Below are positions 1 to 64,000 of a stretch of DNA of 64,000 nt, piece after piece. A model generated the notes under the pieces. The model was not told where the DNA came from and ran no database searches. It was given only the letters and a program-made list of their open reading frames with translations. The stretch covers positions 1,587 to 65,586 of the forward strand of contig DUKY01000013.1 of assembly GCA_013329055.1 (NCBI GenBank), read 5' to 3'. The translations under genes and the position numbers were made by a program. How positions within the stretch are numbered: position 1 is the stretch's first letter; every line of letters starts with the position of its first letter. The DNA is from Nanobdellota archaeon (GTDB lineage Archaea > Nanobdellota > Nanobdellia > Pacearchaeales > GW2011-AR1).

Positions 1-303
1 AATAAAATGTCCAATACCCTCGGAATAAAGAGCACCATCACCCATAAAAGCTAAAACATTCAAATTAGGATTTCCTAAAGTTACACCTAAAGCAGTAGGT
101 AAAGCACGACCATGAAGACCATAAATACCACTAATATTAAGATAATCAAAAGTTTTACCATGACAACCAATATCAGTAACCATGCATAACTCTTCATGCT
201 TAAAATTACTTAATGCCTGTTTAACACTTTCAAGAATCAAATAATTCGGACAACCAGGACACCAAGTTATTCCATAATTTGTATTTAAATTTTCTTTTTT
301 CAT
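1..303 (-). CDS. 2-oxoacid:ferredoxin oxidoreductase beta (TPP-binding) subunit, N-terminal part; runs off the window
   Basis: Own minus-strand translation from ATG at 303..301: MKKENLNTNYGITWCPGCPNYLIL..DIGCHGK..HGRALPTALGV..FMGDGALYSEGIGHF. It has the WCPGC and GDG TPP-fold motifs. The start overlaps the stop of the upstream alpha ORF (ATGA). Confidence 0.8.
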   Translation of the reverse strand, partial: MKKENLNTNYGITWCPGCPNYLILESVKQALSNFKHEELCMVTDIGCHGKTFDYLNISGIYGLHGRALPTALGVTLGNPNLNVLAFMGDGALYSEGIGHFI

Positions 304-1820
304 TTTATATTTTTCAACAACTCCTTTTTTAATTCATCTTGAGTAAAAGGTCTTCCGTCATATTTCAAAATTCTTTTATCAATTTTTAATCCGGTCTTTT
401 CACGAATCAATCTGCCTAATTGACCAGTAACATTCTGTTCAACCAAAATAACATTCTTAGCTTTTAACATTTCTTTTTTAATTTCATTAGATAAAGGCTT
501 CATATAAATAACCTGTAAAAATTTAAAATTTTCACCCTCGATAGCATCAAGAATAACAGTTTTTGTTGAACCCCAACCAATAATTAAATTTTTAGAATTT
601 TTATTTCCAAAAATTTTAATCATTTCAAATTTCTTGCAATAATCCTTCATTTTTTTATACTTTGCAATTCTGTTATCAGCACTAACTCTTGCAATCTCTG
701 CATCTTCAGTAGTATTACCAAATTTATCATGTTCATAAGAAGTAGCCTTAACAACACCCTTACCCGGAACAGCTCGTTTAACTTTAACAGATAAAATTTT
801 ATTTGGTTTTCTATCAGAACTAAACTCTGACTCTGCCAAATGCTTATCACTTAAAATAATGGATAAACAATTAAATTCCTCAGATAAACAAAATGCTTCA
901 TTAGTTTTTTCAATGCATTCAATTGGGTCCCCGGGAGCAATAACAATTCTAGGAGCTTCACCATGCCCGCCACGTAAAGCAATATCTAAATCATTTTGCA
1001 TAGTATAAGTTGGAAGACCAGTTCCAGGACCAGGCCTCGAACATAAATATAAAACTAAAGGAATTTCACTCATCCCTTGAAAACTTAATCCTTCAGTCAT
1101 TAAATCATATCCACCCCCAGAAGTCCCAACCATTGTTTTAGCACCAGTAAAACTCGCACCTAATGCTTGATTAATTGCACCAACTTCATTTTCACTTTGG
1201 AAAACCATATGCCCGGATTCAACTTGCTTAGAAGCAAGTTCATGCAATAAACCGGTTGCAGGAGTCATAGGATAAGCAATAAATAAATCCATTTTAGAAT
1301 TAATAGCACCCATACTCACAGCCTGACTACCACTTAAAATTTTAACTTGATTTTTTAACTTAACAAGATTAAATTTTCTTTCCTGAGAATCATAACCTTT
1401 TTTTGCAGCTAAGATTGATTCTTCATTATTAAATTCTTTTTGAATAATTTTTAATAAAACATCTTCTTCAAAACCTAAAACTTTCATTAATGCACCAGAC
1501 AAAGCAATATTCAAATTTCTCCCTAAACTTTCAAATTTTTTATAATCAATTATAATACCATCCTTTTTCAAATTTTTTTTATGCTCATTAACAGTGTTTT
1601 CATCCATTGCAATAATAAAATCTAACTTGCTTTCAATACTGCCAATTCTTTTATCAGAAAAACAAAGAATATTAAAATTATGTCCCCCACGAATTAAAGA
1701 AGGATAATCACGATAATTGAATGTAAAATATCCATAAGAAATTAAAACTTCTGAAACAATCTCGGAAATTTTATTAATACCCTGTCCGGCTTTACCACCA
1801 ATTAAAATATTTAGTTTCAT
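300..1820 (-). CDS. 2-oxoacid:ferredoxin oxidoreductase, fused gamma-alpha subunit
   Basis: 506 aa. The N-terminus MKLNILIGGKAGQGI is gamma-type and is followed by an alpha-type core (YPMTPATG, GASFTGAKTMVGTSGGG). It is translationally coupled to the beta subunit. Confidence 0.8.
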   Translation of the reverse strand: MKLNILIGGKAGQGINKISEIVSEVLISYGYFTFNYRDYPSLIRGGHNFNILCFSDKRIGSIESKLDFIIAMDENTVNEHKKNLKKDGIIIDYKKFESLGRNLNIALSGALMKVLGFEEDVLLKIIQKEFNNEESILAAKKGYDSQERKFNLVKLKNQVKILSGSQAVSMGAINSKMDLFIAYPMTPATGLLHELASKQVESGHMVFQSENEVGAINQALGASFTGAKTMVGTSGGGYDLMTEGLSFQGMSEIPLVLYLCSRPGPGTGLPTYTMQNDLDIALRGGHGEAPRIVIAPGDPIECIEKTNEAFCLSEEFNCLSIILSDKHLAESEFSSDRKPNKILSVKVKRAVPGKGVVKATSYEHDKFGNTTEDAEIARVSADNRIAKYKKMKDYCKKFEMIKIFGNKNSKNLIIGWGSTKTVILDAIEGENFKFLQVIYMKPLSNEIKKEMLKAKNVILVEQNVTGQLGRLIREKTGLKIDKRILKYDGRPFTQDELKKELLKNIK

Positions 1821-1904
1821 ATTTTCATTTCTCCTCTTATCAACCCTTTAAATAAAAAATCAAAAATAGTATTTAAATTTAATTGAGAATCTATTTTAAA
1901 AAAA

Positions 1905-3845
1905 TTACTTACTCAAATGATTTGCTACAACCATTTTTATTTCTTCAACAATCTCAGGATTAACCAAAGTCATTAAACCTTCAGGCTTCTCGTTATTCAA
2001 AATATCTTTTAAAATTCTACGCATTATTTTACCACTTCTGGTTTTTGGTAAATCACTAACAAAATAAATTAATTCAGGTCTTGCAGTAGGACCAATAGCT
2101 AAATCTACATGCTTCTTTAATTCTGCAATTAATTTTTCAGATCCATCCTTAGAATTTTCTAAAACAACAAATGCAACAGGGACTTCACCCTTAATTTTAT
2201 CCGGGATAGGAACAACACCGGATTCATTAACTAACTTATGATTATTTAATGCATTTTCTAATTCAGCTGTCGATAATCTATGTCCTGCAACCTTCATCAC
2301 ATCATCAGTTCTGCCGGTAATTCTAATTAACCCATTATCATAATAAGCCCCGTCGCTAGTATCATATTTATTTTTGAAACTTTTCCAGTAGGTCTTAACA
2401 TATTTTGAATGATTTTTATAAACACCGTGAAGCATACCGGGAGCAAAAGGAGAAACCTGAACAAGTTCACCAACAACACCTTGTTTTTGAATTTCCTGAC
2501 CTTTAGGATCAACAATTATATGCTTAGTTCCGGGAAAACTTCTACCGGAGATGGTTGGAACAAATGGCCCAACACCAGGTAAAACATTAATTAGAGTTCC
2601 GCCTGTTTCAGTTTGCCACCAGGTATCGATTACAGGGCATCTGCCTTTACCAATTGTATTAAAGTACCACATCCAAGCATCTTTATCAATCGGCTCTCCG
2701 ACAGTACCTAAAACCTTCAGGCTATCCATTTTAAATTTTTTAAGATGTTTATCACCAACCCTCATAAACATTCGAATTGCTGTAGGAGCAGTATAGAAAA
2801 CATTAACTTTAAATTCTTCAATAATTCTCCACCATCTTTGAAAATTCGGAAAATCAGGAGCACCTTCATAAATCAAAGTAGTCGCACCATTTAATAACGG
2901 ACCATAAAAAGCATAACTATGCCCGGTAATCCAACCAATATCAGCAGTGCACCACATAACATCGTCGTCATGCAAATTAAAATTCCATTTACTGGTCCAA
3001 TATGCTTGAACTGCATATCCCCCTGTATCATGCACAATCCCTTTAGGTCTGCCAGTAGTACCACTAGTATAAAGAATGAATAATGGATCTTCAGAATTCA
3101 TTATTTCGGGTTTGCAATATGAATCAGCTTTTTCCAACACTTCATCAAAATCTAAAAATTTTCTTCCAAAAATTCTCTTGCCGATTCTATTCACAACAAT
3201 AACTTTTTCTATAGTTGTACCTTTTACTGCATTTTTTGCTTTGCCAAATAACTCAGATTTTTCACCCCTTCGATAATAACCATCAGCAGTAACTAACACT
3301 TTAGCCTTACCGTCAAGAATCCTCGTTTTTAATGCCTCTGCAGAAAATGCAGAAAATACAACAGAATGAATTGCACCTAATCTTGCACACGCAAGCATAG
3401 TAACCAATGCTTCAGGAATTAACGGCAAATATACTGAAACAACATCACCTTTTTTTACACCTAAACCTTTTAACACATTCGCAAACTTATTTACTTTATC
3501 ATAAAGTTCTGCATAAGTTAATTTTATCGGTTTTTCATTAATCGGTTCAGGAACCCAAATTAAAGCAGTTTTATTACCTTTATCTAAATGTCTGTCAACA
3601 GCATTAACACAGAAATTTAATTTTCCACCTTTAAACCAATTAAAATAAGGTAACTTTTCTTCATAAGTTTGATTCCATTCTTTTTCCCAGGTTAAACCCT
3701 CTCTTGCTAAATTCCCCCAAAAATTAATAGGATCTTTTTTAGCATCGCTATAAATTTTATCATCACTTACCCAAGCTATATCTTTCATATCTTTGCTTGG
3801 AACATACTTGCCACCCTCTTTAATTACATATTTTTTTGTTCTCAT
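1905..3845 (-). CDS. acs: AMP-forming acetyl-CoA synthetase
   Basis: 646 aa with the AMP-binding signature YTSGTTGRPKG, WWQTETGG and C-terminal PKTRSGKIMRR. Confidence 0.9.
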   Translation of the reverse strand: MRTKKYVIKEGGKYVPSKDMKDIAWVSDDKIYSDAKKDPINFWGNLAREGLTWEKEWNQTYEEKLPYFNWFKGGKLNFCVNAVDRHLDKGNKTALIWVPEPINEKPIKLTYAELYDKVNKFANVLKGLGVKKGDVVSVYLPLIPEALVTMLACARLGAIHSVVFSAFSAEALKTRILDGKAKVLVTADGYYRRGEKSELFGKAKNAVKGTTIEKVIVVNRIGKRIFGRKFLDFDEVLEKADSYCKPEIMNSEDPLFILYTSGTTGRPKGIVHDTGGYAVQAYWTSKWNFNLHDDDVMWCTADIGWITGHSYAFYGPLLNGATTLIYEGAPDFPNFQRWWRIIEEFKVNVFYTAPTAIRMFMRVGDKHLKKFKMDSLKVLGTVGEPIDKDAWMWYFNTIGKGRCPVIDTWWQTETGGTLINVLPGVGPFVPTISGRSFPGTKHIIVDPKGQEIQKQGVVGELVQVSPFAPGMLHGVYKNHSKYVKTYWKSFKNKYDTSDGAYYDNGLIRITGRTDDVMKVAGHRLSTAELENALNNHKLVNESGVVPIPDKIKGEVPVAFVVLENSKDGSEKLIAELKKHVDLAIGPTARPELIYFVSDLPKTRSGKIMRRILKDILNNEKPEGLMTLVNPEIVEEIKMVVANHLSK

Positions 3846-4030
3846 ATTTTCATTTCTCCTCCTTTAATGCGTTTGCTTGAAGATTGCACTGCAATCAAAA
3901 GTCAGAGATTTTAATCTCTTAATCTTCAAAACTTTTACCCCAAATCTTATAGATAAAGGTTAGTTTTGAAACTAAATTTACACCCCTCAATAATACTAAA
4001 AAAGAATTCTTTATAAAAGTTTTGCAAAGA

Positions 4031-4351
4031 TTAAATTTTTTCTAAATTATTTAATTTAATCCTATCTCCTAAAACAGAACAATTAGCCTCAATTTCACCA
4101 TCTTCATTATATCTCAACTCTGTTAAAGCACAAGAGATATTCTCAGAATTAAATTTCTTTTTACAAATAATATTACCTACTTTATATGAATTTTTCCCTG
4201 AACAAATTTCAAGATTTAATCTTCTTGCATAATCGCAATACGGAACAACAGAGGTAAATTCTCCTATTCCCTCCTTAAATTCATCAAATGCATATGAATC
4301 AAAAAATTTCATAAAGAATAAGACTTTGATTGGCTTTATAAAGATTTGCAT
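4031..4351 (-). CDS. hypothetical protein
   Basis: ORF only, with no recognisable motif. The true start may be the internal MKFFDSY. Confidence 0.3.
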   Translation of the reverse strand: MQIFIKPIKVLFFMKFFDSYAFDEFKEGIGEFTSVVPYCDYARRLNLEICSGKNSYKVGNIICKKKFNSENISCALTELRYNEDGEIEANCSVLGDRIKLNNLEKI

Positions 4352-4413
4352 CTTAAAAGATCAATTAAATCACATCCCACAATCTTTTTATACCCCGTAA
4401 AATTCGAAGGATT

Positions 4414-5082
4414 ATGGAATTAATACTCGGGATTGACGATGCAGGAAGAGGCCCCGTAATAGGACCTATGATTATGGCAGGATGTTTAATGGATAAAAAT
4501 ACAGAATCAAAATTAAAAAAATTAGGGATTAAAGATTCAAAACAATTAACACAAAAAAGAAGAGAAATATTATCTGAGAAGATCAAAGAAGAAATTGAAA
4601 CATTTGAAATTGTCCTTTCTAAACCAATAGAAATTGATTATCATCTAAATACAGAAGGAACAAACCTTAATAACCTTGAAGCAAACATGGTCGCAGAGAT
4701 AATTAATAGAATTAACAAGGGGTATACAAAAATAAGAGTAGTAATTGATTGCCCGTCAACAGGAATAAAAAAATGGAATGATCTATTAAAAACAAAAATA
4801 AAAAATCTTTCTAATCTCGAGATTAGTTGCGAGCATAAAGCAGATGAAAACCACATAGCAGTTTCAGCAGCATCAATATTAGCAAAATGTGTCAGGGAAG
4901 AAGAAATGCAAAAACTCAGAGAAAAATACGGAGACGAAATTGGGTCAGGATATACTTCTGATCCTTCAACACAGCAATTCTTAAAAAAACATGCAAAAAA
5001 ATATAACGACGACGGCATTTTCAGAAAATCATGGGCAACATGGAAAAATGCTAATAATTCATTAAATCAAAAAACTTTATAA
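4414..5082 (+). CDS. rnhB: ribonuclease HII
   Basis: The N-terminal GIDDAGRGPVIGPM catalytic motif and the SAASILAK segment are typical of RNase HII. Confidence 0.85.
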   Translation: MELILGIDDAGRGPVIGPMIMAGCLMDKNTESKLKKLGIKDSKQLTQKRREILSEKIKEEIETFEIVLSKPIEIDYHLNTEGTNLNNLEANMVAEIINRINKGYTKIRVVIDCPSTGIKKWNDLLKTKIKNLSNLEISCEHKADENHIAVSAASILAKCVREEEMQKLREKYGDEIGSGYTSDPSTQQFLKKHAKKYNDDGIFRKSWATWKNANNSLNQKTL

Positions 5083-5092
5083 TTCTCAAATT

Positions 5093-5632
5093 ATGATAGA
5101 TTTATTTTACCCTTCAAAAAGAATATTGGAAACAATTTGTGATGAAGAAATACCAATTACAACATATACCTTATTCCAAAAAGGAATGAAAAAAGAACAG
5201 GAAGAAAAACTTATGAAATCATTTCTAACAGGTCTTATTTATCAGATAGCAGAGAATTATAATTATAGTGCAAAAATTAATCAAATAGATACAGGAAAAA
5301 TTTTATCTGTTCCAATGGAAGCAATTAGAAATTGCTATTCTCATAATCCAGAACAAATTGAACCAATAAAATTTGGTTTATTCATGGGATCAAAAGGTAT
5401 TTGCTATGGATTTCAGGATTCAGGAGATTATTTTAAATCAGAACATACAAAAAGAATTTACGAAAATAAAATACCAATAATAAAAAATCAAAGTATTGAA
5501 AATGGACTTCAAAGATTTCGAGTAGGTGTAACTAATTTTTTATATCCCTATTCAGACTTAATTGAAGTTGATACAAAAAAAGGAGTACTATATTGCATTC
5601 AATTAAAAGAATCTATAGAAATTATTAAATAA
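5093..5632 (+). CDS. hypothetical protein
   Basis: 179-aa ORF following rnhB with a 10-nt gap. No motif recognised. Confidence 0.35.
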   Translation: MIDLFYPSKRILETICDEEIPITTYTLFQKGMKKEQEEKLMKSFLTGLIYQIAENYNYSAKINQIDTGKILSVPMEAIRNCYSHNPEQIEPIKFGLFMGSKGICYGFQDSGDYFKSEHTKRIYENKIPIIKNQSIENGLQRFRVGVTNFLYPYSDLIEVDTKKGVLYCIQLKESIEIIK

Positions 5633-5784
5633 AAATATGATTTTAATTCAGAAAGTTTCTATATAAACGAATTTATAATTCAAAAAATAAGAAGACTGAT
5701 TAATTCTTCAGTAGTAACAATATCGAAAGTTTTATAAAGTCAATAACGATATGAAAAATATAATTAAAATATTAAAAAAATAAA

Positions 5785-6078
5785 ATGTTAGAATTTAAAA
5801 TAAAAAATGCATCTGAATGGAAAGGCACAAACTTATGTGAAGCAATATTAACGACAATTGGAGAATTAAACAGATTTCATAATACGAATAAAACCTCTAA
5901 ATGTCAAATAGAAGGATGCAGTGGACCCAATCTTTATCTTGCAACAAAAGAAGATATTAAAAATTCATTAAGACAACATCCAGAATATAATTCCGAAAAA
6001 ATTTATCAATGTTTAACAGAAATTGAAAAAGATGATTTAGTTACAAAACATTGGACTGGCGGATATTTACTCAATTAG
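5785..6078 (+). CDS. hypothetical protein
   Basis: 97-aa ORF with no motif recognised. Confidence 0.3.
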   Translation: MLEFKIKNASEWKGTNLCEAILTTIGELNRFHNTNKTSKCQIEGCSGPNLYLATKEDIKNSLRQHPEYNSEKIYQCLTEIEKDDLVTKHWTGGYLLN

Positions 6079-6669
6079 TTTTATTTTATCACCCAATATT
6101 AATAATGCTTGATTATCTGTTAAAGGGATAACATTATATTTTTTCTTAAAATCGTCAATTATTGATTTATCTTCTAAACAGTAATGAGGAGAAATGACAA
6201 AATCAACTAAATTTAATCCAGTTAAATCCGTCAAATTTATATCATTTTCATCAAAAGGTTTTGCAATTTCAATATTCGGACAAACTAAAATACTCCCGGC
6301 ACTCACACCAAAATATAATTTTCCAAGTGCTACAAATTTCTTTATTACTTTATCAAATCCACTTTCTCTAATTTTTTTTAATAAATAAAAAGTATTTCCT
6401 CCACAAACATAAATCATATCAAAATCTTTTACATCTTCAAATAAAACAGGTTTATCAAGATTAATAATTCTTAAATTTGTTTTAAAAATACCAATTTCAA
6501 AAAGTTCTTTTTTAGATTCTTCGACGTATTTTAATTCTTCTTGGCTCCTTGCAGCAGTCGGAACAAAAAGAATTTTAATTTGGGAAATTGGTTTATCTAT
6601 CAATTTATTAAATTGATTAATTATATTTTCATTTGCAAATCCTGTAGACGTTAAAAGTAATTTTTTCAT
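6067..6669 (-). CDS. peptidase E-like (S51 family) protein
   Basis: MKKLLLTSTGF N-terminus, VCGGNTFYLL and GVSAGS (candidate nucleophile Ser) resemble dipeptidase E. Confidence 0.55.
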   Translation of the reverse strand: MKKLLLTSTGFANENIINQFNKLIDKPISQIKILFVPTAARSQEELKYVEESKKELFEIGIFKTNLRIINLDKPVLFEDVKDFDMIYVCGGNTFYLLKKIRESGFDKVIKKFVALGKLYFGVSAGSILVCPNIEIAKPFDENDINLTDLTGLNLVDFVISPHYCLEDKSIIDDFKKKYNVIPLTDNQALLILGDKIKLIE

Positions 6670-6764
6670 ATAAATTATCTCAAATCAAATTATTTAAAAC
6701 TTTGGAAGGAAGAATTTTCTAAAAATTTCCTCAAAATCATCTTAGTCAACTAATAATTGACAAT

Positions 6765-6983
6765 TCATTTCTTTTTATTTACTAGAAAATCTATTACATA
6801 TCCAAGACTACAAGCACCAAAATAAACAAATAAAATTGCTATAATTGGATATCCAATTTGGATAAATAATATAGAAGAAGAATAAAAACCTAGATTAAAA
6901 TAATTCTTTATATAAACTAAAAGTAAAATTAAAAAAAGAATTATTTTACTTTTACTATTAAGTTTTATTATTTCCAAATCCAT
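6765..6983 (-). CDS. small membrane protein
   Basis: 72 aa with two hydrophobic segments. Confidence 0.3.
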   Translation of the reverse strand: MDLEIIKLNSKSKIILFLILLLVYIKNYFNLGFYSSSILFIQIGYPIIAILFVYFGACSLGYVIDFLVNKKK

Positions 6984-7017
6984 AATCCTCTAAAGTTTAC
7001 CTCCCTTATAATTTTAT

Positions 7018-7367
7018 GTGATATCCAAGAAGGCTCAAAAAGATATCACCCTTCCATGTTTCGAAGAGATTCAAAAAGAACCAAGGGGTTCACATTCTAT
7101 GTGGCATCCACAGAGGCTCCGAAAGTTTACACTTGCATAATATTCTGAAAGCAAATTTTAAAAGTCGCAAGTGTGGGCTTGAGTTTAAAGATACCACCGA
7201 ACCGCAATTTAAGGAGATTCAAAAGAAACCAGCAGGTGTCTTTTACGCACGACAACATCAATTTCAAAAAACATAATTGTCGTGCTTGTGGCATTTACGA
7301 AGGCTCAACAAAATGCCACCGCTCCACAATTCGAGGAGATTCAAAAAGAACCAACGGGTTCTTTTTA
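7018..7367 (+). repeat. mosaic structured repeat block: A, an A interrupted by module C, B, A
   Basis: Hairpins gtgatatc/gatatcac (7019-7026/7042-7049) and gtggcattt/aaatgccac (7289-7297/7312-7320). Module C (7121-7185) sits between the halves gtggcatc (7102-7109) and gataccac (7191-7198). Module B is the gcacgacaa..ttgtcgtgc hairpin at 7246-7286. The block is near-identical to parts of 15124-15670 and 44326-44827. Confidence 0.9.
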
Positions 7368-8213
7368 TCCGAATATCAACCCAGCAATTGCCGAAATAAA
7401 GAAAGACATAAACATCAACCAGAAAGAATGTTTAACACCAGACTTAACTCCACCACCGGAAAGTTTACCTATCGCAAGACCACTAAAAAAACCTTGCACT
7501 AATAACAGATATAAAAATGAACCAGTAAAAGATTCACCTTGTGAACCATTACCACCAGCAACATTCGGGCTACTCAAACCTTGATTAGTAATATCACCGG
7601 TAAATGCAATACCTTCAACCAAAGGTAAAATTTTAAATTGCATAACCAAAATAATAATTGTAAAAACAAAAAAGATAATATAACCTTGAACAACTAATGC
7701 AGAAATATTTGCTTCTCTTTCTTTTCTCAACTTATCTGAAGTATTAACAGCACCAGCAACAGCCTCTAAAATTTCGCCAATATCTCCCCCAGCCCTTTCA
7801 GCCTGACCAATTAAAGTTATTGAACGAGAAATTGATTTATTCCCAATATCATCTGCAAAAGTCTTAAACGCAGTATTTAATGCAATACCCAAAAGGATTT
7901 GATTAGCTAATTTTTTAACATGTGGACTCAAAACACCATAAGACTTATCTTTAACATTAGTAATACTTTTACTAATAGGATTTCCAGCCTTAACACTTTC
8001 AACTAAATTCCTCGCGAATTCTAAAAACATTTGTTCTTTTTCCCGCTCAACACGAGTTTCATACATAATTCCCAATACAAAAGGCAAAACACCAACTAAA
8101 ACCGCAACACCCATCAAAACAAAAAAAGCTTTAGTCTCCATAAGATAAACAGCTAAAGCTAAGATTAAAATTGAACTTCCTATAGCGACCCAATGTATTG
8201 CGGTTGTTTTCAT
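7365..8213 (-). CDS. type IV pilus/archaellum platform protein, FlaJ/PilC-like T2SS-F domain (second half)
   Basis: 282 aa, polytopic, with one T2SF-like domain (..SISRSITLIGQAERAGGDIGEIL..). The last codons, FG-stop, lie inside the repeat block. Confidence 0.65.
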   Translation of the reverse strand: MKTTAIHWVAIGSSILILALAVYLMETKAFFVLMGVAVLVGVLPFVLGIMYETRVEREKEQMFLEFARNLVESVKAGNPISKSITNVKDKSYGVLSPHVKKLANQILLGIALNTAFKTFADDIGNKSISRSITLIGQAERAGGDIGEILEAVAGAVNTSDKLRKEREANISALVVQGYIIFFVFTIIILVMQFKILPLVEGIAFTGDITNQGLSSPNVAGGNGSQGESFTGSFLYLLLVQGFFSGLAIGKLSGGGVKSGVKHSFWLMFMSFFISAIAGLIFG

Positions 8214-8369
8214 TTTTTTTTTGTTTCCTCACTCCGTTAAAAATGAAAATTAGAAATTTCTAATTTCTTTATTTTCATTTTTTTTATTGTTTCCTCATTC
8301 AATAAAAATGAAAGCTAAAAATTTTTTCAAAAATTTTTTTGTTTTCATTTTTTTTCTTGTTTCCTCTTT
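8214..8369 (-). promoter_or_regulatory. triplicated ribosome-binding/start region with two mini-ORFs
   Basis: On the minus strand GAGGAAACAA-N-AAAAAAAATGAAAA occurs three times. The ATGs are at 8348 (17 codons, MKTKKFLKKFLAFIFIE), 8278 (13 codons, MKIKKLEISNFHF) and 8213 (the real gene, MKTTAIHW). Confidence 0.6.
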
Positions 8370-9773
8370 TTATTCGTTAGATTGTTTTAAATGTAAAAAT
8401 GTCAAAAAACCAACATTGACAACAGATACACCTAAAACCATTATTAAAGTAATCATTGAAGTACTTAAAGACACCCCTAACCCGCTTATTTTCATCATCA
8501 TCAATAAAAGCATTAAAATCATCGGAGCAGCAATAACAACACTAATATAAATATCCATAAAAGTTTCAGCAGACTTTGTTTGTTTTTCTCTGTCAAGACG
8601 ATAATCAAAAAGTAAAGTTTGCGATCTTTTTTCGAAAAATTTTGTTAAATCACCACCGGAAGTAATTGTCGTCGCAAGACCATTAAATAATTCAGACAAT
8701 TTCGCACTAGGACTATGATATGCAGCATTTCGTAAAGCACTAACCAAATCATGACCATAAACATTAACTTCATTAATTATTTTAGTAAATTCTTTTTCTA
8801 AAAAGGGATAATTTTTCGTCGTCAGCATAATTTGAAAAATTTTACTAGGATCAACCATTGAACCGGCAATAGCAGACATATGAATAGTTGCAAAAGGCAA
8901 TTCACGATTAATCCCTGTTTCAATTGAACTTTTTTCTAAACTAGGATAAACATACATTAAAAGGAAAGTACCAATAGGAGCTGCAAAAATAATCCAAAAT
9001 GTTTTAATAAATCTATCAAGAATAGAACTATTCATAAGAGTAATTATCGGTAATTCAGGACCAATATTAAAAAACAAAAAAAACACAAACAAAAAAATAC
9101 CGATGAAAAAGGCAATCATTGTAGTAAGTAGCATAACAGAAATATAACTCATGGGTAAAAACTCTAAATTTGCCCGAATCAAATCCAATTTTAAAGTTTT
9201 AAAAAAATCATTCTTTTCCATAACTTTCGCTCGCTTTACAAAAAGAGAATTCGCAAATTTAACATATTTACTCGGAGTTTTTTCCATTTTTACAACAACA
9301 TCTTTTTTCTTATTAAGAAGATTCTTCAAACTTGCTTTTTCCAAATCAGTAATCCCTTCATGAAGTTTTTTTAAATCCCCACGAGAAAGTTTATTTTGAC
9401 GTGACTTTAAAGTTACTTTTTGTTTTTCTTCTTCTAATTTTACAGGAGTAATATTATTAAGATCTTTAATTTTATTAAACTGAGCTTCATCAAACTCAGA
9501 AAAATCACCGCCGATTTTTGAAGAAATTCCTAAATCAACTTTTGATAATTTTAAAGGCTGAACAAAATTAATATTATTAAGATGAACAGGAAATTTTTGA
9601 TTAACTAATTTTAAAGACTTTTTTAATTCCTCAACTTGAGATAAAGCCATTGTTTTTTCAGTTTTATCCTTCAAATTTTTCATATCTTTAAAAATTGAAT
9701 TAATTTCTTTAACAATTTTTTTTTGAGTTTTAATATCCTCCTTCATTGAACTAAAATCATTTGGAAGAGTCAT
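8370..9773 (-). CDS. type IV pilus/archaellum platform protein, FlaJ/PilC-like T2SS-F domain (first half) with a long soluble N-terminus
   Basis: 467 aa. The C-terminal half has TM segments and a T2SF-like core (..GHDLVSALRNAA..LFNGLATTITSGGDL..). Confidence 0.65.
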   Translation of the reverse strand: MTLPNDFSSMKEDIKTQKKIVKEINSIFKDMKNLKDKTEKTMALSQVEELKKSLKLVNQKFPVHLNNINFVQPLKLSKVDLGISSKIGGDFSEFDEAQFNKIKDLNNITPVKLEEEKQKVTLKSRQNKLSRGDLKKLHEGITDLEKASLKNLLNKKKDVVVKMEKTPSKYVKFANSLFVKRAKVMEKNDFFKTLKLDLIRANLEFLPMSYISVMLLTTMIAFFIGIFLFVFFLFFNIGPELPIITLMNSSILDRFIKTFWIIFAAPIGTFLLMYVYPSLEKSSIETGINRELPFATIHMSAIAGSMVDPSKIFQIMLTTKNYPFLEKEFTKIINEVNVYGHDLVSALRNAAYHSPSAKLSELFNGLATTITSGGDLTKFFEKRSQTLLFDYRLDREKQTKSAETFMDIYISVVIAAPMILMLLLMMMKISGLGVSLSTSMITLIMVLGVSVVNVGFLTFLHLKQSNE

Positions 9774-10006
9774 TTTAATGTTTGATCCATCCGTCCTTGG
9801 ACATCCAGAATATATTTTTTTAATTTATTAAACATTGCATAATCTTTTTTTTCATAAGACTCTTCCAGCCTTAATTCAGCTTCTTGCAAAGAATCAATTA
9901 ATTGACCCAAATAAATTGCTTTCTCTTCAGTTAAAATCGCCTCTTTCACCATTCTGTTTATTAAAGAATTATAATATAAAAAGGTTATGATATTATTCAA
10001 TACCAA
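9770..10006 (-). CDS. small coiled-coil protein (start possibly MVKEAIL at 9952)
   Basis: ORF between the ATPase and platform genes, coupled to the downstream gene by a 4-nt overlap. Confidence 0.3.
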   Translation of the reverse strand: MVLNNIITFLYYNSLINRMVKEAILTEEKAIYLGQLIDSLQEAELRLEESYEKKDYAMFNKLKKYILDVQGRMDQTLK

Positions 10007-11558
10007 ACTTTTCTAATATTTCTTTAGGATGTTTATAATAATCATTAACAGCTTTTTGAACTTCTTCAAAACCGGTAATTTTATTTTTATATAATTGATA
10101 AATTAATTTAACTCTTCGTTTAAACTCAAGATCAATCTCTTCAAAATTTAATCCATGTCGTTGAGCAATTTTAGTTAAAATCTTACTATCCCTTTTAAAA
10201 TAAAATTGATCATCAACAGGATTCCAAACAAATGGAGTGTTAGTAGTTGCAACACCTTCGGAAGAAACATTGATAACTTCAACAATTTCTTTTAAACGCC
10301 TGGTTTCTTGATTATTAACAATAGCATGAGTCATAATGCAAACACAATCTAAAACATTTAATAACGACGGAGATAATTCAATTGGAGGAGTTTCTAATCT
10401 CCTGATTACAGCATCAACAGAATCAGCGTGAATAGTACTAATTGATGAATGTCCTGAAGCCATACCCTGGAATAATACATACGCTTCTTTACCCCTTACT
10501 TCACCGACAATAACATAATCCGGATTTTGTCTAAAAGAACCTTTCAATAAAGTAAATAAATCTACTTCACCAATTTTCTTTGCACCAGTAGCACCTCTTG
10601 AAACACTAGGTAACCAATTATCCCTCGGTAAGTTTAATTCACGAGTATCTTCAATTGAAACAACCCTTGCTTCAGGAGGAATAAAGAAAGCCATGGCATT
10701 TAACAAAGTAGTTTTACCTGAAGAAGTACCACCAGCAATTAAGATATTCATTTTATATTGAACCATCATCCATAAATAAGCAAGCATTTCAGGACTTAAA
10801 GTATTAAAACCAATTAATTGAGGAGGAGTCCAGGGTGTTTTTGTAAATTTACGAATTGTAAAAGTTGGACCTTTACTTGAAATATCCTTAGTATAAGTTG
10901 CATTTACCCTGCTACCATCTGGCAAACTACCATCGAGAATAGGATCAGCATAAGAAATATATTTACCGCATCTTTGAGCCAATTTTTCAACAAAACCACC
11001 AAGTTTATCCAGATCTTTATACACCAAAGTAGTTTTTAAATTTCTAAAAACACGATGAACTAAATAAACAGGAGTAGTACCACCATTGCATTCAATATCT
11101 TCAACAAAATAATCCCTTAATAACGGTTCAATTTCATTAAATCCAATAAAATCCCGACATAGATAATAATAAATTTTTTTGTAACTTTCATAATCCATAG
11201 TCATTCCTAACTCAACAGCTAAAAATTTTAAACGCTTATCAATATGATCCAATAAAGATTCCTGATCATTTTCAACAACACTATCATAATTAATTAAACT
11301 CCTCATTGCAAGAAGTAATTGCTCAAGATACTTGCTTTCTTCCCGACTTAAAACAGGCTCCTCAATTTTATAAATAACCTCAGAAATTTTTGGATCCCAA
11401 TAAATATGAATATATGCAAAAGGTTCAATTACACAATATCTAACATTAATAGTTGTTTTATCCTTAACCTTCTTTAATGGAGGAATACTAGGAGTAAAGT
11501 TAATGTATACTCTTTCAAAGTTTTGTATTTCAGTGTTTGTATTTCCAGCAATTTCCAT
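9993..11558 (-). CDS. type II/IV secretion ATPase, FlaI/PilB (VirB11-like) family
   Basis: 521 aa with Walker A AGGTSSGKTTLLNA, a Walker B/Asp box (VVSIEDTRE) and a His box (GHSSISTIHA). Confidence 0.85.
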   Translation of the reverse strand: MEIAGNTNTEIQNFERVYINFTPSIPPLKKVKDKTTINVRYCVIEPFAYIHIYWDPKISEVIYKIEEPVLSREESKYLEQLLLAMRSLINYDSVVENDQESLLDHIDKRLKFLAVELGMTMDYESYKKIYYYLCRDFIGFNEIEPLLRDYFVEDIECNGGTTPVYLVHRVFRNLKTTLVYKDLDKLGGFVEKLAQRCGKYISYADPILDGSLPDGSRVNATYTKDISSKGPTFTIRKFTKTPWTPPQLIGFNTLSPEMLAYLWMMVQYKMNILIAGGTSSGKTTLLNAMAFFIPPEARVVSIEDTRELNLPRDNWLPSVSRGATGAKKIGEVDLFTLLKGSFRQNPDYVIVGEVRGKEAYVLFQGMASGHSSISTIHADSVDAVIRRLETPPIELSPSLLNVLDCVCIMTHAIVNNQETRRLKEIVEVINVSSEGVATTNTPFVWNPVDDQFYFKRDSKILTKIAQRHGLNFEEIDLEFKRRVKLIYQLYKNKITGFEEVQKAVNDYYKHPKEILEKFGIE

Positions 11559-12080
11559 TTAATCAACCTCAAAATCTAAGACGGTCAAATCATTTACTTT
11601 GCCCTCGTTAGATATAAATAATTTATAAGGAGTTGAACCTTTACTTAAAGTTTTTATAACATCCCCATTTTGAAATGTAAGGTTATACGCCTCACTATAA
11701 TCACTAGTCAAAGTCACTATATTAAGCTTTCCATTTTTTTCAGTATGAACTAAAATATCACCATAATAAATATCTTCTCCCGGTTCACTGTATGTATTTC
11801 TACTTTCAATTTCAAAAATTAATTTATCATTTTGTCCGTCGATCATTAAGATACCTTTTTTAATTCCTAATTCAATTTTACGTTTATTTCCTGCACCGCC
11901 ATGGACTAATGAAAGAACAATTGTATTAATATCCTCCATCATCCCAATAGACTGTTCAATAATAGCTTTATCTTGCATCTCTTCGACTTTAGGTTTAACA
12001 AAAGCTAAAACACTCCCGATCATAACAAAAGCGATTAAAGTATATATCACAGTTTCAACCCACACCTGACCTCTTTTCAT
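11559..12080 (-). CDS. type IV pilin-like protein (class III signal peptide)
   Basis: N-terminus MKRGQVWVETVIYTLIAFVMIG: a KRG-Q prepilin-type cleavage motif followed by a hydrophobic helix. Confidence 0.6.
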   Translation of the reverse strand: MKRGQVWVETVIYTLIAFVMIGSVLAFVKPKVEEMQDKAIIEQSIGMMEDINTIVLSLVHGGAGNKRKIELGIKKGILMIDGQNDKLIFEIESRNTYSEPGEDIYYGDILVHTEKNGKLNIVTLTSDYSEAYNLTFQNGDVIKTLSKGSTPYKLFISNEGKVNDLTVLDFEVD

Positions 12081-12301
12081 GATTAATTAAATAATATATC
12101 ATTTAAAAAATCTTCTAAAATTAAAAAAATAAAATTTTATTGGTCATAATAATTAATTTAAAAATAAAACAAATTTCTCGTCGATAATTTCAAAAAAATT
12201 GTTTTTCAAAAAGATTATTTAAAAATAATGCTCAGAAATTAAAATAAATTATACAAAAAATTTCATTCCACCAAAAGATTATTTAAAACCTAAATAAAAA
12301 A

Positions 12302-12808
12302 TTAAGAAAAAACAAAACAATTATCTATTGAAGTTAATTGATCAGATTCTTCACATTGTTGCTTCTTGATAATTGGAGCGATTTTTATTGCATCAGGCTT
12401 GCTGGTAACACCAGTTAAAACATAAGTTAAACCACCATTCTTAGAAGGTAATTTAATTAAATTAGTCCCAGAAGGATAATTCAAAACATTTGGAATAGTT
12501 TGTTCAACATTACTGATTTTCATGCTCGTTGTTGTTCCGACACTGGAAATCCCAATAACAATTTCATCAACATCAATATCTCCAATATTTAAAGAAAATT
12601 GAAATTGATTAGAAGATGAATTAAAACAAGTATATCTTCCATTAAGAGTAACCTGTTCAAAAATCCCAAAACAAGAACCAGATTCTTCTAACTCTGACCC
12701 AATCATATTATTGACTATTACCCACACAACAGAGACAGCCCCAATTACCATTGCAATCATAATAACAGTTGCGACAATTCCCGAAACACCACGTTTATTT
12801 AAAATCAT
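12302..12808 (-). CDS. archaeal type IV pilin
   Basis: N-terminus MILNKRGVSGIVATVIMIAMVIGAV, a class III signal peptide of the archaeal pilin N-terminal type. Confidence 0.7.
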   Translation of the reverse strand: MILNKRGVSGIVATVIMIAMVIGAVSVVWVIVNNMIGSELEESGSCFGIFEQVTLNGRYTCFNSSSNQFQFSLNIGDIDVDEIVIGISSVGTTTSMKISNVEQTIPNVLNYPSGTNLIKLPSKNGGLTYVLTGVTSKPDAIKIAPIIKKQQCEESDQLTSIDNCFVFS

Positions 12809-12825
12809 TTTGAATTTTTAAAAAT

Positions 12826-13284
12826 TTAAATATCTAATTGATAACCAACCTGTTTTTCACTACACATAAAAGTTCTTTGACCACTTTTTGAGTCACCGAT
12901 TAAAACAGGGATTAAAACTATTTTACTTCCACCTGAAACCTGAGAAGAAACATCTCCTGAATATGTTGCACCTTGATTTAATCCGGATGTTGGCCAACCA
13001 CTGCTTAAATCAACAGTTTGATAACTACCATCACTTAGAATTTTCATTTTCATTCCAAAGATTGGAACATTTCCTAAATTTGCAATATATAAAACACCAC
13101 TTGAATAACTTGCTTCAAAACTTACATCCATACAAACCAATTCAATATTCTGACCATCAAATTTTGTTATTGCTTCTTTAGTTAAACCTCTAAACCATAA
13201 AAAGATAATTAATGCAATTACAACAACCATTGCAATTAATAATACTGTTGCAATAACCGGCGATACACCTTTCTTTTTTTCCAT
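12826..13284 (-). CDS. archaeal type IV pilin
   Basis: N-terminus MEKKKGVSPVIATVLLIAMVVVIAL, a canonical archaeal pilin signal. Confidence 0.75.
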   Translation of the reverse strand: MEKKKGVSPVIATVLLIAMVVVIALIIFLWFRGLTKEAITKFDGQNIELVCMDVSFEASYSSGVLYIANLGNVPIFGMKMKILSDGSYQTVDLSSGWPTSGLNQGATYSGDVSSQVSGGSKIVLIPVLIGDSKSGQRTFMCSEKQVGYQLDI

Positions 13285-13331
13285 CTTATTTAATATAGTT
13301 TTTTTTACTTTTTAAATTTAATTGAAATTTT

Positions 13332-13880
13332 TTAGCATAATAATTCTTCTTTAATTCTTGAATTAGTACAGCTAACCATACGAGTTTTATCATTTTTATC
13401 CTTGCTGAAGATGATAGGAGTAATTGCTATTGAATAAATTGTTTCATTAAAAATATATCTATCAGTTTTATCCTCATTAATATTTAAAGTATTTTCGTTG
13501 CTTAATGCAAATAAAACTGCATGCTCAACAATTATACCCTGACCAATATCAAAATAAGAAGATAAATCAATAGTTGCTAATTCTTGATCTGGTTGATTAG
13601 CCCCGTGAATAAAATAACCGGCAACATTAAATCGCCCATTATTTTTTAAAGTAATATTCAAACTAGTTCCAGAACATTCAAATTCAGAAAGATAAATTGA
13701 AATACCCTCAGGGCAAGTCAAAGAATCAGCAGGAACATAAGTTTTCATCCATTGATAAACAATTGAACCCATAACAATTGCACCGGTAACTAATAAAATA
13801 TACCCAATCATAATACTGATACCTCTTTTATTTTTATTATTAATCATTTTAACCTTCAACAAAATATTTTTCACCTTCAA
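13332..13880 (-). CDS. type IV pilin-like protein
   Basis: NKNKRGISIMIGYILLVTGAIVMG motif near the N-terminus. Confidence 0.55.
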   Translation of the reverse strand: MKVKNILLKVKMINNKNKRGISIMIGYILLVTGAIVMGSIVYQWMKTYVPADSLTCPEGISIYLSEFECSGTSLNITLKNNGRFNVAGYFIHGANQPDQELATIDLSSYFDIGQGIIVEHAVLFALSNENTLNINEDKTDRYIFNETIYSIAITPIIFSKDKNDKTRMVSCTNSRIKEELLC

Positions 13881-14394
13881 TCTCTTGAGAGATTACAAAA
13901 TAAAAATAATCACCAGATTTTAAATCAATCGGATAAATTATTCCATCGATTAATACTTTCACTTCACGACCTTGAGGATAATAAGTTACTGCATCATAAG
14001 TCTGACCTTCAATTTCAAAAGTATGCATATCTGATTCAGAAGCTCCACCAAGATTTACCACAATATTGCCTGTTGTTTCCTGATAACCGGCAACAACAAT
14101 TGTTTCTTCATCTCCAAAAATAAAATATAAATTCTTGCCTTCACCTGCATAAATTGCATAAGATTCAGTAAAATTTTCAAGTAAAAGCTTAATCTCTGTT
14201 TCACTAAATTCATTATAAAAACCATAATCTAAAACTTCTCCGCTTTCAATTCTTAATTCTTCTCCAAGATCATAAAGATTAACAAAACTAGTTCTTTTTG
14301 AATAATTCAATACTGAAAAAAAACCAATCATCGATATAACTATAATTATTGCAGCAATTAAATAAAATTGTCCACGTTTATCATCCCTTCTCAT
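13849..14394 (-). CDS. type IV pilin-like protein
   Basis: N-terminus MRRDDKRGQFYLIAAIIIVISMIGFF. Confidence 0.55.
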   Translation of the reverse strand: MRRDDKRGQFYLIAAIIIVISMIGFFSVLNYSKRTSFVNLYDLGEELRIESGEVLDYGFYNEFSETEIKLLLENFTESYAIYAGEGKNLYFIFGDEETIVVAGYQETTGNIVVNLGGASESDMHTFEIEGQTYDAVTYYPQGREVKVLIDGIIYPIDLKSGDYFYFVISQEIEGEKYFVEG

Positions 14395-14439
14395 AATAAA
14401 ATAATTAATTTTAAGTTTATTAATGTTTTCATAGATTCA

Positions 14440-15081
14440 TTAAAAACACAAATCTCCACCAATACAGCAAAAAATTCCGTTATGTTTTACAATTTGCTCT
14501 AATTGAGGTAAAATATTTTCTTTTAATTTTTCTGCGGAATTTCTAGTTGCATTTAAATAATTATTACCGGTAACACGAAATTCTAACTCCGGAGAATTAA
14601 AAAGTTTAAAAGCTAATACTAAATCAAAATAATTTTTTGAAAAATAATCAATTAAACAATTTTCTTTTAAAAGATTGACCCGCAAAAAAGGAAAATTTTC
14701 TCCGGATAAATCTCCAACATCAACACCATAAATTTTCAAACCGGTTTTATCACAAGTATTATGCACAAACCTTGAAAACCAAGGTTCATATTCATTTGGA
14801 TATCTTGACGATTCAACATTTCCACTATTACAACCACAACCTAAATCTAAAATTATTTTTCCATTTAATTCATAATCTAAAATGTCTAAAACTAATTTCC
14901 ATTTTTTATTTAATGAAGAAACAATAAAACCTTTTTCCGGAAAAACATAATTTTCAGAGACAGATTTCAAACATCCATTATCAATCTCTTCAAAGATTAA
15001 ATTTCTTAAATTTTTTTTAGAATCCGATAAGTTATCAAAAGGATTCATAAAATAATTAATAGAATTTACAATCCGAACCAT
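14440..15081 (-). CDS. putative SAM-dependent methyltransferase
   Basis: ILDLGCGCN glycine-rich loop followed by an acidic residue pattern. Otherwise unassigned. Confidence 0.4.
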   Translation of the reverse strand: MVRIVNSINYFMNPFDNLSDSKKNLRNLIFEEIDNGCLKSVSENYVFPEKGFIVSSLNKKWKLVLDILDYELNGKIILDLGCGCNSGNVESSRYPNEYEPWFSRFVHNTCDKTGLKIYGVDVGDLSGENFPFLRVNLLKENCLIDYFSKNYFDLVLAFKLFNSPELEFRVTGNNYLNATRNSAEKLKENILPQLEQIVKHNGIFCCIGGDLCF

Positions 15082-15123
15082 TTTAATTTACTTTTTAAAA
15101 TAAATCAATTAATTAAACATTTG

Positions 15124-15670
15124 CAAAAAATGCCACCCTTCAAGTATTCGAGGAGGTTCAAAAAAAAACAAGGGGTGTCTTTTACGCACGACAACATCAA
15201 TTTCAAAAAACATAATTGTCGTGCTTGTGATATCCAAGAAGGCTCAAAGAGATGCCACCCTTCAAGTATTCGAGGAGGTTCAAAAGAAACCAAGGGGTGT
15301 CTTTTACGCACGACAACATCAATTTCAAAAAACATAATTGTCGTGCTTGTGATATCCAAGAAGGCTCAAAGAGATGCCACCCTTCAAGTATTCGAGGAGG
15401 TTCAAAAGGAACCAAGGGGTGTCTTTTACGCACGACAACATCAATTTCAAAAAACATAATTGTCGTGCTTGTGGTATCCACGAAGGCTCAAAAAGATATC
15501 ACCCTTCCATGTTTCGAGGAGGTTCAAAAGGAACCAACGGGTGTCTTTCATGCACGACGGAATTAATCCTAAAATATAATCGTCGTGCTTGTGGTATCCA
15601 CGAAGGCTCAAAGAGATGCCACCCTTCAAGTATTCGAGGAGGTTCAAAAGGAACCAAGGGGTTCCTTTTA
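15124..15670 (+). repeat. tandem array (about 4.5 units, 122-nt period) of structured modules A+B
   Basis: The landmark tgccaccc/tatcaccc recurs at 15131, 15253, 15375, 15497 and 15617, giving periods of 122, 122, 122 and 120. Each unit has hairpin 1 (GUGRYAUY/RAURYCAC, 16-nt loop), a second helix (ACCCUU..AAGGGGU) and the hairpin B gcacgaca/tgtcgtgc. The fourth B copy has the compensated stem cacgacg/cgtcgtg. Confidence 0.95.
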
Positions 15671-15705
15671 GTAGACTCTGAGGTTTGCTCATAATTAATA
15701 AAAAA

Positions 15706-15928
15706 GCTACCTTCACCCATTCTCAGCTCTGCTACCTGCTAAGCACCTTATCAAATGTTTAGGGCTGCTTGGTTCCCCACCTGACCCAGTTCGCATCTGC
15801 AAGATCAAAGCAGACAAAGCGTCAACGTCTGGAATAAAGACTTTTTTACGCATTAATCACGCCCCTCATTGCAGCTTGCCATAAAGCCCGTTTGCAATAA
15901 AGCGGAGGGCTAATCCGCTACCTAGTCT
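15706..15928 (-). ncRNA. signal recognition particle RNA (7S/SRP RNA), short form; ends approximate
   Basis: The minus strand reads ..CUGGGUCAGGUGG-GGAA-CCAAGCAGCCC.., matching the universal helix-8 motif (compare E. coli 4.5S GGUCAGGUCC-GGAA-GGAAGCAGCC). The segment is much more GC-rich than its surroundings. A TATA-like cttaaatagtataatt lies upstream and a T-run at 15700-15705 lies downstream. Confidence 0.75.
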
Positions 15929-15983
15929 ACAAAAATATAGAATAATTATACTATTTAAGATTAACTAAACCAGAAAACTCTTC

Positions 15984-18900
15984 TTATTTATTAGCTTCTT
16001 CAACAATCTTTGACTTAGCCAATTTTTTATCTTTTTCTTCCTTAACTAAAGGACCAACCACCTTAACAAATAATCCAGGTAACCCTGCACCAATTGGAAC
16101 AGGCTGGTTCAAAATAATATTTTCAATAACACTAGTCAATTTATCTTGAGTACCCTTAATTGAAGCATTAACAAATTGTTTATCCGGAGTTTCAAAAGTT
16201 GCCCTCGCTAAAATTGAAGATTTCTGAGTAATAATACCCATACGAGTTACACCCTTAACAATACCATTATCAGTCATAGCATCAGCAATTAACTTTGAAT
16301 GCCTGTAATCAATATCTAAACCTTGAGAATTTAATACCTCAACAACTTCATTAATAATTAATTGTCTGGCAGCCTCAATACCGAAAACTTTTGCAACTTC
16401 ATAAAAATCATTAGAGATTAATCTATATTTGTCAACTTCCTTTAACTTTAACATCTCCTTTAAATTTGTACCAAGAGTAATAATAACAAAATCCTTGTTT
16501 CGTTTAACAATTAAAATTTGTTTAACACCCTTAACACCAGAAATAATAGTTGCTTTAAGCTTCTCTTTTAATTTATAAATTTCCCTAAAACTATATTCAG
16601 AAGCATTCAAAGTAATTGAATCAGCTTGTTCATTAACATTAAATCCAAGATCATTTAATCTTTCAACAACTTTCTTAATAGTAGTATGAGTTTGTTTCAA
16701 TCCTTTTTTATCAATAACAATTTCAATTTTCTTGTTGCTAAAATCTAATTTAACTTCAGAAGAAATTTCTTTTAATGTAACTTCCTTGATTTTCTCAGCA
16801 AATACCCTTGCATTTCCTTCATTATTAAACTCTTTATCTAAATAAATTTCCATCTTCGGAGAAGAAGGAGTTTTTCTGGCATCAAAAATTTCAATAATTC
16901 TAGGTAAACCACTTGTAACCTGCATTTCAGCTACACCAGCCATATGGAAAGTGTTCAAAACCATCTGAGTTGAAGATTCACCAAATGACTGAGCAGTAAT
17001 AATACCAATAGCTTCACCCGGAGCAATTTGTCCGTCTTTATGAATTTGTGAAACATCTATACCATCATCGCCAAATTGGAATTGAATAATTCGATTATTA
17101 CTATCTCTTACAGTACCATCATATTCAACCCTTAAATCTTGTAAAGCATTAGCAAGTCTACGGTATAAATAACCAGACTTTGGAGTACGTAAAGCAGTAT
17201 CCATAAGTGAATCTCTACCAGTAATCGCACCAAAGAAAAATTCATCAGGTCTTAAACCTTTAATGAATGGACTATTAATAAATCCTCTAGCCTTTGGAGA
17301 TAAATCTCCTTTCTCGAAAAATGATAATGTTCTTTCATTATAACCTAAATCAATTCTTCCGCCACGTAATACCTGCTGACCAACACAACTAGCCATCTGA
17401 GTAATATTCAAAATATTACCACCACCACCAGACTTAATCATATGATTAACAGCGTTAGTTTCAAGGAATTCTTTTTTAACTAATGAACCAACCTTTGTTC
17501 TTACTTCATTTAATATCTTCAAAATTTGAATCTCTCTTGATTCTTCCGCAGTTTTACCAGGAATAATTTCTAATTTACCAGCGTTATATAAATCTAAAGT
17601 TTCCTGAGTTTTTTCTTCAGCATCCTGAATAATTTTTTTACCGGCATCAACAACTCTCTTATCCAAATTTAAATCCTCAACAGAAAGTGTAATACCCCTA
17701 TTTGATAAATAATTTTTACCTAAATTGAAAGCTTTCTTAATAGTTTCAAAAGTCTCCATTCTTCCAACAGTTTTATCTAACTCTTTGATAAGTTCCCCGC
17801 TTCCACCGCCAAATGCAGTTTTATCAATAATACCGCCGGTAATTTCACCTTTCTTAATAGTAATAGAATCATTTACAAAATCAATTTTTGGTAAAATTTT
17901 CGAAAATAATTCTAAACCAGAGATAGATTTTTTAGTGCATTCAAAATCAACACCAGATTGGAATAAAAGTTGATTTGCATCTTCTTTTGAAAATTCATGT
18001 CTACCCAATAAATATCCACCGGTAATAGCATCAACTTCACAACCCATAAAATTAGTATTGTTCTTCGGAGAAATTAAATTTTGTTTAACATCCAATAACA
18101 CTTTTGCTTCAGCTCTCGCTTCTTCAGTTTGAGGAGAATGAATATTCATTTCATCACCATCATAATCCGCATTATAAGGAGAAGCAACAGCAGGATGCAT
18201 TCTGAATGTTTTGCCTGGAAGAATCTTAGCATAGTGTGCCATTAAACTTCCTTTATGCAAACTTGGATGTCGGTTAAATAATACAATATCACCGTCCTGT
18301 AAATGTCTTTCAACTTTATATCCGACACTAAGCTCATTCATAATTTCTTCTTTCAATTCTTCAGTAATTTTCTTTCTTTTTCCATCAGTTCTAATAATAT
18401 AATTTGCTCCCGGATATTTATCTGCAGTTTCAATTAATTTTTTTAATTTTTCTAAATTTAACTCAGTAACAGTCTCGGCAACAGTAACAATTTTAGCAAT
18501 TTGGAAAGGAATACCAACTTCATTAATTTCAATTGATGGATCAGGAGAAATAACTGTTCTTGCTGAATAATTTACCCTTTTACCAGCTAAGTTCTTTCTT
18601 AATCTTCCCTCTTTACCCTTAATTCTCTCAGTAATAGTTTTTAATGGTTGACCGCTTCTATGTCTTGCAGGAGGAATTCTTGCAACACTATTATCAAAGA
18701 AAGTAGTAATATGGAATTGCAATAAATCCCATAAATCTTCAATAATAACTTCAGGTGCACCAGCATTCAAATTCTCCCATAATCTTTGATTTGCACGAAT
18801 AATATCAGAAAGTTTATGAGTTAAATCATCCTCACTTCTTTCCCCCGATTCTAAAATAATACTCGGTCTAACAGTTACAGGCGGAACAAGCAACATAGTT

Positions 18901-19469
18901 AAAATTGCCCACTCAGGTCTACAAGTTCGAGGATTAACCCCAACTTTTCTTAATTCTTCATCAGTAATATTCACTAAAATTTCTCTAATCTCAGTCGGGA
19001 AAACTCTTGTTTTATCTCGATAAAAACTAGTAGGCTTATCTAACTTAATTTTAACCTGCTCATTTTGACAGTGAGGACATTTTTTGCAATCTTTAGCTTT
19101 TTTTGCCCTTTCAGCAGGAGAAAGTTTGGTTAAAAATTTATCATCAAGCATTAACTTTCCACAATCACTGCAAAAACATCTTAAGCATAATTCAATTAAC
19201 GGAACATATTTCAAATGAATAACAGCCCTTGCCAAATCAATACTTCCAGGATGACCTAAACATTCTTTTATTCTTCCACCGCAAGTTCTACACCTAACAC
19301 CGGGATCAATTGCACCAAGTTTTAAATCCATTAAACCACCATCTACTGGATATCCGTCGATATTATATAATTCAGGAGTAACAATTTTTGCTGATGAAAG
19401 TCTTTTAATTTGTTCAGGACTAAGTAAAGTAAAATTCAATGCTCCAATCTTTTTTCTTATCGGTTTCAT
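15984..19469 (-). CDS. rpoA: DNA-directed RNA polymerase subunit A, with A-prime and A-double-prime parts in one ORF
   Basis: 1161 aa with an N-terminal zinc motif (CRTCGG..C.GH), the catalytic NADYDGDEMN (aa 433-442), and the bridge helix/trigger loop AQSFGESSTQMVLNTFHMAGV (aa about 826-846) in the same frame. Confidence 0.9.
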   Translation of the reverse strand: MKPIRKKIGALNFTLLSPEQIKRLSSAKIVTPELYNIDGYPVDGGLMDLKLGAIDPGVRCRTCGGRIKECLGHPGSIDLARAVIHLKYVPLIELCLRCFCSDCGKLMLDDKFLTKLSPAERAKKAKDCKKCPHCQNEQVKIKLDKPTSFYRDKTRVFPTEIREILVNITDEELRKVGVNPRTCRPEWAILTMLLVPPVTVRPSIILESGERSEDDLTHKLSDIIRANQRLWENLNAGAPEVIIEDLWDLLQFHITTFFDNSVARIPPARHRSGQPLKTITERIKGKEGRLRKNLAGKRVNYSARTVISPDPSIEINEVGIPFQIAKIVTVAETVTELNLEKLKKLIETADKYPGANYIIRTDGKRKKITEELKEEIMNELSVGYKVERHLQDGDIVLFNRHPSLHKGSLMAHYAKILPGKTFRMHPAVASPYNADYDGDEMNIHSPQTEEARAEAKVLLDVKQNLISPKNNTNFMGCEVDAITGGYLLGRHEFSKEDANQLLFQSGVDFECTKKSISGLELFSKILPKIDFVNDSITIKKGEITGGIIDKTAFGGGSGELIKELDKTVGRMETFETIKKAFNLGKNYLSNRGITLSVEDLNLDKRVVDAGKKIIQDAEEKTQETLDLYNAGKLEIIPGKTAEESREIQILKILNEVRTKVGSLVKKEFLETNAVNHMIKSGGGGNILNITQMASCVGQQVLRGGRIDLGYNERTLSFFEKGDLSPKARGFINSPFIKGLRPDEFFFGAITGRDSLMDTALRTPKSGYLYRRLANALQDLRVEYDGTVRDSNNRIIQFQFGDDGIDVSQIHKDGQIAPGEAIGIITAQSFGESSTQMVLNTFHMAGVAEMQVTSGLPRIIEIFDARKTPSSPKMEIYLDKEFNNEGNARVFAEKIKEVTLKEISSEVKLDFSNKKIEIVIDKKGLKQTHTTIKKVVERLNDLGFNVNEQADSITLNASEYSFREIYKLKEKLKATIISGVKGVKQILIVKRNKDFVIITLGTNLKEMLKLKEVDKYRLISNDFYEVAKVFGIEAARQLIINEVVEVLNSQGLDIDYRHSKLIADAMTDNGIVKGVTRMGIITQKSSILARATFETPDKQFVNASIKGTQDKLTSVIENIILNQPVPIGAGLPGLFVKVVGPLVKEEKDKKLAKSKIVEEANK

Positions 19470-19471
19470 TT

Positions 19472-19618
19472 TTATTTTTTTAATCCTCCATATTTTTCAA
19501 TAGTATGTTTGATTTCTTTACCAACATAATTTCCATTTAAAGATGTTTCTTCTTTGATAACTTCAAAATCTTTAACTCTCCCTGATTCATCTTTTATTTG
19601 TTTTATTAGATTATTCAT
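19472..19618 (-). CDS. 48-codon ORF between rpoB and rpoA (hypothetical small protein)
   Basis: Own translation: MNNLIKQIKDESGRVKDFEVIKEETSLNGNYVGKEIKHTIEKYGGLKK. The ATG lies 1 nt after the rpoB stop and the stop lies 2 nt before the rpoA ATG. It is below the ORF-track length cut-off. Confidence 0.4.
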   Translation of the reverse strand: MNNLIKQIKDESGRVKDFEVIKEETSLNGNYVGKEIKHTIEKYGGLKK

Positions 19619-19619
19619 T

Positions 19620-22600
19620 TTATTCGTATTTATCCTTTAAATCAAAAGTTGTATGGATATGTAATCCTTGCAATTCTTCTAATAATAATTTAAATGCATA
19701 TGAAACTTCAATATTTTCAACTTCTTCACTATGGCATACTGGGCAAAACACTTTATCTCGAATAGTATCATCAATTGCAATAGCACCGCATTGTGAACAA
19801 ATCGGTAATACAACCTTATCTGAGTCATATCTTTCCTTTAATAATAATGATGCACCATGAGCTACTAAAGCTTGTTGCTCCATTTCACCTAATCTTAACG
19901 CACCCCCACGACTTCTACCTTCAATTGGTTGTCTGGTTAATAATGCAACTTTACCTGAAGCTCTTCCGTGAAGTTTATTTGCAACCATATACTTTAATTT
20001 AAGGTAATATAAGCAACCAACAAAGATTTTTGAAACCATTCTTTTACCGGTAACACCACTATACATTGTTTCTTTACCATCAAATCTAAATCCTAATTCC
20101 TTCATTTGATCTTCTAATTCTTTTTTACTTTCACCTGAAAAAGCAGTACCATCGACAACTTCTCCACGTAAACATCCAACTTTTCCGCCAAGTAATTCTA
20201 ATAAATATCCAACAGTCATACGGCTTGGAAGACCATGAGGGTTAAACAATACATCAGGTTTAAGACCTTTTGATGTGAATGGAACATCTTCTTCAGAGAT
20301 AATTCTACCCATAACACCTTTCTGACCATGAGATGTCGCAAATTTATCTCCAGGTTCAGGAATTCTTTGATCTCTTGTTTTAACTTGAACAATTTTATTT
20401 CCTTCAGAATCTTCAGTAATAAATACAGCTTCAACAGTACCTTTTTCTTCTTGTCTCATTGTAACACTTGATTCTTTTTTAGTCTTCACAGAAATTTCTC
20501 TTGCTTCTGATAAGAATTTCGGAGGAGACATTTTACCGATTAATACTTCACCTTCATCAACTTCTGCTTCAGGATAAACAATACCATCATCATCTAAGAA
20601 TCTGTAACTTGATTCCATTTTATACCCTGTAGCTTCTTTTTCAGGAATAGCAATTTCATCTTTTAATCCACCAGCATAATTCATTTCAATTGCTGAATAA
20701 GGTCTAAAGTAAAAACTTCTACCAACACCACGATCAAGACTACCTTTGTTAAATACTAAAGCATCTTCCATATTATAACCTTCATAAGTCATAATAGCAA
20801 CAACTAAGTTTTGACCTGCAGGATATGTTTGTAAAGTATCATAAACAAAACTTCTAACAATTGGCTTTTGAGGATATTGCAAAATACTTACATCAGTATC
20901 TAATCTGCATAAATAATTTGCAGCATATAATCCTAATGACTGTTTTTGGGTTTTACTTCCTCTGTTTAAACGTGAACTCTGATCATGATTTCCATAAGTT
21001 ACTAAACTTGTAACAACACCGAATAAATCCATAGAATCAATTTCTAAATGTGTATGTTTAGGGGTTAATTCTTCAGGATACAAAGCAACCAAAGCATTTT
21101 CTTCTTCAGAAGCATCTAAATATTCAATAATTTCATTTTTGATTAAATCCTTCCATGTTAATTCTCCTTGTTCTAACTTAATCATATATTCATTCTTTAA
21201 TCTTGAAATACCTTTATCAGCAATAATTAAAGGTCTTAAAACCCTTCCACCTTCAGTAGAAATTATAACTGACTTGAATCCTTCATCATTTCTAATGCAC
21301 ATTTCAAGAGGAAATTCTCCGCCTCTTCTTTTTTCTTTAACAGAATTAACAAATTCCCAGGCATTTTTTACTGAACCGATAAAAATTCCATTAAAGAAAA
21401 CATCAATTGCATCATTACCATCTTTAATTAATCCCAATGAAACTAAATCTTTCACAAATCTATCTTCATCAAAATTAACTTTTGTTGAAACTCTGCTTAA
21501 AATTGCTAAATTTTTTCTTAAACCAATTTCAGTACCTTCAGGAGTTTCAATAGGACAGAATCTACCATAATGAGTTGGATGCAATGTTCTTGCCATGAAA
21601 TTTTCTTGGTCACTTGGAAGCATACTTGCAACTCTTTGTAATTGCGAGATTGTAGCTAAATAATTAGTCTTATCCATATTTTGGGTAATACCACTTCGCT
21701 CACCAGTCCAACTACCAGTAGCAATTGCCGATTCAACTCTATGAGAAAATAAAGTTGATTTTGCTATAATTCTAATTGAGAAAAATTTTCTTCTCTTTGA
21801 AGTTTTTTGCAATGAATATTGAATATCTCTAATTAATATACCTAAATTTACCCTAAATAAAGTATTTAATAAATCTCCTGAAAGTCTTACCCTTTTATTA
21901 GCATAATGATCTTTATCTGTTCTTAATTCAGAAACTTCTTTAGCCCTTAAAAATTGTTTAACTAATTTACATAATGTAATAGCTTTTTTCAATCGGTCTT
22001 CTTTTTTATTACCAATATGAGGAAATAAAAATGAGTCAACTCTTTGTTTTACTCTGTCAAGAATTTCTTTTTTTGTACCTTGTAATTTTGCAAGTTCAGC
22101 GATATACATCATTGCATCTTCTTTTGTAGCCAAATTAACAAATTCATATAAGTTAACAATAACACTATCTGTTTCTTTCCCGATATATTGAGCTATATCA
22201 GATTCTTTTGTCAAACCTAAAGCTTTCAAAATTACAATAATTGGGATATCTTTAAATCGGCTAAAAGTTGCATTAAAAATTCCTTCATTACTTTCAGTAA
22301 TAGACATTGGGATTCTATAAGTTCCTTTTAATGAGAAAATTTTCAAAACTAAATTTCCTTTATTATCAAGTTCAATAAAAGGTTGATTTTCAGCCAAATC
22401 TTCAGCCATAACCATAACTCTTTCATTACCTTTAATTAAAAAATAACCACCAGCATCTAAAGGATCAATATTTCTTTTAATTAATTCTTCTCGAGACATT
22501 CCGGAAGTATTACAAACTTTACTTTTAATCATAACAGGAATTTTTCCAATTTCAACAACTTCTGAATCTACTTGTCCATCTTTTTTGACAGTAATTTCTA

Positions 22601-22874
22601 AAGAAACAGGAGCAGCATAAGTTAAATTTCTTAATCTTGCTTCAGTAGGGGTGATTAAAGAAGAACTACCATCAGCTTCGACAATCACAGGTTTTCCTAC
22701 TTCAATTCTTCCTAAATTAATTTCAAATTCTTCATTATCAATCCCTGCAGAAATTTCATCAACAATTTCTTGCATGCCTGTGTCAATAAACCTATTAAAA
22801 GAAGTTATATTTGATTCAACTAATGAATGTCCTTTCAAATATTCTTTTACAATTAAATGTTTATTGTCTTTCAT
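19620..22874 (-). CDS. rpoB: DNA-directed RNA polymerase subunit B (unsplit)
   Basis: 1084 aa with conserved RpoB blocks (..GRFCPIETPEG.., ..SHGQKGV.., ..GEMEQQALVAHGA..) and a C-terminal zinc ribbon CSQCG..CPVC. Confidence 0.95.
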   Translation of the reverse strand: MKDNKHLIVKEYLKGHSLVESNITSFNRFIDTGMQEIVDEISAGIDNEEFEINLGRIEVGKPVIVEADGSSSLITPTEARLRNLTYAAPVSLEITVKKDGQVDSEVVEIGKIPVMIKSKVCNTSGMSREELIKRNIDPLDAGGYFLIKGNERVMVMAEDLAENQPFIELDNKGNLVLKIFSLKGTYRIPMSITESNEGIFNATFSRFKDIPIIVILKALGLTKESDIAQYIGKETDSVIVNLYEFVNLATKEDAMMYIAELAKLQGTKKEILDRVKQRVDSFLFPHIGNKKEDRLKKAITLCKLVKQFLRAKEVSELRTDKDHYANKRVRLSGDLLNTLFRVNLGILIRDIQYSLQKTSKRRKFFSIRIIAKSTLFSHRVESAIATGSWTGERSGITQNMDKTNYLATISQLQRVASMLPSDQENFMARTLHPTHYGRFCPIETPEGTEIGLRKNLAILSRVSTKVNFDEDRFVKDLVSLGLIKDGNDAIDVFFNGIFIGSVKNAWEFVNSVKEKRRGGEFPLEMCIRNDEGFKSVIISTEGGRVLRPLIIADKGISRLKNEYMIKLEQGELTWKDLIKNEIIEYLDASEEENALVALYPEELTPKHTHLEIDSMDLFGVVTSLVTYGNHDQSSRLNRGSKTQKQSLGLYAANYLCRLDTDVSILQYPQKPIVRSFVYDTLQTYPAGQNLVVAIMTYEGYNMEDALVFNKGSLDRGVGRSFYFRPYSAIEMNYAGGLKDEIAIPEKEATGYKMESSYRFLDDDGIVYPEAEVDEGEVLIGKMSPPKFLSEAREISVKTKKESSVTMRQEEKGTVEAVFITEDSEGNKIVQVKTRDQRIPEPGDKFATSHGQKGVMGRIISEEDVPFTSKGLKPDVLFNPHGLPSRMTVGYLLELLGGKVGCLRGEVVDGTAFSGESKKELEDQMKELGFRFDGKETMYSGVTGKRMVSKIFVGCLYYLKLKYMVANKLHGRASGKVALLTRQPIEGRSRGGALRLGEMEQQALVAHGASLLLKERYDSDKVVLPICSQCGAIAIDDTIRDKVFCPVCHSEEVENIEVSYAFKLLLEELQGLHIHTTFDLKDKYE

Positions 22875-22875
22875 T

Positions 22876-23082
22876 TTAAACTACAACTCTATAATAAATG
22901 TATAATTTACTATCCTCCTTTCGTTCAATTTTAATTATATTTCCAATTTGGCAACCTTCAGGTAATGCAACATCATCTAATAAAATTTTTGGTAATTGCG
23001 ACGGAGAAATATTTAAACTGTCTAGAAGTTCTTGTGCTTCTTTTTCACTTAATTTAGTATGTTTGGGTTGTAAAATATGCAT
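22876..23082 (-). CDS. rpoH: DNA-directed RNA polymerase subunit H (Rpo5)
   Basis: 68 aa: H.L.PKH..LS..E...LL....I...QLPKI..DD...P.....G...KI.R......YYRVV. It is the first gene of the rpoH-B-A order. Confidence 0.85.
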   Translation of the reverse strand: MHILQPKHTKLSEKEAQELLDSLNISPSQLPKILLDDVALPEGCQIGNIIKIERKEDSKLYIYYRVVV

Positions 23083-23318
23083 CGTGAAAGGGTCCCGAAT
23101 TTTATAAATTGTAAAGTAAAATCTAACTTAGATACGTTAATAACTTTACAATAATAAAAGTTATTAATTTTCCATTTAAAAACCTTTTGTTTTTGTCACT
23201 CACCAATTAAATATAAAGTTTTTGAAGCATTTTCAGTTATATTATCAAATTAGCCAAATTAGAAAATTAAATCTTTTATGAATAAATTTAAAAGTTATTA
23301 AAACAATTTTAAAATTAT

Positions 23319-23427
23319 GAACCTATAGCTCTGACTCAGCATCACGCTTGCATCAAGGGTTATAGGTCGGTTCGCGTAATACTTCGGTCTGGTTATTAAC
23401 CAGCCTTCGCGAATGGGTAAACAATAT
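23319..23427 (+). other. duplicated tRNA 5' end (13 nt) followed by a 96-nt relatively GC-rich structured segment
   Basis: gaacctatagctc at 23319-23331 is identical to tRNA positions 1-13 (23428-23440). The intervening sequence contains the hairpins ttcgcg..cgcgaa, ctggtt-att-aaccag and an acttcggt UUCG-type loop. A TATA-like tttaaaag lies about 32 nt upstream of 23319. Confidence 0.5.
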
Positions 23428-23553
23428 GAACCTATAGCTCAGTCTGGTTAGAGCGCCGGTCTTATATGAACTTAATCCATTTAGGATTATTTTATCTCAA
23501 TAGATACAGTCTAAGAGAGCCGGAGGCCCTGAGTCCAAATCTCAGTAGGTTCA
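23428..23553 (+). tRNA. tRNA-Ile (anticodon UAU) with a 51-nt intron at the canonical 37/38 position (23467-23517)
   Basis: Manual fold. Acceptor gaaccta/taggttc; D arm gctc-agtctggtta-gagc; anticodon stem ccggt/gccgg; loop c-t-TAT-a. A central 4-bp helix cuua/uaag flanked by 3-nt bulges (ua|u and ag|a) forms a bulge-helix-bulge. T arm ctgag-tccaaat-ctcag; discriminator a. No CCA is encoded. Confidence 0.8.
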
Positions 23554-23988
23554 TATATAATATTGCTTTGCAATATTATTTTACATTTAGAATTGGACAC
23601 TGAAAATTCAAAAAGATTTCCCTGAGGATAAATGACAACAAAACTTTTAATTCTAATCTGAAGCGAAAGCGAAGTTAAGTTTTGTGTCCCAAAGAATCTT
23701 TGATTCTTTGAGCTTCAATCTCAAACCTGAGTTGAAGCTGCCAAAAATTTCAAAGAAATTTTTTAGCACTCAGTAGGTTCATTTATAATATTGCTTTAGC
23801 AATATTATCAATTTCACTTAGAATTGGACCCTGAAAATTCAAAAAGATTTCCATGAGGACAAATAACAACAAAACTTTTAATTCTAATCTGAAGCGAAGG
23901 CGAAGTTAAGTTTTATGTCCCAAAGATTCTTTAGATTGCCAAAAATTTCAAAGAAATTTTTTAGCAGATATAATATTGCTTTTGCAAC
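23541..23988 (+). repeat. tandem duplication (228-nt period, 2 units plus a partial third) that starts inside the tRNA 3' end
   Basis: ctcagtaggttca (T-stem 3' strand, acceptor 3' strand and discriminator) occurs at 23541-23553 and again at 23769-23781. Each copy is followed by the hairpin taatattgc-ttt-gcaatatta and about 190 nt of near-identical hairpin-rich sequence. Copy 1 carries an extra agcttcaa..ttgaagct hairpin. A third tataatattgcttttgcaa starts near 23969. Confidence 0.85.
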
Positions 23989-24774
23989 TTACAAAATAAT
24001 AAAATCAACTCTAACTCTAATTTTATACGGAGCAATCTCCCCTGCCCTTTTCAAATTCAAAATTTTAATATCTTTTTTAGCTTTCTTTGCTTCATCTTTA
24101 ATTTTCTCAACAATTTTATCAATTTCTTCAACAAGAGTAAAATCATAATAAATAATCTTAGTCCCTTTTTTACTCAACATAAATGCTTCAGGCAAAAAAC
24201 TGTCTTTCAATCGAGGTCTAGGCATAACAATCGTCGAAAATTTCCTGCCTTCAAGATTTAATTTTTTTGCAACACGCTTAACATCCCCGGAAACAATTTC
24301 AACTTTATCCTTAACATTATTTAATTCAACATTAAGTTTAGCATATTTATTTGCAACACGATTAATTTCATTAGATACAACTTTTTTCACAGGAGAATTT
24401 TTTGCAATAACTATTGAAAAAGGACCAACCCCGGCAAACATAACAAAAACTTCTTCACCTTTTTTAATCATTGATGCAACCTCATTTCTTTCATGACTCA
24501 ATCGAGGAGAAAAATAAGTTTCATCAACATCAAATCTAAAAACACAGCCATTTTCACGATATAAAACCTCTTTAGTTTTTTCACCAGCCAAATGTTTAGT
24601 TTGCATTTTTCTTAATCTACCTTTAAAATTTCCTGATTTTTCTAAAACAGTTTTCACAACTTTATTATTCTCCATAATTTTTTGTGCAAATTTTTTTTTC
24701 TCGGAAAAAGTAATATCATCAGAGAAATTCACAATAGCAACACTGCCTAAAATATTATATGAACGAGGTTCCAT
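23989..24774 (-). CDS. trm5: tRNA (guanine37-N1)-methyltransferase Trm5/TYW2 family
   Basis: 261 aa with the Met-10-type class I methyltransferase core (VFVMFAGVGPFSIVIAK, SNEINRVA, IVMPRP). Confidence 0.65.
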   Translation of the reverse strand: MEPRSYNILGSVAIVNFSDDITFSEKKKFAQKIMENNKVVKTVLEKSGNFKGRLRKMQTKHLAGEKTKEVLYRENGCVFRFDVDETYFSPRLSHERNEVASMIKKGEEVFVMFAGVGPFSIVIAKNSPVKKVVSNEINRVANKYAKLNVELNNVKDKVEIVSGDVKRVAKKLNLEGRKFSTIVMPRPRLKDSFLPEAFMLSKKGTKIIYYDFTLVEEIDKIVEKIKDEAKKAKKDIKILNLKRAGEIAPYKIRVRVDFIIL

Positions 24775-24798
24775 AAAATAAATAATCTCAAAGATAAT

Positions 24799-25455
24799 TT
24801 AAATGTTATTATCGAAATTATTTGCATCATACCAATATTTTGGTAACCCCTTAAAATCCCAAAAAGCACTATCAATTAAATAAGTTTGCTTATCTTCCGG
24901 AACCCAAATAGCATTACTTTCATTTAAATCAATAGGCTCATACGCCAAAAATCTTCTTAGCTTAGATTTTGCATCTTCCCAAGAAGAAATAGCTAATTTG
25001 TAATCCCCTCTGTAATCCTCCCGATAATATTCCCCTAAAGTCACTCGTCCTAAATCTCTCATAACAAGCATGCAACGAAGTTCTTCGTTCAATACATTTT
25101 TAGCAAGTATAACTTCATAAGTTTCAGAAACAGGAACATCCAAAAAAGAAGCCAATTTTAATTTATTAAATTCATACATTGTCACATCAAAAGATTTTTC
25201 TAAAGAATCAACCATCCCATGAAAAAAACTGCCATTTCTCTCTTTATAAATAACTTTTCCAACTTTACCTTTCTCAACAGAATAAAGATTACTAAAACAA
25301 CCATGAACATTAATTTTATCTTTAGGATTAAAAGAATATTTTTCGCTTAAGCCATTTAAATCTCTTGGAGACTCATCTATAACTTGCTCATAAGCTTTAC
25401 GGACTTTTTTTCTAACATTAAAATATGAACTAATATCTCGAATATTTTCAATCAT
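24799..25455 (-). CDS. hypothetical protein (possibly a protein-kinase-like fold)
   Basis: Weak kinase-like spacing: GKVIYKER, LVMRDLG, DLNESNAIW, LIDSAFW. No firm assignment. Confidence 0.25.
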   Translation of the reverse strand: MIENIRDISSYFNVRKKVRKAYEQVIDESPRDLNGLSEKYSFNPKDKINVHGCFSNLYSVEKGKVGKVIYKERNGSFFHGMVDSLEKSFDVTMYEFNKLKLASFLDVPVSETYEVILAKNVLNEELRCMLVMRDLGRVTLGEYYREDYRGDYKLAISSWEDAKSKLRRFLAYEPIDLNESNAIWVPEDKQTYLIDSAFWDFKGLPKYWYDANNFDNNI

Positions 25456-25490
25456 ATTTTCAGCAAAAAAATTAATTATTTAAATGTTAT

Positions 25491-26591
25491 CTAAAACCAT
25501 TTATCTAAACCCTTCTGTTTAGATTTTTCTTTCATCCCGACTAATTTTTCAATTTGCTTGTCAATTCTTTCTTCAGAAAATTCATGCCTTTCAACTAAAA
25601 TTTCTTTAATTTTATTTTCATTCACCCTCGGAAAAATAATTTTCCCCCCAATACATTCACTACCCTTCTTTATAATATTCACATCAGTGCATATAAGATT
25701 TTCAGGTTCAATAACAGAAGGCTTATGAAATAATTCAAAAATTTCTTTCCAATCAAATTGGTCTTCAACAGGTAAACTATTAATTCTTTCTTTTAATTCA
25801 TTAAAGATTAATACTGGTTGTTCAAACTTTTTAACAAGCTCTAAAGCTTTTTTTTGCCCAATCCCCGGAACACCCTTAGGATTATAATCTGTTCCAACTA
25901 GAATCCCAATGCAAATTAATTGATCAAGATTAATTCCCAAATGATTCAAAACTTTGTCTAATTCAATTATCTCTGGAAATACTTCAACATATCCGGAAAA
26001 AGTTTTCTTTTTTCGGGATAAAGTTAAATTACGTATTAATTTAGGAGCACCAAAAAGTAAACTATCATAATCCTGACTTACACTTGCATAAATATTTGGA
26101 TCAACCCTCGCTAAATATGCCGCCTGAGCTTCCCCCTCACCAGGAGCCTGAACAACAGCAATGCCCATAGCTTCTAATAATTCTTTGCTTTCAACAATCA
26201 TTTCATCAGTCAATCTTACTAATTGACTACTATACCTTTTCATACCCCCTAAATCTTCACTCTGTTTTGCTTCTTCATATTTTTCTTTAGCAACATCCCG
26301 AACATCCTGACGCTTTTTATGAACCTTCGATTTTAAATCCGGAGCCTTACCATCAAAAACATAAATTAATTTAATACCTTCATCAAGTAAAGCAATATTT
26401 CTATAAAAAATACCTGAAAGATGACTGGTAATATTTTTATGGCTATCCATTAAAGGCGTCCCATCATACTGCCTAATTGTTGATAAAAATTGATACAAAG
26501 CATTAAATGCATCAACACACAAAGTTTTACCTTTTAAATCAGAAATTTCAATCTCCCTTCTTGGAATAATATCCTTGATACTTAGACCCAT
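25491..26591 (-). CDS. fen: flap endonuclease 1
   Basis: N-terminus MGLSIKDIIPRREI..L.GK.L.VDAFNALYQFL, an XPG-I block, and a C-terminal PIP box QKGLDKWF. Confidence 0.9.
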   Translation of the reverse strand: MGLSIKDIIPRREIEISDLKGKTLCVDAFNALYQFLSTIRQYDGTPLMDSHKNITSHLSGIFYRNIALLDEGIKLIYVFDGKAPDLKSKVHKKRQDVRDVAKEKYEEAKQSEDLGGMKRYSSQLVRLTDEMIVESKELLEAMGIAVVQAPGEGEAQAAYLARVDPNIYASVSQDYDSLLFGAPKLIRNLTLSRKKKTFSGYVEVFPEIIELDKVLNHLGINLDQLICIGILVGTDYNPKGVPGIGQKKALELVKKFEQPVLIFNELKERINSLPVEDQFDWKEIFELFHKPSVIEPENLICTDVNIIKKGSECIGGKIIFPRVNENKIKEILVERHEFSEERIDKQIEKLVGMKEKSKQKGLDKWF

Positions 26592-26635
26592 AAATAATTA
26601 CATGATTTTAGATATAAATAATTAACTATATGTAA

Positions 26636-26793
26636 AATATCACCACAATTGAGGAAGCTCAAAAACTTCAAAAGTATCGTCTTTTGAACGCGTTTAAATT
26701 TCAATGAAATTTAAATGCTAAAAATCTTTGATTTTTATGTCCCAGAAAATTTAATTCTACAAATTTTCTGAGGAAACCAGCGGGTGTCTTTTA
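26636..26793 (+). repeat. mosaic repeat: module A 3' part interrupted by hairpin modules G, H and others
   Basis: atatcaccacaattgaggaagctcaaaa | cttcaaaag-tatcgt-cttttgaa | tttaaatttca-atg-aaatttaaa | taaaaatc-tttg-attttta | cccagaaaattt..aaattttctgagg | gaaaccagcgggtgtctttta. The outer parts join up as in the PolB copy of module A. Confidence 0.8.
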
Positions 26794-26794
26794 T

Positions 26795-27028
26795 CTAGGA
26801 AAGTCTAACTAAACCTTTAGCCAATCTATGAGTTCCAATTAAAAGAAAAAAACCCAAAAATAATGATACCCAAAGGCTTAAAACAAGATTAGAAGGAAAT
26901 AAATAAATTTCAGACAAACCCCAAATGCCTCTCCAAAATGAAACTACTGCAAAAACCCCAATAAAAGCAAAAAGAATTTGGTGAGAAGATTTCATCTGCT
27001 TAAACAATTTATGTGTTTTATGAATCAT
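26795..27028 (-). CDS. small membrane protein
   Basis: 77 aa with two TM helices. The stop lies 2 nt from the end of the repeat. Confidence 0.4.
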   Translation of the reverse strand: MIHKTHKLFKQMKSSHQILFAFIGVFAVVSFWRGIWGLSEIYLFPSNLVLSLWVSLFLGFFLLIGTHRLAKGLVRLS

Positions 27029-27116
27029 AATAATAGATAAGATTCACTAATATTTAAATTTTATTCCTGTCTTCCGAATTTGTAAAAAGTAAAAATAAAT
27101 TTTTTGACTAATTTCT

Positions 27117-27196
27117 TTGGCAATTCAAGGTTTTTTTAAGGGAGGGGGGGGCTTTAGCCCAAACTTGAAGAGGGAATCCAAAAAAGATTTAAACCT
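27117..27196 (+). repeat. module D copy (variable hairpin between conserved flanks)
   Basis: tttggcaattcaagg..ttaaggga-ggggggg-gggct-tt-agccc-aaacttgaagagggaatcc. The same flanks occur at 33681-33747 and 39970-40095. Confidence 0.7.
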
Positions 27197-27225
27197 TAAT
27201 CTAAAAATTTTTACAAAGCCCACAT

Positions 27226-27423
27226 TCAATATTTTGGTCCATCAAACTTAAATTTTATTTTTCCTAAATCATATAACTGATCTACCTTTAATTTTTCATA
27301 TAAATATGGATCTTCTTCAGGTTCTCTTCCCAAATTATCACAAGCCCTTAAATAATTAACATCACGATTTGATAATCCTTTTTGCAACAATCTTTCCTGA
27401 ATAATTTTATTCTTAATTTTCAT
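27226..27423 (-). CDS. hypothetical small protein
   Basis: 65-aa ORF only. Confidence 0.3.
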   Translation of the reverse strand: MKIKNKIIQERLLQKGLSNRDVNYLRACDNLGREPEEDPYLYEKLKVDQLYDLGKIKFKFDGPKY

Positions 27424-27463
27424 AATCTTTTATTCTATAATGATTATATAAAACTTTCAATTT

Positions 27464-27650
27464 AAAAGTGTGTTAATAATTAAGATTTAACGGCTAAAAG
27501 GCAAATCATTAATAATGATTTTGGGGCGAGTAACTTCGTGGTAGAAACGATAATCCACAAAGTTTCGTGCGAGGTTACGAGAATGTGGGAAAAATTCAAT
27601 ATTAAAATGGGGATTTGTTAAAATCTTAAAAACAATTTTTCAAAAGAAAC
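27464..27650 (+). repeat. composite repeat J-E-F-I
   Basis: J is aaaagtgtgttaataattaagatttaa. E is ggctaaaaggc-[aaatcatt..aatgattt]-tgggg. F is gtaacttcg-tggtagaaacgataatccacaaagtttcgtg-cgaggttac. I is gggatttgttaaaatcttaaaaacaatttttcaaaagaaac. All have counterparts in 47610-48215. Confidence 0.8.
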
Positions 27651-27708
27651 AAGAAGATTACTTTCAATTCTAATACATATTTAAATATTCCAAATCATTT
27701 TTAAAATA

Positions 27709-30270
27709 ATGAAAACAAAATTCATTCCAATTGACTACGATTACTTTGATTTTAAAGGAAGAAATTACATTAAAATAATTGGCAGAGACGACAATCAAAA
27801 AAGAATTTGCATTATTGACACCTGCAAAGTTTACCTCTGGGCAATACTTGAAGAAAATTTAAAAAAAGATCAAATTGAAAAAATAATCGATAAAATAAAA
27901 AAAATAAAAATTGAATTAAAGGGAAGAACAACAAAAATTGATTCAGTTGAACTCCATGAAAAAAATTTCATGGGAAGAAAAGTTAAAGCACTCAAAATTT
28001 TTGCAACAAACTATAAAGATCTTCACGATGTCGCAGATAAATTAGACATTAAAGAAATAACAAATAGAAGGGGATATGATTTAGGATATATTACACATTA
28101 CATAATTGAAAAACAAATTAAACCTCTTAATTGGTATGAAATTTCAGGAGAAGTTTTAAACAATTCATTAGAATTTGGAGGAATTGATATGGGACTTGAC
28201 GTTGACATTTGTATAAAACTTGAAACTTCAAAAGAAATAAAAGACCAGCAATTTAATCCAAAAATTTTAGCTTATGACATTGAAACAGATGAATTACAGA
28301 TAGGCAAAGGAGAAATTTTAATGATCTCATTAGTCAGCGAAAATTTCAAAAAAGTAATTACATGGAAAAAACCTCAAAATTTACAAAAACATCGTGACAT
28401 TACAGGAGGCTCAGAAAAATGTCACCGTTCAGAACTTCGAGGAAGCTCAAAAGAAACCAGCGGGTGTCTTTTAGAATCTATAGAATTTGTAAAAGACGAA
28501 GCAGAACTAATAGAAAAATTTATAGAACATGTAAGAAAAATTTCTCCGGATTTTTTAGTAGGTTATTATTCAGACGGATTTGATTTACCATATATTCAGG
28601 CACGGGCAGAAAAGCATAAAGTAAAACTAGCACTGGGGTTAGATGATTCACAACCCAGATTTTCAAGAGGGATAGAACTCACAGGAAAAATAAAAGGAAT
28701 CACACATATTGACATATTAAAATTCATCAGAACAGCATATGCCCAATATATGAAATCCGAAACACTTTCATTAAACGAAGTTGCAAAAGAATTTTTACAG
28801 GACACGAAAATTGATTTTGAATTAAAACACTCTTCAAAAATAGAAGACCATAATTGGGAGAAGTATTATGAATATAACTTACAGGATTCAATTTTAACAT
28901 TAAAACTTTTCGAAAAGTTTTGGCCGGATTTATTAGAATTTACAAAGATAACAAATGAACCAATCTTCGATTTATCACGTGCAGGATTATCAAAATATAT
29001 GGAATCTTATATCTTGCAAAACTTAAATAAATTTAATGAAATCCCACAAAAAAGACCTGGATACAATGAAATAAAAGAAAGGCAATCAAGTGGTGGAGTA
29101 GAAGGAGCATTTGTCTTAGAACCCAAACCAGGACTTTATGAAAATATCGCAATGTTTGATTTTACATCTATGCATACAAGTATAATCATAACACACAATA
29201 TTTCAGGTTCAACTTTATTAGAAAAAAAAGAAAAAAATTGTTTTGAATCCCCTGAACTGGAATTGCAGGGAAAAAAAACAAAATTTTATTTTTCAAAAGA
29301 AAAAGGATTTTTCCCGTCATTATTAGAAGAATTATTTAACAAAAGAAAACAATATAAAGCAGAATATAAAAAAAATAAAAATTCAATTACACTTGCAAGA
29401 AGTAATGCATTTAAAGTTCTTTCAGCTTCAGCACACGGCTATTTAGGATTTTTTGGAGCACGATATTATTCTATTGAATCTTCAGCATCAGTCTTAGCAT
29501 ATGTAAGAAAATTTAATATAGAGACAATAGAAAAAACAGAAAAAAAAGGATATCAGGTGATTTATGGCGATACAGATTCAATAGCATTTTTAATGAATGG
29601 AAAAACAAAAGAAGAAATAAAAGAATTATTGCAATACTTAAATGACGAACTTCCGGGAGTAATGCATTTAGAACTTGAAGGATTTTTTAAAAGAGGTTTG
29701 TGGGTAACTACACGAGGAGGAACAACAGGAGCAAAGAAAAAATATGCCTTGCTTGATGAAGAAAATAATTTGAAAATAAGAGGATTTGAAACAGTAAGGC
29801 GTGATTGGTGCAGATTATCCCGGGACATACAAAATAAAATTATAAGACAGATATTAAAAGACGGGAATGAAATCAAAGCTCTTGAATCTGTCAAAGAGCT
29901 AATTAAAAAAATTAAAGAACGAAAAATTGACAAAAAAGATTTAATGATTAGAACACAACTAAAAAAACCAATTTCAGAATATAAAGCTATTTCACCGCAT
30001 GTTATCGCCGCGAAAAAAATGAAAGAACAGGAAATCCCGGTTACACAGGGAGATTTAATAGAATATTATATAGCTGAAACAGAAAACAAAAAAGCAAAAC
30101 TTGTTAGAGAAAAAGTAAAACTTCCAAATGAAAAAGGAGAATACAACATTGAATATTATCTTGAAAAACAAATTTTACCGGCAGTAGAAAATATTTTTCA
30201 TGTATTTAAAATAAATATAAAAGAAATAATTGACGGAAAAAAGCAGGATAATTTAAATAAATGGTTTTAA
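27709..30270 (+). CDS. polB: family B DNA polymerase
   Basis: 853 aa with Exo I LAYDIETDE, Pol A DFTSMHTSIIITHN, Pol C VIYGDTDSIAF and a C-terminal PIP box QDNLNKWF. Confidence 0.95.
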   Translation: MKTKFIPIDYDYFDFKGRNYIKIIGRDDNQKRICIIDTCKVYLWAILEENLKKDQIEKIIDKIKKIKIELKGRTTKIDSVELHEKNFMGRKVKALKIFATNYKDLHDVADKLDIKEITNRRGYDLGYITHYIIEKQIKPLNWYEISGEVLNNSLEFGGIDMGLDVDICIKLETSKEIKDQQFNPKILAYDIETDELQIGKGEILMISLVSENFKKVITWKKPQNLQKHRDITGGSEKCHRSELRGSSKETSGCLLESIEFVKDEAELIEKFIEHVRKISPDFLVGYYSDGFDLPYIQARAEKHKVKLALGLDDSQPRFSRGIELTGKIKGITHIDILKFIRTAYAQYMKSETLSLNEVAKEFLQDTKIDFELKHSSKIEDHNWEKYYEYNLQDSILTLKLFEKFWPDLLEFTKITNEPIFDLSRAGLSKYMESYILQNLNKFNEIPQKRPGYNEIKERQSSGGVEGAFVLEPKPGLYENIAMFDFTSMHTSIIITHNISGSTLLEKKEKNCFESPELELQGKKTKFYFSKEKGFFPSLLEELFNKRKQYKAEYKKNKNSITLARSNAFKVLSASAHGYLGFFGARYYSIESSASVLAYVRKFNIETIEKTEKKGYQVIYGDTDSIAFLMNGKTKEEIKELLQYLNDELPGVMHLELEGFFKRGLWVTTRGGTTGAKKKYALLDEENNLKIRGFETVRRDWCRLSRDIQNKIIRQILKDGNEIKALESVKELIKKIKERKIDKKDLMIRTQLKKPISEYKAISPHVIAAKKMKEQEIPVTQGDLIEYYIAETENKKAKLVREKVKLPNEKGEYNIEYYLEKQILPAVENIFHVFKINIKEIIDGKKQDNLNKWF
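28375..28473 (+). repeat. module A copy inserted in frame in polB
   Basis: Hairpin gtgacatt/aatgtcac (28394-28401/28418-28425, 16-nt loop acaggaggctcagaaa) followed by ccgttcagaacttcgaggaagctcaaaagaaaccagcgggtgtctttta. It is translated as ..GGSEKCHRSELRGSSKETSGCLL... Confidence 0.85.
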
Positions 30271-30279
30271 AATAAAAAC

Positions 30280-31686
30280 TTAAGTATGAAGAATATTATT
30301 TAATGGATAAAGCATTTCCTTTAATTTTTCTTTATCTAATTTACTTAATGGGTCATCTTTATAATCTTCTATAAATTTTTCTTTAAAAAAATCAACATTC
30401 TTTAATGATTCATTCATTAATTCCTTCCATTCTTCACCAAAAAAATCTTTATAGACATAATAAGTTATATGAATTGCTTTTTTTATTTTTTCTAAATCAT
30501 CAAGTTCTTGAACATGTTTATATTGTTTAAGACTTAACTCATTTAATTTTGTTGTTAATTGCTCAATCTCTTCCAAAGTTAAAACTTTTCCATCTGCAAT
30601 GATTAACGTATATTTAAGTTTCTTTTTAACATCATCCATTATTCTCAATCTTCCTGAAATATCCATATCATATTTAGTATCATTCTCAAATATTCGATAT
30701 ATGGATATTTTTTTAACAGAACATTCTTTTGTATGTTCCCAAATCTCCAAAGGTTTTTGATTATAAAATTCATCTATAAACAACTTTCCTTGTTTATCCT
30801 TGTAAGTTATTTCATAGGGTCCATGACTGGTACTGCCATAAGCTGCAAAAAGATCATAATATATAGCCCAGTTATAATAAAATTGAGCTATTTTAAAAGC
30901 AGAAAATGTCATAAAGATTTTCTCTTCTTTTGTGTTGAAAAAATCATAATTTAATATCTCATTAATTTTGTCGTATTCAAAATATTTTCTTTCTAATGGT
31001 TTTGTTAAAAAATTTGAATCTTTTAATTTTATTATTTTAAAAAAATCATTAAAAAATTTTTCTCTTTCATAAATTTCAGTTTTAAAATCCGTAAATTCAT
31101 GTGCCACTTTAAAACTTACACATGCAAAATTAAATAAAAAATCAATAATCATATCAGTATTCTCAAAAAGATCTGCAATTTGTTTGTCTGAATAACCCTT
31201 ATCTTTCAATTCATAAAATCGCTTATAAAAATGCTTGATTACTTCAGATTCATAATAAGAAAGAATTTGGATAGGACTAAATGGCCAATACTCTTTTCCT
31301 TTTAATCTTGCCATTGTTTTTAATAAACCTTCAGTAAAAAGATCTATTTTATTTTCTTTTTTGTAGATTGTCCCACTATTTGCATCCATGAAAATTTTAT
31401 CACCTGTTTGCAATTTTTGTATTTCTTTTTCACCAATTCCTACAATACATGGAAGCCCTGCTTCTCTTGCAATTATCGCGGCATGACTAGCAATTCCCCC
31501 AATTGCGGTGATAATTCCTTTGCATTTTCCCATTATCAGAGTATAAGAAGGATCAGTTGTGATTGAAACAAGGATTGCTCCTTCCTTAAATTTAACAAGA
31601 TCTTCAAAAGACTTAACGATAAATATTTCTCCATCAACTTGTCCCAAAGAAGCTGTAACACCCTTAATTGTTATTTCTGATTCCAT
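30280..31686 (-). CDS. PEP-utilising-enzyme mobile (phosphohistidine swivel) domain protein with an unassigned 370-aa C-terminal region
   Basis: The N-terminal roughly 95 aa (..GIITAIGGIASHAAIIAREAGLPCIVGIG..) is the swivel domain. The remainder has no motif I recognise. Confidence 0.5.
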   Translation of the reverse strand: MESEITIKGVTASLGQVDGEIFIVKSFEDLVKFKEGAILVSITTDPSYTLIMGKCKGIITAIGGIASHAAIIAREAGLPCIVGIGEKEIQKLQTGDKIFMDANSGTIYKKENKIDLFTEGLLKTMARLKGKEYWPFSPIQILSYYESEVIKHFYKRFYELKDKGYSDKQIADLFENTDMIIDFLFNFACVSFKVAHEFTDFKTEIYEREKFFNDFFKIIKLKDSNFLTKPLERKYFEYDKINEILNYDFFNTKEEKIFMTFSAFKIAQFYYNWAIYYDLFAAYGSTSHGPYEITYKDKQGKLFIDEFYNQKPLEIWEHTKECSVKKISIYRIFENDTKYDMDISGRLRIMDDVKKKLKYTLIIADGKVLTLEEIEQLTTKLNELSLKQYKHVQELDDLEKIKKAIHITYYVYKDFFGEEWKELMNESLKNVDFFKEKFIEDYKDDPLSKLDKEKLKEMLYPLNNILHT

Positions 31687-31695
31687 TTTATCTAG

Positions 31696-32265
31696 CTAAA
31701 ATTTTGAAATATCATTTATGTATAAAAAATCAAATCCTGCATTTTTTGCAGCATTTTCATCTCCCTCATTATCTCCAACTAATAACACGGTTTCCGGCAA
31801 AATTATTTTATTATATTTCATTTCTGCTTTTTTTCTTAATTCATCCCCAATTATCGACGAAGGTTTTGAAAATCGTCTTGCAATTTTATCATAATCTTTA
31901 TCATGTATTTGATAAGGCCCATCTCCAAAAATTTCTTCCCATGCTTTTTTATGTGAAAGCCCAATTAACGAAGAATCAATTTTATCTCTTAATTTTGATG
32001 ATGCAATAAAATTAATTGCATATTGATAAGCAAATGAACTCCAAATCCCAATTGGAACTTGATGAGCATAAAAGTAATCAATTACCTCTTCTCCTTCTTT
32101 CGTAAGTTGCAACATTGGATCTTTTGCTAAAAGTTCTAAAGCATTACTTCTAATAACTTCAATTCCTCTGGAAGAATACAATTCATTTTTACTAAACAAA
32201 GTTTCCTCTAAGTCACACAATATTAGATTATACTCTTGAGGATTTCTATTTATATTTGTTTTCAT
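31696..32265 (-). CDS. HAD-superfamily hydrolase-like protein
   Basis: Motif I-like LILCDLEETLF (DxE instead of DxD) and motif IV LLVGDNEGDENAAKNAG. Confidence 0.45.
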   Translation of the reverse strand: MKTNINRNPQEYNLILCDLEETLFSKNELYSSRGIEVIRSNALELLAKDPMLQLTKEGEEVIDYFYAHQVPIGIWSSFAYQYAINFIASSKLRDKIDSSLIGLSHKKAWEEIFGDGPYQIHDKDYDKIARRFSKPSSIIGDELRKKAEMKYNKIILPETVLLVGDNEGDENAAKNAGFDFLYINDISKF

Positions 32266-32369
32266 TTAATTACCTTACAATAGTAACATGAACAAATCTT
32301 TTAAATTTATTTGATAGTATACCTTATATTTTTAGTTAATTTTATAAATATACCTTAATTATTTCATTT

Positions 32370-32855
32370 ATGCCAATAGGTAAACCATTAAAATTAAGGG
32401 ATATAGACGAAAAAGATAAAAAAATAATTATGTTGCTTCAAGAAGATGGAAGAATGCAATTAAACAAAATCTCTAAAAAAGTCGGCTTATCTATTGATTC
32501 AGTACATAAAAGAATTAAAGAGATGCTAAAAAAAAGGATTTTTGAAACAGGCATTTTTATTGAACCAAGAGCTTTAGGTTACCCACTTATTGCAGATATT
32601 AAAATTAAATTAAAAAATGTCAGTAAAGAAGAAAGGGGTAAATTTATTTTATATTTACAAAAACATAAAAGATGTATAGAACTACTTTCTATTTTAGGAG
32701 ATTTTGATTTTACTTGCGTATTAATTGCTAAAGATAGTAATGATTTAGATGAAATATCTACTGAAATTCGGCAAAAGTTTAAAGATTTAATTTTAGAATG
32801 GAAAGGACTATTAATTTTAAAACAATATAAATTTGAAAGATATGATTTATTATAA
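32370..32855 (+). CDS. Lrp/AsnC family transcriptional regulator
   Basis: N-terminal HTH LD.KDKKII.LLQEDGRMQLNKISKKVGLSIDSVHKRIKEM followed by a RAM-like C-terminal domain. Confidence 0.75.
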   Translation: MPIGKPLKLRDIDEKDKKIIMLLQEDGRMQLNKISKKVGLSIDSVHKRIKEMLKKRIFETGIFIEPRALGYPLIADIKIKLKNVSKEERGKFILYLQKHKRCIELLSILGDFDFTCVLIAKDSNDLDEISTEIRQKFKDLILEWKGLLILKQYKFERYDLL

Positions 32856-32859
32856 AATT

Positions 32860-33603
32860 TTAAATTCCATGCAACATTTCTAAGAAGAATCTCATTAAGA
32901 TTATTGTCAAAATAAAAATTAATGCACCAAGAATTAAACGTTTTTTATCTTCATGCCCATTCATAGAAGGGATGATGTCAGACATTGCAATATACAAAAA
33001 TCCCCCTGCAGCAATTAAAACAGCATAAGGTGAAAAAGACTCAATCATATCAAACATAAAAAAACCTAAAATACCACCCAAAATAGCTGAAAGTGCAGAC
33101 ACAAAATTCAAGAATAATGCTCGACTTTTAGTATAACCGCTATGCATCAAGACTGCAAAATCTCCAAATTCTTGTGGAATTTCATGAATTAAAACAATAA
33201 AAGAAGTAACAATACCAGTAGTAAAATCCAGCATAAAAGCACCTGCAATTAAAACACCATCAATAAAATTATGCACAAAATCTCCTGTTAAAATTAAAAG
33301 ACCAGTAGGCTTATGACATTTTTCTTTACCACAATGATGCCAATGTATAAATTTTTCCAGAATAAAAAATAAAACAATTCCAAAAACAACAAATATAAAA
33401 CCAGTTTCAATATCTACCCCAAACTCTTCAATTTCGATTAATGCATGAGGGATTAAATCAAAAAATGTTGCAGCAATTAAAGTTCCGGCAGCAAATGCAA
33501 TAAAATAATACAAAAATTTTTGTATTTTGTTTGAACTAATTATAATTCCAACTAAACTAATTAAACTAACTATAAAAGTTGCCAAAATAATCCACCAAAT
33601 CAT
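32860..33603 (-). CDS. ZIP-family (ZupT-like) metal transporter
   Basis: Polytopic, with HNFIDGV and HEIPQEFGDFAVL motifs. The start is trimmed to MIWWIIL (ATG 33603) because the longer ORF runs into the module D repeat. Confidence 0.75.
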   Translation of the reverse strand: MIWWIILATFIVSLISLVGIIISSNKIQKFLYYFIAFAAGTLIAATFFDLIPHALIEIEEFGVDIETGFIFVVFGIVLFFILEKFIHWHHCGKEKCHKPTGLLILTGDFVHNFIDGVLIAGAFMLDFTTGIVTSFIVLIHEIPQEFGDFAVLMHSGYTKSRALFLNFVSALSAILGGILGFFMFDMIESFSPYAVLIAAGGFLYIAMSDIIPSMNGHEDKKRLILGALIFILTIILMRFFLEMLHGI

Positions 33604-33648
33604 ATTAAAAATTATGGAAAGGCGTTTAAATATCTTATGACCAAATAT

Positions 33649-33779
33649 GCTCTGCCCAGAGTTTTTGATTTTAGCTAACTTTTGGCAATTCAAATATTTA
33701 TTAAGGGCGGGCCTTTCGACAAATGTCGAAACTTGAAGTGGGAATCCTAAAATCAAAAAAACCTAATTCTGGACAGAGC
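33649..33779 (+). repeat. module D copy bounded by imperfect inverted repeats (MITE-like)
   Basis: The left arm gctctgcccagagtttttgattttag (33649-33674) is the imperfect reverse complement of the right arm ctaaaatcaaaaaaacctaattctggacagagc (33747-33779). The core is ttggcaattcaaatatttattaagggcggg-[tttcgaca-aa-tgtcgaaa]-cttgaagtgggaatc. Confidence 0.8.
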
Positions 33780-33824
33780 CGACCAAACAGATTCTTTAAA
33801 AAAGGGATTATTCTTAATAATTTT

Positions 33825-34913
33825 ATGAGTTTTCAAAAAATACCGGAATTAAAACCATTATATTTGGAAAGAATAACGTCAATATTAAACAACAAAGAAG
33901 ATTTAAAGAAATATTTAGAAATCTTAAAAATTCAACCTGTTAAATCAATTAGATGTAATACATTAAAAATTTCAGTTGAAAAATTAAAAGAAGTTCTTGA
34001 AAAAAAAGGATGGGTTATATCTCAACCATGGAAAGACTTTCCTGAAGTAATGATTGTTGAAGGTAAACTTCAGGATTGTGGCATTACAGGAGGCTCAACA
34101 AAATGCCACCGTTCAGACCTTAGAGGAAGTTTGAAAGAAACCAGCGGGTGTCTTTCACCTGAAGTAATGATTGTTGAAAATCAATTAGAACCTGGAGAAT
34201 TAGGTCGGTCACTAGAACATTTATTAGGTTATTATTACATTCAGGAACTTTCAAGTATGTTGCCAGTAATTGCACTTCAACCAAAAGAAGGAGATATCAT
34301 TTTAGATTTATGTGCCGCACCGGGAAGTAAAACAACACAAAGTGCATCTTTAATGCAAAATAAAGGAACAATAATTGCAAATGAAGTAAATATGGGAAGA
34401 TTAATGGTTTTAGCATCAAATCTTGAAAGATGCGGAGTAACAAATACAATAATCTCAAGAAAAGATGGATCAGCATTATGCAAAAAATTCGCAAATGGAG
34501 AAATCAAATTTGACAAAATTTTAGTTGATGCACCATGTTCAGGAGAAGGAACATTAAGAAGTTCAAGACAAACTTATCTTATGTGGAATATAAAAACAAT
34601 CCAGCAATTATCAAAATTACAAAAACAATTATTCAAATCAGCATTCGAGATATTAAAAATAAATGGAGAAATGATTTATTCAACCTGCACTCATGCACCG
34701 GAAGAAAATGAAGAAATTGTTAGTTGGGCATTAGAGGAATTTAAAGACCAAATAAAAATTGAAAAAATTAATTTGCCAATAAAACCCAGACAAGGATTAA
34801 CAAAATGGGAAGATAAAGAATATTTCGAAGAAGTAAAATATAGTTGCAGAATTTATCCGCAGGATAACAATACAGAAGGATTTTTTCTTGCAAAATTCAA
34901 AAAAATAAAATGA
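33825..34913 (+). CDS. NOL1/NOP2/Sun-family RNA cytosine-C5 methyltransferase
   Basis: DLCAAPGSKT, ILVDAPCSGEGTLR and IYSTCT motifs. The start is trimmed to MSFQKIPEL (ATG 33825) because the upstream extension lies in repeat D. Confidence 0.85.
   Translation: MSFQKIPELKPLYLERITSILNNKEDLKKYLEILKIQPVKSIRCNTLKISVEKLKEVLEKKGWVISQPWKDFPEVMIVEGKLQDCGITGGSTKCHRSDLRGSLKETSGCLSPEVMIVENQLEPGELGRSLEHLLGYYYIQELSSMLPVIALQPKEGDIILDLCAAPGSKTTQSASLMQNKGTIIANEVNMGRLMVLASNLERCGVTNTIISRKDGSALCKKFANGEIKFDKILVDAPCSGEGTLRSSRQTYLMWNIKTIQQLSKLQKQLFKSAFEILKINGEMIYSTCTHAPEENEEIVSWALEEFKDQIKIEKINLPIKPRQGLTKWEDKEYFEEVKYSCRIYPQDNNTEGFFLAKFKKIK
34041..34178 (+). repeat. module A copy inserted in frame in the methyltransferase gene, flanked by a 21-bp direct duplication
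   Basis: cctgaagtaatgattgttgaa occurs at 34041-34061 and again at 34158-34178 (offset 117 nt, 39 codons; the protein shows PEVMIVE twice). Between them lie the hairpin gtggcatt/aatgccac (34078-34085/34102-34109) and ..aaagaaaccagcgggtgtctttca. Confidence 0.9.
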
Positions 34914-35509
34914 AAAAACAAATCATATACGGAATAGGACTTTTATTTTTAGCACTCGGAATATACTTTTCAATTTTCCAAAAACTGCCACACTTCTTTT
35001 CATTCTTTTCAATAGGACTATTTCTTATTACATATCAAATATATAACTCAATTGCAAAAGAAAAGTTATTTCACAAATGGAAAACAAAACAATATGCAAT
35101 ATTCTTTATAACATTATTAATTTCATGCGTAATCATTGACCATCTTGGTTTAGTTCTTAACTACTGGAATTATCAGTACTCAACACTATTTGATGAAATA
35201 ATAAAATATATCCTTGAATGGGAAATTCCATTAATTAGCACAATGATTCTCTTTATGATTGGAGAAGAGATATTTAAGAAAAAATTTTCAATCCTAACTT
35301 CCCAAACACTATCATTATTAACATTCATAATCATCCTAGGGATAATAATAGAATATCTAAATCACTTTGCAGATTCATGGATAATAACAAACATGCCATT
35401 TACAAATATTAAAATAGGAAATTACTTTTTAATATTTCAAACAATAGGATATTGGCTTATGGCAATTATTCCTTATACGATATATAAATTTACAGATAAA
35501 ATAAAATGA
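34910..35509 (+). CDS. membrane protein
   Basis: 199 aa, multi-TM, with an ATGA overlap with the upstream gene. Confidence 0.5.
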   Translation: MKKQIIYGIGLLFLALGIYFSIFQKLPHFFSFFSIGLFLITYQIYNSIAKEKLFHKWKTKQYAIFFITLLISCVIIDHLGLVLNYWNYQYSTLFDEIIKYILEWEIPLISTMILFMIGEEIFKKKFSILTSQTLSLLTFIIILGIIIEYLNHFADSWIITNMPFTNIKIGNYFLIFQTIGYWLMAIIPYTIYKFTDKIK

Positions 35510-35787
35510 AAAAACAAATAAAAAAAAATTCTTCAAAACCACTATCTAAAAAAAGTAAAACCCAAAAGATAATTTATAGAACACTAAAAATAATGTGGGG
35601 GATAATAGGAATATTAATCTTGTTCTGGACATCTTTTTGGTATATAAAAGTTCTAACAATCGGAGAATTAGGAGGAGTTATTGCAGGAACAATACTTTTT
35701 GCTTTAGGATTTTATTTATTAGGAATTTATATTGGAATAACATTATTATTTTTATTAATTAAATGGATTATCAAAAAATTAAAATGA
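35506..35787 (+). CDS. small membrane protein
   Basis: 93 aa with two TM helices and a 4-nt overlap with the upstream gene. Confidence 0.45.
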   Translation: MKKQIKKNSSKPLSKKSKTQKIIYRTLKIMWGIIGILILFWTSFWYIKVLTIGELGGVIAGTILFALGFYLLGIYIGITLLFLLIKWIIKKLK

Positions 35788-36266
35788 ATATTCACAAACA
35801 ATTTAAGATATTAAGTTTAAAAGAAAAAAAACAAATTGAAAATAAACTCAAAGAATCATTTGGGATAAAATCAATTTATGGAACACTTTTACAAAAAAGT
35901 GAAGAAAAAATATTTTTATTTCAGGGAAGTTTAACAATACCGGAATTACAAAGATTGGAAAGATTAATTCCAATTGAAAGAGCAGGAGTATATTTTGCTA
36001 AATTGCAAAAAGGAGAAATAAGATTAAGTATTGAAGGAACACAAATCCTCAAAGATCAAATAACAAAAAATATTTTTGAGCTTGATAAAAAACAAACAGA
36101 AATATGGATGATGGGAGAAGAATTAGATATTCAAACAGGAATGAAAGGATTTATCATTATAAAATATAAAGAGCATTTCTTAGGATGCGGTAAAGCATCA
36201 TTTGAAAAGATAAGTAATTTTATTCCAAAAAATAGACGATTGAAAAATAGAAATATTATCAAATGA
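35784..36266 (+). CDS. PUA-like RNA-binding domain protein (RsmF C-terminal/NIP7-like)
   Basis: ..AGVYFAKLQKGEIRLSIEGTQIL.. and ..GFIIIKYKEHFLGCGKASFEKISNFIPKNRRL.. resemble the pre-PUA/PUA module that normally accompanies Nop2/RsmF-type methyltransferases. The start is set at the ATGA overlap (MNIHKQF). Confidence 0.4.
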   Translation: MNIHKQFKILSLKEKKQIENKLKESFGIKSIYGTLLQKSEEKIFLFQGSLTIPELQRLERLIPIERAGVYFAKLQKGEIRLSIEGTQILKDQITKNIFELDKKQTEIWMMGEELDIQTGMKGFIIIKYKEHFLGCGKASFEKISNFIPKNRRLKNRNIIK

Positions 36267-36550
36267 GAAAAAAAATATTTTTAATCAGCACAGCCTTAAT
36301 GGTTGCAATAATTCTAATAATTATAATTTTTCAAATTATAACAGTTACACCAACAAGTTTAACAGAGATTCAAACAAAAAAATTTACTAAAGCAATTTGT
36401 AATGAAACAAACTTTTGTCAGGATTATGAAATAACCTGCGAAAGAAATAAAACAATAAAAATAAATCCCCTAGAAAATGCATCAGTACAATTTTCATCAG
36501 AATGGCAAGACCCGAGAAATCAAAAAGAAATTAATAAGTTATGCAACTAA
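36263..36550 (+). CDS. membrane-anchored small protein
   Basis: 95 aa with an N-terminal TM helix and a Cys-containing ectodomain. Confidence 0.4.
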   Translation: MRKKIFLISTALMVAIILIIIIFQIITVTPTSLTEIQTKKFTKAICNETNFCQDYEITCERNKTIKINPLENASVQFSSEWQDPRNQKEINKLCN

Positions 36551-37278
36551 ATAATCTTAATCACTAAATCATCAATAGAATTAATTTCTCTTTTCTTATC
36601 AAAATCAGCAATTGCAATTCTTCTAGGGATATTTGCAACAATATCATCTCTCCAATAAGAACAAGTAAAAAGAGTTAAAATTCTTTTATCAAAAGCAACA
36701 GGATTTTTTACTACTTGATGCCCACGAATTAAAATATTTTTATTTAATTGCCCCATAATCCTATCAAAATCAATTCTATTTAATTGAGGAACATTTTTAT
36801 TTAAAAAAGAATTATAATCACTACTTACAACAAAACCCCACAAAATTTTAGCCCAATTTTCATCACCAGAGGAGATATTATTTATTTCATCTAAATTTTT
36901 AATATCAGGTAAAGAACTATGTAAAGCTAAAATCTTACCTACAGAAAAAACCAAAGGAAAATCTTCAACAATTTTGGAATATTGTTTATAATCCTTAGAT
37001 TTTAATTCTGACCAAAAAAAATATTTTCTGGAAAAGTTCTTTGAAGGAATTTCATGATTCCCTCTTAAAAGATAAATCTTTTTAGGATTCTTTTCTCGTT
37101 CATTAAACAAAAAATCTAAATTTTCTTTGCTATGTAAACCCTTATCAACATAATCCCCTAAAAAAACTTTTATATCCTCAGGATAATTTTTAATCACATA
37201 TTTACTGGCATCTAAATCTCCGTGAGTATCTCCAACAAAAACAAATCTGCCTTCAGCATTACATTCAATAAAATTCAT
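36547..37278 (-). CDS. metallophosphoesterase (PPP-type Ser/Thr phosphatase-like)
   Basis: Contains the GDTHGD, GDYVDKG and LRGNHE motifs. Confidence 0.8.
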   Translation of the reverse strand: MNFIECNAEGRFVFVGDTHGDLDASKYVIKNYPEDIKVFLGDYVDKGLHSKENLDFLFNEREKNPKKIYLLRGNHEIPSKNFSRKYFFWSELKSKDYKQYSKIVEDFPLVFSVGKILALHSSLPDIKNLDEINNISSGDENWAKILWGFVVSSDYNSFLNKNVPQLNRIDFDRIMGQLNKNILIRGHQVVKNPVAFDKRILTLFTCSYWRDDIVANIPRRIAIADFDKKREINSIDDLVIKII

Positions 37279-37318
37279 AATAACCCAAAATAAAAAAGGT
37301 TTAAAAATATTTTCAAAA

Positions 37319-38893
37319 TTAAATTAATCTTTTTTTTAATTTAACAGATTCAATAGCTTGAATATTTACCGTTGGGATAAAAGCACTTGGAGCAATTTCC
37401 TGAGTCTGAATTCCTCCGGAAGAAGAACCGCAAATCCCATAAGTAGTAGCAAGCTTATTACTGGTAACAACAATCTGTTGCAATAATTCATATGCATTTC
37501 CAATAATCATAAAATTATGTATCGGTTCTTTTTTACCATCAGGAAATAACTTATATGCTTTACTTGGAAACATCCTAAATTCGCTAGTTTGAATATCAAC
37601 TTCACCATTACCGGCTTCAATATATAAAGCACATTCTTCATTAACTTTCTTGCAATGATTTTGAACAATTTGATCTAATTCTTTTTCTGAAACACAATTA
37701 GAACTAATTATCTCTAAATTACTAACCCTAGGTTCAGGGACAATAACTCCGGGATTCTCTTCAGATTGTCTACAAACCCATTCCATCCTTGAATGCCCAT
37801 TTGAATTCATACCAAAATAATTAGCTGAACCTCTGTCTAAAAGATAATTTTGCAAAACACCATTCTTAATCAAAACAGTTTTTTTTGATGCAACACCTTC
37901 ATCATCAAATAAATAAAATCCAAAAGAATCTTTAAGCTGAGGATTATCAATAATAGTCATAAATTCAGGAAGTACGAGTGACCCAATACGATTTTTGAAA
38001 ACCGTTGAAATTTTATTTTGAATATATCTTCCGGATAATAAATGTCCTCCAAGAGCCTCATGAATCATTGTTCCTAAAGCACTTCCCCCAAAAATAACAG
38101 GATACTGTTTACTCACAGGAACAGAAGCAACCTTTAATTCATTAACAGTCTCATAAAAATTCTGCATAACTGTTTTAAGTTTTTCCTGATCAACTTTATT
38201 AGTAAAAACATAATTATCAAAATGATTTAATAAAGAACCATCAGAATGATTAAATTTTCCCTCAAGACCAATAGTACCTAATTTACGAGATTCCCTTATT
38301 TTCCTTCCTTCACTATCAACAAATCTATTAGAACCATTAACAATATGAATAACCCCATCAGATTCATTTACAGTCCCGGAACTATACATCTCTTCAGTAA
38401 AATCTTTAACCATTTTCCTTACAGAATCATCAACTTTAAGACTACATGAACTTTTGCTTAAAAAAGTTTCAGGTGTTTCTTTCGAAAGTTTAACAAATAA
38501 ATCTTCATCATAAATTACATTCTTACCAACAGCAGTTAAATAAAAACTTATAGCAGATTTAGTTGCCAAATCTAAACTCTCCTGCATTAATTTTCCGAGT
38601 AAAGAAGCATCTTTTGGAAAAGAATCTCTTGCAGATCTTGCACAACCATAACCTTGTTTCTTATCACCAACCAAAGTAAAAATTGAAAAGCCGTTATTAA
38701 ATGAAATATTTGGTTTTTCGTCGGGAATGCCGTTCAAAAAACATTGCAATTCATCCCGTTCCTCTTTGTAAAGAATAGACAAATAATCTAAAGTAGTAGA
38801 AAGAGTCTTTCCAAAAACATTAATATTTAACTGGGCTTTCAACCATTTATCAACATTTTCCTCCATCACTTTTAAGAATTTATCTTCTTTCAT
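37319..38893 (-). CDS. TldD/PmbA-family metalloprotease
   Basis: 524 aa with ..GTMIHEALGGHLLSG.. and a C-terminal ..GSSSGGIQTQEIAPSAFI.. typical of the family. Confidence 0.65.
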   Translation of the reverse strand: MKEDKFLKVMEENVDKWLKAQLNINVFGKTLSTTLDYLSILYKEERDELQCFLNGIPDEKPNISFNNGFSIFTLVGDKKQGYGCARSARDSFPKDASLLGKLMQESLDLATKSAISFYLTAVGKNVIYDEDLFVKLSKETPETFLSKSSCSLKVDDSVRKMVKDFTEEMYSSGTVNESDGVIHIVNGSNRFVDSEGRKIRESRKLGTIGLEGKFNHSDGSLLNHFDNYVFTNKVDQEKLKTVMQNFYETVNELKVASVPVSKQYPVIFGGSALGTMIHEALGGHLLSGRYIQNKISTVFKNRIGSLVLPEFMTIIDNPQLKDSFGFYLFDDEGVASKKTVLIKNGVLQNYLLDRGSANYFGMNSNGHSRMEWVCRQSEENPGVIVPEPRVSNLEIISSNCVSEKELDQIVQNHCKKVNEECALYIEAGNGEVDIQTSEFRMFPSKAYKLFPDGKKEPIHNFMIIGNAYELLQQIVVTSNKLATTYGICGSSSGGIQTQEIAPSAFIPTVNIQAIESVKLKKRLI

Positions 38894-39018
38894 GATAAAA
38901 TCTCTATATTAACCTTATTTAAAAATTAGATATAAACAAAAATATCTATTTAAAAAAACCTATTTTGAAGGGGATTAATCTCGGATAAGCTTAAAAAGAA
39001 TATTGATAATCAATAAAT

Positions 39019-39897
39019 ATGAAAAACGATAAAATAAAGAAAGCAGGAAAAATAGCAAAAGAAGCCAAAGAATATGCAAAATCATTTATAAAAAAAGATA
39101 TGCCACTTTTAGAAATCGCAGAAAAAATTGAAAATAAAATTATGGAACTTGGAGGAAAAATGGCATTTCCAACAAATCTTAGTATAAACGAAATTGCAGC
39201 ACACTATACCCCAACATATAATGACGAAACAAAAGCTCACGGTCTTCTTAAAGTAGATTTGGGAGTGCATATTGACGGGTGGACAGCAGATACAGCATTT
39301 TCAATAGACTTAGAAAATTCAGAAGAAAACAAAAAATTAATAGAAGCAAGTAAAAAAGCATTAGACAATGCAATTAAAAAAGCTAAAGAAAATATTAGAA
39401 CTAGCGAGATTGGAAAAGCCATCTCGGAAACAATAGAATCATATGGATTTTCACCAATAATAAATCTTTCAGGTCATGAAATGAAACAATATGAACTACA
39501 TGCAGGAATCACAATTCCAAATTTTGATGACAACAAAAATACAATAATCACAAAAGGACTTTATGCAATTGAACCATTTGCTTCCACTGGAAATGGAAAA
39601 ATCCACGACGGAAAACTTTCAGAAATTTATATGGTTATCAATTCGAAAAATGTCAGAAGCCCAATTGCACGAGAAATGCTTGATTTTATTTTAGAGGAAT
39701 ATCAAACATTACCATTCTGTTCAAGATGGTTAGTAAAAAAATTCGGTACAAAAGCATTAATTGGGTTATCTCAATTAACACAAAACGAAAATCTTCATCG
39801 TTTTTCACAATTAGTTGAATCAAATGATGCAAAAGTTTCTCAGGCAGAAAATACAATATTAATTGATGAAAAAGAAGTGATTATTACAACAGAATAG
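39019..39897 (+). CDS. map: methionine aminopeptidase, type 2 (archaeal)
   Basis: 292 aa with FPTNLSINEIAAHYTP, VDLGVHIDGW.AD.A, LSGH and NTILI blocks. Confidence 0.9.
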   Translation: MKNDKIKKAGKIAKEAKEYAKSFIKKDMPLLEIAEKIENKIMELGGKMAFPTNLSINEIAAHYTPTYNDETKAHGLLKVDLGVHIDGWTADTAFSIDLENSEENKKLIEASKKALDNAIKKAKENIRTSEIGKAISETIESYGFSPIINLSGHEMKQYELHAGITIPNFDDNKNTIITKGLYAIEPFASTGNGKIHDGKLSEIYMVINSKNVRSPIAREMLDFILEEYQTLPFCSRWLVKKFGTKALIGLSQLTQNENLHRFSQLVESNDAKVSQAENTILIDEKEVIITTE

Positions 39898-39922
39898 AAT
39901 AATTTTAAGTCTAAAAAACAAT

Positions 39923-40112
39923 AAAAAAAGTGTGCTTAATAATAAAAATTTAATTTTTGATTAACTTATTGGAAATTCAAATATTCTTAAGGGCGGGTCT
40001 TCAAGCTTTAGCTTGAACTTGAAGCGAAAGTCTACATTTGCATTAATTCCAAAGGTAAAATTGAAAAAAGCAAGTGTGGACTTGAGTAGGGAATCTCAAA
40101 AATCTAAATTTT
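39923..40112 (+). repeat. composite repeat: J, then module D carrying a nested module C
   Basis: J is aaaaaaagtgtgcttaataataaaaatttaa. D is ttggaaattcaaatattcttaagggcggg-[ttcaagct-tt-agcttgaa]-cttgaag. C (cgaaagtctacatttgc..gcaagtgtggacttgagta, 40025-40088) is inserted before gggaatc. The flanking inverted repeat is aaaaatttaatttttga / tcaaaaatctaaatttt. Confidence 0.8.
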
Positions 40113-40190
40113 CATACGCTTTTTTCAAAGAAACCCAAATAAAAAATTCATAGAAAAAGTTAAGAATCTTATAAGTTTTTTAAAATAAAA

Positions 40191-40835
40191 ATGAAATTAA
40201 AAAATATAATACTTTCAACGCTTCTTGGAGCAAGCATTTTCCTGCCAAATAATTCTTTTTCAAAAAATTTAGAATATTCAAAAAAAATTCGAAATATGAA
40301 TTATGAAGAAGTCATAAAAGAAATAAAAACACCAAAAGAAGCAACAAAATATTTAACAGAATTTTTGTCATACAAAACTGACAAAGAACAATATGGAGAA
40401 AAAAATATTTATTTATCATTTAAACACATTCATAAAAATGAAATAGACGATTGCAACGGAGGAGCACTTACAGCAGCAGCGTTATTAAGTGATGATGGAT
40501 ATGAACCGTTAGTATTAACCATGTTAGAAAAAGGAGGAGAAAAACCAAATCCTTCAATGGGGCATATAATTTTTATTTACAAAAAAGAAAACAAATGGGG
40601 AACATTAGGGATAAATCCAAGTGATTGCCAAGAACCAAAATATTCTTCAATTGAAGAAATTGTCCAAAGATATAATTTTATTACATATTTTATAAAAAAT
40701 ATTAAAGAAGAATACCCTGATTATATTGATAATGATATTAATATGAGACAAAAACTTTTAGATACAGGTCAGCCAATAAAAACAAGTAATGAAAAAACAT
40801 TAGAAGAAAAGTTTTTTGGTTTTGGAATTAAATAA
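40191..40835 (+). CDS. secreted hypothetical protein (possibly a Cys-His hydrolase fold)
   Basis: Signal-peptide-like N-terminus. DDCNGGALTAAALL and MGHIIFIY could form a Cys/His pair, but this is speculative. Confidence 0.3.
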   Translation: MKLKNIILSTLLGASIFLPNNSFSKNLEYSKKIRNMNYEEVIKEIKTPKEATKYLTEFLSYKTDKEQYGEKNIYLSFKHIHKNEIDDCNGGALTAAALLSDDGYEPLVLTMLEKGGEKPNPSMGHIIFIYKKENKWGTLGINPSDCQEPKYSSIEEIVQRYNFITYFIKNIKEEYPDYIDNDINMRQKLLDTGQPIKTSNEKTLEEKFFGFGIK

Positions 40836-40839
40836 AAAA

Positions 40840-43074
40840 TTATTCTTCCTTCTTCACAACTTTTTTCTTTTTCTTAACCTTTTCTTTAGGAAGCATTTTC
40901 ATCAAATCATTCATATCAGGCATCTTAGGATTTTCAGACCTTGCAGGTTCTTTTTGCTTTTTTAATTCAGCAAATGCTTTCTTGAAATTTTCTCCATCAA
41001 CAATCATTTTAGACATATCTTTTAACAAATAATTTTTCTTAATAGCATTAATACCGGCATTACGAACTAAAGCCTCAATATCAGCACCACTCCAACCATC
41101 CATTTCCTTAAGCATACCATTAACATCTATATCTTTTGCTAAAGGCATATTACGAGTATGAACCTTGAAAATTTCTTCACGAGTTTCTAAATCTGGTAAA
41201 CCTAATTCAACATGTGAATCAATTCTTCCAGGACGCAAAATTGCAGGATCAATTAAATCTTTTCTATTAGTCGCCGCAATAATCATAACATTTTCTAACT
41301 CCTCAACACCATCAAGCTCAGTTAATAATTGGTTCACAACCTTCTCAACAGCATCATTGCCATTTCCACCACCACGAGGTTTTGAAATAGCATCAAACTC
41401 ATCAAAGAAAATAATTGAAGGGCTTACCTGTTTAGCTTTCTTAAAAATTTCACGAACATGCTTTTCACTTTCACCAACCCACTTGCTAATCAATTCTGGA
41501 CCCTTAACAGAAATAAAATTAGCATTCGCTTCTGTTGCAACAGCCTTAGCTAAAAGAGTTTTACCGGTTCCAGGAAGACCATAAAGTAATACACCCTTGC
41601 TAGGTTTAATACCCGCAGCACGATAAAGTTCAGGACGTAATAAAGGCAATTCAACTAACTCACGTAATTTATCCTTAGCTTCTTTAAGACCACCAACATC
41701 TGTCCAATGAACATTCGGTTTCTTGATTAAAACTTCCCTCATAGCAGAAGGCTCAATTTGTTTTAACGCCTCGATAAAATCATTTCTATAAACTTTAATT
41801 TTATCTAATTCTTCAGCAGGAAGTTTTTCATCCAAATTTTTAAATTTCTTTAAATTAGGCTTCAATGCTTTTAATGCAGCTTCCTTGCATAAAACTTCTA
41901 AATCAGCACCAACATAACCAATAGTCTTATTTGCCAATTCATCAAAATTAACATCATCCCCTAACGGCATGCCACGAGTATGAATCTGTAAAATTTCTTT
42001 TCTAGCATCTTCAGCAGGAGGATTAATTCTTAATTCCCTATCAAATCTTCCAGGACGCCTTAATGCAGGATCAATATCATCAGGCCGGTTTGTCGCAGCC
42101 ATCACAACAATTTGTCCCCTTGATTTTAAACCATCCATCAAAGTTAATAATTGAGCAACAATTCTTTTTTCAGTTTGATCTGTCCCCTCGCCACGTTTCG
42201 GAGCAATAGAATCAATTTCATCAATAAAAATTATTGAAGGAGCATTTTTATCAGCCTTCTCAAAAATTTCCCGAATATGTTTTTCACTTTCTCCATAATA
42301 CTTGCTCATAATTTCAGGACCGGCAATTGAATAAAATGAGGCATCAGTTTCAGTAGCAACAGCTCTGGCTAAAAGAGTTTTACCAGTACCAGGAGGACCG
42401 GTTAATAAAACACCCTTTGGAGCACCAATACCAAGCTTCTCAAAAATCTCAGGCTGTTTCATAGGTAATTCAACCATTTCACGAACTAATTCAATTTCAT
42501 CTTTTAATCCGCCAATATCTTCATAATAAATCCCAGGAGTTTCACTCTCACCGGAATAAACTTCTTCAGAAAGAATAAATTCAGTTAAAGGCGTAACAAC
42601 AACACTACCTTTAGGCTCAGTTTTTGAAACAATATATTTTAACTTATTTCCGCTAGCCAAAATAGTTAATTTTTGTTTAGTAGTCAATGGAAGATCTAAA
42701 AATTTAGAATGCAAATAACCACTTGATTCCTTACTTAATCTTATTTCTTGCAAAGGTGCCAAAGTAACATTTTTAGCTTCTTTAACAACTACTTTTTTAA
42801 TTTCAACTTCTTCCTCAATTGAAACACCAATATTACTTCGAACATTACCATCCAAACGAATTTTACCGATAGAATTATCCCCGCCAAGTGCACGAAGAAC
42901 TTTAACAACTAAAACATTTTTTCCTTTAAGTTCAACTAAATCACCGGGAACAAGCCCAATTTTTTCCATATCTTTTGAAGAAATTCTCGCAATACCTTTA
43001 TCAACATCTTCTTGTAAAGATTCGTAAACCTTCAAAAAATATTTCTCTTCTTTTGTATTTTTTTCATTTGTCAT
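40840..43074 (-). CDS. cdc48: CDC48/VCP-type AAA+ ATPase (paralog 1)
   Basis: 744 aa with the N-domain ([16 protein letters not shown]), two AAA modules (Walker A GPPGTGKT and GLPGTGKT) and SRH regions. Confidence 0.9.
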
Positions 43075-43472
43075 TTTCGTTTAAACTTAACCTCCAATAT
43101 ACCATTATTAAATGTCCAGCTTTCATTACCTTTAAATTTTACAGGGATTCTTTTGCTAAACGAAACACCCCTCGATAACTTATCTTTCAAATAACTTTTA
43201 ATGCCACTAGCATTTTTCTTTTGTGCAGAAACGTCTAATATATTTCCCTTCACATCTACTTTTACATCATCTTTTGAAAATCCTGAAAGTTCAAAAACAA
43301 AATAAATAGAATCATCTTCCTGAATATAATCAATTACTCTTTCTTCCATTTCAGAATTAACTACATTGCCTGAAGAACTAGTCCTAACTCTTGAACGATT
43401 TCCAAAAAACTCATTCATAATCTCTTCAAAAGGGTCTCTTCCTTCTTCTTCATCGTCATCAAAAAATCCCAT
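43071..43472 (-). CDS. small heat-shock protein (Hsp20/alpha-crystallin)
   Basis: 133 aa with ..FVFELSGFSKDDVKVDVKGNILDVSA.. and ..GILEVKF... It has an ATGA overlap with cdc48. Confidence 0.75.
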   Translation of the reverse strand: MGFFDDDEEEGRDPFEEIMNEFFGNRSRVRTSSSGNVVNSEMEERVIDYIQEDDSIYFVFELSGFSKDDVKVDVKGNILDVSAQKKNASGIKSYLKDKLSRGVSFSKRIPVKFKGNESWTFNNGILEVKFKRK

Positions 43473-43490
43473 TAATTATTAACTCCTTAT

Positions 43491-43526
43491 GTATACACAA
43501 AACGTATACACAGGTATTTATAAATT
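43491..43526 (-). promoter_or_regulatory. promoter with a GTGTATAC-N5-GTGTATAC direct-repeat operator
   Basis: Minus strand: TATA tttataaata (about 43517-43526), 5 nt, GTGTATAC (43511-43504), gtttt, GTGTATAC (43498-43491), 18 nt including aaggag, then ATG at 43472. Confidence 0.6.
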
Positions 43527-43590
43527 TTTCGCCGAATTAAAAGATATTTCTAAAAGAATTATTGCTTAGCAAATTCAAGTTAAAAAATTT

Positions 43591-43702
43591 GGGTTTTGTT
43601 AAATCTTAAAAACAATTTTAAAAAAACTTCAAAAGTATCGTCTTTTGAATGTCCCAGAAAATTTAATTCTACAAATTTTCTGAGGAAACCAGCAAGTTTT
43701 TA
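43591..43702 (+). repeat. mosaic repeat I-G-H plus a degenerate module A 3' end
   Basis: gggttttgttaaatcttaaaaacaatttt.. | cttcaaaag-tatcgt-cttttgaa | tgtcccagaaaattt-aattctac-aaattttctgagg | aaaccagcaagttttta. The final tta is the vapC stop codon on the minus strand. Confidence 0.75.
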
Positions 43703-44071
43703 CTTAACAAATTCCACATTATCCAAATCCCTAAATTCCTTATCTCCGGTTAAAAATTTAACCCCATGCATCTTTGCCAAAACATAACCAATGCAATCTA
43801 TATAAGACAATTTTCGTTTTTTATAAAATAATTTAAGTTCATTAGCTTTCTTAATTACATCATCAGAAATATCAACTGCAAAAGGCAACAAAAGAGAATA
43901 ATAAAAATCCGCCTCATTTTTGCTTAAATTTCTTAACAAAATATAATGCAACTCCATAAGATTTAACCTTGTAGTTATCACCTTAACATCAGAGACATAA
44001 GAAAGATAATTTTTATTTTCCTTAACAATCTCAATAAAAGCATAAGTATCAAAAAAATAAGCTAATTCCAT
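43700..44071 (-). CDS. vapC: PIN-domain ribonuclease toxin
   Basis: 123 aa with N-terminal FFDTYAFIE (first PIN acidic residue) and a later D in FLTGDKEF. It overlaps the upstream antitoxin ORF. Confidence 0.7.
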   Translation of the reverse strand: MELAYFFDTYAFIEIVKENKNYLSYVSDVKVITTRLNLMELHYILLRNLSKNEADFYYSLLLPFAVDISDDVIKKANELKLFYKKRKLSYIDCIGYVLAKMHGVKFLTGDKEFRDLDNVEFVK

Positions 44072-44277
44072 CCTTTCCTTGCTTCATCCTTTAATTTCTG
44101 CCCACTTTTTTTAAGTTTACCTTTTAATGAACCATACACATTACTTAAATCAGCATCATAAACCAGATTAATTCTAATCTCATCATTTTCCTTTAAATCC
44201 TCTTTCTTCACCAATTCCTTTGGTAAAATAATCCCAATAGAATTTCCCCATTTCTTAACTTTAACTTTAATTACCAT
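44062..44277 (-). CDS. vapB: AbrB/SpoVT-family antitoxin
   Basis: 71 aa: VKVKKWGNSIGIILPKELV, a swapped-hairpin motif. Confidence 0.7.
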   Translation of the reverse strand: MVIKVKVKKWGNSIGIILPKELVKKEDLKENDEIRINLVYDADLSNVYGSLKGKLKKSGQKLKDEARKGWN

Positions 44278-44325
44278 AATTATACAAAGTATAACTTTAT
44301 TTAAATATTGCGGTGAAAGAAGTAA

Positions 44326-44827
44326 AAAAATTTAATTCTACAAATTTTCTGAGAGAACCAACAGATTCACATTCTATGTGGCATCCCAAGAAGGCCGAAA
44401 GTTTACACTTACATTAATCCCAAAGGTAAAGATAAAAGCTGTAAGTGTGGGCTTGAGTAGAAAGTTTACACTTGCATTAAATTCTGAAAGCAAATTTTAA
44501 AAGTTGCAAGTGTGGGCTTGAGTAAAGATATCACCGCTCCGCAATTTGAGGAAGCTCAAAAGACCAAGGGTGTCTTTTACGCACGACGACATGAATTCTA
44601 AAATATAATCGTCGTGCTTGTGGCATCCAAGAAGGCTCATAAAGATGCCACCCTTCAATGTTTCGAGGAGGGTTAAAGGGAACCAAGGGGTGTCTTTTAC
44701 GCACGACAACATCAATTTCAAAAAACATAATTGTCGTGCTTGTGGCATCCACAAAGGCTCATAATGATGCCACCGAACCGCAATTCGAGGAGATTCAAAA
44801 AGAACCAACGGGTTCTTTTTATCCGAA
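44326..44827 (+). repeat. large mosaic repeat block: H fragment, an A interrupted by two tandem C modules, then B, A, B, A
   Basis: The stem halves gtggcatc (44378-44385) and gatatcac (44527-44534) are separated by C copies at 44397-44458 (stem acacttac/gtaagtgt) and 44459-44523 (acacttgc/gcaagtgt). The following B hairpins are cacgacga/tcgtcgtg and cacgacaa/ttgtcgtg. An intact A hairpin is gtggcatc/gatgccac at 44620-44627/44644-44651. Confidence 0.9.
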
Positions 44828-47173
44828 ATAACTATTATCCTGAGGAATCGCAGCCCTTGCTGACTCTAAGAATTTATCCTCAATCTTTTTATAAGTTTCA
44901 ATAGTAGATTTACTCACGCTAGGCTTAACCTTTTTCAAAGCCTCATCAAAATGTTTTTTCCAAACTTCAACAGCATCAACAGATTCTCTTAAAGCAAGCA
45001 TCGCAGCCTCCCTAACTAATGCTTCCAAATCAGCCCCGGTATAACCTTCAGTTTGTTTAGCAAGTTCACTAATAATAACATCTTTTGCTAAAGGAGTTTT
45101 AACAGTATGAATATCCAAAATCATCTTCCTACCTTTTTCAGAAGGAGCATTAATAAGCAAAATTTTATCAAATCTTCCGGGACGTAAAATTGCAGGATCC
45201 AATAAATCAGGACGATTAGTAGTTGCAACAATTAAAATATCCTTTAAATCTTCTAAACCATCCATATCAGATAATAATTGATTCAAAACTTTCACCCCCT
45301 CTTGACCTGACGCATTGTCAACCATACCACGCTTACTAGCGATTGACTCAATCTCATCAATTAAAACGATACATGGTGAAACTTGTCTCGCTTTCTCAAA
45401 AACTTTAGCAACACCCTTATGCGAATCATTAACCCATTTACTCAATAATGAAGGACCCTTAACGGAAATAAAATTAACATCAGATTCTTTTGCAGCCGCC
45501 TTAGCCAAAAGAGTTTTACCTGTACCAGGAGGACCATAAAGTAAAACACCTTTAGGAGGACGAACATTCAATCGCTTAAAACCTTCAGGATGTTTCATAG
45601 GCCATTCAACAGCTTCTTTTAATTCCCTTTTAACATCATCAAGCCCACCGACAGAATTCCAATCAACATTTGGAGTTTCAACTAAAACTTCCCTCATAGC
45701 AGAAGGTCTGACAACTCTTAAAGCATCAGTAAAATCCTGTGCAGTAATAACTAATTTTTCCAAAATTTGCGGGGAAATTTGTTCTTCAGAATCAAGTTTC
45801 ATCTCAGGCAGTAACTTTCTTAAAACATTCATAGCAGCTTCCTTGGTTAATGATTCCAAATCTGCACCAACAAATCCGTGCGTAACTTGAGCAAGTTTAA
45901 CTAAATCAACATCTTTAGTTAAAGGCATGCCACGAGTATGAATTTTTAAAATTGCTAATCTACCTTCTTTATTAGGAACCCCAATTTCAATTTCTCTATC
46001 AAATCTACCAGGACGTCTTAAAGCAGGATCAATAGCATTAACTCTATTCGTCGCACCAACAACAATAACTTTACCCCTGGCCTTTAAACCATCCATCATA
46101 GTTAAAATTTGAGAAACAACTCTTCTTTCAACCTCGCCATGAACCTCTTCACGCTTAGGAGCAATAGCATCAAGTTCATCAATAAAAATAATTGTCGGAG
46201 CAGTTTTTTCAGCTTCATCAAAAATATCCCTAATCTTTTTTTCACTCTCACCATAAAATTTAGACATAATTTCCGGACCATTTAACAAGATAAAATTTGC
46301 TTCAGATTCATTTGCAACAGCTTTAGCTAAAAGAGTTTTACCAGTACCAGGAGGACCATAAAGTAAAACACCTTTTGGAGGCTCAACACCTAACCGTTGA
46401 AAAATTTCAGGATGTTTCATCGGTATCTCAACCATTTCCCTAATTTTTTTAATCTCTTCACTTAAACCACCAATATCTTCATAATTAATTTCAGGGATAT
46501 TATCTGAACTAACATCAACTGCTTTAGAATTTAAAACTACCTCAGTATTCTCGGTAATTATCACAGGCAGACAAGGATTAGTTGAAACAACAATAAATCG
46601 AATTTGAGTAACACCCCCACCTAAATTACCCATGCCCATACCCCCTAAAATATCTCCAAGGTTGCCAAAAATATCATTTAAATCACCCATGCCTTCAGAC
46701 ATTAAATCTTTTCTTCTTTGCACACCCCCTAAAATTACAACATCTCCCTTAACCAAAGTTCTTCCTAAAAGTCCTCTTCGTAAACTATCAGGGTCTCCCT
46801 GAACCATAATTCCTTGCTGAGCAGGAGCAATAATAACTTTTTTTGCTTCATGAACATTCGCTTTAGAAATTTGAACAACATCGCCTAATCCTGCACGAGC
46901 ATTTTTTCTTAAAATACCATCAATCCTTATTCTTCCTTCACCAATATCTGCAGGATAAGACCTATCAGCAATAGCAACAGTTTCACGATTACCCTTAATT
47001 AAAATAACATCACCACGCTTAATGCCTAATTCCCTCATAACTTCAGAATCAATACGGGCAATTCCTTTATACGCATCATCCTGTAAAGCTTCTACAACAA
47101 TCAATTCAAATTTTTGATTTTTACTCTTGCTGTTATCTGCTTTTTTATCTTTATCTTTATTCTTATCTTTCAT
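44819..47173 (-). CDS. cdc48: CDC48/VCP-type AAA+ ATPase (paralog 2)
   Basis: 784 aa with GPPGTGKT twice, an N-domain ([16 protein letters not shown]) and a Gly-rich insert ([11 protein letters not shown]). The last codons, YFG-stop, lie in the repeat. Confidence 0.9.
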
Positions 47174-47537
47174 TTTGTTTTCTTCTTCGATTTAATGAAT
47201 TATCAAAATTTAATGACAATCTTCCGGACTCTTCAAAACAAAGTCTTACCATATCATCAAACATTTTTTCTTGTTCTTGCATAAAAGAGACAATCTCTTT
47301 TGGGATTGAAACAGCATAACTATTTCCAACAAGTCTCATCTTAACTTTAAATTCCTTATTTTTTAAACTTATAAATTTATTGAAATCTTGTAAATCAACA
47401 GGATGAATTATTTGCTCTGAACATTTTGGACATATCATTGCACGAAGTAAAAAACCATTTTTTACTAATTTTCCTTTTTGCATTTTTATACCACAATTTT
47501 TGCAAAGAATGGTATTATCAAATATATCCGCCATCAT
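47163..47537 (-). CDS. zinc-ribbon plus AbrB/SpoVT-like domain protein (candidate transcription regulator)
   Basis: CKNCG..CPKC followed by RLVGNSYAVSIPKEIV. The start is moved from the GTG at 47582, which is part of the operator, to ATG at 47537. It overlaps cdc48 paralog 2 by 11 nt. Confidence 0.5.
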   Translation of the reverse strand: MMADIFDNTILCKNCGIKMQKGKLVKNGFLLRAMICPKCSEQIIHPVDLQDFNKFISLKNKEFKVKMRLVGNSYAVSIPKEIVSFMQEQEKMFDDMVRLCFEESGRLSLNFDNSLNRRRKQNER

Positions 47538-47561
47538 TAAAAGTTGAATAGATTCATCAAC

Positions 47562-47606
47562 GTATACACTTACAGTATACACAAACTATTTAAATATTGC
47601 GGTGAG
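47562..47606 (-). promoter_or_regulatory. promoter with a GTGTATAC-N5-GTGTATAC operator and an 18-nt core shared with the vapB promoter
   Basis: Minus strand: CACCGCAATATTTAAATA (identical at 44299-44316 upstream of vapB), then gtttGTGTATAC (47582-47575), tgtaa, GTGTATAC (47569-47562). The spacing is the same as at 43491-43526. Confidence 0.6.
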
Positions 47607-47609
47607 GAA

Positions 47610-48215
47610 AAAAAGAATTAAATTATTATAGTAGAAACGATAAAAAAAGCGTATTAATAATAAAATTTTAATAAAGTAAACTAATTGAATTAACGTTGGT
47701 TTAATTTACTTTTGTCAAGAAACTTGCAAAGGGGTTTCTTGAGCACACCCAAGAATTCATTCTCCTAAAAATTCTTGGTGTTAGAGAATTATTTTATAAT
47801 TCTCTATAGCTAAAAGGCAAATAATTATTTTATAATTTTGGGGCGAATAACTTTGAAAATTGCCAATAAATCAAATTTTTTTTTGATTTAAAGCAAGTTT
47901 TCATAGGTTATGAGTAGAGTAACTTCGTGGTAGAAACGATAATTCGCAAAGTTTCGTGCAAAGTTACGAGAAGGAGGGGTACATTAAATTCAAACAAAAA
48001 AATAAAAAAGTGTGTTTAATAACAAGATTTTAACTGCTTAAAGGCAAATTATTACTTTTGTAATAATTTGGGGGATGTGGGAAATTAAAATTCAAGAAAA
48101 GAAATTCGGGAATAGTTAAAATCTTTGACACACTTTTTCAAACAAAACAATTTTTCAAAAAGAAACCAACGGAGGTAATTCCAAGTGGCATTACAGGAAG
48201 TTCAAAGACTTTAAA
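47610..48215 (+). repeat. about 600 nt of non-coding sequence composed almost entirely of hairpin modules (J, unique hairpins, E, F, J, E, I, A fragment)
   Basis: Hairpins include caagaaac/gtttcttg, cacccaagaatt/aattcttggtg, tagagaatt/aattctcta and aaattattac/gtaataattt. The F copy is gtaacttcg..caaagttac. J copies lie at 47642-47671 and 48004-48033. The terminal fragment is aagtggcattacaggaagttcaaag. Confidence 0.8.
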
Positions 48216-48238
48216 AATACTTTATTCTTTTTTAGAAT

Positions 48239-48865
48239 ATGAATTTAAAAAAAGAGATAAAAAAAATTTATAATAAATCTTACTATTTATTATTTAAAGA
48301 CGACACATGGAAAGGATGGATTTTCTCAATAATTTTTATTTTTATATTCATAAAATTCATATTTTTTCCAACATTAAGCCTTATAACAGGAACGCAAATA
48401 CCACTTGCAATCGTTGAGTCATGCAGTATGTATCATAAAGGAGATTTACTTTCGAATTATGACGATTGGTGGAAAGAGCATGAACAAAAATATTTAGAAT
48501 TTGATGTTACAAAAAAAGAATTTCAGGAATATCATTTCACAAACGGATTTAACAAAGGAGACATTTTATTTATTACAGGAGCAAAACCTGAAAAATTAGA
48601 AGTTGGAGATATAATTATTTTCAACGGAAACGGAAGACCAATAATACATAGAATAATAAAAATAAAAGAAAAAGATGGAGAATACACATTCTCAACAATA
48701 GGAGACAATAATAACGGACAATTAACAATTGAAAAAGACATTAAATCAGAACAATTAATCGGCAAAGCAACATTCAAAATCGCTCCACTTTTAGGATGGA
48801 CAAAATTAATATTTTACGAAGCACAAAGAAATCCGCAAGAAAGAGGATTTTGTGACGAGAATTAA
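48239..48865 (+). CDS. signal peptidase I (archaeal/Sec11 type)
   Basis: N-terminal TM helix, VESCSM (Ser nucleophile box), GDIIIF and IIHRII (His box). Confidence 0.75.
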   Translation: MNLKKEIKKIYNKSYYLLFKDDTWKGWIFSIIFIFIFIKFIFFPTLSLITGTQIPLAIVESCSMYHKGDLLSNYDDWWKEHEQKYLEFDVTKKEFQEYHFTNGFNKGDILFITGAKPEKLEVGDIIIFNGNGRPIIHRIIKIKEKDGEYTFSTIGDNNNGQLTIEKDIKSEQLIGKATFKIAPLLGWTKLIFYEAQRNPQERGFCDEN

Positions 48866-49914
48866 TCGCCAACCTTTTCCTTCAACTCTTTCTTAAAAAA
48901 TTCCAAATCCTCGATTTGAACCTGAGCACCAACAGCATCCTGATGTCCGCCACCAGTAGCCCCTTCTAAACCCCCAATAATTTCAAGGATAATTTTTCGA
49001 ATATTTTTTCCACGACCGGAAATATTAGCTTTATATCCCGAAACATAAGCAATAACAATTATTTTATCCGGAAATAAAAAACTAATTTCATTAGATAAAT
49101 CTGAACTAATACTCAAATCCCCGCCATATTGAAAATATAATAATTTTCCATCATAATTACCAATTTCTTTTGCCCTCTCAATTAATCTTTGATATTTTTC
49201 ATCAATCTCTCTAAACCGTTTATGCATCGCAGAATTCTTGCTACCCTCACTTAAAACTTCATAAGGACTATGTACACTCATTAAAAATTTAAGCATATTA
49301 ATAACATTCGTAGTCCTATCCTTTAAACCAAACGTAAAAAATTTAGCAATTTTCCCAATTTCAGATTTATAAAAAATTTCAAAAGCATCATTAGATTTAA
49401 TTCCCAAATCAGAATATTTTTTCATAAAATCATTATAAAACTCAGGAACAAATTTATCAGCAATACAACCAGCAACACCAAACCAGACATCATCCTTTTT
49501 TTGAGTAGCTTTATAACAAAGAGAAGTAACAGGTTCCCCTGCAGAATCATTATTCTTTGCATCAAAAGAGTTATAATAATTAACAAAGTCAGGGATATCC
49601 TCAAATTTAAATGCATGATGATCAATCCAAACAACAGGAATATTTACCTCTTTAACTTTCTCCCAAAATTTATCAGACACTTCAGCCTTATCAAGGATAA
49701 AAATATAATCAGCATTAAATTCAACAACCTTTCTAAAATAATCATCAATTAACTTTGGAAAAGATTTTATAGGAATACCCTTACCCCGCTCAATAAATCT
49801 TTGAAGAATTAAAAAACTACAAAGCCCATCAGGATCATTATCAAAAAAGAATATAGGATTTTGAGCAGTCTCTAAATGTTCACGAATCTCAATAATTTGC
49901 TCACTTGTTAACAT
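48862..49914 (-). CDS. DHH-family phosphoesterase (RecJ/NrnA-like)
   Basis: Contains the DNDPDGLCS, WIDHH and GGGHQDAVG (DHHA1) motifs. Confidence 0.75.
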   Translation of the reverse strand: MLTSEQIIEIREHLETAQNPIFFFDNDPDGLCSFLILQRFIERGKGIPIKSFPKLIDDYFRKVVEFNADYIFILDKAEVSDKFWEKVKEVNIPVVWIDHHAFKFEDIPDFVNYYNSFDAKNNDSAGEPVTSLCYKATQKKDDVWFGVAGCIADKFVPEFYNDFMKKYSDLGIKSNDAFEIFYKSEIGKIAKFFTFGLKDRTTNVINMLKFLMSVHSPYEVLSEGSKNSAMHKRFREIDEKYQRLIERAKEIGNYDGKLLYFQYGGDLSISSDLSNEISFLFPDKIIVIAYVSGYKANISGRGKNIRKIILEIIGGLEGATGGGHQDAVGAQVQIEDLEFFKKELKEKVGD

Positions 49915-50001
49915 ACTAAAGAATCACCAAAAAGATTATTTAAGGTTTATGAAAGAGAAGTTTGATTTATCAAAAAAAAGTTTTTGAACCTACTACCCAT
50001 T

Positions 50002-50268
50002 TCAATCCAAAAAAGAACCAAGAAAATATCCAACCAATCCAAATAAAATCATTGTAAATAAAGGACCAATAAAAATTAAAATCATACATCCATCTCCTGA
50101 ACAAGGAATAATCAATGAAAATAATGAACCAATAAATTTAACATAAAAATTAAAGAATACTTTAGCTAAAAAAAATCTATCAGGACCAGACCCAATACCA
50201 AACCAAAAAGGAATAGAAAACAATCCAACCAATACTCCAAGGATTAATCCCTTAAATTTATTTAACAT
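50002..50268 (-). CDS. small membrane protein
   Basis: 88 aa with three hydrophobic segments. Confidence 0.35.
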   Translation of the reverse strand: MLNKFKGLILGVLVGLFSIPFWFGIGSGPDRFFLAKVFFNFYVKFIGSLFSLIIPCSGDGCMILIFIGPLFTMILFGLVGYFLGSFLD

Positions 50269-50309
50269 AATAATATAATTTCCCGCAAGTATTTAAATAT
50301 TAACACTCC

Positions 50310-52103
50310 CTACTTACCTTTTTCAACACCATACTTCTCCCAAATCTGTTTAAATCTCGAATTTTTCTTAATTTCGTTTAAACTACCCTCAGCAATAATT
50401 TTTCCGTGATCAAACATATAAATATAATCAAATTTATCTAATAAATGCAAACGATGTATCGACGAAATAATAGTTTTACCTTTAAACTCTCTGAAAATAT
50501 TTTGATGAATTTTCATCTCATTTAAACTATCAACACTGCTTGTAGGTTCATCAAATAAAACAATATCACTATTTTTCGCAGCAAGTAAACCCCTCGCAAG
50601 AGCCAAACGCTGTTTTTCCCCCCCGCTTAAAGAAACACCTTTCTCCAAAACATTAGTATCCAAGCCATCCTTCAATCTTCTGACAACATCATCAAATTGA
50701 GCCATATTAATTGCTTTTTGCAAATCACTTTTTGAAACATGCAAACCCATAGTGATATTAAATAAAATGGTATTATTAAAAATTTCAGGCTCTTGCGGAA
50801 TCAAAGTAACATTCTGCCTTAATCTCTCAATAGTCTTTCGAGTTTTAATCCCATCAATATAAGATTTACCCTTGCCAGGAAGATAAAGCCCACGCATTAA
50901 CGATAACAACGTACTTTTTCCAGAACCACTTTCACCAATTAAAGCAATTTTTTGACCCCTCTTAAATTCAAAATTAATATTTTTTAAATGCTGTTTCACA
51001 CCATCATCATTATAAGTAAAACTGTAATTTTCAAATTTAACACTCTTCCAATTAGAAGGTAATTTCTCATAAGTTTTATTCTCTATTTCTTCATACGCAT
51101 CATCAATAGGATAAACCCCTTGAATTTTAGAATCATATTTTGTAATCTTAGTATAAATATTTGCAAAATTAAAAAAAGTATTACCAACACGATTTAAATA
51201 ACTATAAAGAAGAAACAAAGTTCCAATCAAAATAACACCAGTAGAATAATAATCAGTATAAGCTTTATAGCTTAAAGCCAAAACAGTCATTAACATAATA
51301 GCAATACTTGCAAAACCCCATTTAGCCTCAAGTAAAAATGCCTTTTTTCTTTCAATATCATAACTTGCAAATAATCGCGAATCGACCTCGTTCTCAGCAA
51401 TTTTTTTTAAACGCAAAGTCACAACAGTATAAATATTACTAATATAATCAAAAATACAAGCAGATAATTTATTACTAAAACAATTTAGCTCTTTATAACA
51501 CTGAATTATTTTTTTATCAAAACCCATCGCAATCCAAAGAATCATTAACGAAAAAACTAATGAAAAAATCGCAATCTTAAAATCAACAAAAAATAAGATA
51601 ATCAAAGAGCCAAAAATATCTAACATTGCATAAATAATAGTCATCGTCAAACTTTCAGAAAAATCATATAAACCCTCTCTTGAACGATTAATTTTATCAA
51701 TAGTATCACCAGAATGATGATCCTTATGCCATTTAACTGGAAGTTCCAAAACTTTTTTTATTTTTGAATTCGTATAATTCCTGTGAACATGAAAAGCAGT
51801 TATTTGCTCCATTATCCTTGCTGGACCATGAAGTGCCCATTTAAAAATTTGAATAAATAATAATAAGAAAATCATTAAAATTAAATGATTTAATTGTTCA
51901 GGCGAAGTAATTGTTTCTTGAATTGAATTAAAAATTAAACCAATTATTAGGGGATTCAATAAACCCAAAGTCCCGGAAATAACAAATAAAGAAACATAAA
52001 ATAAAAAAAACTTTTTTCTTTTACCCAAAAATATCCATTCAGTCTTTAAAATATTAAAAATTGGATTCAGTTCATTATTCTTCTGCATTAAATCCCAAAA
52101 CAA
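50310..52103 (-). CDS. ABC exporter, fused permease and ATPase
   Basis: 597 aa with a six-TM N-terminal half, Walker A GESGSGKST, signature LSGGEKQR and Walker B IVLFDEPTS. Confidence 0.85.
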   Translation of the reverse strand: MFWDLMQKNNELNPIFNILKTEWIFLGKRKKFFLFYVSLFVISGTLGLLNPLIIGLIFNSIQETITSPEQLNHLILMIFLLLFIQIFKWALHGPARIMEQITAFHVHRNYTNSKIKKVLELPVKWHKDHHSGDTIDKINRSREGLYDFSESLTMTIIYAMLDIFGSLIILFFVDFKIAIFSLVFSLMILWIAMGFDKKIIQCYKELNCFSNKLSACIFDYISNIYTVVTLRLKKIAENEVDSRLFASYDIERKKAFLLEAKWGFASIAIMLMTVLALSYKAYTDYYSTGVILIGTLFLLYSYLNRVGNTFFNFANIYTKITKYDSKIQGVYPIDDAYEEIENKTYEKLPSNWKSVKFENYSFTYNDDGVKQHLKNINFEFKRGQKIALIGESGSGKSTLLSLMRGLYLPGKGKSYIDGIKTRKTIERLRQNVTLIPQEPEIFNNTILFNITMGLHVSKSDLQKAINMAQFDDVVRRLKDGLDTNVLEKGVSLSGGEKQRLALARGLLAAKNSDIVLFDEPTSSVDSLNEMKIHQNIFREFKGKTIISSIHRLHLLDKFDYIYMFDHGKIIAEGSLNEIKKNSRFKQIWEKYGVEKGK

Positions 52104-52326
52104 AAGAACTTTATAAAATTAAACCTTGTTTCTAAAATCTAACATTTTTAGCTTTTTTCCATAATTCAAAAAATTATTAATCATCACTTCTTCTTTTTCA
52201 TCTCTTTATATTCTAAAATTTTGAATTATTTTTGAGATAAAATGCTATGATTTCATTTCACCGCATAGTGGAATTATGTAAGAAATTAAATCGTAGATTT
52301 TAGCCAAAAAGAATCAAAATTTAAAA

Positions 52327-53400
52327 TTAAACTTTTTTACCTGCACGAATCCTCTCTTCAATATTTTTTAAATCCGGCATAAGTACATCAACAACATTTT
52401 GATTTTTTATAATAGTAACCAAAGATTCTTTATCAGCACCAAAAATATTATCTAAAGTTTTATATCTCCTCATCAAAATAATAATATCCTTCTCAAGAAT
52501 ATTTGCTTTACTTAAAATTCTTCTTCCTTTTGAAACAACCATCTTATCATGAAGTTCACCAAATAAAGTTCTGGATAAATTTGAAGTTTCAATTAAAAAA
52601 TTAAAATTCATAGTTTTCAATAAATTATTAATTCTAACATAATCCTTGAAATAATCTTTTAGAACCATTTCTTTTTCCCAATTCAAATTTTTTATCAATT
52701 CTCTTAATCTCATGCTAACAATAACTCCCTCATTACCTAGCTCAATAAGATACTTTTTCATTTGCTCGTAAATTCTTTGAATAATTTCAATACGTTGTAA
52801 AACCCCGCAAACATCACTAATAGTAACAAGATTATTAATTTCTAAAATATTCAAATGAGCAATAGAATCATCAAACATCTCTCTTTGCTTTTCCAAAGTT
52901 TGCAAAGTATCCATTGCTTTTCTTCTAACACTTGATTCATGCTCTAATTCATAATTAAGATTGCCATAATAAATTGTAATTTTATGTCTTCTTTCAGAGA
53001 TAGCAATCACTAATGTTTCCATTTGTTTTGCAGTTCTTTCAGCAGCCTGATGACGAGTACCGGTTTCATTTGTTTTAACTGAAATATTTGGTACAAGTAA
53101 AGTATTAACTCTCAAAATTCTCTTCATATTTGAAGATAAAATTATTCCACCGTCCATCTTAGAAAGTTCAATTAATCTTTGAGGGGTAAATTTACAATCA
53201 ACATTAAAACCCCCGTAACACATTTCAGATAAACCTTTTTTATCGATAACAATTAATGCCCCAAGTTTTGCCATACGAATATCATTTAAAGCATTCCTCA
53301 ACGATGTACCGGGAGCAAGAAGTTTTAAAATATCAAGTAATTCCATTTTGCTCGACGAGGGCTTTGATTCAATTTTAATTGGAGAAATTTTTTGTTCCAT
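52327..53400 (-). CDS. disA: DisA-type diadenylate cyclase (DNA integrity scanning protein homolog)
   Basis: 357 aa with the DAC domain (..LGALIVI.., DGGIILS, ETGTRHQAAERTAKQ, VIAISERR..ITIY), then the DisA-type helical linker (..LQTLEKQ.., VTISDV..LQRIE, ELGNEG) and a C-terminal HhH-like tail. Confidence 0.75.
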   Translation of the reverse strand: MEQKISPIKIESKPSSSKMELLDILKLLAPGTSLRNALNDIRMAKLGALIVIDKKGLSEMCYGGFNVDCKFTPQRLIELSKMDGGIILSSNMKRILRVNTLLVPNISVKTNETGTRHQAAERTAKQMETLVIAISERRHKITIYYGNLNYELEHESSVRRKAMDTLQTLEKQREMFDDSIAHLNILEINNLVTISDVCGVLQRIEIIQRIYEQMKKYLIELGNEGVIVSMRLRELIKNLNWEKEMVLKDYFKDYVRINNLLKTMNFNFLIETSNLSRTLFGELHDKMVVSKGRRILSKANILEKDIIILMRRYKTLDNIFGADKESLVTIIKNQNVVDVLMPDLKNIEERIRAGKKV

Positions 53401-53585
53401 AATTCATTAAAATACCAAAAATATATAAACCTTTTCTAAAATTTTTCGGTTTTTGACAGAAAAATTGAAAAAATTATTTAAAATATTCTGTTGAAGATTA
53501 AAAGACGATTAACTTTATAGTAGGAACAATAAAAAAAGCATATTAATAATAAAAATTTTAGTTTTTAATTCCAAACAATATAAAA

Positions 53586-54584
53586 TTACTTTTTTGCAAA
53601 AGTTTTAGCAACAAGCAATGGAAAAATAATAGTTGCATCCCCATAAACCTTAACCACTTTAGCTTCAGGTTTTAATTTTCCCCATGAAATAGCCTCTTCA
53701 GGTAATGCACCTGCATCACTCCCGTCAAATTCCTGAGCATTGTTAATATAAACAGCATAATCTGCACCATCACGATAAAGATGCGCATTTAAAATAGCAT
53801 GCTTAATTAAACCAGCACCCAAAATTACAACCCCGGATTTATCAACCCCAAAAGTTGATTCATTTAACTGTTTTGTTTCCTCAGCAACATCAACCTTAAA
53901 ATCAGGTCTTTTATATTTGAAAAAATAAACCATATCCCCAAAACTTCCATCTAAAACAGCAGGGCAATAAATCGGAATTTGATTTTTCCAAGCCCAATAA
54001 CAGATACTTTTCTTATTATTTATTTTCTCACCAAACTTCCAAATAATTTCATAAGGAGCATAAACTTTTCCGGTTTTTAATTGATCCTGATAAAGCTCTT
54101 CCAAAATAGGCATGCAAAATTCTTCATATAAAATATAATTATTATTTGGAACTAATAAATTACCAATTCGATTAATCCCTTTTTCACGTAAATCTTTACC
54201 GGATAATCTAAAATCTCCTAAGACAGTTTCTCCTAAGCATTTTATAATATCTTCCTCAAAACCTCCGCCACTTGTAACACAAACATCTACCTTTTTATTT
54301 TGCACTAAATATCGAATAATTTCCCTCATTCCTGAACTAACCATATTAGAAGTATAACCCAAAAAGATTTTAGAATTAACTTGAATCATTTCATTAACAA
54401 TATCAATTGCCTTGCTTAAATGTGAAGCTTGAAAACCCATAGTTGAAAAACTATCTATAATCTTTTCATAATTAACACCATTATTAAAATCATAACCTTC
54501 AATAACCTTCCCTTCAACATTTTCACTTTCTTTCAAAATGCTTTTTTTAGCAATTTCTTCATTATTAATTTTTGATTTTTTCAT
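53586..54584 (-). CDS. dys: deoxyhypusine synthase
   Basis: 332 aa with ..LGYTSNMVSSGMREIIRYLVQNKKVDVCVTSGGGFEEDIIK.. and ..GDATIIFPLL... Confidence 0.85.
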   Translation of the reverse strand: MKKSKINNEEIAKKSILKESENVEGKVIEGYDFNNGVNYEKIIDSFSTMGFQASHLSKAIDIVNEMIQVNSKIFLGYTSNMVSSGMREIIRYLVQNKKVDVCVTSGGGFEEDIIKCLGETVLGDFRLSGKDLREKGINRIGNLLVPNNNYILYEEFCMPILEELYQDQLKTGKVYAPYEIIWKFGEKINNKKSICYWAWKNQIPIYCPAVLDGSFGDMVYFFKYKRPDFKVDVAEETKQLNESTFGVDKSGVVILGAGLIKHAILNAHLYRDGADYAVYINNAQEFDGSDAGALPEEAISWGKLKPEAKVVKVYGDATIIFPLLVAKTFAKK

Positions 54585-54730
54585 AAATTCAAAGATTAAC
54601 GATAATATTTAAGTGTTTTGTAAAAACCAAAAAGCGTATGAATAATAGAAATTTAACATCTAAAAATACAATTATAGTTATATTCTACAATAAAAATCCT
54701 TTTAAATCCAGAAATATTTTTTCTCGTACA

Positions 54731-54916
54731 ATGAATAAATGGTTAGAAATTATTGTTGGATTAATTTGCTTAACAGCAGTAACATACATTGGGGGGATGA
54801 ATCTTCTGGGTATGGGAACTGCAGCAATTGAATTACTAAAGGGTGGAATCATGTGGATTTTAATATTTGCAGGCCTTCTTTTTATAATTCTAGGAATAAG
54901 CGATTTAAAAGAATAA
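54731..54916 (+). CDS. small membrane protein
   Basis: MNKWLEIIVGLICL.., with two TM helices. The longer ORF from 54638 starts inside a J motif and was trimmed. Confidence 0.4.
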   Translation: MNKWLEIIVGLICLTAVTYIGGMNLLGMGTAAIELLKGGIMWILIFAGLLFIILGISDLKE

Positions 54917-55173
54917 AGAAATTCTTATTTTAATTTATCTCTATTACTTTGAAGTTTGTTTAAAATCAAACAAGATGAACTTGAAAGGAAAAAACAATGT
55001 AGTTGGGAGTTAAAAGATTATATTTTTAGGGGATTAAATTTGAACACCACTGAAGATTATCAATAATATTTTATGCTCTCATAAATAAACTTCTTTTATA
55101 TGTGAATACCAAACCGGATACTACTTTATAGTTACGTACTTCTAGTAAGATTTAAATACTGGTAGTTTTACAT

Positions 55174-55914
55174 TTGTTTATGACAATTCCTACAGATATA
55201 CAATTAGGACTTTTAGAAAGAAAAGTAGGCCCCATTGTAACGCAAAGGGTTGGAGATAACTGTAATAAGAGATATAAAGAACTACATGTAATTGGAAAAC
55301 ATAAACAAATTTCATGTTTTGGATGGCCACAAATAGAAAGAAATCCTAAAAGTGGCAGAAAAGAACATCAATATCTTCATTTATTAATTGACCCAAATAA
55401 TGGAGAAATTATAGAAGAGAATTTTGGGATAGAAGAAGAAGGAAGTAATATGCCTTTATTGTATGGAGTTCCACTTTATGCTTTAAGCATTATAGGAATC
55501 CTTTTTTTGCCTTCTTACATTTATGACCAACTTAGTCCTTCAAGATGTATTGCAAGAAAGAAAAGGAATGCATTATATAATTTACGTGAACTACTTGGGA
55601 CAGAGAACCATAATGAAATTAAAGAATTAGCAAAATCTGTAGAAGTTTATTCTGATTCAGCGAGGGAATTATCTAATAGATTATGTAAACCTATAAAAAT
55701 TATTGAAACTGGAACTACTGAACATTTTTTAAAAGCGGATAATTTAGACTTTTTAAAAGTAAGAACTATTTTTTTAGGAGGGAATGCAATTACTAAATAT
55801 TCTGACACTCCTGAAAGAGATCATTACAAATATTGGGAATATGATCTAGGAGATTGGAAAAAATCTTCATATATCACTCACATGCATATGGGAATTCCCC
55901 TAAAAATTGACTGA
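55174..55914 (+). CDS. hypothetical protein (one TM segment)
   Basis: 246-aa ORF with no motif. It lies between two copies of a 32-nt direct repeat. Confidence 0.4.
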   Translation: MFMTIPTDIQLGLLERKVGPIVTQRVGDNCNKRYKELHVIGKHKQISCFGWPQIERNPKSGRKEHQYLHLLIDPNNGEIIEENFGIEEEGSNMPLLYGVPLYALSIIGILFLPSYIYDQLSPSRCIARKKRNALYNLRELLGTENHNEIKELAKSVEVYSDSARELSNRLCKPIKIIETGTTEHFLKADNLDFLKVRTIFLGGNAITKYSDTPERDHYKYWEYDLGDWKKSSYITHMHMGIPLKID

Positions 55915-55992
55915 AAGTTTTAATTTTTCTCTTTACTTTGAAGTTTGTTTTATCAATAAAACTATTTAAGTAAAAACAATCTTTAATTTAAC

Positions 55993-56484
55993 ATGGTATC
56001 TGAATCTAAAGGAAAAAGATTTGTAAAATCACAAAAAAGCTTACATTTATACCCAAAAGTTCAAAAAGCATTTATTGAAGTTATAAAAAAATTTTCAGAC
56101 GAAGAATTTAATATTGCAACAAAAAATCTTATACTAATGGTTCTACATGAAGGTGCCCTAGGACAAGTAATGCATTTTTCTCCCAAAGATAAAAAATTTC
56201 AAATTATGCAATTAACAATTCCAAAATCAATATCTATTAAAAAATTAAAATATGTAATTGCTCATGAATTTGGACATGTGATGCAAAATAGAAATTGGAA
56301 AAAAAGCGATAATCTCAAACTAGAAGTTAATGCTGATTCTTGGGCAAAAAAATGGGGATTCCCAAACCTCTATTTTCCCTATCTTTATCCAAAAAGTGCA
56401 ATCAAACTTCCCTCAATAATCGCAGCAATAACAAGCAATGGAAAAACAATAAAGAAAAAAACCCTTAACGAATTTACAAAATAA
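55993..56484 (+). CDS. putative HExxH zinc metallopeptidase
   Basis: VIAHEFGHVMQN motif. The last 100 nt overlap the convergent gene, so the true C-terminus is uncertain. Confidence 0.4.
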   Translation: MVSESKGKRFVKSQKSLHLYPKVQKAFIEVIKKFSDEEFNIATKNLILMVLHEGALGQVMHFSPKDKKFQIMQLTIPKSISIKKLKYVIAHEFGHVMQNRNWKKSDNLKLEVNADSWAKKWGFPNLYFPYLYPKSAIKLPSIIAAITSNGKTIKKKTLNEFTK

Positions 56485-56975
56485 TCTTTCAATGAATCAA
56501 ATTTCTTTTTTTGAAATATAAACGAACCAAATTTAAGACCTAAACCCAACGAAATAAAAACAGCAGGAAGTTCAAAAATTCCATGAGGAAATAATCTCCA
56601 TAATACAAAAATCCCCTCAACACTAACAACTTTTATGGATACAAACCCGAGAATATAACCATTAACAATAGTAGTAATTATTGGAAAAATCCCAAAAAAA
56701 ACACCCAAAACTAAACCAAAAAAACTACTTTGTAAATTATTCAAAAAAATATATTGAATTAGTTCCCATTGATTCATCCCAGCAGTTTTTTCCATTAATT
56801 CCTGTATAAATTTTAACAATTGCTCAGAAATTGAATCAGGAGTCGGAATGAAAAAACCTATGAATGCAAAAAAGAAAAATATTCCAATTACAATATAAAT
56901 AAAATTTTTAGATTCCTTAATATAATTTAAACTTTTATTAAACTCTTTTTTTAAATTAAATTTTTTTGATTTCAT
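56385..56975 (-). CDS. SpoIIM-like (DUF95) membrane protein
   Basis: 196 aa with ..FPHGIFELPAVFISLGLG.. typical of the stage II sporulation protein M family. Confidence 0.55.
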   Translation of the reverse strand: MKSKKFNLKKEFNKSLNYIKESKNFIYIVIGIFFFFAFIGFFIPTPDSISEQLLKFIQELMEKTAGMNQWELIQYIFLNNLQSSFFGLVLGVFFGIFPIITTIVNGYILGFVSIKVVSVEGIFVLWRLFPHGIFELPAVFISLGLGLKFGSFIFQKKKFDSLKDYFVNSLRVFFFIVFPLLVIAAIIEGSLIALFG

Positions 56976-56986
56976 CTTTAATATAC

Positions 56987-57811
56987 TTAACTAAAAAGCT
57001 TACTTATTCTTTTCGTTTTATTCGGAAATTTTTTTCTTAGGTAAAAACCATAAATTAAACCAACAACAAGCCCGCCAAAATGAGCACTATTGCCAATAGG
57101 CAAAGGAACAAATAAAGATATGATTGATAATGGAATAATTGCAACAAAAGGTAACATCCACATAGACAATTGTAATGGAAGAGATAATTTTCTAAGAATT
57201 GGACTTACAGGGAAAAGTAAAGAAAAAATCATAGCGATAAATAAAATATTAACTATAAAACTAAACAAAGGCAAGATACTACCCGGCAAAAAATCTGTAA
57301 GTACAACTTCAGCAACAATTAATAATAAAGGTCCAACAATAAGATAAATTTTAGAATGAGGAACCAATAATGCTAAAACTCCCAAAAGACCAAAAATTGC
57401 ACCACTAGCACCAACAGCAAAAACATCAGGATTCCCGAATAATACACTAAAAAATATAAAAAACAAACCCCCAACTAAACCTGAAATAAGATAAACCCAT
57501 AAAAATCTTTTCCTGCCAATTAATTTTTCAAGAAAATTTCCAATAAAAAATAAAGAAAACATATTTGCAAAAAGATGAAAAAAACTTCCATGTACAAATA
57601 TGCTGGTAAAAATAGTCCAAATCTTTTCACCATTTAAAATATAAGCAGGGTTTAAAGCTAAATTCGTAGAAAAGAAAGTTTCGCCATAAACACCTAAAAT
57701 AATTAAAGAAACTATATAGAAAAAAACATTCAAAATAATTAATTGTAAAGTTAAATTAAGTTTAAAAAAGATATTATTCCCCCGTGGATTAATTTGATAA
57801 GATCCTTCCAT
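56987..57811 (-). CDS. rhomboid-family intramembrane serine protease
   Basis: HGSFFHLFANMFSLFFIG, GASGAIFGLLG (catalytic Ser) and a later AHFGG (His). Confidence 0.85.
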   Translation of the reverse strand: MEGSYQINPRGNNIFFKLNLTLQLIILNVFFYIVSLIILGVYGETFFSTNLALNPAYILNGEKIWTIFTSIFVHGSFFHLFANMFSLFFIGNFLEKLIGRKRFLWVYLISGLVGGLFFIFFSVLFGNPDVFAVGASGAIFGLLGVLALLVPHSKIYLIVGPLLLIVAEVVLTDFLPGSILPLFSFIVNILFIAMIFSLLFPVSPILRKLSLPLQLSMWMLPFVAIIPLSIISLFVPLPIGNSAHFGGLVVGLIYGFYLRKKFPNKTKRISKLFS

Positions 57812-57818
57812 TTTTTAA

Positions 57819-58553
57819 CTATTTTTTAGTTGAAGATTTAGTTTTTTTAGGAACAGATTTCTTTTTTTCAGCTTTTTCTTTAGGAACTTTTACAATAGCT
57901 TTTTCAGCAGCTTTTTTCTTTGCATTTTCTTCTCTTGCAAGTTTTCTTTTTTGAGCAGCATCTTCCTTTTTCTTTAATGTTTCTTTTTCTTGTTTTTTTA
58001 TTTCTTTTTGTTTAACTTTTTCAAGAATAGCCTTTTCTTTTTGAATTTCAGATTCAACAATTTTCAACTCCTCAACAATTTTTGAATAATTTCGTTTTAA
58101 ATCTTTGATTATTTTTTCATTATCTTTAATTGTAAATATCTCTCCGCATTCATTACAAGTATAACTATTCAATAAAGCTTCTTCTTCATTAGATTCGATG
58201 CTACATCTTTCACAGATATAAAATTTATTCTTTTCACGACTATTAATTTGAGTACCTAATTCATCCCTTAATTTTACTAAATGATCTCTGAAAAATTCTA
58301 AACATTTCAAAATTTCAAATTTCCAAAAATAAGTATACCATCCTTTCTTCTTATCTTTTTTTCGAATAGATGAAACTAAACCAAATTCAGAAACTCGGTA
58401 AAGAATATTTCTTGTTTGATTAATAGTAATATCTAATTTTTTAGCAATATTAAATTCATTAACATATTTTGGGCTATTTAACAAATCAGCAATACTTTCA
58501 ACATTTTTACCCACGACAATACCGACAATTTCCCTTAATAATTTATTTAACAT
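57819..58553 (-). CDS. tfe: transcription factor E (TFIIE-alpha homolog) with a Lys-rich tail
   Basis: N-terminal winged helix (..ITINQTRNILYRV.., KKKGWYTYFWKF), zinc ribbon CERC..CNECG, then a KE-rich extension. Confidence 0.75.
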   Translation of the reverse strand: MLNKLLREIVGIVVGKNVESIADLLNSPKYVNEFNIAKKLDITINQTRNILYRVSEFGLVSSIRKKDKKKGWYTYFWKFEILKCLEFFRDHLVKLRDELGTQINSREKNKFYICERCSIESNEEEALLNSYTCNECGEIFTIKDNEKIIKDLKRNYSKIVEELKIVESEIQKEKAILEKVKQKEIKKQEKETLKKKEDAAQKRKLAREENAKKKAAEKAIVKVPKEKAEKKKSVPKKTKSSTKK

Positions 58554-58746
58554 TTATTTTTAAAATAGAACGTGAATAAATACCTTTCGGTTTCATTTTT
58601 TTTAGAATTTTATATGCTCAATTTTACAATTCTAAAAAATTAAGAAAATTTATCTGATTAACTTTAGAAGGATTTTTAAACCTTAACTCTCTTTTATATA
58701 TGTTAAAAGCTCTATATTAAAAGAAATATTTAGAGGATAAAATAAA

Positions 58747-59385
58747 ATGAGTTGGTTTGATAAAAAAGAGGAAAATCAGAATCCAGAAATCCCAATGTTG
58801 CCGGAATTCCCAAAATTACCAGAACTTCCAAGATTATCTGAAATTCAAGAAGAAGGAGAAGAGGAAGAAATAGAAGATTCACCAAAACAAATACACCAAT
58901 TACCAAGTTTCCCGCATAATTCTTTAGGCGACAAATTTTCACAAAATACAATAAAAGAAGCAATTCGTGGAAAACCAGAAGAAACCAGTGAAAGTTATGA
59001 TGAGATAATCCCAAGATTACCTGTTCAAAAAATGGAAAAATCAATAATCCCGAAAACAAAAGAAGAAGATTATGAACAAGTTGCTCAAACATTACCCACT
59101 CAAAAAACAACAAAAATACAGGAAATACCTTCTGAGTTTAAAGAAGCATCAATGAAAGTTAAAAGAACAGAACCGGTTTTCATTCGATTAGATAAATTTG
59201 AAGAAAGTTTAGGAATTTTTGAAAGAATAAAAGAGAAAATAATGGATATTGAAAAAATGCTTAAAGAAACACAGGATATTAAAGATAAAGAAGAAAAAGA
59301 ATTAAAGTCATGGGAAGAAGAACTTAAATCAATAAAAAATCAGATTGAAAAAGTTAATCAGGATATTTTTTCTAAGATAGAATGA
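58747..59385 (+). CDS. hypothetical acidic coiled-coil protein
   Basis: 212 aa with a Pro/Glu-rich N-terminal half and a coiled-coil C-terminus (..PVFIRLDKFEESL..). Confidence 0.4.
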   Translation: MSWFDKKEENQNPEIPMLPEFPKLPELPRLSEIQEEGEEEEIEDSPKQIHQLPSFPHNSLGDKFSQNTIKEAIRGKPEETSESYDEIIPRLPVQKMEKSIIPKTKEEDYEQVAQTLPTQKTTKIQEIPSEFKEASMKVKRTEPVFIRLDKFEESLGIFERIKEKIMDIEKMLKETQDIKDKEEKELKSWEEELKSIKNQIEKVNQDIFSKIE

Positions 59386-59780
59386 ACAAAAAAATAAAAG
59401 ACGCAAAAGTTCAGGAAGAAGACAATTTAATCCATATTAAATTTGAACCAGATGAAGCAATTATAGCTAAAAGAGACTTTTTAATTACAGAAATGAATCT
59501 GTTAAAAATTGCAAAAATAATACAAAGATATAAGCAATTAAGAATTCAGGAATTAAAAACCAAAATAAAATTGCAAAAAAATTTTACAGATATACATCAG
59601 GATATTAATAGATTAAAAAGAATTTTGCCAAAGATAGAGATCCCAAAAATCCTGCAAAAAGAAGAACCGCAACCACCAAAAGAAATAGTTGAAACAAAAG
59701 AAATAGTAAAAAAGAAATATAGTGATGATATAGAAAGACAATTAGAAGAGATTCAAAAAAAATTGTTAACATTACAGTAA
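59382..59780 (+). CDS. hypothetical coiled-coil protein
   Basis: 132 aa with a 4-nt overlap with the previous ORF. Confidence 0.4.
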   Translation: MNKKIKDAKVQEEDNLIHIKFEPDEAIIAKRDFLITEMNLLKIAKIIQRYKQLRIQELKTKIKLQKNFTDIHQDINRLKRILPKIEIPKILQKEEPQPPKEIVETKEIVKKKYSDDIERQLEEIQKKLLTLQ

Positions 59781-59828
59781 TTATTTCTAAACACAAAAAT
59801 TTTTAAGTAATATTTCTTATAATTTAAC

Positions 59829-61646
59829 ATGATAACCCGAAAAGAATTAATTAAGAAATATATAGATTTTTTCATAGAAAAAGGACATAAAGCAATCCCT
59901 TCGGCACCATTAGTTCCTGAAAATGACCCAACAGTTTTATTTACCACCGCAGGAATGCACCCTTTAGTTCCATATTTACTTGGAGAAAAACATCCGTTAG
60001 GAAAAAGAATTGTAGATGCCCAAAAATGCATAAGAACACCGGATATAGAAGATGTCGGAGATAATAGGCATCTAACTTTTTTTGAAATGCTCGGAAATTG
60101 GTCACTTGGCGATTATTTTAAATCTGAATCAATTGAATGGAGTTTTGAATTTTTAACCGAAAAAAAATGGCTTGGACTTGACCCAAAAAGAATTTATGTA
60201 ACAGTTTTTATGGGTGATAAAAATTCACCATTAGATGAAGAATCAATAAACAGCTGGAAAAAACAATTCAAAAAAGCAGGCATAAATGCAAAAATTTGTG
60301 ATTATAATAAAAAAATCAGCAAAGATACAAATTTACGAATCTTTCCGCTTCCGGCAAAAGATAATTGGTGGGGACCCGCAGGAAAAACAGGACCATGCGG
60401 ACCATGCACAGAAATTTTTTATGATGTTTCTCCGAATAAAGGAGGATTGCAAGGAACATTTGACGAAGAAATAAATAAATTCAGAATAATTGAAATCTGG
60501 AATAATGTATTCATGGAATTTAACAAAAATAAAGAAGAGAATTTTGAAAAAATGAAACGACAAAACGTCGATACAGGAATGGGTGTCGAAAGGACAATAG
60601 CAATACTAAATAATAAAGAAAATGTATTTGAAACAGACTCCTTTGAAAAAATAATAAAAAAAGTTGAAAAACTTTCAAACAAAAAATATGAAAATTATCA
60701 AAAAGAAATGAGAATTATTGCAGACCACATCAAAGCATCGGTATTTATTATTGCTGACGGGGTAACACCATCAAATACAGAAAGAGGATATGTATTAAGA
60801 AGATTAATACGTCGGGCAATCATCTACGGAAAAAGGTTAGATCTGCAAGATTTTACAGTAAAAATTGCAAAAACAGTTTTTGAAATTTACGATGATTATG
60901 AAGAACTGGAAAAAAATAAAGAAGAGATATTTAAAAAAATACAAGATGAAGAAGATAAATTTAATTTAACGCTTGAAAAAGGATTAAAACAATTTAATAA
61001 AATGACAGAAGGAAAAAAAGAATTATCCGGAAAAGATACATTCTTATTATTCCAAAGCTATGGATTTCCTCTGGAGATGACAATAGAAATGGCAAAAGAA
61101 AAAAATATTAAAATAAATGAAGAAGACTTTAAAAAAGAATTTTCAACACATCAAAAACTTTCACAAACAGCATCAGCAGGAACATTCAAATCAGGATTAG
61201 CAGATAATTCAAAAGCAACAACAGCACTTCATACAGCAGCACATTTACTTTTATCAGCAATAAGGATGGAATTAAAAGATGATTCAATAATTCAAAGAGG
61301 TTCAAACATTACCCCTGAAAGATTAAGATTAGATTTTAATTTTAACAGAAAATTAACTGAAGAAGAAATCCAAAAAATTGAAGACAGAGTTAATGCAGCA
61401 ATACAAAAATCCTGTGAAGTAATTAGAGAAGAAATGTCCCCGGAGGAAGCAAGAAAACAAGGAGCATTAGGCTCTTTTGGACATAAATATGGTTCATGCG
61501 TATCAGTTTATACAGTAAGCGGTTTTTCAAAAGAAATTTGCACAGGCCCGCATGTAAAAAATACCTGTGAACTGGGAAAATTCAAAATCTTAAAAGAAGA
61601 ATCTTCAAGTGCAGGAATAAGAAGGATTAAAGCTATTTTAAAATGA
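59829..61646 (+). CDS. alaS: alanine--tRNA ligase, short form
   Basis: 605 aa with TTAGM, FFEMLGNWSLGDYFK, the editing-site HTAAHLL and CTGPH. There is no C-Ala domain. Confidence 0.85.
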   Translation: MITRKELIKKYIDFFIEKGHKAIPSAPLVPENDPTVLFTTAGMHPLVPYLLGEKHPLGKRIVDAQKCIRTPDIEDVGDNRHLTFFEMLGNWSLGDYFKSESIEWSFEFLTEKKWLGLDPKRIYVTVFMGDKNSPLDEESINSWKKQFKKAGINAKICDYNKKISKDTNLRIFPLPAKDNWWGPAGKTGPCGPCTEIFYDVSPNKGGLQGTFDEEINKFRIIEIWNNVFMEFNKNKEENFEKMKRQNVDTGMGVERTIAILNNKENVFETDSFEKIIKKVEKLSNKKYENYQKEMRIIADHIKASVFIIADGVTPSNTERGYVLRRLIRRAIIYGKRLDLQDFTVKIAKTVFEIYDDYEELEKNKEEIFKKIQDEEDKFNLTLEKGLKQFNKMTEGKKELSGKDTFLLFQSYGFPLEMTIEMAKEKNIKINEEDFKKEFSTHQKLSQTASAGTFKSGLADNSKATTALHTAAHLLLSAIRMELKDDSIIQRGSNITPERLRLDFNFNRKLTEEEIQKIEDRVNAAIQKSCEVIREEMSPEEARKQGALGSFGHKYGSCVSVYTVSGFSKEICTGPHVKNTCELGKFKILKEESSSAGIRRIKAILK

Positions 61647-61855
61647 AATATCAAAACATAAAAAATCAAGAAGAAGATAAACAAACATCAGGTTATTCAA
61701 TAGCAAGTGCATTATCAAATATGATGAATATATCACGATTAGAATTATTTGTCAAACCCTCTCTGACTCCCCCTTCTTCAAAAGAACTTCATGGATTTAA
61801 TCTATTTGAAGATGCAATAAAACATAGAGATAATTCCAAAAAAGAAATTCAATAA
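61643..61855 (+). CDS. hypothetical small protein
   Basis: 70-aa ORF with an ATGA overlap with alaS. Confidence 0.3.
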   Translation: MKYQNIKNQEEDKQTSGYSIASALSNMMNISRLELFVKPSLTPPSSKELHGFNLFEDAIKHRDNSKKEIQ

Positions 61856-61930
61856 ACAATTTACTCAATAAAATTTATAAAATTACCAAGGAACATAATA
61901 TTTCAAAAAAATTATATTCAAAAGAGATAT

Positions 61931-62959
61931 TTAAAGATTATAACGTTCTTCAATATGATATTTTTCATTAAGTTTATTTAATTTAAACTCTTCCCAACGA
62001 TTAATTCTCCCATCCTTTAAACTTTCCCGAATTTTAGCAAAATATTTACTATCAGAATATTCATAAAGATTATAACCTAAAGAATTACCTTCAGAAATAA
62101 AAAGAATTTGAGGCTGAGACAAAAGTTTTACGCCCCCAAAAAATTCAAGACCTTCATCAGTAATAATCGACGAACCCCCGGTCTCAATAAAGCAATAACC
62201 GGTATTTTTAACAGAATATTTATCCGGACATTTCACACCAACAGCTTCGTGATTTTCTAAAAGATAATAAAAAATAACTGTTTCATATCCTAATTCCTTC
62301 AGTAAAAATGCAAGTAAAGCAGACTTTTCCCCGCAAATACCTTCCTGATCGTATAAAACTTCATAAGAATACCGAGAATATTCTAAAGTATAAGAGCCAA
62401 AACGAGTTGTCTTATTTGAAAAACCAAATGGAATTTTTTGAACTAAACTAACAGCAATCCTAAATTGGTCATCTTTATCATTAGTAATATTTTGAATTTT
62501 AGTAACCAAAGGCAAAAGTAATTTTCTTTGTTCAGGTTCATTAATATTAAGCATTTTAAATTCTTCTCTTAAAGGACGATCATCACCCTTGTAAAATAAA
62601 TTCCTCGGCAATTCAAATAAATAATCAGCCATTTCATCATAAACTAAAAGATCAATAAAACCATCTTCACCCCTTAAAGTATAATTTAATCTAATCAATT
62701 TTGAGCCGAGTAATGTATCATATTCACAATGATTTTCAACAACAATAAAATCCTCAGGACAACCGCAATAATTAGCTTCAACAACCAAATTTCCTTCATA
62801 ACAATAAAACGGTTTAATATTTGAACAAGATTCATAAGGAGTTCCGTCACCGCAAGTAAATAATTTGACATAAACCTCCTGTTTAATCGAAGGATAAGTA
62901 ACTAACACCAAACTAATTAAAACAGCAAAGACCAAAATTATTGCACCTCTAAATATCAT
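61931..62959 (-). CDS. membrane-anchored transglutaminase-like cysteine protease domain protein
   Basis: N-terminal TM helix, a Cys-rich module, then GICGEKSALLAFLLKELGY..NHEAVGV..CFIETGG (Cys-His-acid spacing). Confidence 0.45.
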   Translation of the reverse strand: MIFRGAIILVFAVLISLVLVTYPSIKQEVYVKLFTCGDGTPYESCSNIKPFYCYEGNLVVEANYCGCPEDFIVVENHCEYDTLLGSKLIRLNYTLRGEDGFIDLLVYDEMADYLFELPRNLFYKGDDRPLREEFKMLNINEPEQRKLLLPLVTKIQNITNDKDDQFRIAVSLVQKIPFGFSNKTTRFGSYTLEYSRYSYEVLYDQEGICGEKSALLAFLLKELGYETVIFYYLLENHEAVGVKCPDKYSVKNTGYCFIETGGSSIITDEGLEFFGGVKLLSQPQILFISEGNSLGYNLYEYSDSKYFAKIRESLKDGRINRWEEFKLNKLNEKYHIEERYNL

Positions 62960-63096
62960 AAAAATAACAAAGTAAAAATATTATAAAAAGCTATCCCTAA
63001 ATGCCATAAAGAATATTTTTTAATTTTCTTTTGTTTAAACACTGCAAAACTTAGAAGAACAACAATATTTATATAACAATAATAAAAGATTCAATT

Positions 63097-64000
63097 ATGC
63101 AAAAAGACCAGGAACAGATAATACAGATTAATAAAGAAAGACTTACACAAGTATGCCTTAAATCATATCAAGCGTTTATAAATAAAGAAAAAATTTTCAA
63201 AACAAAAAGGGAAGAAGTCTTGCCTCAATTTAATCTCCCGGAAGATTTAGAAAAAAATCCAAAAGAAACAGCAAACTATTTATTTATTTTAGCATTAATG
63301 GAAAGAAAATCTTTAACCAGAATTAATATTCGAAATGGCAGAAAAACATGGGAAAATCCGCAAACAAAATGGATATTCACTCCTGAAAAGTCTGTTAAAA
63401 ATTTAGAAGGAGTAACTCAAATTTGTCAGGAAAATTTACAATATATGTTAAACGATTTTCCAAAAAATTATGTTAAAAATATGCAATTATTATTAGAAAA
63501 ATATAACGGAGATTCAAGAAATATCATTAATAAACAAAACATAGAACAAGCAAGAAAAAATTTAATGGAATTTCATGGAATTGGAACAGGTATTGCTAAT
63601 TTATTCATTAACTATCTAACAGATATTAATTTAATATGCACATTAAATCCATTAGAAGCAAGAGTAAAAGTTGACGTACATAAGGCAAGAATACCAATTA
63701 ATACTAACTGTATTACCGGACAAGATGAATACAGAAGAGATATAATAACAAAACCCTTGGAAGATATGTATTTACAAATTTGTAAAGAACAAAAACTAAA
63801 TGCACAAATATTAGATACTGCACCATGGATTATTGGATCAGAAATTTGTGCAAAAAGGAATTATAATAAATGTCTGCAAGATTGCCCAATAGAAAATCTA
63901 TGTACTTCATGCGTGAAAGAAAATGACAAGACAGGAAAAATAATAGTTAATGAATTAAAAAGGGATGGCAAAAAATACAGAGTTGAAACAAGAAAATATG
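63097..64000 (+). CDS. HhH-motif protein, possibly an HhH-GPD-type DNA glycosylase with a Cys cluster; 3' end off the window
   Basis: Own translation from ATG at 63097 is open to the window end: MQKDQEQIIQINK..EFHGIGTGIANLFINYL..CAKRNYNKCLQDCPIENLCTSC... It is absent from the ORF track because no stop is reached. Confidence 0.4.
   Translation, partial: MQKDQEQIIQINKERLTQVCLKSYQAFINKEKIFKTKREEVLPQFNLPEDLEKNPKETANYLFILALMERKSLTRINIRNGRKTWENPQTKWIFTPEKSVKNLEGVTQICQENLQYMLNDFPKNYVKNMQLLLEKYNGDSRNIINKQNIEQARKNLMEFHGIGTGIANLFINYLTDINLICTLNPLEARVKVDVHKARIPINTNCITGQDEYRRDIITKPLEDMYLQICKEQKLNAQILDTAPWIIGSEICAKRNYNKCLQDCPIENLCTSCVKENDKTGKIIVNELKRDGKKYRVETRKY

Follow-up and report, generated by a model that had tools for sequence, protein, structure and literature searches.

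Modular hairpin repeats of about 85 bases with compensated stems in Pacearchaeota/Nanoarchaeota-type archaea

Introduction

The RPE repeats of Rickettsia are short and palindromic, occur in many copies, and often lie in frame in unrelated essential genes (PMC10969869). RPE copies within ORFs encode a conserved hydrophilic peptide, and non-coding copies are also known (PMC10969869). The repeats described here were identified in a 64,000-nucleotide stretch of DNA (the window) from a tiny Pacearchaeota-like archaeon with a genome of 29% G+C. They resemble RPE in being short, palindromic, and many-copy, and in being present both in frame within essential genes and in non-coding sequence. They differ in being archaeal, unrelated in sequence, and built on a unit of approximately 81 nucleotides as opposed to approximately 150. 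The window family is also modular with nested hairpins, is present in tRNA introns, has a terminator-like end hairpin that gives stop codons, and shows recurrent gain and loss at a DNA polymerase (PolB) site.

The archaeal palindromic repeats MJRE1-3 of Methanocaldococcus jannaschii, said to have been described by Suyama, Lathe and Bork in 2005, are reportedly mostly extragenic, with few copies in ORFs and the reading frame unbroken. We know of no reports of MJRE arranged as tandem modular arrays or located in the introns of tRNAs. Compared by description, both groups are archaeal palindromic repeats with some frame-preserving ORF copies. A search of 185,579 species genomes with the hairpin 1 pattern of the window family matched only a Nanoarchaeia MAG and one unrelated contig, so at that stringency MJRE is not the same family.

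The REP/BIME, BOX, SPRITE, and Correia repeats share with the window family hairpins built of interchangeable modules, clustering past gene 3' ends, and mutual insertion, and some resemble terminators or function as such (SPRITE; BOX modules A, B, and C). Their hosts are bacterial, however, and no case is known in which one is translated in frame at a single conserved polymerase site. REPs are associated with RAYT transposases and with a conserved tetranucleotide on the 5' side; for the window family, neither was found.

PATE, the IS200/IS605-derived miniature elements of haloarchaea, are without terminal inverted repeats or target duplications, are defined by their end hairpins, and are strand-specific. 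The window family is likewise an archaeal miniature element with hairpins at its ends and no terminal inverted repeats, but it has no shown similarity to TnpA/TnpB elements and no conserved target motif. In Thermoproteales, near-identical introns are present in tRNAs of different specificity, which implies intron gain at the DNA level, according to PMC4090602 (citing Fujishima et al. 2010). The window family also places shared sequence in tRNAs of different specificity, but it makes up only part of the intron, always at the 5' edge and antisense to the window + strand, and is far more common outside tRNAs.

Results

Repeat Units and Modules

The modular hairpin repeats of about 85 bases are a previously undescribed family of Pacearchaeota/Nanoarchaeota-type (DPANN) archaea, and an Rfam search of the element matched no family. 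The core A unit is 79–84 nucleotides in length. Its 5' part is a short pyrimidine-rich lead-in (ATTCYAT). Hairpin 1 is an 8-base-pair stem with a conserved RAGGC in the loop, and the conserved single-stranded segment UUCGAGGA lies between hairpin 1 and the terminal hairpin, H3 (AAAAAGAACC/GGTTCTTTTT). H3 is composed of an A-run, GAACC, a 4–5-nucleotide loop, GGTTC, a T-run, and A. Helix 2 pairs CCGUU with AACGG. Because the loop of H3 doubles as the 3' strand of helix 2, only one of these two helices can form at a time.

The additional hairpins C, B, and D13 have three kinds of location: nested within the loop of hairpin 1, within the segment that precedes H3, or between units; B and D13, the fourth hairpin, are linkers or inserts. 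The RAGGC and UUCGAGGA motifs are nearly invariant across the aligned copies. Loop-only nesting of extra hairpins and conserved single-stranded motifs resemble a functional RNA or a protein-binding site.

Related copies were found at 14 loci of a sister genome (the Nanoarchaeia MAG) and on 74 metagenome contigs. Their locations include gene ends, tRNA introns, and essential genes, DNA polymerase among them, in which they are in frame. The features of the window are as follows.

7013..7369, + strand: composite cluster (A unit 7013-7091, A unit with module C, module B, terminal A unit)
5' arm 7102-7109, 3' arm 7191-7198, rest to 7246, + strand: second A unit of this cluster
7121-7183, + strand: module C inside the hairpin 1 loop of the second A unit
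7242-7286, + strand: module B of this cluster
7283-7369, + strand: terminal A unit of this cluster, ending in GGGTTCTTTTTA
15129..15672, + strand: tandem array, period 122 nucleotides; left-truncated A unit (15129-15185), then B/A repeats
15181, 15303, 15425, 15549, + strand: B modules of this array
15222-15307, 15344-15429, 15466-15551, 15586-15672, + strand: A units of this array
15669..15932, − strand: archaeal SRP RNA (Rfam Archaea_SRP, 89.1 bits, E 1.9e-20, under the gathering score of 96.5)
26636..26795, + strand: A unit with D13 insert, without the hairpin 1 5' arm
28392..28474, + strand: A unit in frame in the family B DNA polymerase gene (27709-30270, + strand)
34042..34179, + strand: A unit and flanking repeats in the nop2/RsmB-type methyltransferase gene (33723-34913, + strand)
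40026..40086, + strand: solitary module C hairpin (GTCTACATTTGC..GCAAGTGTGGAC)
43641..43698, + strand: solitary D13-type hairpin module, ending in GAAACCAGC
44313..44823, + strand: composite array (D13-like piece, A units, two C modules, B', B)
44327-44364, + strand: D13-like piece of this array
5' arm near 44379, remainder 44523-44579, + strand: A unit holding two C modules within its hairpin 1 loop
44397-44457, 44460-44522, + strand: C modules of this array
44576-44618 (B'), 44615-44700 (A), 44696-44740 (B), 44737-44823 (terminal A), + strand: remainder of this array

The copies at 26636-26795 and 43641-43698 are absent from an earlier, sequence-only reading of this DNA. In the first, the D13 hairpin (CCCAGAAAATTT..AAATTTTCTGAGG) is inserted between TTCAAAA and GAAACC, and the unit end (GGGTGTCTTTTA) is 2 nucleotides short of the stop of a small membrane-protein ORF (26795-27028, − strand). 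Two terminal A units supply a stop codon directly: the TTA at 7365-7367 is the TAA stop of a FlaJ-like gene (7365-8213, − strand), and the TTA at 44819-44821 that of the CDC48 gene (44819-47173, − strand). The right end of the 15129..15672 array adjoins the 3' end of the SRP RNA, a neighboring gene outside the repeat. The PolB copy spans 27 codons (RDITGGSEKCHRSELRGSSKETSGCLL). The nop2 A unit itself (34076-34158) is also in frame; a 21-nucleotide direct repeat (cctgaagtaatgattgttgaa) flanks it at 34042-34062 and 34159-34179, and the 7 nucleotides CTTCAGG (34069-34075) are complementary to the start of that repeat. Module B is identical at 45 out of 45 positions at three window loci. Module C is rejected as a separate unit: at 7100-7200 and 44376-44540 it sits within the loop of hairpin 1.

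Covariation of the Stems

The sequence-only reading held that compensatory substitutions preserve three helices. An alignment (A1) of 80 distinct full-length copies from the window, the sister MAG, and the 74 metagenome contigs was constructed without structure, using copies found by a pattern that excludes the tested stems. The proposed pairs are formed in 95.3% of cells, compared with 86.1 ± 0.4% in shuffles, and none of 500 shuffles was as high. Sliding the partners by 1–3 columns left pairing at only 40–58%. The covariation score is 0.352 versus 0.183. Pairing is far above the chance level, and double changes are present in hairpin 1, helix 2, and H3.

Hairpin 1 has both-side changes in 7 of its 8 pairs and 15 distinct arm combinations, all fully paired. 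The stems first quoted for it were all located: gtgatatc/gatatcac (7019), gtggcattt/aaatgccac (7289), gtggtatc with gatatcac or gatgccac (15470, 15590), gtgacatt/aatgtcac (28393, within the PolB ORF), gtggcatt/aatgccac (34077, within the nop2 ORF), and gtggcatc/gatgccac (44619). The statement that these stems always pair does not hold strictly: in the array copies at 15226 and 15348, gtgatatc/gatgccac leaves an A.C mismatch on the + strand. Helix 2 has double changes in three of four pairs. Its columns 46-81 are G-C in 51 copies and C-G in 18, and A-U and U-A also occur there. The hairpin B switch (cacgaca/tgtcgtg versus cacgacg/cgtcgtg; 15547, 44576) and the module C variants (acacttgc/gcaagtgt; acacttac/gtaagtgt at 44397; gtctacatttgc/gcaagtgtggac at 40026) are likewise present. 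The 13-base-pair stem of module C is rewritten yet paired in L033, L024, and window 40026.

H3, overlooked earlier, has double changes at columns 72-88 and 73-87 and is the best-supported helix. RNAalifold chose hairpin 1 and H3 for the alignment, without helix 2. The helices covary, but three helices as one fold are not established, as helix 2 excludes H3. Compensatory change keeps the helices, so selection acts, or has acted, on the fold as a single-stranded nucleic acid. That part of the earlier claim stands; it does not extend to a host function as the target of selection, which may instead be the element's own propagation, the family behaving as mobile or recombining. Concerted evolution between copies, moving both hairpin arms together, could inflate the count of independent compensatory events.

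In-Frame Copies

Copies at the PolB site with compensated stems are the strongest evidence for selection on the fold. They are present in seven lineages whose proteins are approximately 70% identical. Their hairpin 1 arms differ (GTGACATT/AATGTCAC, GCGACTTC/GAAGTCGC, GCGGCTTT/AAAGCCGC, and GCGACTTT/AAAGTCGC) and are all perfectly paired. H3 is rewritten to GCGAGAGAAAC/GTTCTCTCGC in three of the seven, and the T-run is interrupted in six. The insert is present in 13 of 117 PolB homologues, while 92 have a basal 11–12 residues. In the nearest relatives (up to 93–94% identical) it is absent or a shorter remnant (P0059). This patchy pattern of occupied and empty sites needs at least 12 gain or loss events.

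The window PolB and nop2 copies are 88% alike, closer to each other than to same-site copies in other lineages. The in-frame copies in PolB and nop2 read through in an identical frame (..RS..RG.SKETSG.L). Five of the six reading frames are each stop-free in 43–64 of the 80 copies, versus 14–20 expected. All retrieved PolB and nop2 copies keep the frame and contain no stops; this rule may in part reflect ascertainment, since retrieval yielded intact PolB proteins only.

Gene Boundaries and the Folded Strand

The right end of the element (TTTTA) meets gene boundaries to the base, and the left end does not. In 12 contexts a convergent gene takes its TAA stop from the TTA of the element, and in 8 more the stop is no more than 2 nucleotides away. 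The element directly follows the 3' ends of the SRP RNA, 16S rRNA, and one tRNA. In arrays, a perfect H3 with T-run is confined to the terminal unit, as in the last A unit of 15129..15672 (GGGGTTCCTTTTA). Ten copies end right before a start codon (TTTTA-ATG), which a pure terminator role leaves unexplained, and a tRNA-Val starts 0–2 nucleotides past TTTTA. Genes that start directly after TTTTA must have their promoter, if any, within the element; TTCAAAAAG is present at −28 to −20.

The genes that start after TTTTA would suit a rival reading, a structured RNA module with a host function that has been copied to many places in the genome; selection on the fold would then be selection on host function. 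It could be a + strand small RNA gene, with hairpin 1, UUCGAGGAG as a single-stranded "seed", and a U-tailed terminator hairpin. It could instead act in cis as a "punctuation cassette", providing a stop codon, a terminator for both directions, and perhaps the promoter of a leaderless downstream gene, but TTCAAAAA is a poor TATA box given a 29% G+C genome. The loop-restricted nesting, the near-invariant motifs, and the occupied sites common to distant lineages are points in its favor, and the full hairpin in only the last array unit fits one + strand transcription unit.

The folded strand, which the sequence-only reading took to be the + strand, divides the evidence. Module C has three invariant U.G pairs on that strand and a fold energy of −20.1 kcal/mol, versus −13.9 kcal/mol on the − strand, and helix 2 has 22 G.U versus 4 A.C; both agree with a + strand RNA. 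Hairpin 1, however, has no bias (14 G.U versus 13 A.C), the whole A unit is slightly more stable on the − strand (−27.2 versus −22.4 kcal/mol), and fold-energy z-scores do not separate the strands. In the rRNA spacer and in tRNA introns, it is the antisense orientation of relatives that is transcribed. The copies internal to PolB and nop2 cannot each be a small-RNA gene in its own right, and presence is patchy among relatives 93–94% identical. A host-functional RNA is considered unlikely.

Copies in tRNA Introns

The tRNA copies are at the 5' edge of introns with a bulge-helix-bulge at the canonical position and are antisense to the window + strand. The canonical geometry fits 15 of 17 introns tested, in five tRNA species (Thr, Gly, initiator Met, Glu, and Ser). 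In these the anticodon stem forms, the 3' bulge is of the "aa|A" type, and a 4-base-pair helix (3 of 4 pairs in one) links nucleotides 32-35 with the intron. A T4–T5 run is present inside these essential tRNA introns, which argues that H3 is a leaky terminator at best.

The element could itself be a mobile bulge-helix-bulge intron, cut by the tRNA splicing endonuclease from tRNA, rRNA spacer, and mRNA, with the RNA re-ligated afterwards, in which case ORF copies would be untranslated. In several tRNA species, copies coincide exactly with the 5' splice site of introns at the canonical 37/38 position, with the correct central helix and 3' bulge. One copy begins 2 nucleotides past the 16S 3' end, in the region of archaeal processing stems, and short complementary flanks are found at the nop2 copy and at a "MITYNDIYEA" gene copy. 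Transposition of tRNA introns is reported in Thermoproteales in PMC4090602 (citing Fujishima 2010). The nucleotides that form the bulge-helix-bulge in tRNAs, however, are in 15–35 nucleotides of extra intron sequence outside the element, and the element has the look of a passenger within an intron that was already there. Bulge-helix-bulge-like geometries at the PolB and nop2 copies (6 and 12 matches) are not enriched over random sites, which average 5.2 and of which 88% have at least one. Those copies are also stop-free and in frame, neither of which splicing needs. This origin is very improbable.

Mobility and Orientation

Flanking genes of the window and the sister MAG are 93–96% identical, and the repeat arrays are re-arranged. 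Arrays gain and lose whole modules, and close relatives differ in which copies they have; this is the behavior of a mobile or recombining repeat. For the element, neither a transposase nor terminal inverted repeats nor any consistent target-site duplication was found, and flank repeats around copies were no better than controls except in two special cases and the arrays. The same tRNAs, PolB site, and nop2 site are occupied in distant lineages, which could alternatively reflect old, functionally retained insertions.

The eight window sites all have the + strand orientation (two-sided p ~0.008), and copies within each locus share one orientation. This orientation, regardless of the direction of the neighboring gene, would suit a DNA-level hairpin or cruciform site for a chromosome-organizing, replication-linked, or recombination protein; its form could be a system that resembles REP/RAYT or derives from IS200/IS605 (PATE-like) and works on one strand of single-stranded DNA. 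The element is REP/BIME-like in being hairpin-based, without terminal inverted repeats, and clustered at gene 3' ends. It also has the G.T-containing stems typical of single-stranded DNA substrates in REP/RAYT- or IS200/IS605-type systems. Against this, no Y1 transposase or TnpB is among the annotated ORFs, which represent part of one 64-kb window, and no conserved target tetranucleotide is beside either element end. Orientation also follows the direction of most genes, which makes replication and transcription inseparable here. A DNA-level protein site is improbable on balance.

Discussion

The reading we prefer, held with even confidence, is that the family consists of small, non-autonomous, modular, mobile palindromic repeats (RPE/MJRE/BIME-like) whose fold is selected. 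The element would have spread at the DNA level, either as one specific strand that forms hairpins while single-stranded or through copies recombining with each other. The fold would be a requirement for its mobilization or maintenance, and compensatory changes would be selected for that reason. Copies would survive only at sites where they do little harm. Those in ORFs would be translated as hydrophilic surface loops, those in tRNAs and the rRNA spacer would be removed along with the intron or spacer, and intergenic copies would sit directly past a stop codon. At gene ends, the H3 hairpin and T-run would provide a bidirectional transcription stop, which is most likely the host's use of the element.

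Repeat Architecture and Genomic Setting

The repeat family is modular and nested. Copies in the window were located by a sequence-only nhmmer search, which returned 13 A units (hairpin 1 and the helix 2 region), seven copies of hairpin B, and four of hairpin C, all on the + strand. The A unit is 79-84 nucleotides in length, and module B joins successive A units. Rather than being free-standing, module C lies within the loop of hairpin 1 at 7100-7200 and 44376-44540. A fourth hairpin, D13, placed between TTCAAAA and GAAACC, has three copies or fragments on the + strand, of which the one at 44327-44364 is weaker than those at 26660-26795 and 43641-43698. The structured repeat makes up approximately 2% of the 64-kb window, which has a G+C content of 26-35% per 2-kb window, mostly about 29%. 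The following genes and RNAs are present:

15669-15932, - strand, archaeal SRP RNA
15984-19469, - strand, RNA polymerase A' and A'' as a single ORF of 1161 residues
23428-23553, + strand, tRNA with a repeat-free intron of about 50 nucleotides, found by Rfam and missed by ARAGORN
27709-30270, + strand, family B DNA polymerase (PolB)
33723-34913, + strand, nop2/RsmB-type methyltransferase
40840-43074, - strand, CDC48-type AAA ATPase, first paralogue
43700-44071, - strand, PIN-domain (VapC-like) ORF, adjoining the 44-kb array
44819-47173, - strand, CDC48-type AAA ATPase, second paralogue

A FlaJ-like protein and an archaeal signal peptidase are also encoded. RNA polymerase A' and A'' are separate genes in most archaea. 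The closest relatives of the window PolB carry Nanoarchaeota or Pacearchaeota labels, and the window is syntenic with the soil MAG 'Candidatus Nanoarchaeia archaeon SMAG_U8054' (the sister MAG) at 93-96% nucleotide identity. The host is therefore a DPANN archaeon.

The two CDC48 paralogues are 1.7 kb apart, and their internal domain repeats explain repeat-scan families D4-D6, D9, and D16. At the corresponding position, the sister MAG has unrelated sequence in place of the PIN-domain ORF. An ORF at 47163-47582 has a weak MazE/AbrB-like match. A different repeat cassette of approximately 230 nucleotides lies 5' of PolB (27460-27700) and of the signal peptidase gene (47900-48150). It is also found in metagenome loci L001, L012, L014, and L015, shows about 90% conservation in the sister MAG, and holds a strong hairpin, GTAACTTCG..CGAGGTTAC (repeat-scan families D14, D15, and D17). 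This cassette may represent a promoter region common to both genes, or else a further small RNA.

Public metagenomes were scanned with TTCGAGGARNTTCAAAARNAACC, the unpaired middle of the unit, so that copies were not selected by their stems. The scan identified 74 contigs, many of them groundwater-derived, and the Hainich wells are one source rich in copies. A search with the hairpin 1 pattern in one genome per species had just two sources of matches, the sister MAG with 14 loci and a single unrelated contig, and the viral contigs searched held zero copies. No Rfam covariance model matched at the gathering threshold, and matches at E up to 10 were at chance level only.

Conserved Helices

Alignment A1 was built with MAFFT, without structural information, from 80 distinct full-length copies of the window, the sister MAG, and the metagenome contigs. 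The sequence-only reading had proposed that compensatory substitutions preserve three helices across dispersed copies. All of the stems it quoted are present in the window, and A1 bears out the pairing: across the three helices, 95.3% of cells are paired compared to 86.1% in shuffles, with 0 of 500 shuffles reaching the observed value. Pairing drops to 40-58% when partners are slid by 1-3 columns.

Hairpin 1 shows double changes at seven of its eight pairs and has 15 distinct fully complementary versions, with arms such as GCGATTTC/GAAATCGC, GTGGCATC/GATGCCAC, GTGATATC/GATATCAC, and ACAATTTC/GAAATTGT. Its stems were said to pair in every copy; they do so nearly throughout, with the exception of the array copies at 15226 and 15348, which contain an A.C mismatch. 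The second pair of helix 2, described earlier as a C:G to G:C swap, occurs as C-G, G-C, A-U, and U-A. Variation in the module C stem was likewise confirmed, its 13 base pairs being rewritten yet kept in metagenome loci L033 and L024 and at window position 40026.

A stronger terminal helix, H3, was absent from that reading. It is composed of AAAAAGAACC and GGTTCTTTTT with AACG between them, is paired in 94.6% of cells, and shows perfect co-variation at two pairs (GGAACC/GGTTCC, AGAACC/GGTTCT, and GAAACC/GGTTTC). RNAalifold and single-sequence folds choose hairpin 1 and H3 over helix 2. Because helix 2 draws its 3' strand from the H3 loop, the two are mutually exclusive; since both co-vary, they are alternatives. 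A tRNA-like or T-arm resemblance of GGTTCAAAAGGAACC was rejected, as its inner hairpin has no covariation support; the partners of positions 72 and 73 are instead 88 and 87.

Turnover and Element Ends

The genes flanking the repeats are about 95% identical between the window and the sister MAG. The arrays at 6.7-7.4 and 43.5-44.8 kb differ between the two in module number and kind, and have only the terminal unit beside the CDC48 stop in common. Within the window, module B is identical at 45 of 45 positions at three loci, and the PolB copy matches the nop2 copy at 88% identity, more closely than they match copies at the same sites elsewhere. This pattern points to copying or conversion of repeats within a genome, in which case some of the 'compensatory' pairs may have been transferred jointly rather than built up by single substitutions. 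The element is small and multicopy, and presence/absence polymorphism is seen at the PolB site. The simplest explanation embracing every context, to which we give about even credence, is that the element is mobile, a modular palindromic repeat like RPE, MJRE, and BIME. The fold would be needed for its own spread or maintenance, and the element would survive where it does little harm, namely in translated loops, introns, spacers, and gene ends.

The A unit begins with ATTCYAT and ends with GGTTCTTTTTA. Its palindromes are internal, and in A1 the two ends are not inverted copies of each other. Direct repeats at the right flank have a median length of 7 nucleotides across 71 contexts, no longer than controls. 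Longer flank repeats are found only at arrays, the window nop2 copy (21 nucleotides), and the 'MITYNDIYEA' gene (about 32 nucleotides). A layout of target repeat, complement, element, and target repeat is striking at nop2 and the 'MITYNDIYEA' gene; as a general rule it was dropped, since the flank repeats in the 71 contexts do not surpass those of controls. The DNA is too A+T-rich for a TA/TTA duplication of 2-3 nucleotides to be judged beside the copies. A search for a conserved motif flanking the element, including a tetranucleotide of the REP type on the 5' side, found none. No RAYT gene was seen in this incomplete genome, and there is no transposase among the 20 annotated ORFs of the 64-kb window.

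Folded Strand

The + strand had been proposed as the one that folds. Fold-energy z-scores do not discriminate between the strands, with + and - values of -2.2 and -2.4 for one unit and of -4.4 and -4.0 for the 7-kb cluster. The other evidence is mixed: module C and helix 2 lean toward the + strand, and hairpin 1 and the A unit do not. Module C has three invariant U.G pairs that become C.A when read on the other strand, and is the sole module to favor the + strand by energy (-20.1 versus -13.9 kcal/mol). The wobbles of helix 2 are biased toward the + strand (22 G.U versus 4 A.C), those of hairpin 1 are unbiased (14 versus 13), and the A unit folds a little more stably as the - strand. Related elements in tRNAs and the rRNA spacer are transcribed antisense. 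Splitting the wobble asymmetry by context (tRNA-intron copies versus the rest) gave no clear pattern.

All eight window sites are + oriented (p ~0.008). This uniform orientation fits the majority gene direction as well as it fits a strand-specific ssDNA mechanism. We regard a REP/PATE-like reading, an ssDNA site linked to replication or recombination, as quite unlikely.

Copies at Gene Ends and Starts

The right end, GGTTCTTTTTA, coincides with functional boundaries to the base, while the left end does not. In 12 distinct contexts, including the window FlaJ-like gene (7365-7367) and CDC48 (44819-44821), the TTA of the element is the TAA stop of a convergent gene. A stop codon lies within 2 nucleotides of the element in eight further contexts, and the ORF at 26795-27028 is another near case. 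Ten genes begin directly 3' of the element (TTTTA-ATG), and a tRNA-Val starts 0-2 nucleotides past the right end.

Non-coding RNA genes are bounded in the same manner. The SRP RNA of the window directly precedes the element on the opposite strand, and we infer the same adjacency in three other lineages from their similar flanks. In the rRNA operon of metagenome locus L067 (SSU 4550-5995, element 5995-6086, tRNA 6200-6309, LSU from 6602), the element directly follows the 16S rRNA 3' end on the opposite strand. At locus L063, it directly follows the 3' end of one tRNA, also on the opposite strand.

H3 has the form A4-5/GAACC..GGTTC/T4-5, a stem-loop with a T-run placed at gene 3' ends, and abuts 20 protein-gene stop codons in addition to the SRP RNA, 16S rRNA, and tRNA ends. 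A bacterial promoter/terminator scan, uninformative for an archaeal host, flagged one H3. Judged by its form and position, the terminal hairpin with its T-run probably halts transcription from both directions where genes end. A rival reading, in which the element is an RNA with a host function or a punctuation cassette, is on balance unlikely. The imperfect palindromes cluster 3' of genes in modular arrays, a trait shared with REP/BIME elements.

At locus L065 (about 7700-7900), the first 10-11 codons of a gene starting MITYNDIYEAARKERYSEQLQ are duplicated upstream and fused to the reverse complement of the element; the same is seen in L025, L052, L062, and L079. The fused upstream ORF is approximately 43-48 codons long and remains uninterrupted across five lineages. 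It closes with a TGA that shares bases with the genuine start codon (ATGA), an arrangement suggestive of a leader peptide or of translational coupling.

Copies Inside Proteins

The PolB and nop2 copies are in frame and share one common reading frame (window PolB and nop2, the nop2 of locus L088, and the insert-bearing PolB homologues). Locus L088, from a second lineage, carries the element at the nop2 site used in the window. Of 117 full-length PolB homologues, the PolB site holds 11-12 residues in 92 and at least 30 residues in 13, and most of these 13 long inserts are recognizably translated element (..GG.E.SRRS..RGSSKETSGCL..). This sample contains intact proteins only, which may bias the in-frame rule. 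The carriers are scattered, and their nearest relatives are usually insert-free (homologue P0048 versus P0060, 93% identity); in the pair P0053 and P0059 (94%), P0059 has only a shorter remnant. A neighbor-joining tree requires at least 12 gains or losses at the site, with an empty root state. The DNA of six carriers retains the helices in differing sequence, including a rewritten H3. The T-run is interrupted in six of six other PolB carriers, with TTTTA found only in the copy of the window.

Five of the unit's six frames each lack stop codons in 43-64 of the 80 copies, compared to 14-20 (about a fifth) in shuffles; the copies being related, this amounts to roughly one observation on the consensus. 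The sixth frame begins with TAA. Geometry resembling a bulge-helix-bulge was at chance level around the PolB and nop2 copies relative to random positions. Given the shared frame, the lack of stops, and this chance-level geometry, the copies within ORFs appear more likely to be translated than spliced. In the array of 122-nucleotide period (15121-15694, + strand), the stop-free repeats create three ORFs, 104-112 codons long, that overlap one another in three different frames. They are artefactual and could be taken for genes in annotation.

Two further observations concern the PolB family. At locus L095, a tyrosine-recombinase (phage integrase family) gene (1-304) lies directly 5' of an insert-bearing PolB with a 4-nucleotide overlap. 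The homologue P0116, 1223 residues in length, has precomputed Pfam matches to PF14528 and PF14890, which we take to be intein-associated families. If true, this would be a second, unrelated selfish insert in the PolB gene family.

Copies in tRNA Introns

The reverse-complemented element starts 0-2 nucleotides past position 37 in tRNA-Thr, -Gly, -initiator Met, -Lys, -Glu, and -Ser, within introns of 89-136 nucleotides. A geometric check found 15 of 17 introns, from five tRNA species, to be canonical. In these, the anticodon stem forms, the 3' bulge is 3 nucleotides, and nucleotides 32-35 form a helix with the intron (four of four pairs in 14 introns, three of four in one). Both tRNA-Lys introns failed the check, probably through a script offset. 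The inner helix h' is absent, giving a relaxed bulge-helix-bulge form. ARAGORN missed every element-bearing tRNA in the 20 loci scanned. A split tRNA with a 5' half ending at the element was rejected, since complete tRNAs with these introns exist.

The canonical geometry would suit a true mobile bulge-helix-bulge intron. However, the nucleotides that build the motif lie outside the repeat, in 15-35 nucleotides of extra intron sequence, and the PolB and nop2 copies have no such geometry beyond chance; we consider this origin highly improbable. Because the motif is built outside it, the repeat looks like a passenger in a pre-existing tRNA intron.

Relationship to Known Repeats and Significance

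The mobile palindromic repeat that we favor has several counterparts. RPE and MJRE are in-frame, stop-free palindromes as here, a likeness drawn from their descriptions rather than from aligned sequences. BIME, BOX, and SPRITE share the modular hairpin clusters and terminator-like ends (PMC10969869). The tRNA copies recall the transposed tRNA introns of Thermoproteales, as outlined in PMC4090602. A classical MITE requires terminal inverted repeats, which this element lacks, and no partner enzyme is known. Literature searches found no published description of this repeat family.

A composite reading would combine many of these features. The element would be a self-spreading 81-nucleotide 'gene punctuation cassette' that must fold as a single strand and supplies three signals: a stop codon, a hairpin/T-run that terminates transcription in both directions, and a promoter from which a leaderless gene downstream is expressed. 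Helix 2 and H3 would be the alternative states of a switch. It would move by strand-specific hairpin mobility with no known transposase, homing repeatedly to the same PolB loop and tRNA-intron 5' splice site in DPANN archaea. We find this combination very doubtful.

Whether mobile or used by the host, the repeats affect annotation: they yield spurious ORFs, lengthen proteins, hide tRNAs, and break assemblies. Among cellular genomes, those of DPANN archaea rank with the smallest and most compact. The element is nonetheless also found within a replicative polymerase, an rRNA/tRNA methyltransferase, several tRNAs, and an rRNA operon. If it is mobile, these copies would be rare documented cases of in-frame 'selfish' insertion in archaeal core genes, and the patchy distribution at the PolB site offers naturally filled and vacant sites from which its movement could be worked out. 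If it is used by the host, it would reveal how ultra-small genomes signal where genes end, and possibly where they begin.

Follow-up and report, generated by a model that had tools for sequence, protein, structure and literature searches.

The window, the whole 64,000-nt stretch of DNA that was analysed (C13:1587-65586, contig and positions), lies in the genome of a Nanobdellota archaeon, a 1.19-Mb assembly in 26 contigs with 29% G+C, and the public runs holding this genome are groundwater metagenomes. Its genes are archaeal (unsplit RNA polymerase subunit A, Cdc48, FEN1 and FlaJ-like proteins among them), and most are on the minus strand; all 11 copies in the window of the repeat hairpin described below as hairpin 1 are on the plus strand. 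An Rfam scan of the window at gathering thresholds returned only a tRNA and an SRP RNA. At 23428-23553 Rfam detected a tRNA gene whose anticodon loop is interrupted by an intron of ~55 nt, and ARAGORN in bacterial mode reported no tRNA in the entire window.

The window carries several families of short repeat modules. Module A contains two hairpins, hairpin 1 (GTGGCATC..GATGCCAC, with a usual loop of 18 nt, CCACGAAGGCTCAWAAAG) and hairpin 2 (GGTTC-AAAAG-GAACC). Module D is an element of ~135 nt with long inverted arms (GGCTCTGTCCAGAG..CTAAAATC / ..TCTGGACAGAGCC), and module C is a discrete cassette, 5'-CGAAAGTTTACAC..variable apex..GTGTGGGCTTGAG-3', with no gene of its own. An earlier note on this DNA had described four places at which modules are nested inside other modules, and direct reading of the sequence found them as described, with one correction given below. 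The features are as follows.

7018..7049, plus strand: empty hairpin 1 with an 18-nt loop (CCAAGAAGGCTCAAAAAG), in the same cluster as 7102-7198
7102..7198, plus strand: hairpin 1 of A with one C unit, read directly
7120..7183, plus strand: C unit, variant C1, 64 nt, CGAAAG..CTTGAG
7288-7319: second empty hairpin 1 of that cluster
26637..26792, plus strand: 5'-truncated A, hairpin-2 loop (..CTCAAAA/../AAACC..) with E, X, Y and F
26666-26688: hairpin E, 27 copies in the genome
26689-26718: hairpin X, 2 copies in the genome
26719-26738: hairpin Y, 1 copy in the genome
26739-26773: hairpin F, 12 copies in the genome
27138..27180, plus strand: empty divergent D core, hairpin GGGGCTTTAGCCC with compensatory changes, ..CTTGAAG-A-GGGAATCC
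33701..33747, plus strand: empty D core, ..CTTGAAG-T-GGGAATCC, flanked by long inverted D arms
39987..40096, plus strand: D core, TAAGGGCGGG-hairpin-CTTGAAG..GGGAATCTC, with one C inside
40025..40086, plus strand: C unit, variant C4, 62 nt, inside D
44378..44534, plus strand: hairpin 1 of A with two tandem C units
44396..44457, plus strand: C unit, variant C2, 62 nt
44459..44522, plus strand: C unit, variant C1, starting AGAAAG, second in the tandem

At 7102-7198 the arms GTGGCATC (7102-7109) and GATACCAC (7191-7198) are split by the remnant of the loop and one C (7120-7183), and in the RNA fold predicted for this interval (-28.1 kcal/mol, z = -3.5) the stem of the host is followed by an internal loop and then by the long stem of C. 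The two units at 44378-44534 (44396-44457 and 44459-44522) have different apexes and are joined as ..CTTGAG-T-AGAAAG.., with a left junction of GGCC, not GGCTCC; heterotypic C tandems in this genome all end in C1. At 26637-26792 four hairpins interrupt the truncated A within ..GCTCAAAA/A..AAACC.., as had been claimed. For the D copy at 40025, C was found between CTTGAAG and (TA)GGGAATC as described, but these two words are not strictly contiguous in the empty copies at 33732-33747 and 27164-27179, where they stand one base apart (T or A). A CRISPR-like reading of the tandem units, which have a conserved 27-nt joint and a variable middle, was considered and rejected: each middle pairs with the flanks of its own unit, and the same middles are seen at many loci.

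The nested junctions recur in three JGI metagenome contigs (L136, L105, L106), in a relative, SMAG_U8054, and in a 116-nt Logan unitig crossing the left junction, and since the same junctions occur in independent assemblies they are no assembly artefact. Logan unitigs in the repeats are 64-176 nt long, too short to read empty/filled polymorphism from the public runs, and a unitig joint 7119>7186, considered as an empty allele, was set aside because its 30-nt anchor could stem from any empty hairpin elsewhere. Nested repeats of this kind break assemblies, and many contigs end in them.

A pattern search of the 1.19-Mb genome returned 20 canonical copies of C and none of the reversed control pattern, placing the real pattern far above chance. 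All 20 share the ends 5'-(C)GAAAGTTTACAC and GTGTGGGCTTGAG-3', are 53-64 nt long, and carry one of four apex variants (C1, 64 nt; C2 and C4, 62-63 nt; C3, 53 nt). The loop of hairpin 1 takes fourteen of them and D takes six, in each host family at a single site and always in the orientation of the host. Three atypical copies were found beyond these: a class II unit in a T-loop-like fragment (contig C26), a divergent copy (contig C23), and a 5'-truncated copy beside the right arm of a D copy (contig C19).

The stem of C was analysed by position-by-position pairing of 54 distinct cassettes from all sources, covering many genomes. Position 1 is a closing C-G pair (A in the second unit of tandems), positions 2-3 are an invariant tandem G·A / A·G, and positions 4-13 form a 10-bp helix paired in 539 of 540 cells, within which three U·G wobbles at positions 7-9 are retained in 50-54 of the 54 cassettes, the exceptions being U-A or C-G. 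Positions 14-15 covary, being either U-A, U-A (UU/AA; class I) or again G·A, A·G (GA/GA; class II), and at positions 16-17 compensatory changes turn G-C into A-U; the cassette has the form 5'-C-GA-AAGUUUACAC..apex..GUGUGGGCUU-GA-G-3'. With its U·G wobbles and tandem G·A pairs the stem looks RNA-like, and because of these pairs the fold exists on one strand only. Folding with RNA parameters gave the host stem plus the C stem for filled hairpins (z about -3.5), and folding with DNA parameters gave the stem for class I and not for the class II unit tested (C3), which speaks against a purely DNA hairpin.

Genome-wide, hairpin 1 is present in 46 copies, 11 filled and 35 empty (one tally gave 10 filled; the eleventh, C18:81029, was added from the listing of C copies), and the loops of the 35 empty copies are nearly fixed in length, mostly 18 nt. 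Module D, which takes C in its central loop, is filled in 4 and empty in 8 of its 12 copies. The 14 hairpin-1 copies of C all follow GGC(TC) and precede (T)TARAG, and the six D-borne copies all follow GAAG and precede T(A)GGGAAT; the catalogue of all junctions that the earlier note had proposed as a check comes, for this genome, to 20 copies at one site in A and one in D. The second split point in A (TCAAAA/GGAACC) is the loop of hairpin 2, a site that is empty in 21 A copies and holds E+F or more in about 10 (~7 with E+F, one with E+X+Y+F, one with E, other hairpins and F), and the comparison with SMAG_U8054 gave a pair of orthologous sites of which only one member holds E+F. D extends beyond the core recognised earlier, with arms GGCTCTGTCCAGAGTTTTTGATTTTAG .. 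CTAAAATCAAAAAAACTTAATTCTGGACAGAGCC (window 33650-33790; C14:20200-20340; C18:104650-104800), and a second subtype with different arms lies at window 39940-40120. The idea that D is a promoter module was dropped, the downstream gene being co-oriented in only 7 of 12 copies and D being a long inverted-repeat element.

Comparison of empty and filled sites defined the ends of C. At C23:89934 the empty hairpin reads GGCTC-A-TAAAG and its SMAG_U8054 ortholog GGCTC-[CGAAAG..CTTGAG]-TAAAG; empty D reads GAAG-TGGGAATCC and filled D GAAG-[CGAAAG..CTTGAG]-T(A)GGGAATCC. In both A and D the unit therefore runs from C to G with no target duplication. A duplicated target motif had been proposed (ggctc/ggcttgag or cttgaag/cttgag); none exists, the boundaries in A and D being flush, and GGCTTGAG, which lies inside C in every context, is for that reason part of C. 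The junctions vary by 1-2 nt, with GGCTCC, GGCC, GGTC or GACC to the left of C and T, TT or TA to its right, as would be expected of imprecise or repair-driven events more readily than of a precise recombinase. All that the left flanks have in common is a loose purine-rich word (..CGAAGGC, ..AGAAG, ..CGAAT/CGAGT, ..GAGGGC), and the base directly 3' of C is nearly always T.

Across hosts, C is placed on the 3' side of the host hairpin loop, 0-9 nt ahead of the 3' arm of the host, with host stems read by eye from the flanks since automatic folding of joined flanks was not robust for 90-nt constructs. The distance to the 3' arm is 5-6 nt in hairpin 1 of A, 8 nt in the central loop of D, 1-3 nt in T-arm-like pieces of other genomes (CCCCA-GAATTCGAATTC-[C]-TTG-TGGGG), and 0-9 nt in other hairpins (TTAGCAC-CAAAGGC-[C]-GTGCTAA; CTCTC-ATAAGGCAGAGGC-[C]-TA-GAGAG; ..AATAA-GGGAGGGC-[C]-TTGGGAGGG-TTATT..). 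Of the earlier proposal that single-stranded loops are the preferred target, the loop position holds in hairpins 1 and 2 of A, in D, in T-arm-like fragments and in other hairpins, but targeting is not established by it, since selection could give the same pattern, insertions into a stem destroying the host hairpin. A third host context within this genome was seen on the minus strand at C26:7420-7830, where a class II C (CGAGAGTTTACACGAACC..GTGTGAGCTTGAG) follows TTTTTTTTCGAATCCC, and E-type hairpins are likewise placed after the T-loop-like GATTCGAATCA.

The RNA-like stem of C invites the reading that the cassette is an optional helix of functional structured RNAs, protein-binding and K-turn-like at GGCUCC, with its place in loops reflecting RNA architecture, which we consider unlikely. 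The three invariant U·G and tandem G·A pairs, the one-strand fold, and folding with RNA energies where C3 fails with DNA energies all favour it, as does a single copy kept downstream of a HerA-like gene, a site that is syntenic across species whose HerA-like proteins are 67-81% identical and at which the apex has undergone compensatory changes; this retention hints at function over pure selfishness. The GGC-UCC-GA..GA-GUU junction, as read from the sequence, matches the K-turn consensus, and the geometry GGC-UCC-GA-AAG../..CUU-GA-GUU would fit the GGCTCC junction. However, the bulge is reduced to 1 nt in the GGCC junction and is absent in D and between tandem units, and the geometry is also lost in tRNA-fragment junctions. 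Rfam offered nothing either: cmscan with permissive filters over 6980-7380 gave only chance-level matches (E > 1). Neither C and D boxes nor a bulge-helix-bulge motif were recognised in C, the nearest approach to the latter being a single 3-nt bulge (CGA or UCC) at the GGCTCC junction only, with none on the 3' strand, though a relaxed motif may have escaped inspection by eye. Four metatranscriptomes from the same site contain the SRP RNA of this organism at 100% identity and none of modules A, B or C, a weak negative given that these libraries are small and may have lost short RNAs. The sporadic range (2 of 100 genera of the family) also weighs against an RNA helix, as does orientation, modules A and C between co-directional genes being antisense in 15 cases and sense in 2. 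Contigs of the metatranscriptomes stop at ~15676-15682, just ahead of a 122-nt A+B array (window 15676-15900).

C and its hosts differ in range. A search of 99 other genera of the family gave no match to the exact hairpin-1 pattern of A. C-type ends are present in 2 of 100 genera, the other one being G097, in 8 further archaeal MAGs with 1-2 copies each, and in metagenome contigs, which add ~30 flank contexts, among them T-arm-like tRNA fragments, hairpins of other kinds and the end of a HerA-like gene. Outside A and D the cassette often lies in T-arm-like pieces of duplicated tRNA 3' ends, in partial tRNA copies adjoining intact tRNAs. Copies of the same variant are 95-97% alike, and the A flanks carrying them 58-66% alike. 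C is phylogenetically wider than its host A and, judged by sequence, is younger than, or separate from, its hosts.

For the comparison with SMAG_U8054 (DATDUI01), a syntenic relative with genes 93-96% identical to those of this genome, loci were retrieved and aligned by local BLAST. Both empty and filled forms were found at orthologous sites, the second check that had been proposed, and C content differs at 7 of 8 orthologous repeat clusters. The cluster at C23:89934 is empty here and holds C1 in the relative; that at 7102-7198 holds C1 here and a C3-type unit there; and that at 44378-44534 holds C2+C1 here and a single C3 with a GGCTCC junction there. At the remaining sites, C4 here corresponds to C1 there, one site with no cluster here has an A with C1 there, two arrays of empties here have C2+C1 in the first unit and C2, respectively, there, and one cluster is unchanged, with C2+C1 in both. 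At C23:89934 the A copy that in this genome has no C has no E+F at hairpin 2 either. At 39987-40096 SMAG_U8054 is without any D, the whole intergenic mosaic having been replaced.

These data bear directly on the alternative that the composites (A+C, D+C) are ancestral and the simple copies deletion derivatives, which the earlier note had named as the outcome that would overturn its own reading. We regard it as very improbable. The hairpin-1 words CGAAGGC..C..TTAGAG also flank C in another genus (L127), and the empty loop CTC-AWA-GAG can be read as a remnant, both in its favour; yet the 35 empty loops are near-fixed in length with no direct repeat to serve so precise a deletion, recombination between GGCT and GGCT would leave GGCTTGAGTTTAAAG, which was not seen, C is far more uniform than A, and C occurs without A in other genera. 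With empty and filled forms at orthologous sites in the relative, and with the wider range of C, its unrelated hosts, its uniformity and the near-fixed empty loops, a single ancestral composite is rejected: C entered A and D secondarily.

How present differences arose is a separate matter. It is possible, though less than probable, that the entry of C into A and D is ancient and happened only once or a few times, and that C is no longer mobile, so that today's variation would be the product of slippage, gene conversion and homologous recombination within the sets of ~50 A and 12 D copies. At orthologous hairpins with different C variants, the A sequence around them is only ~83-85% identical against 93-96% in genes, and this excess divergence of the flanks indicates recombination among repeats at work; the replacement of whole intergenic mosaics (D site), chimeras joined at C, and the failure of searches for Y1 and TnpB to find a transposase point the same way. 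Against recombination alone, C variants 95-97% alike sit in A backgrounds 58-66% alike, conversion tracts would have to end repeatedly at the boundaries of C, and the presence of C in many unrelated hosts of other genera implies that it moved between contexts several times. The earlier view of repeated mobility is thereby divided: C is an entity of its own that entered secondarily, but for the variant swaps with changed flanks recombination or gene conversion explains the data at least as well as repeated transposition. A three-level mosaic was read on the minus strand at C19:79320-79740, consisting of D-left, C4, C1, the right half of hairpin 1, further A and other modules, a 5'-truncated C4 and D-right, and it looks like recombination between C copies from different hosts.

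The account that we hold with moderate confidence is that C is a gene-less, strand-specific DPANN hairpin cassette, copied without target duplication and in one orientation into the 3' sides of hairpin loops. Some host or foreign enzyme would recognise the conserved basal stem of C, and the cassette would be copied into the 3' side of the loops of other hairpins, always in one orientation and with no target duplication, the original entries probably being true insertions into single-stranded (DNA or RNA) hairpin loops. Abundant A (hairpin 1) and D (central loop) would have supplied such loops, and with two abundant repeat families doing so C would have multiplied there, singly or in tandem, as a repeat within repeats. 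The conserved ends of C together with the host flanks would then act as portable homology, through which units may be swapped, doubled, lost or recombined between loci. Present differences would be a mix of C entries and recombination of host repeats, and the latter may explain much.

Searches for an enzyme were carried out in the genome, which is 85% complete. No Y1 transposase, TnpB, reverse transcriptase or Cas1 was found in it, and RAYT (PF01797) gave no match while control profiles did. Clustering of 352 ORFs from 30 loci revealed no recurrent neighbour of C other than syntenic housekeeping genes, no viral contig carries C, and the polymorphic C sites are all in repeats, with no insertion in unique sequence having a clean empty allele. 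Compared with MITEs, C has no target-site duplication (A empty/filled pair, D copies) and no terminal inverted repeats matching an autonomous element, its ends being an imperfect stem and the transposase searches having covered Y1_Tnp and TnpB. It shares with IS200/IS605-derived elements the absence of target duplication and the single orientation, and is a single hairpin lacking separate LE and RE hairpins and a conserved tetra- or pentanucleotide target on its 5' side, with neither TnpA nor TnpB found in the genome. As a short imperfect palindrome, strand-specific and in many copies, it resembles REP/REPIN sequences. The exact boundaries of C, the host-loop rule and the conserved stem are the facts needed for finding the mobilising enzyme.

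Among known systems, the enterobacterial BIMEs (REP mosaics), in which IS1397 and ISKpn1 insert into REP loops, are similar in being intergenic clusters of a few hairpin modules with fixed relative orientation and strain-variable copy number and composition, and in having other elements inserted in the loop of a palindromic unit. Here, in contrast, the insert is a 53-64-nt gene-less hairpin and not an IS, the host is an archaeon with a 1.2-Mb genome, this genome is without a RAYT (Y1) transposase, and C is without a GTAG-type 5' word. The modular BOX repeats of Streptococcus pneumoniae (boxA-boxB(n)-boxC) are likewise non-coding, with a variable number of an internal module and no known means of movement, but their modules stand side by side, whereas C is nested in hairpin loops and is found in hosts of quite another kind as well, tRNA fragments among them. 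Rickettsia palindromic elements (RPEs) are also small hairpin repeats of a reduced, AT-rich genome with no transposase known, and they are tolerated in frame within genes; we know of no nesting at a fixed loop position and no heterotypic tandems among them, and unlike them C has a strand-specific G·U/G·A stem. Fungal mitochondria contain gene-less mobile hairpins, namely the double-hairpin elements (DHEs) of Allomyces, the GC clusters of yeast and 'byps'. DHEs and GC clusters resemble C in lying between genes, in structured regions and in genes, and in varying in presence between close relatives; they are organellar and in a GC-rich context, whereas C is archaeal and in an AT-rich one, and to our knowledge no link of DHEs or GC clusters to tRNA 3' ends has been described. 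DPANN archaea have very small genomes that are usually described as poor in mobile DNA, and this genome maintains hairpin repeats without genes, layered one within another, whose turnover is faster than that of its genes. A literature search for DPANN hairpin repeats or MITEs found no relevant report in the collection searched, and a repeat moving or exchanged inside repeats, known from bacterial mosaic repeats, is apparently new for these archaea. Small structured elements at several tRNA positions have been described as transposed tRNA introns in Thermoproteales and mobile C/D box sRNAs in Nanoarchaeum (Randau 2012, PMC3491384). C is like these as a small structured RNA-type element in tRNA-related sequence whose spread is unexplained. 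Unlike the tRNA introns, in-silico excision of C (12 boundary variants, ARAGORN) restored no tRNA gene, with 0 of 35 contexts outside A and D giving an extra tRNA, and the reading of C as a tRNA intron was rejected.

Outside this genome, two kinds of locus share one layout. In L060 (3270-3420), L109 (7460-7650), L114 and L127, C lies 25-32 nt after the stop codon of a gene for a HerA-like ATPase (DUF87/HerA_C), where it is single-copy; a second copy of the last 13 codons of the gene follows C, and a short copy of the preceding codons precedes it. The two 40-nt copies of the gene end in L109 differ at 2 bases, and those in L060 at 10 of 42 bases, with 8 of 9 changed codons synonymous (GEAPTAVKVEKKL* versus GEASTAVKVEKKL*), as if, to judge by these codons, both copies had evolved as coding sequence. 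The same layout was read at tRNA genes (L068:7150-7370, L098, L144, L104/L117/L124, L113/L118/L141), with an intact tRNA followed by a short spacer and a partial 3'-end copy, T-loop to acceptor end, that C interrupts at the border of T-loop and T-stem; in L113, L118 and L141 C and the tRNA fragment have opposite orientations. An intact tRNA lies within 160 nt at 9 of 35 loci outside A and D, several of these being the same site. From this layout we would put forward, tentatively and with considerable doubt, that C is the conserved core of an archaeal mobile element of an undescribed kind that acts on single strands, has no transposase of its own, and homes to the 3' side of T-arm-like loops. 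In other DPANN genomes C always lies within a partial duplicate of the 3' end of the upstream gene, a tRNA or the HerA-like gene, as might be expected if the element supplied its target gene with a new 3' end and so let it survive. Were this so, a host enzyme that processes RNA or DNA would recognise C by its invariant U·G and G·A pairs. C is also of interest for the unusual arrays that tRNA fragments form around tRNA genes in these archaea.

Two further observations were made. The interval at window ~43690-44310, which includes a PIN-domain (VapC-like) gene (43700-44071), does not align with its ortholog in SMAG_U8054, where the sequence is a different one. At C14:51144-51512, a 123-aa ORF consists wholly of repeat modules (A, C4, E, F); since the modules are without stop codons in the plus orientation, gene callers may report false proteins from them.

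Follow-up and report, generated by a model that had tools for sequence, protein, structure and literature searches.

REP sequences, with their BIME clusters, and the elements derived from IS200/IS605 form mosaic clusters of hairpins and other short motifs at gene 3' ends that are strand-specific, hairpin-dependent and free of terminal inverted repeats. In a BIME, REPs face in alternating directions; they have a 5' GTAG and are linked to RAYT (Y1) transposases. Target duplication does not occur with IS200/IS605 elements. Group IIC introns and IS1397-type elements insert 3' of, or in the loop of, a DNA stem-loop (terminator or REP hairpins), directed by structure and not by sequence. BOX, RUP and SPRITE are modular, clustered and mutually inserting bacterial repeats (PMC3049150); the Rickettsia palindromic elements (RPE) are a further comparator (PMC10969869).

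The window, by which we mean the whole 64,000-nt stretch of DNA analyzed here, comes from a Pacearchaeota-like (DPANN) archaeon and carries a tandem array of two modules, A and B, beside its SRP RNA gene. We read this array as one cluster, amplified in place, of a selfish repeat that is dispersed, mosaic and non-autonomous, of the kind represented by BOX, BIME and RPE, a reading to which we assign a probability of about 60%. Like BOX (with RUP and SPRITE, from Streptococcus pneumoniae), the modules are small AT-rich composites with an internal module tandemly repeated in strain-variable number, and both systems have predicted stem-loops, are enriched downstream of genes, follow a strand or coding bias and form clusters in which one element sits within another (PMC3049150; PMC10969869). 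With a Firmicute on one side and an archaeon on the other, homology is not expected across domains, and the likeness would be one of manner of working only. BOX elements have terminal inverted repeats and short target duplications and are linked to IS transposases, whereas module A has no such repeats and lies between long, hairpin-forming duplicated flanks. In-frame copies in essential genes, found here in the gene for family-B DNA polymerase (PolB), are not a hallmark of BOX.

RPEs resemble module A as hairpin repeats of ~100 nt that occur both between genes and in frame in unrelated housekeeping genes, whose proteins gain a peptide segment (PMC10969869). They differ in being bacterial, ~100–150 bp long and without modular tandem arrays, whereas the PolB insert described here turns up at a single site in several lineages, its hairpin evolving by compensatory change. 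To our knowledge, no recurrent compensatory insert of this type has been described for RPEs. By analogy, the mosaic hairpin clusters and strand-specific orientation may also be likened to those of REP/BIME and IS200/IS605-derived elements. The units here, however, are all co-oriented, their flanks are duplicated, and no Y1 (HUH) transposase was seen among the ~50 window ORFs scanned. A REP/RAYT or IS200/IS605 type would show insertion without target duplication, 3' of a fixed tetra- or pentanucleotide; the duplicated flanks and the heterogeneous left flanks of module A do not fit this pattern. Group IIC introns and IS1397-type elements would share with module A the targeting of a DNA stem-loop, on its 3' side or in its loop. 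They are autonomous, one to several kb long and enzyme-encoding, and do not duplicate the hairpin, whereas module A is 81 nt long and non-coding in the usual sense.

The array beside the SRP RNA gene

The original prediction of a real tandem array, with five copies of module A and four of module B head to tail, was borne out. Tandem Repeats Finder, nhmmer and a covariance model all support an array at 15126-15670 with a period of 122 nt and 4.5 copies (Tandem Repeats Finder output: 15130-15670, period 122, 4.5 copies, 91% matches, score 877), and the module map built from nhmmer and the covariance model has the same layout (Table 1). The unit consists of an 81-nt module A and a 41-nt perfect hairpin, module B (81 + 41 = 122), and contains the motif GARGGYTCAAARA twice, as had been noted. 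The truncated first module A (15126) is directly preceded by the flank ...TTGCAAAAA. Pairwise identity among the array's module A copies is 85–99%, the stem of the module B variant is altered on both sides relative to B copies 1-3, and the antisense strand of module B has a run of six T. Because units 1-3 are 99% identical in what is probably a short-read assembly, the copy number given here may be too low or too high. By its position, the spacer upstream of the array fits the promoter region of the adjacent minus-strand gene.

Table 1. Coordinates of the array, its neighbors and the other module copies in the window
Feature	Position	Strand	Evidence
AT-rich spacer, ~43 nt, from array start to start codon of minus-strand gene 14440..15081	15082..15125	.	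sequence
A', truncated module A, model positions 23-81	15126..15184	+	nhmmer; covariance model 15131-15184, 46.8 bits
Module B copy 1, perfect 9-bp hairpin GCACGACAA-21 nt-TTGTCGTGC with linkers	15185..15225	+	sequence, fold
Module A copy 2, full length, 81 nt	15226..15306	+	covariance model, 96.6 bits
Module B copy 2, identical to copy 1	15307..15347	+	sequence identity
Module A copy 3, 99% identical to copy 2	15348..15428	+	sequence identity, covariance model
Module B copy 3, identical to copies 1 and 2	15429..15469	+	sequence identity
Module A copy 4, diverged, 85-86% identical to other full copies	15470..15550	+	sequence identity, covariance model
Module B variant, GCACGACG-loop-CGTCGTGC	15551..15589	+	sequence
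Terminal module A, '3'-hairpin type', AAAGGAACC-AAGG-GGTTCCTTTTA	15590..15670	+	covariance model, 99.9 bits; fold
Archaeal SRP RNA gene	15669..15932	-	Rfam RF01857 (Archaea_SRP), 89.1 bits, E 2.5e-20; RF00169
Second cluster: A, then C nested in A, then A-B-A	7017..7367	+	pattern, nhmmer
Partial A with nested D, D in turn with nested hairpin	26637..26793	+	covariance model
Single module A in PolB gene 27709..30270	28393..28473	+	in frame; covariance model, 94.6 bits
Single module A (34077-34157) with flanks, in RsmB/F-type methyltransferase gene	34041..34178	+	in frame
Module C copy nested in a different host motif (TAAGGGCGGG-hairpin-CTTGAAG)	40025..40089	+	sequence
Module D copy with A 3' remnant	43622..43693	+	sequence
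Third cluster: D, C, C, A-B-A-B-A	44313..44821	+	Tandem Repeats Finder, nhmmer, Pfam for neighbor

The array was also expected to abut the 3' end of the SRP RNA, and it does so with an overlap of the array's final two bases by the Rfam match. This match, at 89.1 bits, is slightly under the Archaea_SRP gathering score of 96.5 bits, and the bacterial small-SRP model (RF00169) exceeds its own gathering score at 15730-15816. Among relatives the SRP RNA is 98.5–99.6% identical and the flanks are 94–97% identical, yet the composition of the array at the same junction is wholly different. In one contig (L038), with flanks 94–96% identical and an SRP RNA 99.6% identical, it reads A(+C,+D)-A, without B, where C and D are modules nested in A; a second (L021, 96.7% identical), which terminates inside the SRP-side array, has still another terminal module A. 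At the junction these arrays end in ...GGGTGTCTTTTA or ...GTCTTTCA, without a hairpin.

These comparisons bear on the proposal that the terminal hairpin GGAACC-AAGG-GGTTCC serves as the terminator of the SRP RNA, which we abandoned: the hairpin is absent from both contigs and a simple terminator scan returned 0 sites in the region. An intrinsic terminator consisting of a conserved GC-rich hairpin and a T-run was rejected likewise, with 0 sites in the consensus scan and a hairpin that is not conserved. A minus-strand T-run ~25 nt past the SRP RNA end is kept in all three SRP-abutting variants, with only about four T in common. Nor is the array specific to the SRP RNA, since the modules also form arrays at 7017-7367 and 44313-44821 and occur as single copies elsewhere. 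The neighborhood is probably coincidental, the 3' end of the SRP RNA being one of many 'safe' landing or retention sites, and we consider it improbable that the array is an RNA gene dedicated to, or linked with, the SRP RNA. An SRP-derived (Alu-like) or tRNA-derived origin was rejected as well, the local alignment of the unit with SRP RNA or tRNA scoring 18 against a shuffle 95th percentile of 20-21.

Module A inside and outside genes

Module A is an 81-nt structured element with a 5' hairpin of 8–9 bp, whose 16-nt loop carries GGAGGCTCA, and a 3' part that adopts either a long-range helix (CACCN...N'GGGTG) or a 3' hairpin. It always ends in ...CTTTTA, so that its 3' boundary coincides with a T-run on the + strand, and its loop motifs are conserved. 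Hairpin X is 97.7% paired and has three covarying pairs; at pair 35-70, 14 copies have CG and 13 have GC, and the observed covariation score was reached by none of 500 shuffles. Compensatory changes keep the module A hairpins even within the PolB genes of lineages that are ~70% identical. This compensatory conservation in PolB exceeds what would be expected of dead junk and would also fit a host-level function at the RNA or DNA level. A C/D-box or H/ACA sRNA was rejected, as the RUGAUGA/CUGA arrangement was not seen by eye and Rfam gave no match.

The element has several MITE-like traits, being small, multicopy, non-coding and strongly base-paired, with no transposase among the window ORFs scanned. 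We nevertheless rejected a classical MITE: the ends of module A, TGTGRYAT... and ...GGGTGTCTTTTA, do not form an inverted-repeat pair, and in place of a short target duplication of fixed length we observe 21 bp and ~54 bp, with none recognizable at many sites. The lack of terminal inverted repeats and the duplications of 21 to ~54 bp, unlike the products of classical transposases, speak against a selfish repeat, as does the absence of a mobilizing enzyme among the window ORFs scanned; a Pfam search of these ~50 ORFs returned no transposase, integrase, reverse transcriptase or Cas (including Cas1) domain.

As in RPEs, in-frame copies occur within functional protein genes: 2 of the ~13 window copies lie in genes, one in that of PolB and one in that of the RsmB/F-type methyltransferase. 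Both ORFs stay open across module A, have Pfam domains on either side of it and have orthologues free of the insert. A directly duplicated 21-bp segment, CCTGAAGTAATGATTGTTGAA, lies on both sides of the RsmB/F copy, at 34041 and 34158. Most PolB orthologues, including the closest one, do not have the insert, an enlarged loop is present in ~21 of 107, and the PolB inserts examined are all (7/7) in frame and stop-free. Six PolB genes form the same hairpin from different sequences, and the encoded peptide changes. Outside genes, the reading frame used within them is closed in 28 of 35 module A copies, which suggests that the in-gene copies are translated and not removed. Excision as an archaeal bulge-helix-bulge intron, for which the boundaries should show a 4-bp helix between two 3-nt bulges, was rejected, given RsmB/F junctions without a CCAC partner for the GTGG beside the flanking helix and PolB inserts that are open.

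Dispersal, nesting and turnover

Modules A and B, together with the nested modules C and D, are found at ~10 further places in the window, all on the + strand, and 136 module matches were obtained in the window and the other loci together. Two motif patterns for module A gave 10 and 12 window matches, with 0 expected from shuffles, again all on the + strand; inverted copies of module A were found in the window by neither pattern nor covariance model, and modules B, C and D likewise lie on its + strand only. All copies share one strand in six of the seven contigs that are represented by several loci. In L041, where the strand switches, a search for a replication origin found no Orc1/Cdc6 by Pfam in the four larger ORFs between oppositely oriented copies, and the GC skew follows gene orientation only. 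The uniform strand orientation could also reflect selection at the level of transcription.

The family occurs in independent assemblies from NCBI, JGI and ENA. A strict pattern matched only 1 of 185,579 species representatives, which follows from its strictness, as the covariance model reaches diverged copies in other Pacearchaeota PolB genes; no exact pattern match was found in viral contigs. Of the searches that had been suggested for the array, the covariance model recovered distant copies at 21.9–75.2 bits, and Rfam gave no match for the modules: over 14900-16100, a search at E ≤ 1 returned the SRP RNA and a chance match to IS009 only, and across the window only tRNA and SRP exceeded gathering thresholds, with no known RNA family for the modules. 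In the literature, a search for earlier accounts of the family from DPANN or Pacearchaeota returned nothing relevant.

At homologous loci the modules behave as those of BOX do, with modules A, B, C and D and (A-B)n of 2 to 5 units; the number of A-B copies is five in L030 and two in the MAG locus L003, counts taken from metagenome assemblies, in which tandem units that are nearly identical may be collapsed. Similar turnover is seen in L009 and L016 for the clusters at 7017 and 44313. The original prediction had taken neutral drift of copy number and sequence among close relatives, combined with a lack of transcription from either strand, as a sign against it. This is borne out in part: copy number and composition do differ completely among relatives with flanks 94–97% identical, and the compensatory hairpin changes indicate that this is not simply neutral drift. 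Nesting occurs at defined sites, C after GGCTC and D after CTCAAAA, and partial copies of module A break at model positions 21/22 and 60. The motif present twice per unit marks these two spots of module nesting or copy breakage, and a nesting or recombination hot spot explains its repetition better than the displayed protein- or RNA-binding site that had been proposed, although binding may still occur there.

Module A typically lies directly 3' of a hairpin-forming segment that is often repeated on its other side. In the SRP-side array this segment is module B, and at other sites it is 21 to ~54 bp of host DNA. A perfect complement of at least 7 nt between the two sequences abutting A is present in 12 of 44 distinct contexts, compared with a permutation mean of 3.1 and maximum of 7; among these contexts are B-A-B and host segments of L030, L015/L047 and the RsmB/F gene. 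The 54-bp host segment is present four times in L030, with three copies at 98–100% identity and the fourth at 85–87%, while the A copies in between are only 70–93% identical. The rule is not universal, however: at the PolB site, the inverted repeat in the window is no more than weak and offset, and L052 has none. At their ends, 24 of ~55 clusters fall within -2 to +5 nt of an ORF boundary, and in nine the convergent gene takes its stop codon from the terminal TTA. In the window, the final TTA provides the TAA stop of the minus-strand gene 7365..8213 for the second cluster and that of the CDC48 gene 44819..47173 for the third.

Origin of the array and its alternatives

Under the reading as an amplified selfish repeat, module A would integrate at the base of a hairpin and duplicate that hairpin, and clusters would then grow by unequal recombination or slippage between units. 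Such unit-wise growth would account for the 99% identity of units 1-3. Recombination or nesting at two hot spots, right after GGCTCA and after TTCAAAA, would then remodel the clusters, and copies would survive where they do least harm: after stop codons or RNA gene ends and before the next promoter, or in in-frame surface loops. If the elements do act as a stop-codon or T-run cassette for the neighboring convergent gene, this would be a by-product. No clean pair of filled and empty sites marking a recent insertion was recovered, and we infer the integration step and the hairpin duplication from their end products. More tentatively, and with odds well short of even, module A may be a new type of archaeal mobile or structured element, with an 81-nt (27-codon) fold selected inside the PolB frame across deep Pacearchaeota lineages and spread by integration at hairpin bases with duplication, or else the repeats may descend from the copy in PolB, which would then be a functional cis element of the polymerase gene. 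We know of no described transposon that integrates at a hairpin base and duplicates the hairpin; if true, such integration would require a structure-specific enzyme.

We think it rather unlikely that the modules are structured non-coding RNA genes, with a + strand transcript of the array that ends at the terminal T-run, is cut into A or A+B units and offers its GGAGGCUCA and GAGGARYUCAAAA loops to a partner, protein or RNA, as a putative sponge, scaffold or regulator. The strong compensatory covariation in two helices, the hairpin kept in the six PolB genes as the peptide changes, the conserved loop motifs, the + strand T-run at the end of every element, the uniform orientation and the distant copies recovered by the covariance model are all consistent with this idea. 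It accounts poorly for arrays that differ wholly in composition and copy number at one locus between near-identical flanks, for in-ORF copies that are in frame and stop-free when the frame is mostly closed elsewhere, for arrays that start with truncated units and hence have no conserved 5' end or promoter, for the missing Rfam match and for modules that nest at the very loops proposed for binding. We regard as improbable the domestication of the elements as 3'-end cassettes, in which a minus-strand TAA stop followed by GGTTYCTTTT would provide a stop or terminator for the convergent gene or RNA, including the SRP RNA, and insulate the next promoter. The cluster ends at ORF boundaries and convergent stop codons, the T-run shared by the SRP-abutting variants and the six-T run in antisense B agree with it, and the pneumococcal SPRITE elements offer a precedent (PMC3049150). 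One module would suffice for such a role, however, which leaves multi-unit arrays, nesting and in-frame gene copies unexplained, and selection against harmful positions yields the same distribution. The terminal hairpin is not conserved and a scan for bacterial-type terminators found 0 sites, although archaeal terminators require T-runs only.

Retroposition, by which a T-run-ended, SINE-like small RNA would be reverse-transcribed and inserted by target-primed synthesis to yield module A, is very improbable. It fits the 3' boundary, always at a T-run, and target duplications that are long and variable (21 bp, ~54 bp), but the scanned window ORFs include no reverse transcriptase, no source gene is indicated by likeness to SRP RNA or tRNA, and neither duplicated segments that are hairpins with A at their base nor strict strand uniformity is predicted. 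Finally, we give almost no credence to a CRISPR-like array, a coding repeat or an assembly artefact, despite the regular period and the + strand ORFs of ~105–112 aa that span 2.6 units. As the original prediction had held, the array is not a CRISPR: the B segments that separate A copies as would-be spacers are identical in units 1-3 or belong to a family dispersed at other loci, and no Cas domains were found in the window ORFs scanned. Its dismissal of a coding repeat stands for the array as a whole, in which the 122-nt period shifts the frame with each unit and conservation of the hairpin does not extend to its peptide; it does not hold for module A alone, which at 81 nt equals 27 codons and is in frame inside two genes. 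An artefact is countered by the independent NCBI, JGI and ENA assemblies that carry the family, only the exact copy number being assembly-sensitive.

As an amplified selfish repeat, the family would be an archaeal counterpart to BOX, BIME and RPE, with selfish or structured DNA residing in frame within an essential replication enzyme, and would point to a hairpin-directed, hairpin-duplicating route to tandem arrays. Such arrays break metagenome assemblies, as in contig L021, can be mistaken for non-coding RNA genes or CRISPR-like loci and may be of use as strain markers. DPANN archaea have very small, streamlined genomes; in this one, nested hairpin repeats make up ~5% of the window and turn over between strains that are ~95% identical.

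The array beside the SRP RNA gene and its dispersed family

The array at 15130-15670 was recovered by Tandem Repeats Finder with a period of 122 nt (4.5 copies, 91% matches, score 877), and sequence reading, an nhmmer profile and a covariance model together resolve it into alternating copies of modules A and B. Module A is exactly 81 nt long; module B, of 41 nt in total, is a perfect hairpin (GCACGACAA, a 21-nt loop and TTGTCGTGC) with short linkers. Units 1-3 are 99-100% identical, and unit 4 and the last A have diverged. Rfam places an archaeal SRP RNA next to the array (89.1 bits, E 2.5e-20), slightly below the archaeal family's gathering score of 96.5 bits, and the bacterial small-SRP model exceeds its own gathering score at the same gene. 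By this placement the array adjoins the 3' end of the SRP RNA; only ~43 AT-rich bases separate it from the start codon of the minus-strand gene 14440..15081. The repeat period, the module map and the Rfam neighbor bear out the original prediction of a 122-nt A+B array, whose structural description was accurate. The link to the SRP RNA is positional only.

The array is not a peculiarity of the SRP RNA locus, as its modules recur across the window. Two motif patterns for module A have 12 and 10 matches there, all on the + strand, with 0 expected. No inverted A copy was found in the window by an inverted-copy search and the covariance model, and modules B, C and D lie on the + strand in every window copy. 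Repeat modules of the array family and allied kinds occupy ~3.5 kb, or ~5.5% of the window. The rest is unremarkable chromosomal DNA from a Pacearchaeota-like DPANN archaeon, with genes for RNA polymerase B, a fused RNA polymerase A subunit, PolB, FEN1, Trm5, RsmB/F, two CDC48, AlaRS, deoxyhypusine synthase and others. Transposase, integrase, reverse transcriptase and Cas domains were absent from the ~50 window ORFs scanned. The RNA polymerase A subunit is a lone 1161-residue ORF (15984-19469, minus strand) with Rpb1 domains 1-5, in which A' and A'' are apparently fused.

Positions of the repeat modules and associated features in the window
Feature	Position	Strand	Remark
A' (truncated)	15126-15184		model positions 23-81
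B	15185-15225		
A	15226-15306		
B	15307-15347		
A	15348-15428		
B	15429-15469		
A	15470-15550		
B variant	15551-15589		
A	15590-15670		
SRP RNA	15669-15932	minus	archaeal (Rfam)
Cluster of the array's modules	7017-7367		
Cluster of the array's modules	44313-44821		
Single or partial module copy	26637-26793		
Single or partial module copy	28393-28473		81-nt A, in frame in PolB (27709..30270)
Single or partial module copy	34077-34157		A, in frame in RsmB/F-type methyltransferase (33723..34913)
Single or partial module copy	40025-40089		
Single or partial module copy	43622-43693		
TAAGGGNGGG-hairpin-CTTGAAG motif	27137-27170	+	
TAAGGGNGGG-hairpin-CTTGAAG motif	33702-33738	+	
TAAGGGNGGG-hairpin-CTTGAAG motif	39988-40024	+	

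Structure of module A and its copies inside genes

An alignment of 36 full copies shows 97.7% pairing and three covarying pairs in the 5' hairpin of module A (GTGRYATC, 16-nt loop, GATRYCAC). In the second helix, pair 35-70 reads CG in 14 copies, GC in 13 and UA in one. The observed covariation score was reached by 0 of 500 shuffles, and pairing collapses to 37-53% in slid controls. Breaks in partial copies fall at positions 21/22 and 60 of the model, directly 3' of GGCTCA and of TTCAAAA, and two further modules are nested within A at these points: C, a hairpin of the form ...ACACTTGCA...TGCAAGTGT..., and D, which comprises two hairpins and itself hosts further modules. The motif GARGGYTCAAARA occurs twice per array unit, as originally noted; because partial copies break and C and D nest at these two sites, it is best explained as the family's hot spot for nesting and recombination. 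Other tandem arrangements are found in related loci, with A-only tandems of period 83 nt joined by TCACATTCTA(T) in L050 (6033-6478) and, in L030 (1029-2130), host hairpins alternating with A, after which come five A copies interleaved with B at a period of 119 nt.

Two window copies lie in frame within genes, in the exonuclease domain of PolB and in a variable linker of the RsmB/F-type methyltransferase. Both are read in one common frame, with Pfam domains on either side. Around the RsmB/F copy, within 34041-34178, a 21-bp segment is directly duplicated at a spacing of 117 nt (39 codons), so that PEVMIVE is encoded twice; in RsmB/F orthologues, PEVMIVEGK is host sequence and the linker is variable. 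In 86 of 107 PolB orthologues (68-80% identity), the insert site is a loop of 9-13 residues; in ~21 it has 20-46 residues, many of these longer loops with an A-like peptide, ...RRS..RGSSKETSGCLS. A related insert in the same loop is carried by a minority of Pacearchaeota PolB orthologues, roughly a tenth to a fifth, and the closest orthologue (80% identity) lacks it.

In a DNA comparison of six PolB genes that carry the insert, all retain the 5' hairpin in differing sequences (GTGACATT/AATGTCAC, GCGACTTC/GAAGTCGC, GCGGCTTT/AAAGCCGC, GCGACTTT/AAAGTCGC, GCGACTTT/AAAGTTGC and, in L057 with its closing pair mismatched, GCGACTTC/GAAGTCGG), and the encoded peptide varies. In 'terminal type' copies, whose 3' part folds as a 3' hairpin, that hairpin also covaries (AAAGGAAC/GTTCCTTT versus GCGAGAGAA/TTCTCTCGC). 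The conservation of the hairpins by compensatory change while the peptide changes indicates that selection acts on the nucleic-acid structure of A. The covariance model scores the distant PolB copies at 21.9-75.2 bits and finds no other A copy across the ~75 kb of distinct sequence that surrounds the genes. The intergenic expansion of the family looks specific to the window's clade.

Flanking hairpins and array growth

A 54-bp segment of host DNA with the hairpin TTTTTGAAG...CTTCAAAAA, comprising a gene's last 12 codons, its stop codon and ~15 nt beyond, occurs four times in L030. Three copies share 98-100% identity and the fourth is 85-87% identical; the A variant that comes next differs from copy to copy (70-93% identity among variants). 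The same layout is seen in L015/L047 (GCAGCTT...AAGCTGC), L019 and L044, and at the RsmB/F gene (CCTGAAGT...ACTTCAGG). In 12 of 44 distinct contexts, the sequence directly 5' of A and that directly 3' of it share a perfectly complementary stretch of 7 nt or more; with permuted pairs of flanks, the mean is 3.1 and the maximum 7. Module B is such a flanking segment (...TTGTCGTGC-TT-[A]-C-GCACGACAA...), and the array is therefore (hairpin, A)n, with a period of 122 = 81 + 41.

From these end products, we infer how arrays may be built. On the simplest model, A would join a hairpin or inverted repeat at its base, with duplication of the hairpin, either by staggered or structure-specific cuts at both stem bases or by template switching at the hairpin, so that every new hairpin would be a target again. 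Whole units would then be multiplied by unequal recombination or slippage, which would explain the near-identity of units 1-3. We regard the joining of A at a hairpin base with hairpin duplication as possible, if doubtful, since no mobilizing enzyme was found among the window ORFs scanned and no clean empty site for A was recovered.

The same layout of duplicated hairpins as at module A is observed near a 126-nt intron-containing tRNA (23428-23553) that was identified by Rfam and missed by ARAGORN. The tRNA 3' end and a hairpin (ATAATATTGCTTTGCAATATTAT) recur at ~23770 and ~23965 within 23428-23990, flanking two 93% identical copies of a repeat other than A, with a 121-nt core by find_repeats (23581-23701 and 23812-23932) at a spacing of 231 nt.

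Turnover, position and nature of the family

Of 185,579 species-representative genomes, only Candidatus Nanoarchaeia archaeon SMAG_U8054 had a match to a strict 33-nt pattern built on A's 5' hairpin; the pattern also matched 41 metagenome stretches and no viral contig. Synteny with the window is seen in several of the related loci. L038 is 94-96% identical to window 5950-18079, with an SRP RNA 99.6% identical, and at the same SRP RNA junction it has two A copies, the first with nested C and D, and no B. L021, 96.7% identical over 15532-19167, has a third arrangement there, in which its contig ends. The 30 SRP bases next to the junction are the same in the window, L038 and L021, and roughly one in four positions of the terminal A differs. 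The other two window clusters show like turnover in L009 and L016, and A-B units at another locus number five in L030 versus two in the MAG locus L003. The hairpin GGAACC-AAGG-GGTTCC, previously proposed as a terminator, has no counterpart at the L038 and L021 junctions, and a simple terminator scan found none in the array region. Such change in copy number and sequence among close relatives is a large part of what the original prediction had named as evidence against it.

Two further differences from relatives were observed. At 49968-50319, ~350 nt of unique AT-rich sequence in the window stands against ~670 nt of repeat modules in L010 (358-1030) and L035, with flanks 86-96% identical, and amounts to a whole-segment replacement. 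Between two T2SSF-like membrane protein genes, a 65-nt tandem repeat (8204-8366, 2.4 copies) may vary in copy number, as overlapping BLAST matches in L009 and L043 suggest.

Clusters end -2 to +5 nt from an ORF boundary in 24 of ~55 cases, and in 9 the last TTA supplies a convergent gene with its TAA stop; in the window, a T2SSF-like gene and a CDC48 gene take their stops (7365-7367 and 44819-44821, respectively) from a cluster in this way. The 5'-side neighbor is on the opposite strand in ~80% of cases. Copy orientation is uniform in six of the seven contigs represented by several loci, and window copies keep the + orientation both between minus-strand genes and within plus-strand genes. This pattern fits survival at harmless sites plus a strand-linked process. 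It could not be tied to replication: near the sole orientation switch, the four larger ORFs scanned contain no Orc1/Cdc6, and GC skew tracks the genes. Directly beside the third repeat cluster, a PIN-domain gene (43700-44276, minus strand; Pfam) and a small ORF ahead of it, AbrB/SpoVT-like by eye (MVIKVKVKKWGNSIGIILPKE...), are probably a toxin-antitoxin pair.

The family consists of interspersed mosaic hairpin repeats, a known kind in new form. Its nearest counterparts in function are bacterial elements: BOX, which is modular with stem-loops and tandem boxB of strain-variable copy number, and which clusters with RUP and SPRITE, with mutual insertion; SPRITE, which is terminator-like and commoner at gene 3' ends (PMC3049150); and RPE, hairpin repeats found in frame within housekeeping genes (PMC10969869). 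The A family does not fit the definition of a classical MITE, having neither terminal inverted repeats nor a short fixed target duplication. Nor does it fit those of IS200/IS605 and REP elements, given the presence of duplications, the co-orientation of units and the lack of a Y1 enzyme in the window ORFs scanned. The modules match no Rfam family, and literature searches found no prior description in DPANN or Pacearchaeota.

We favor, at a probability of about 0.6, the reading that the array belongs to a selfish, non-autonomous repeat family that depends on structure, and is one of its hypervariable clusters. Its main rival, a transcribed structured RNA, draws real support from the covariation, especially within PolB; set beside the turnover at the SRP RNA junction, we judge it unlikely. 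Somewhat unlikely, too, is that the family represents a new type of hairpin-targeting, hairpin-duplicating mobile element, or a functional PolB cis element that proliferated.

Other repeats are present in the window. A composite of several hairpins, ~600 nt long (47600-48215 and 27470-27660), hosts other nested modules and recurs in pieces at 85-93% identity in the related MAG loci L001, L008 and L010. The TAAGGGNGGG-hairpin-CTTGAAG(-GGGAATC) motif has three copies, with 0 expected, and in the third, module C is inserted directly after CTTGAAG.
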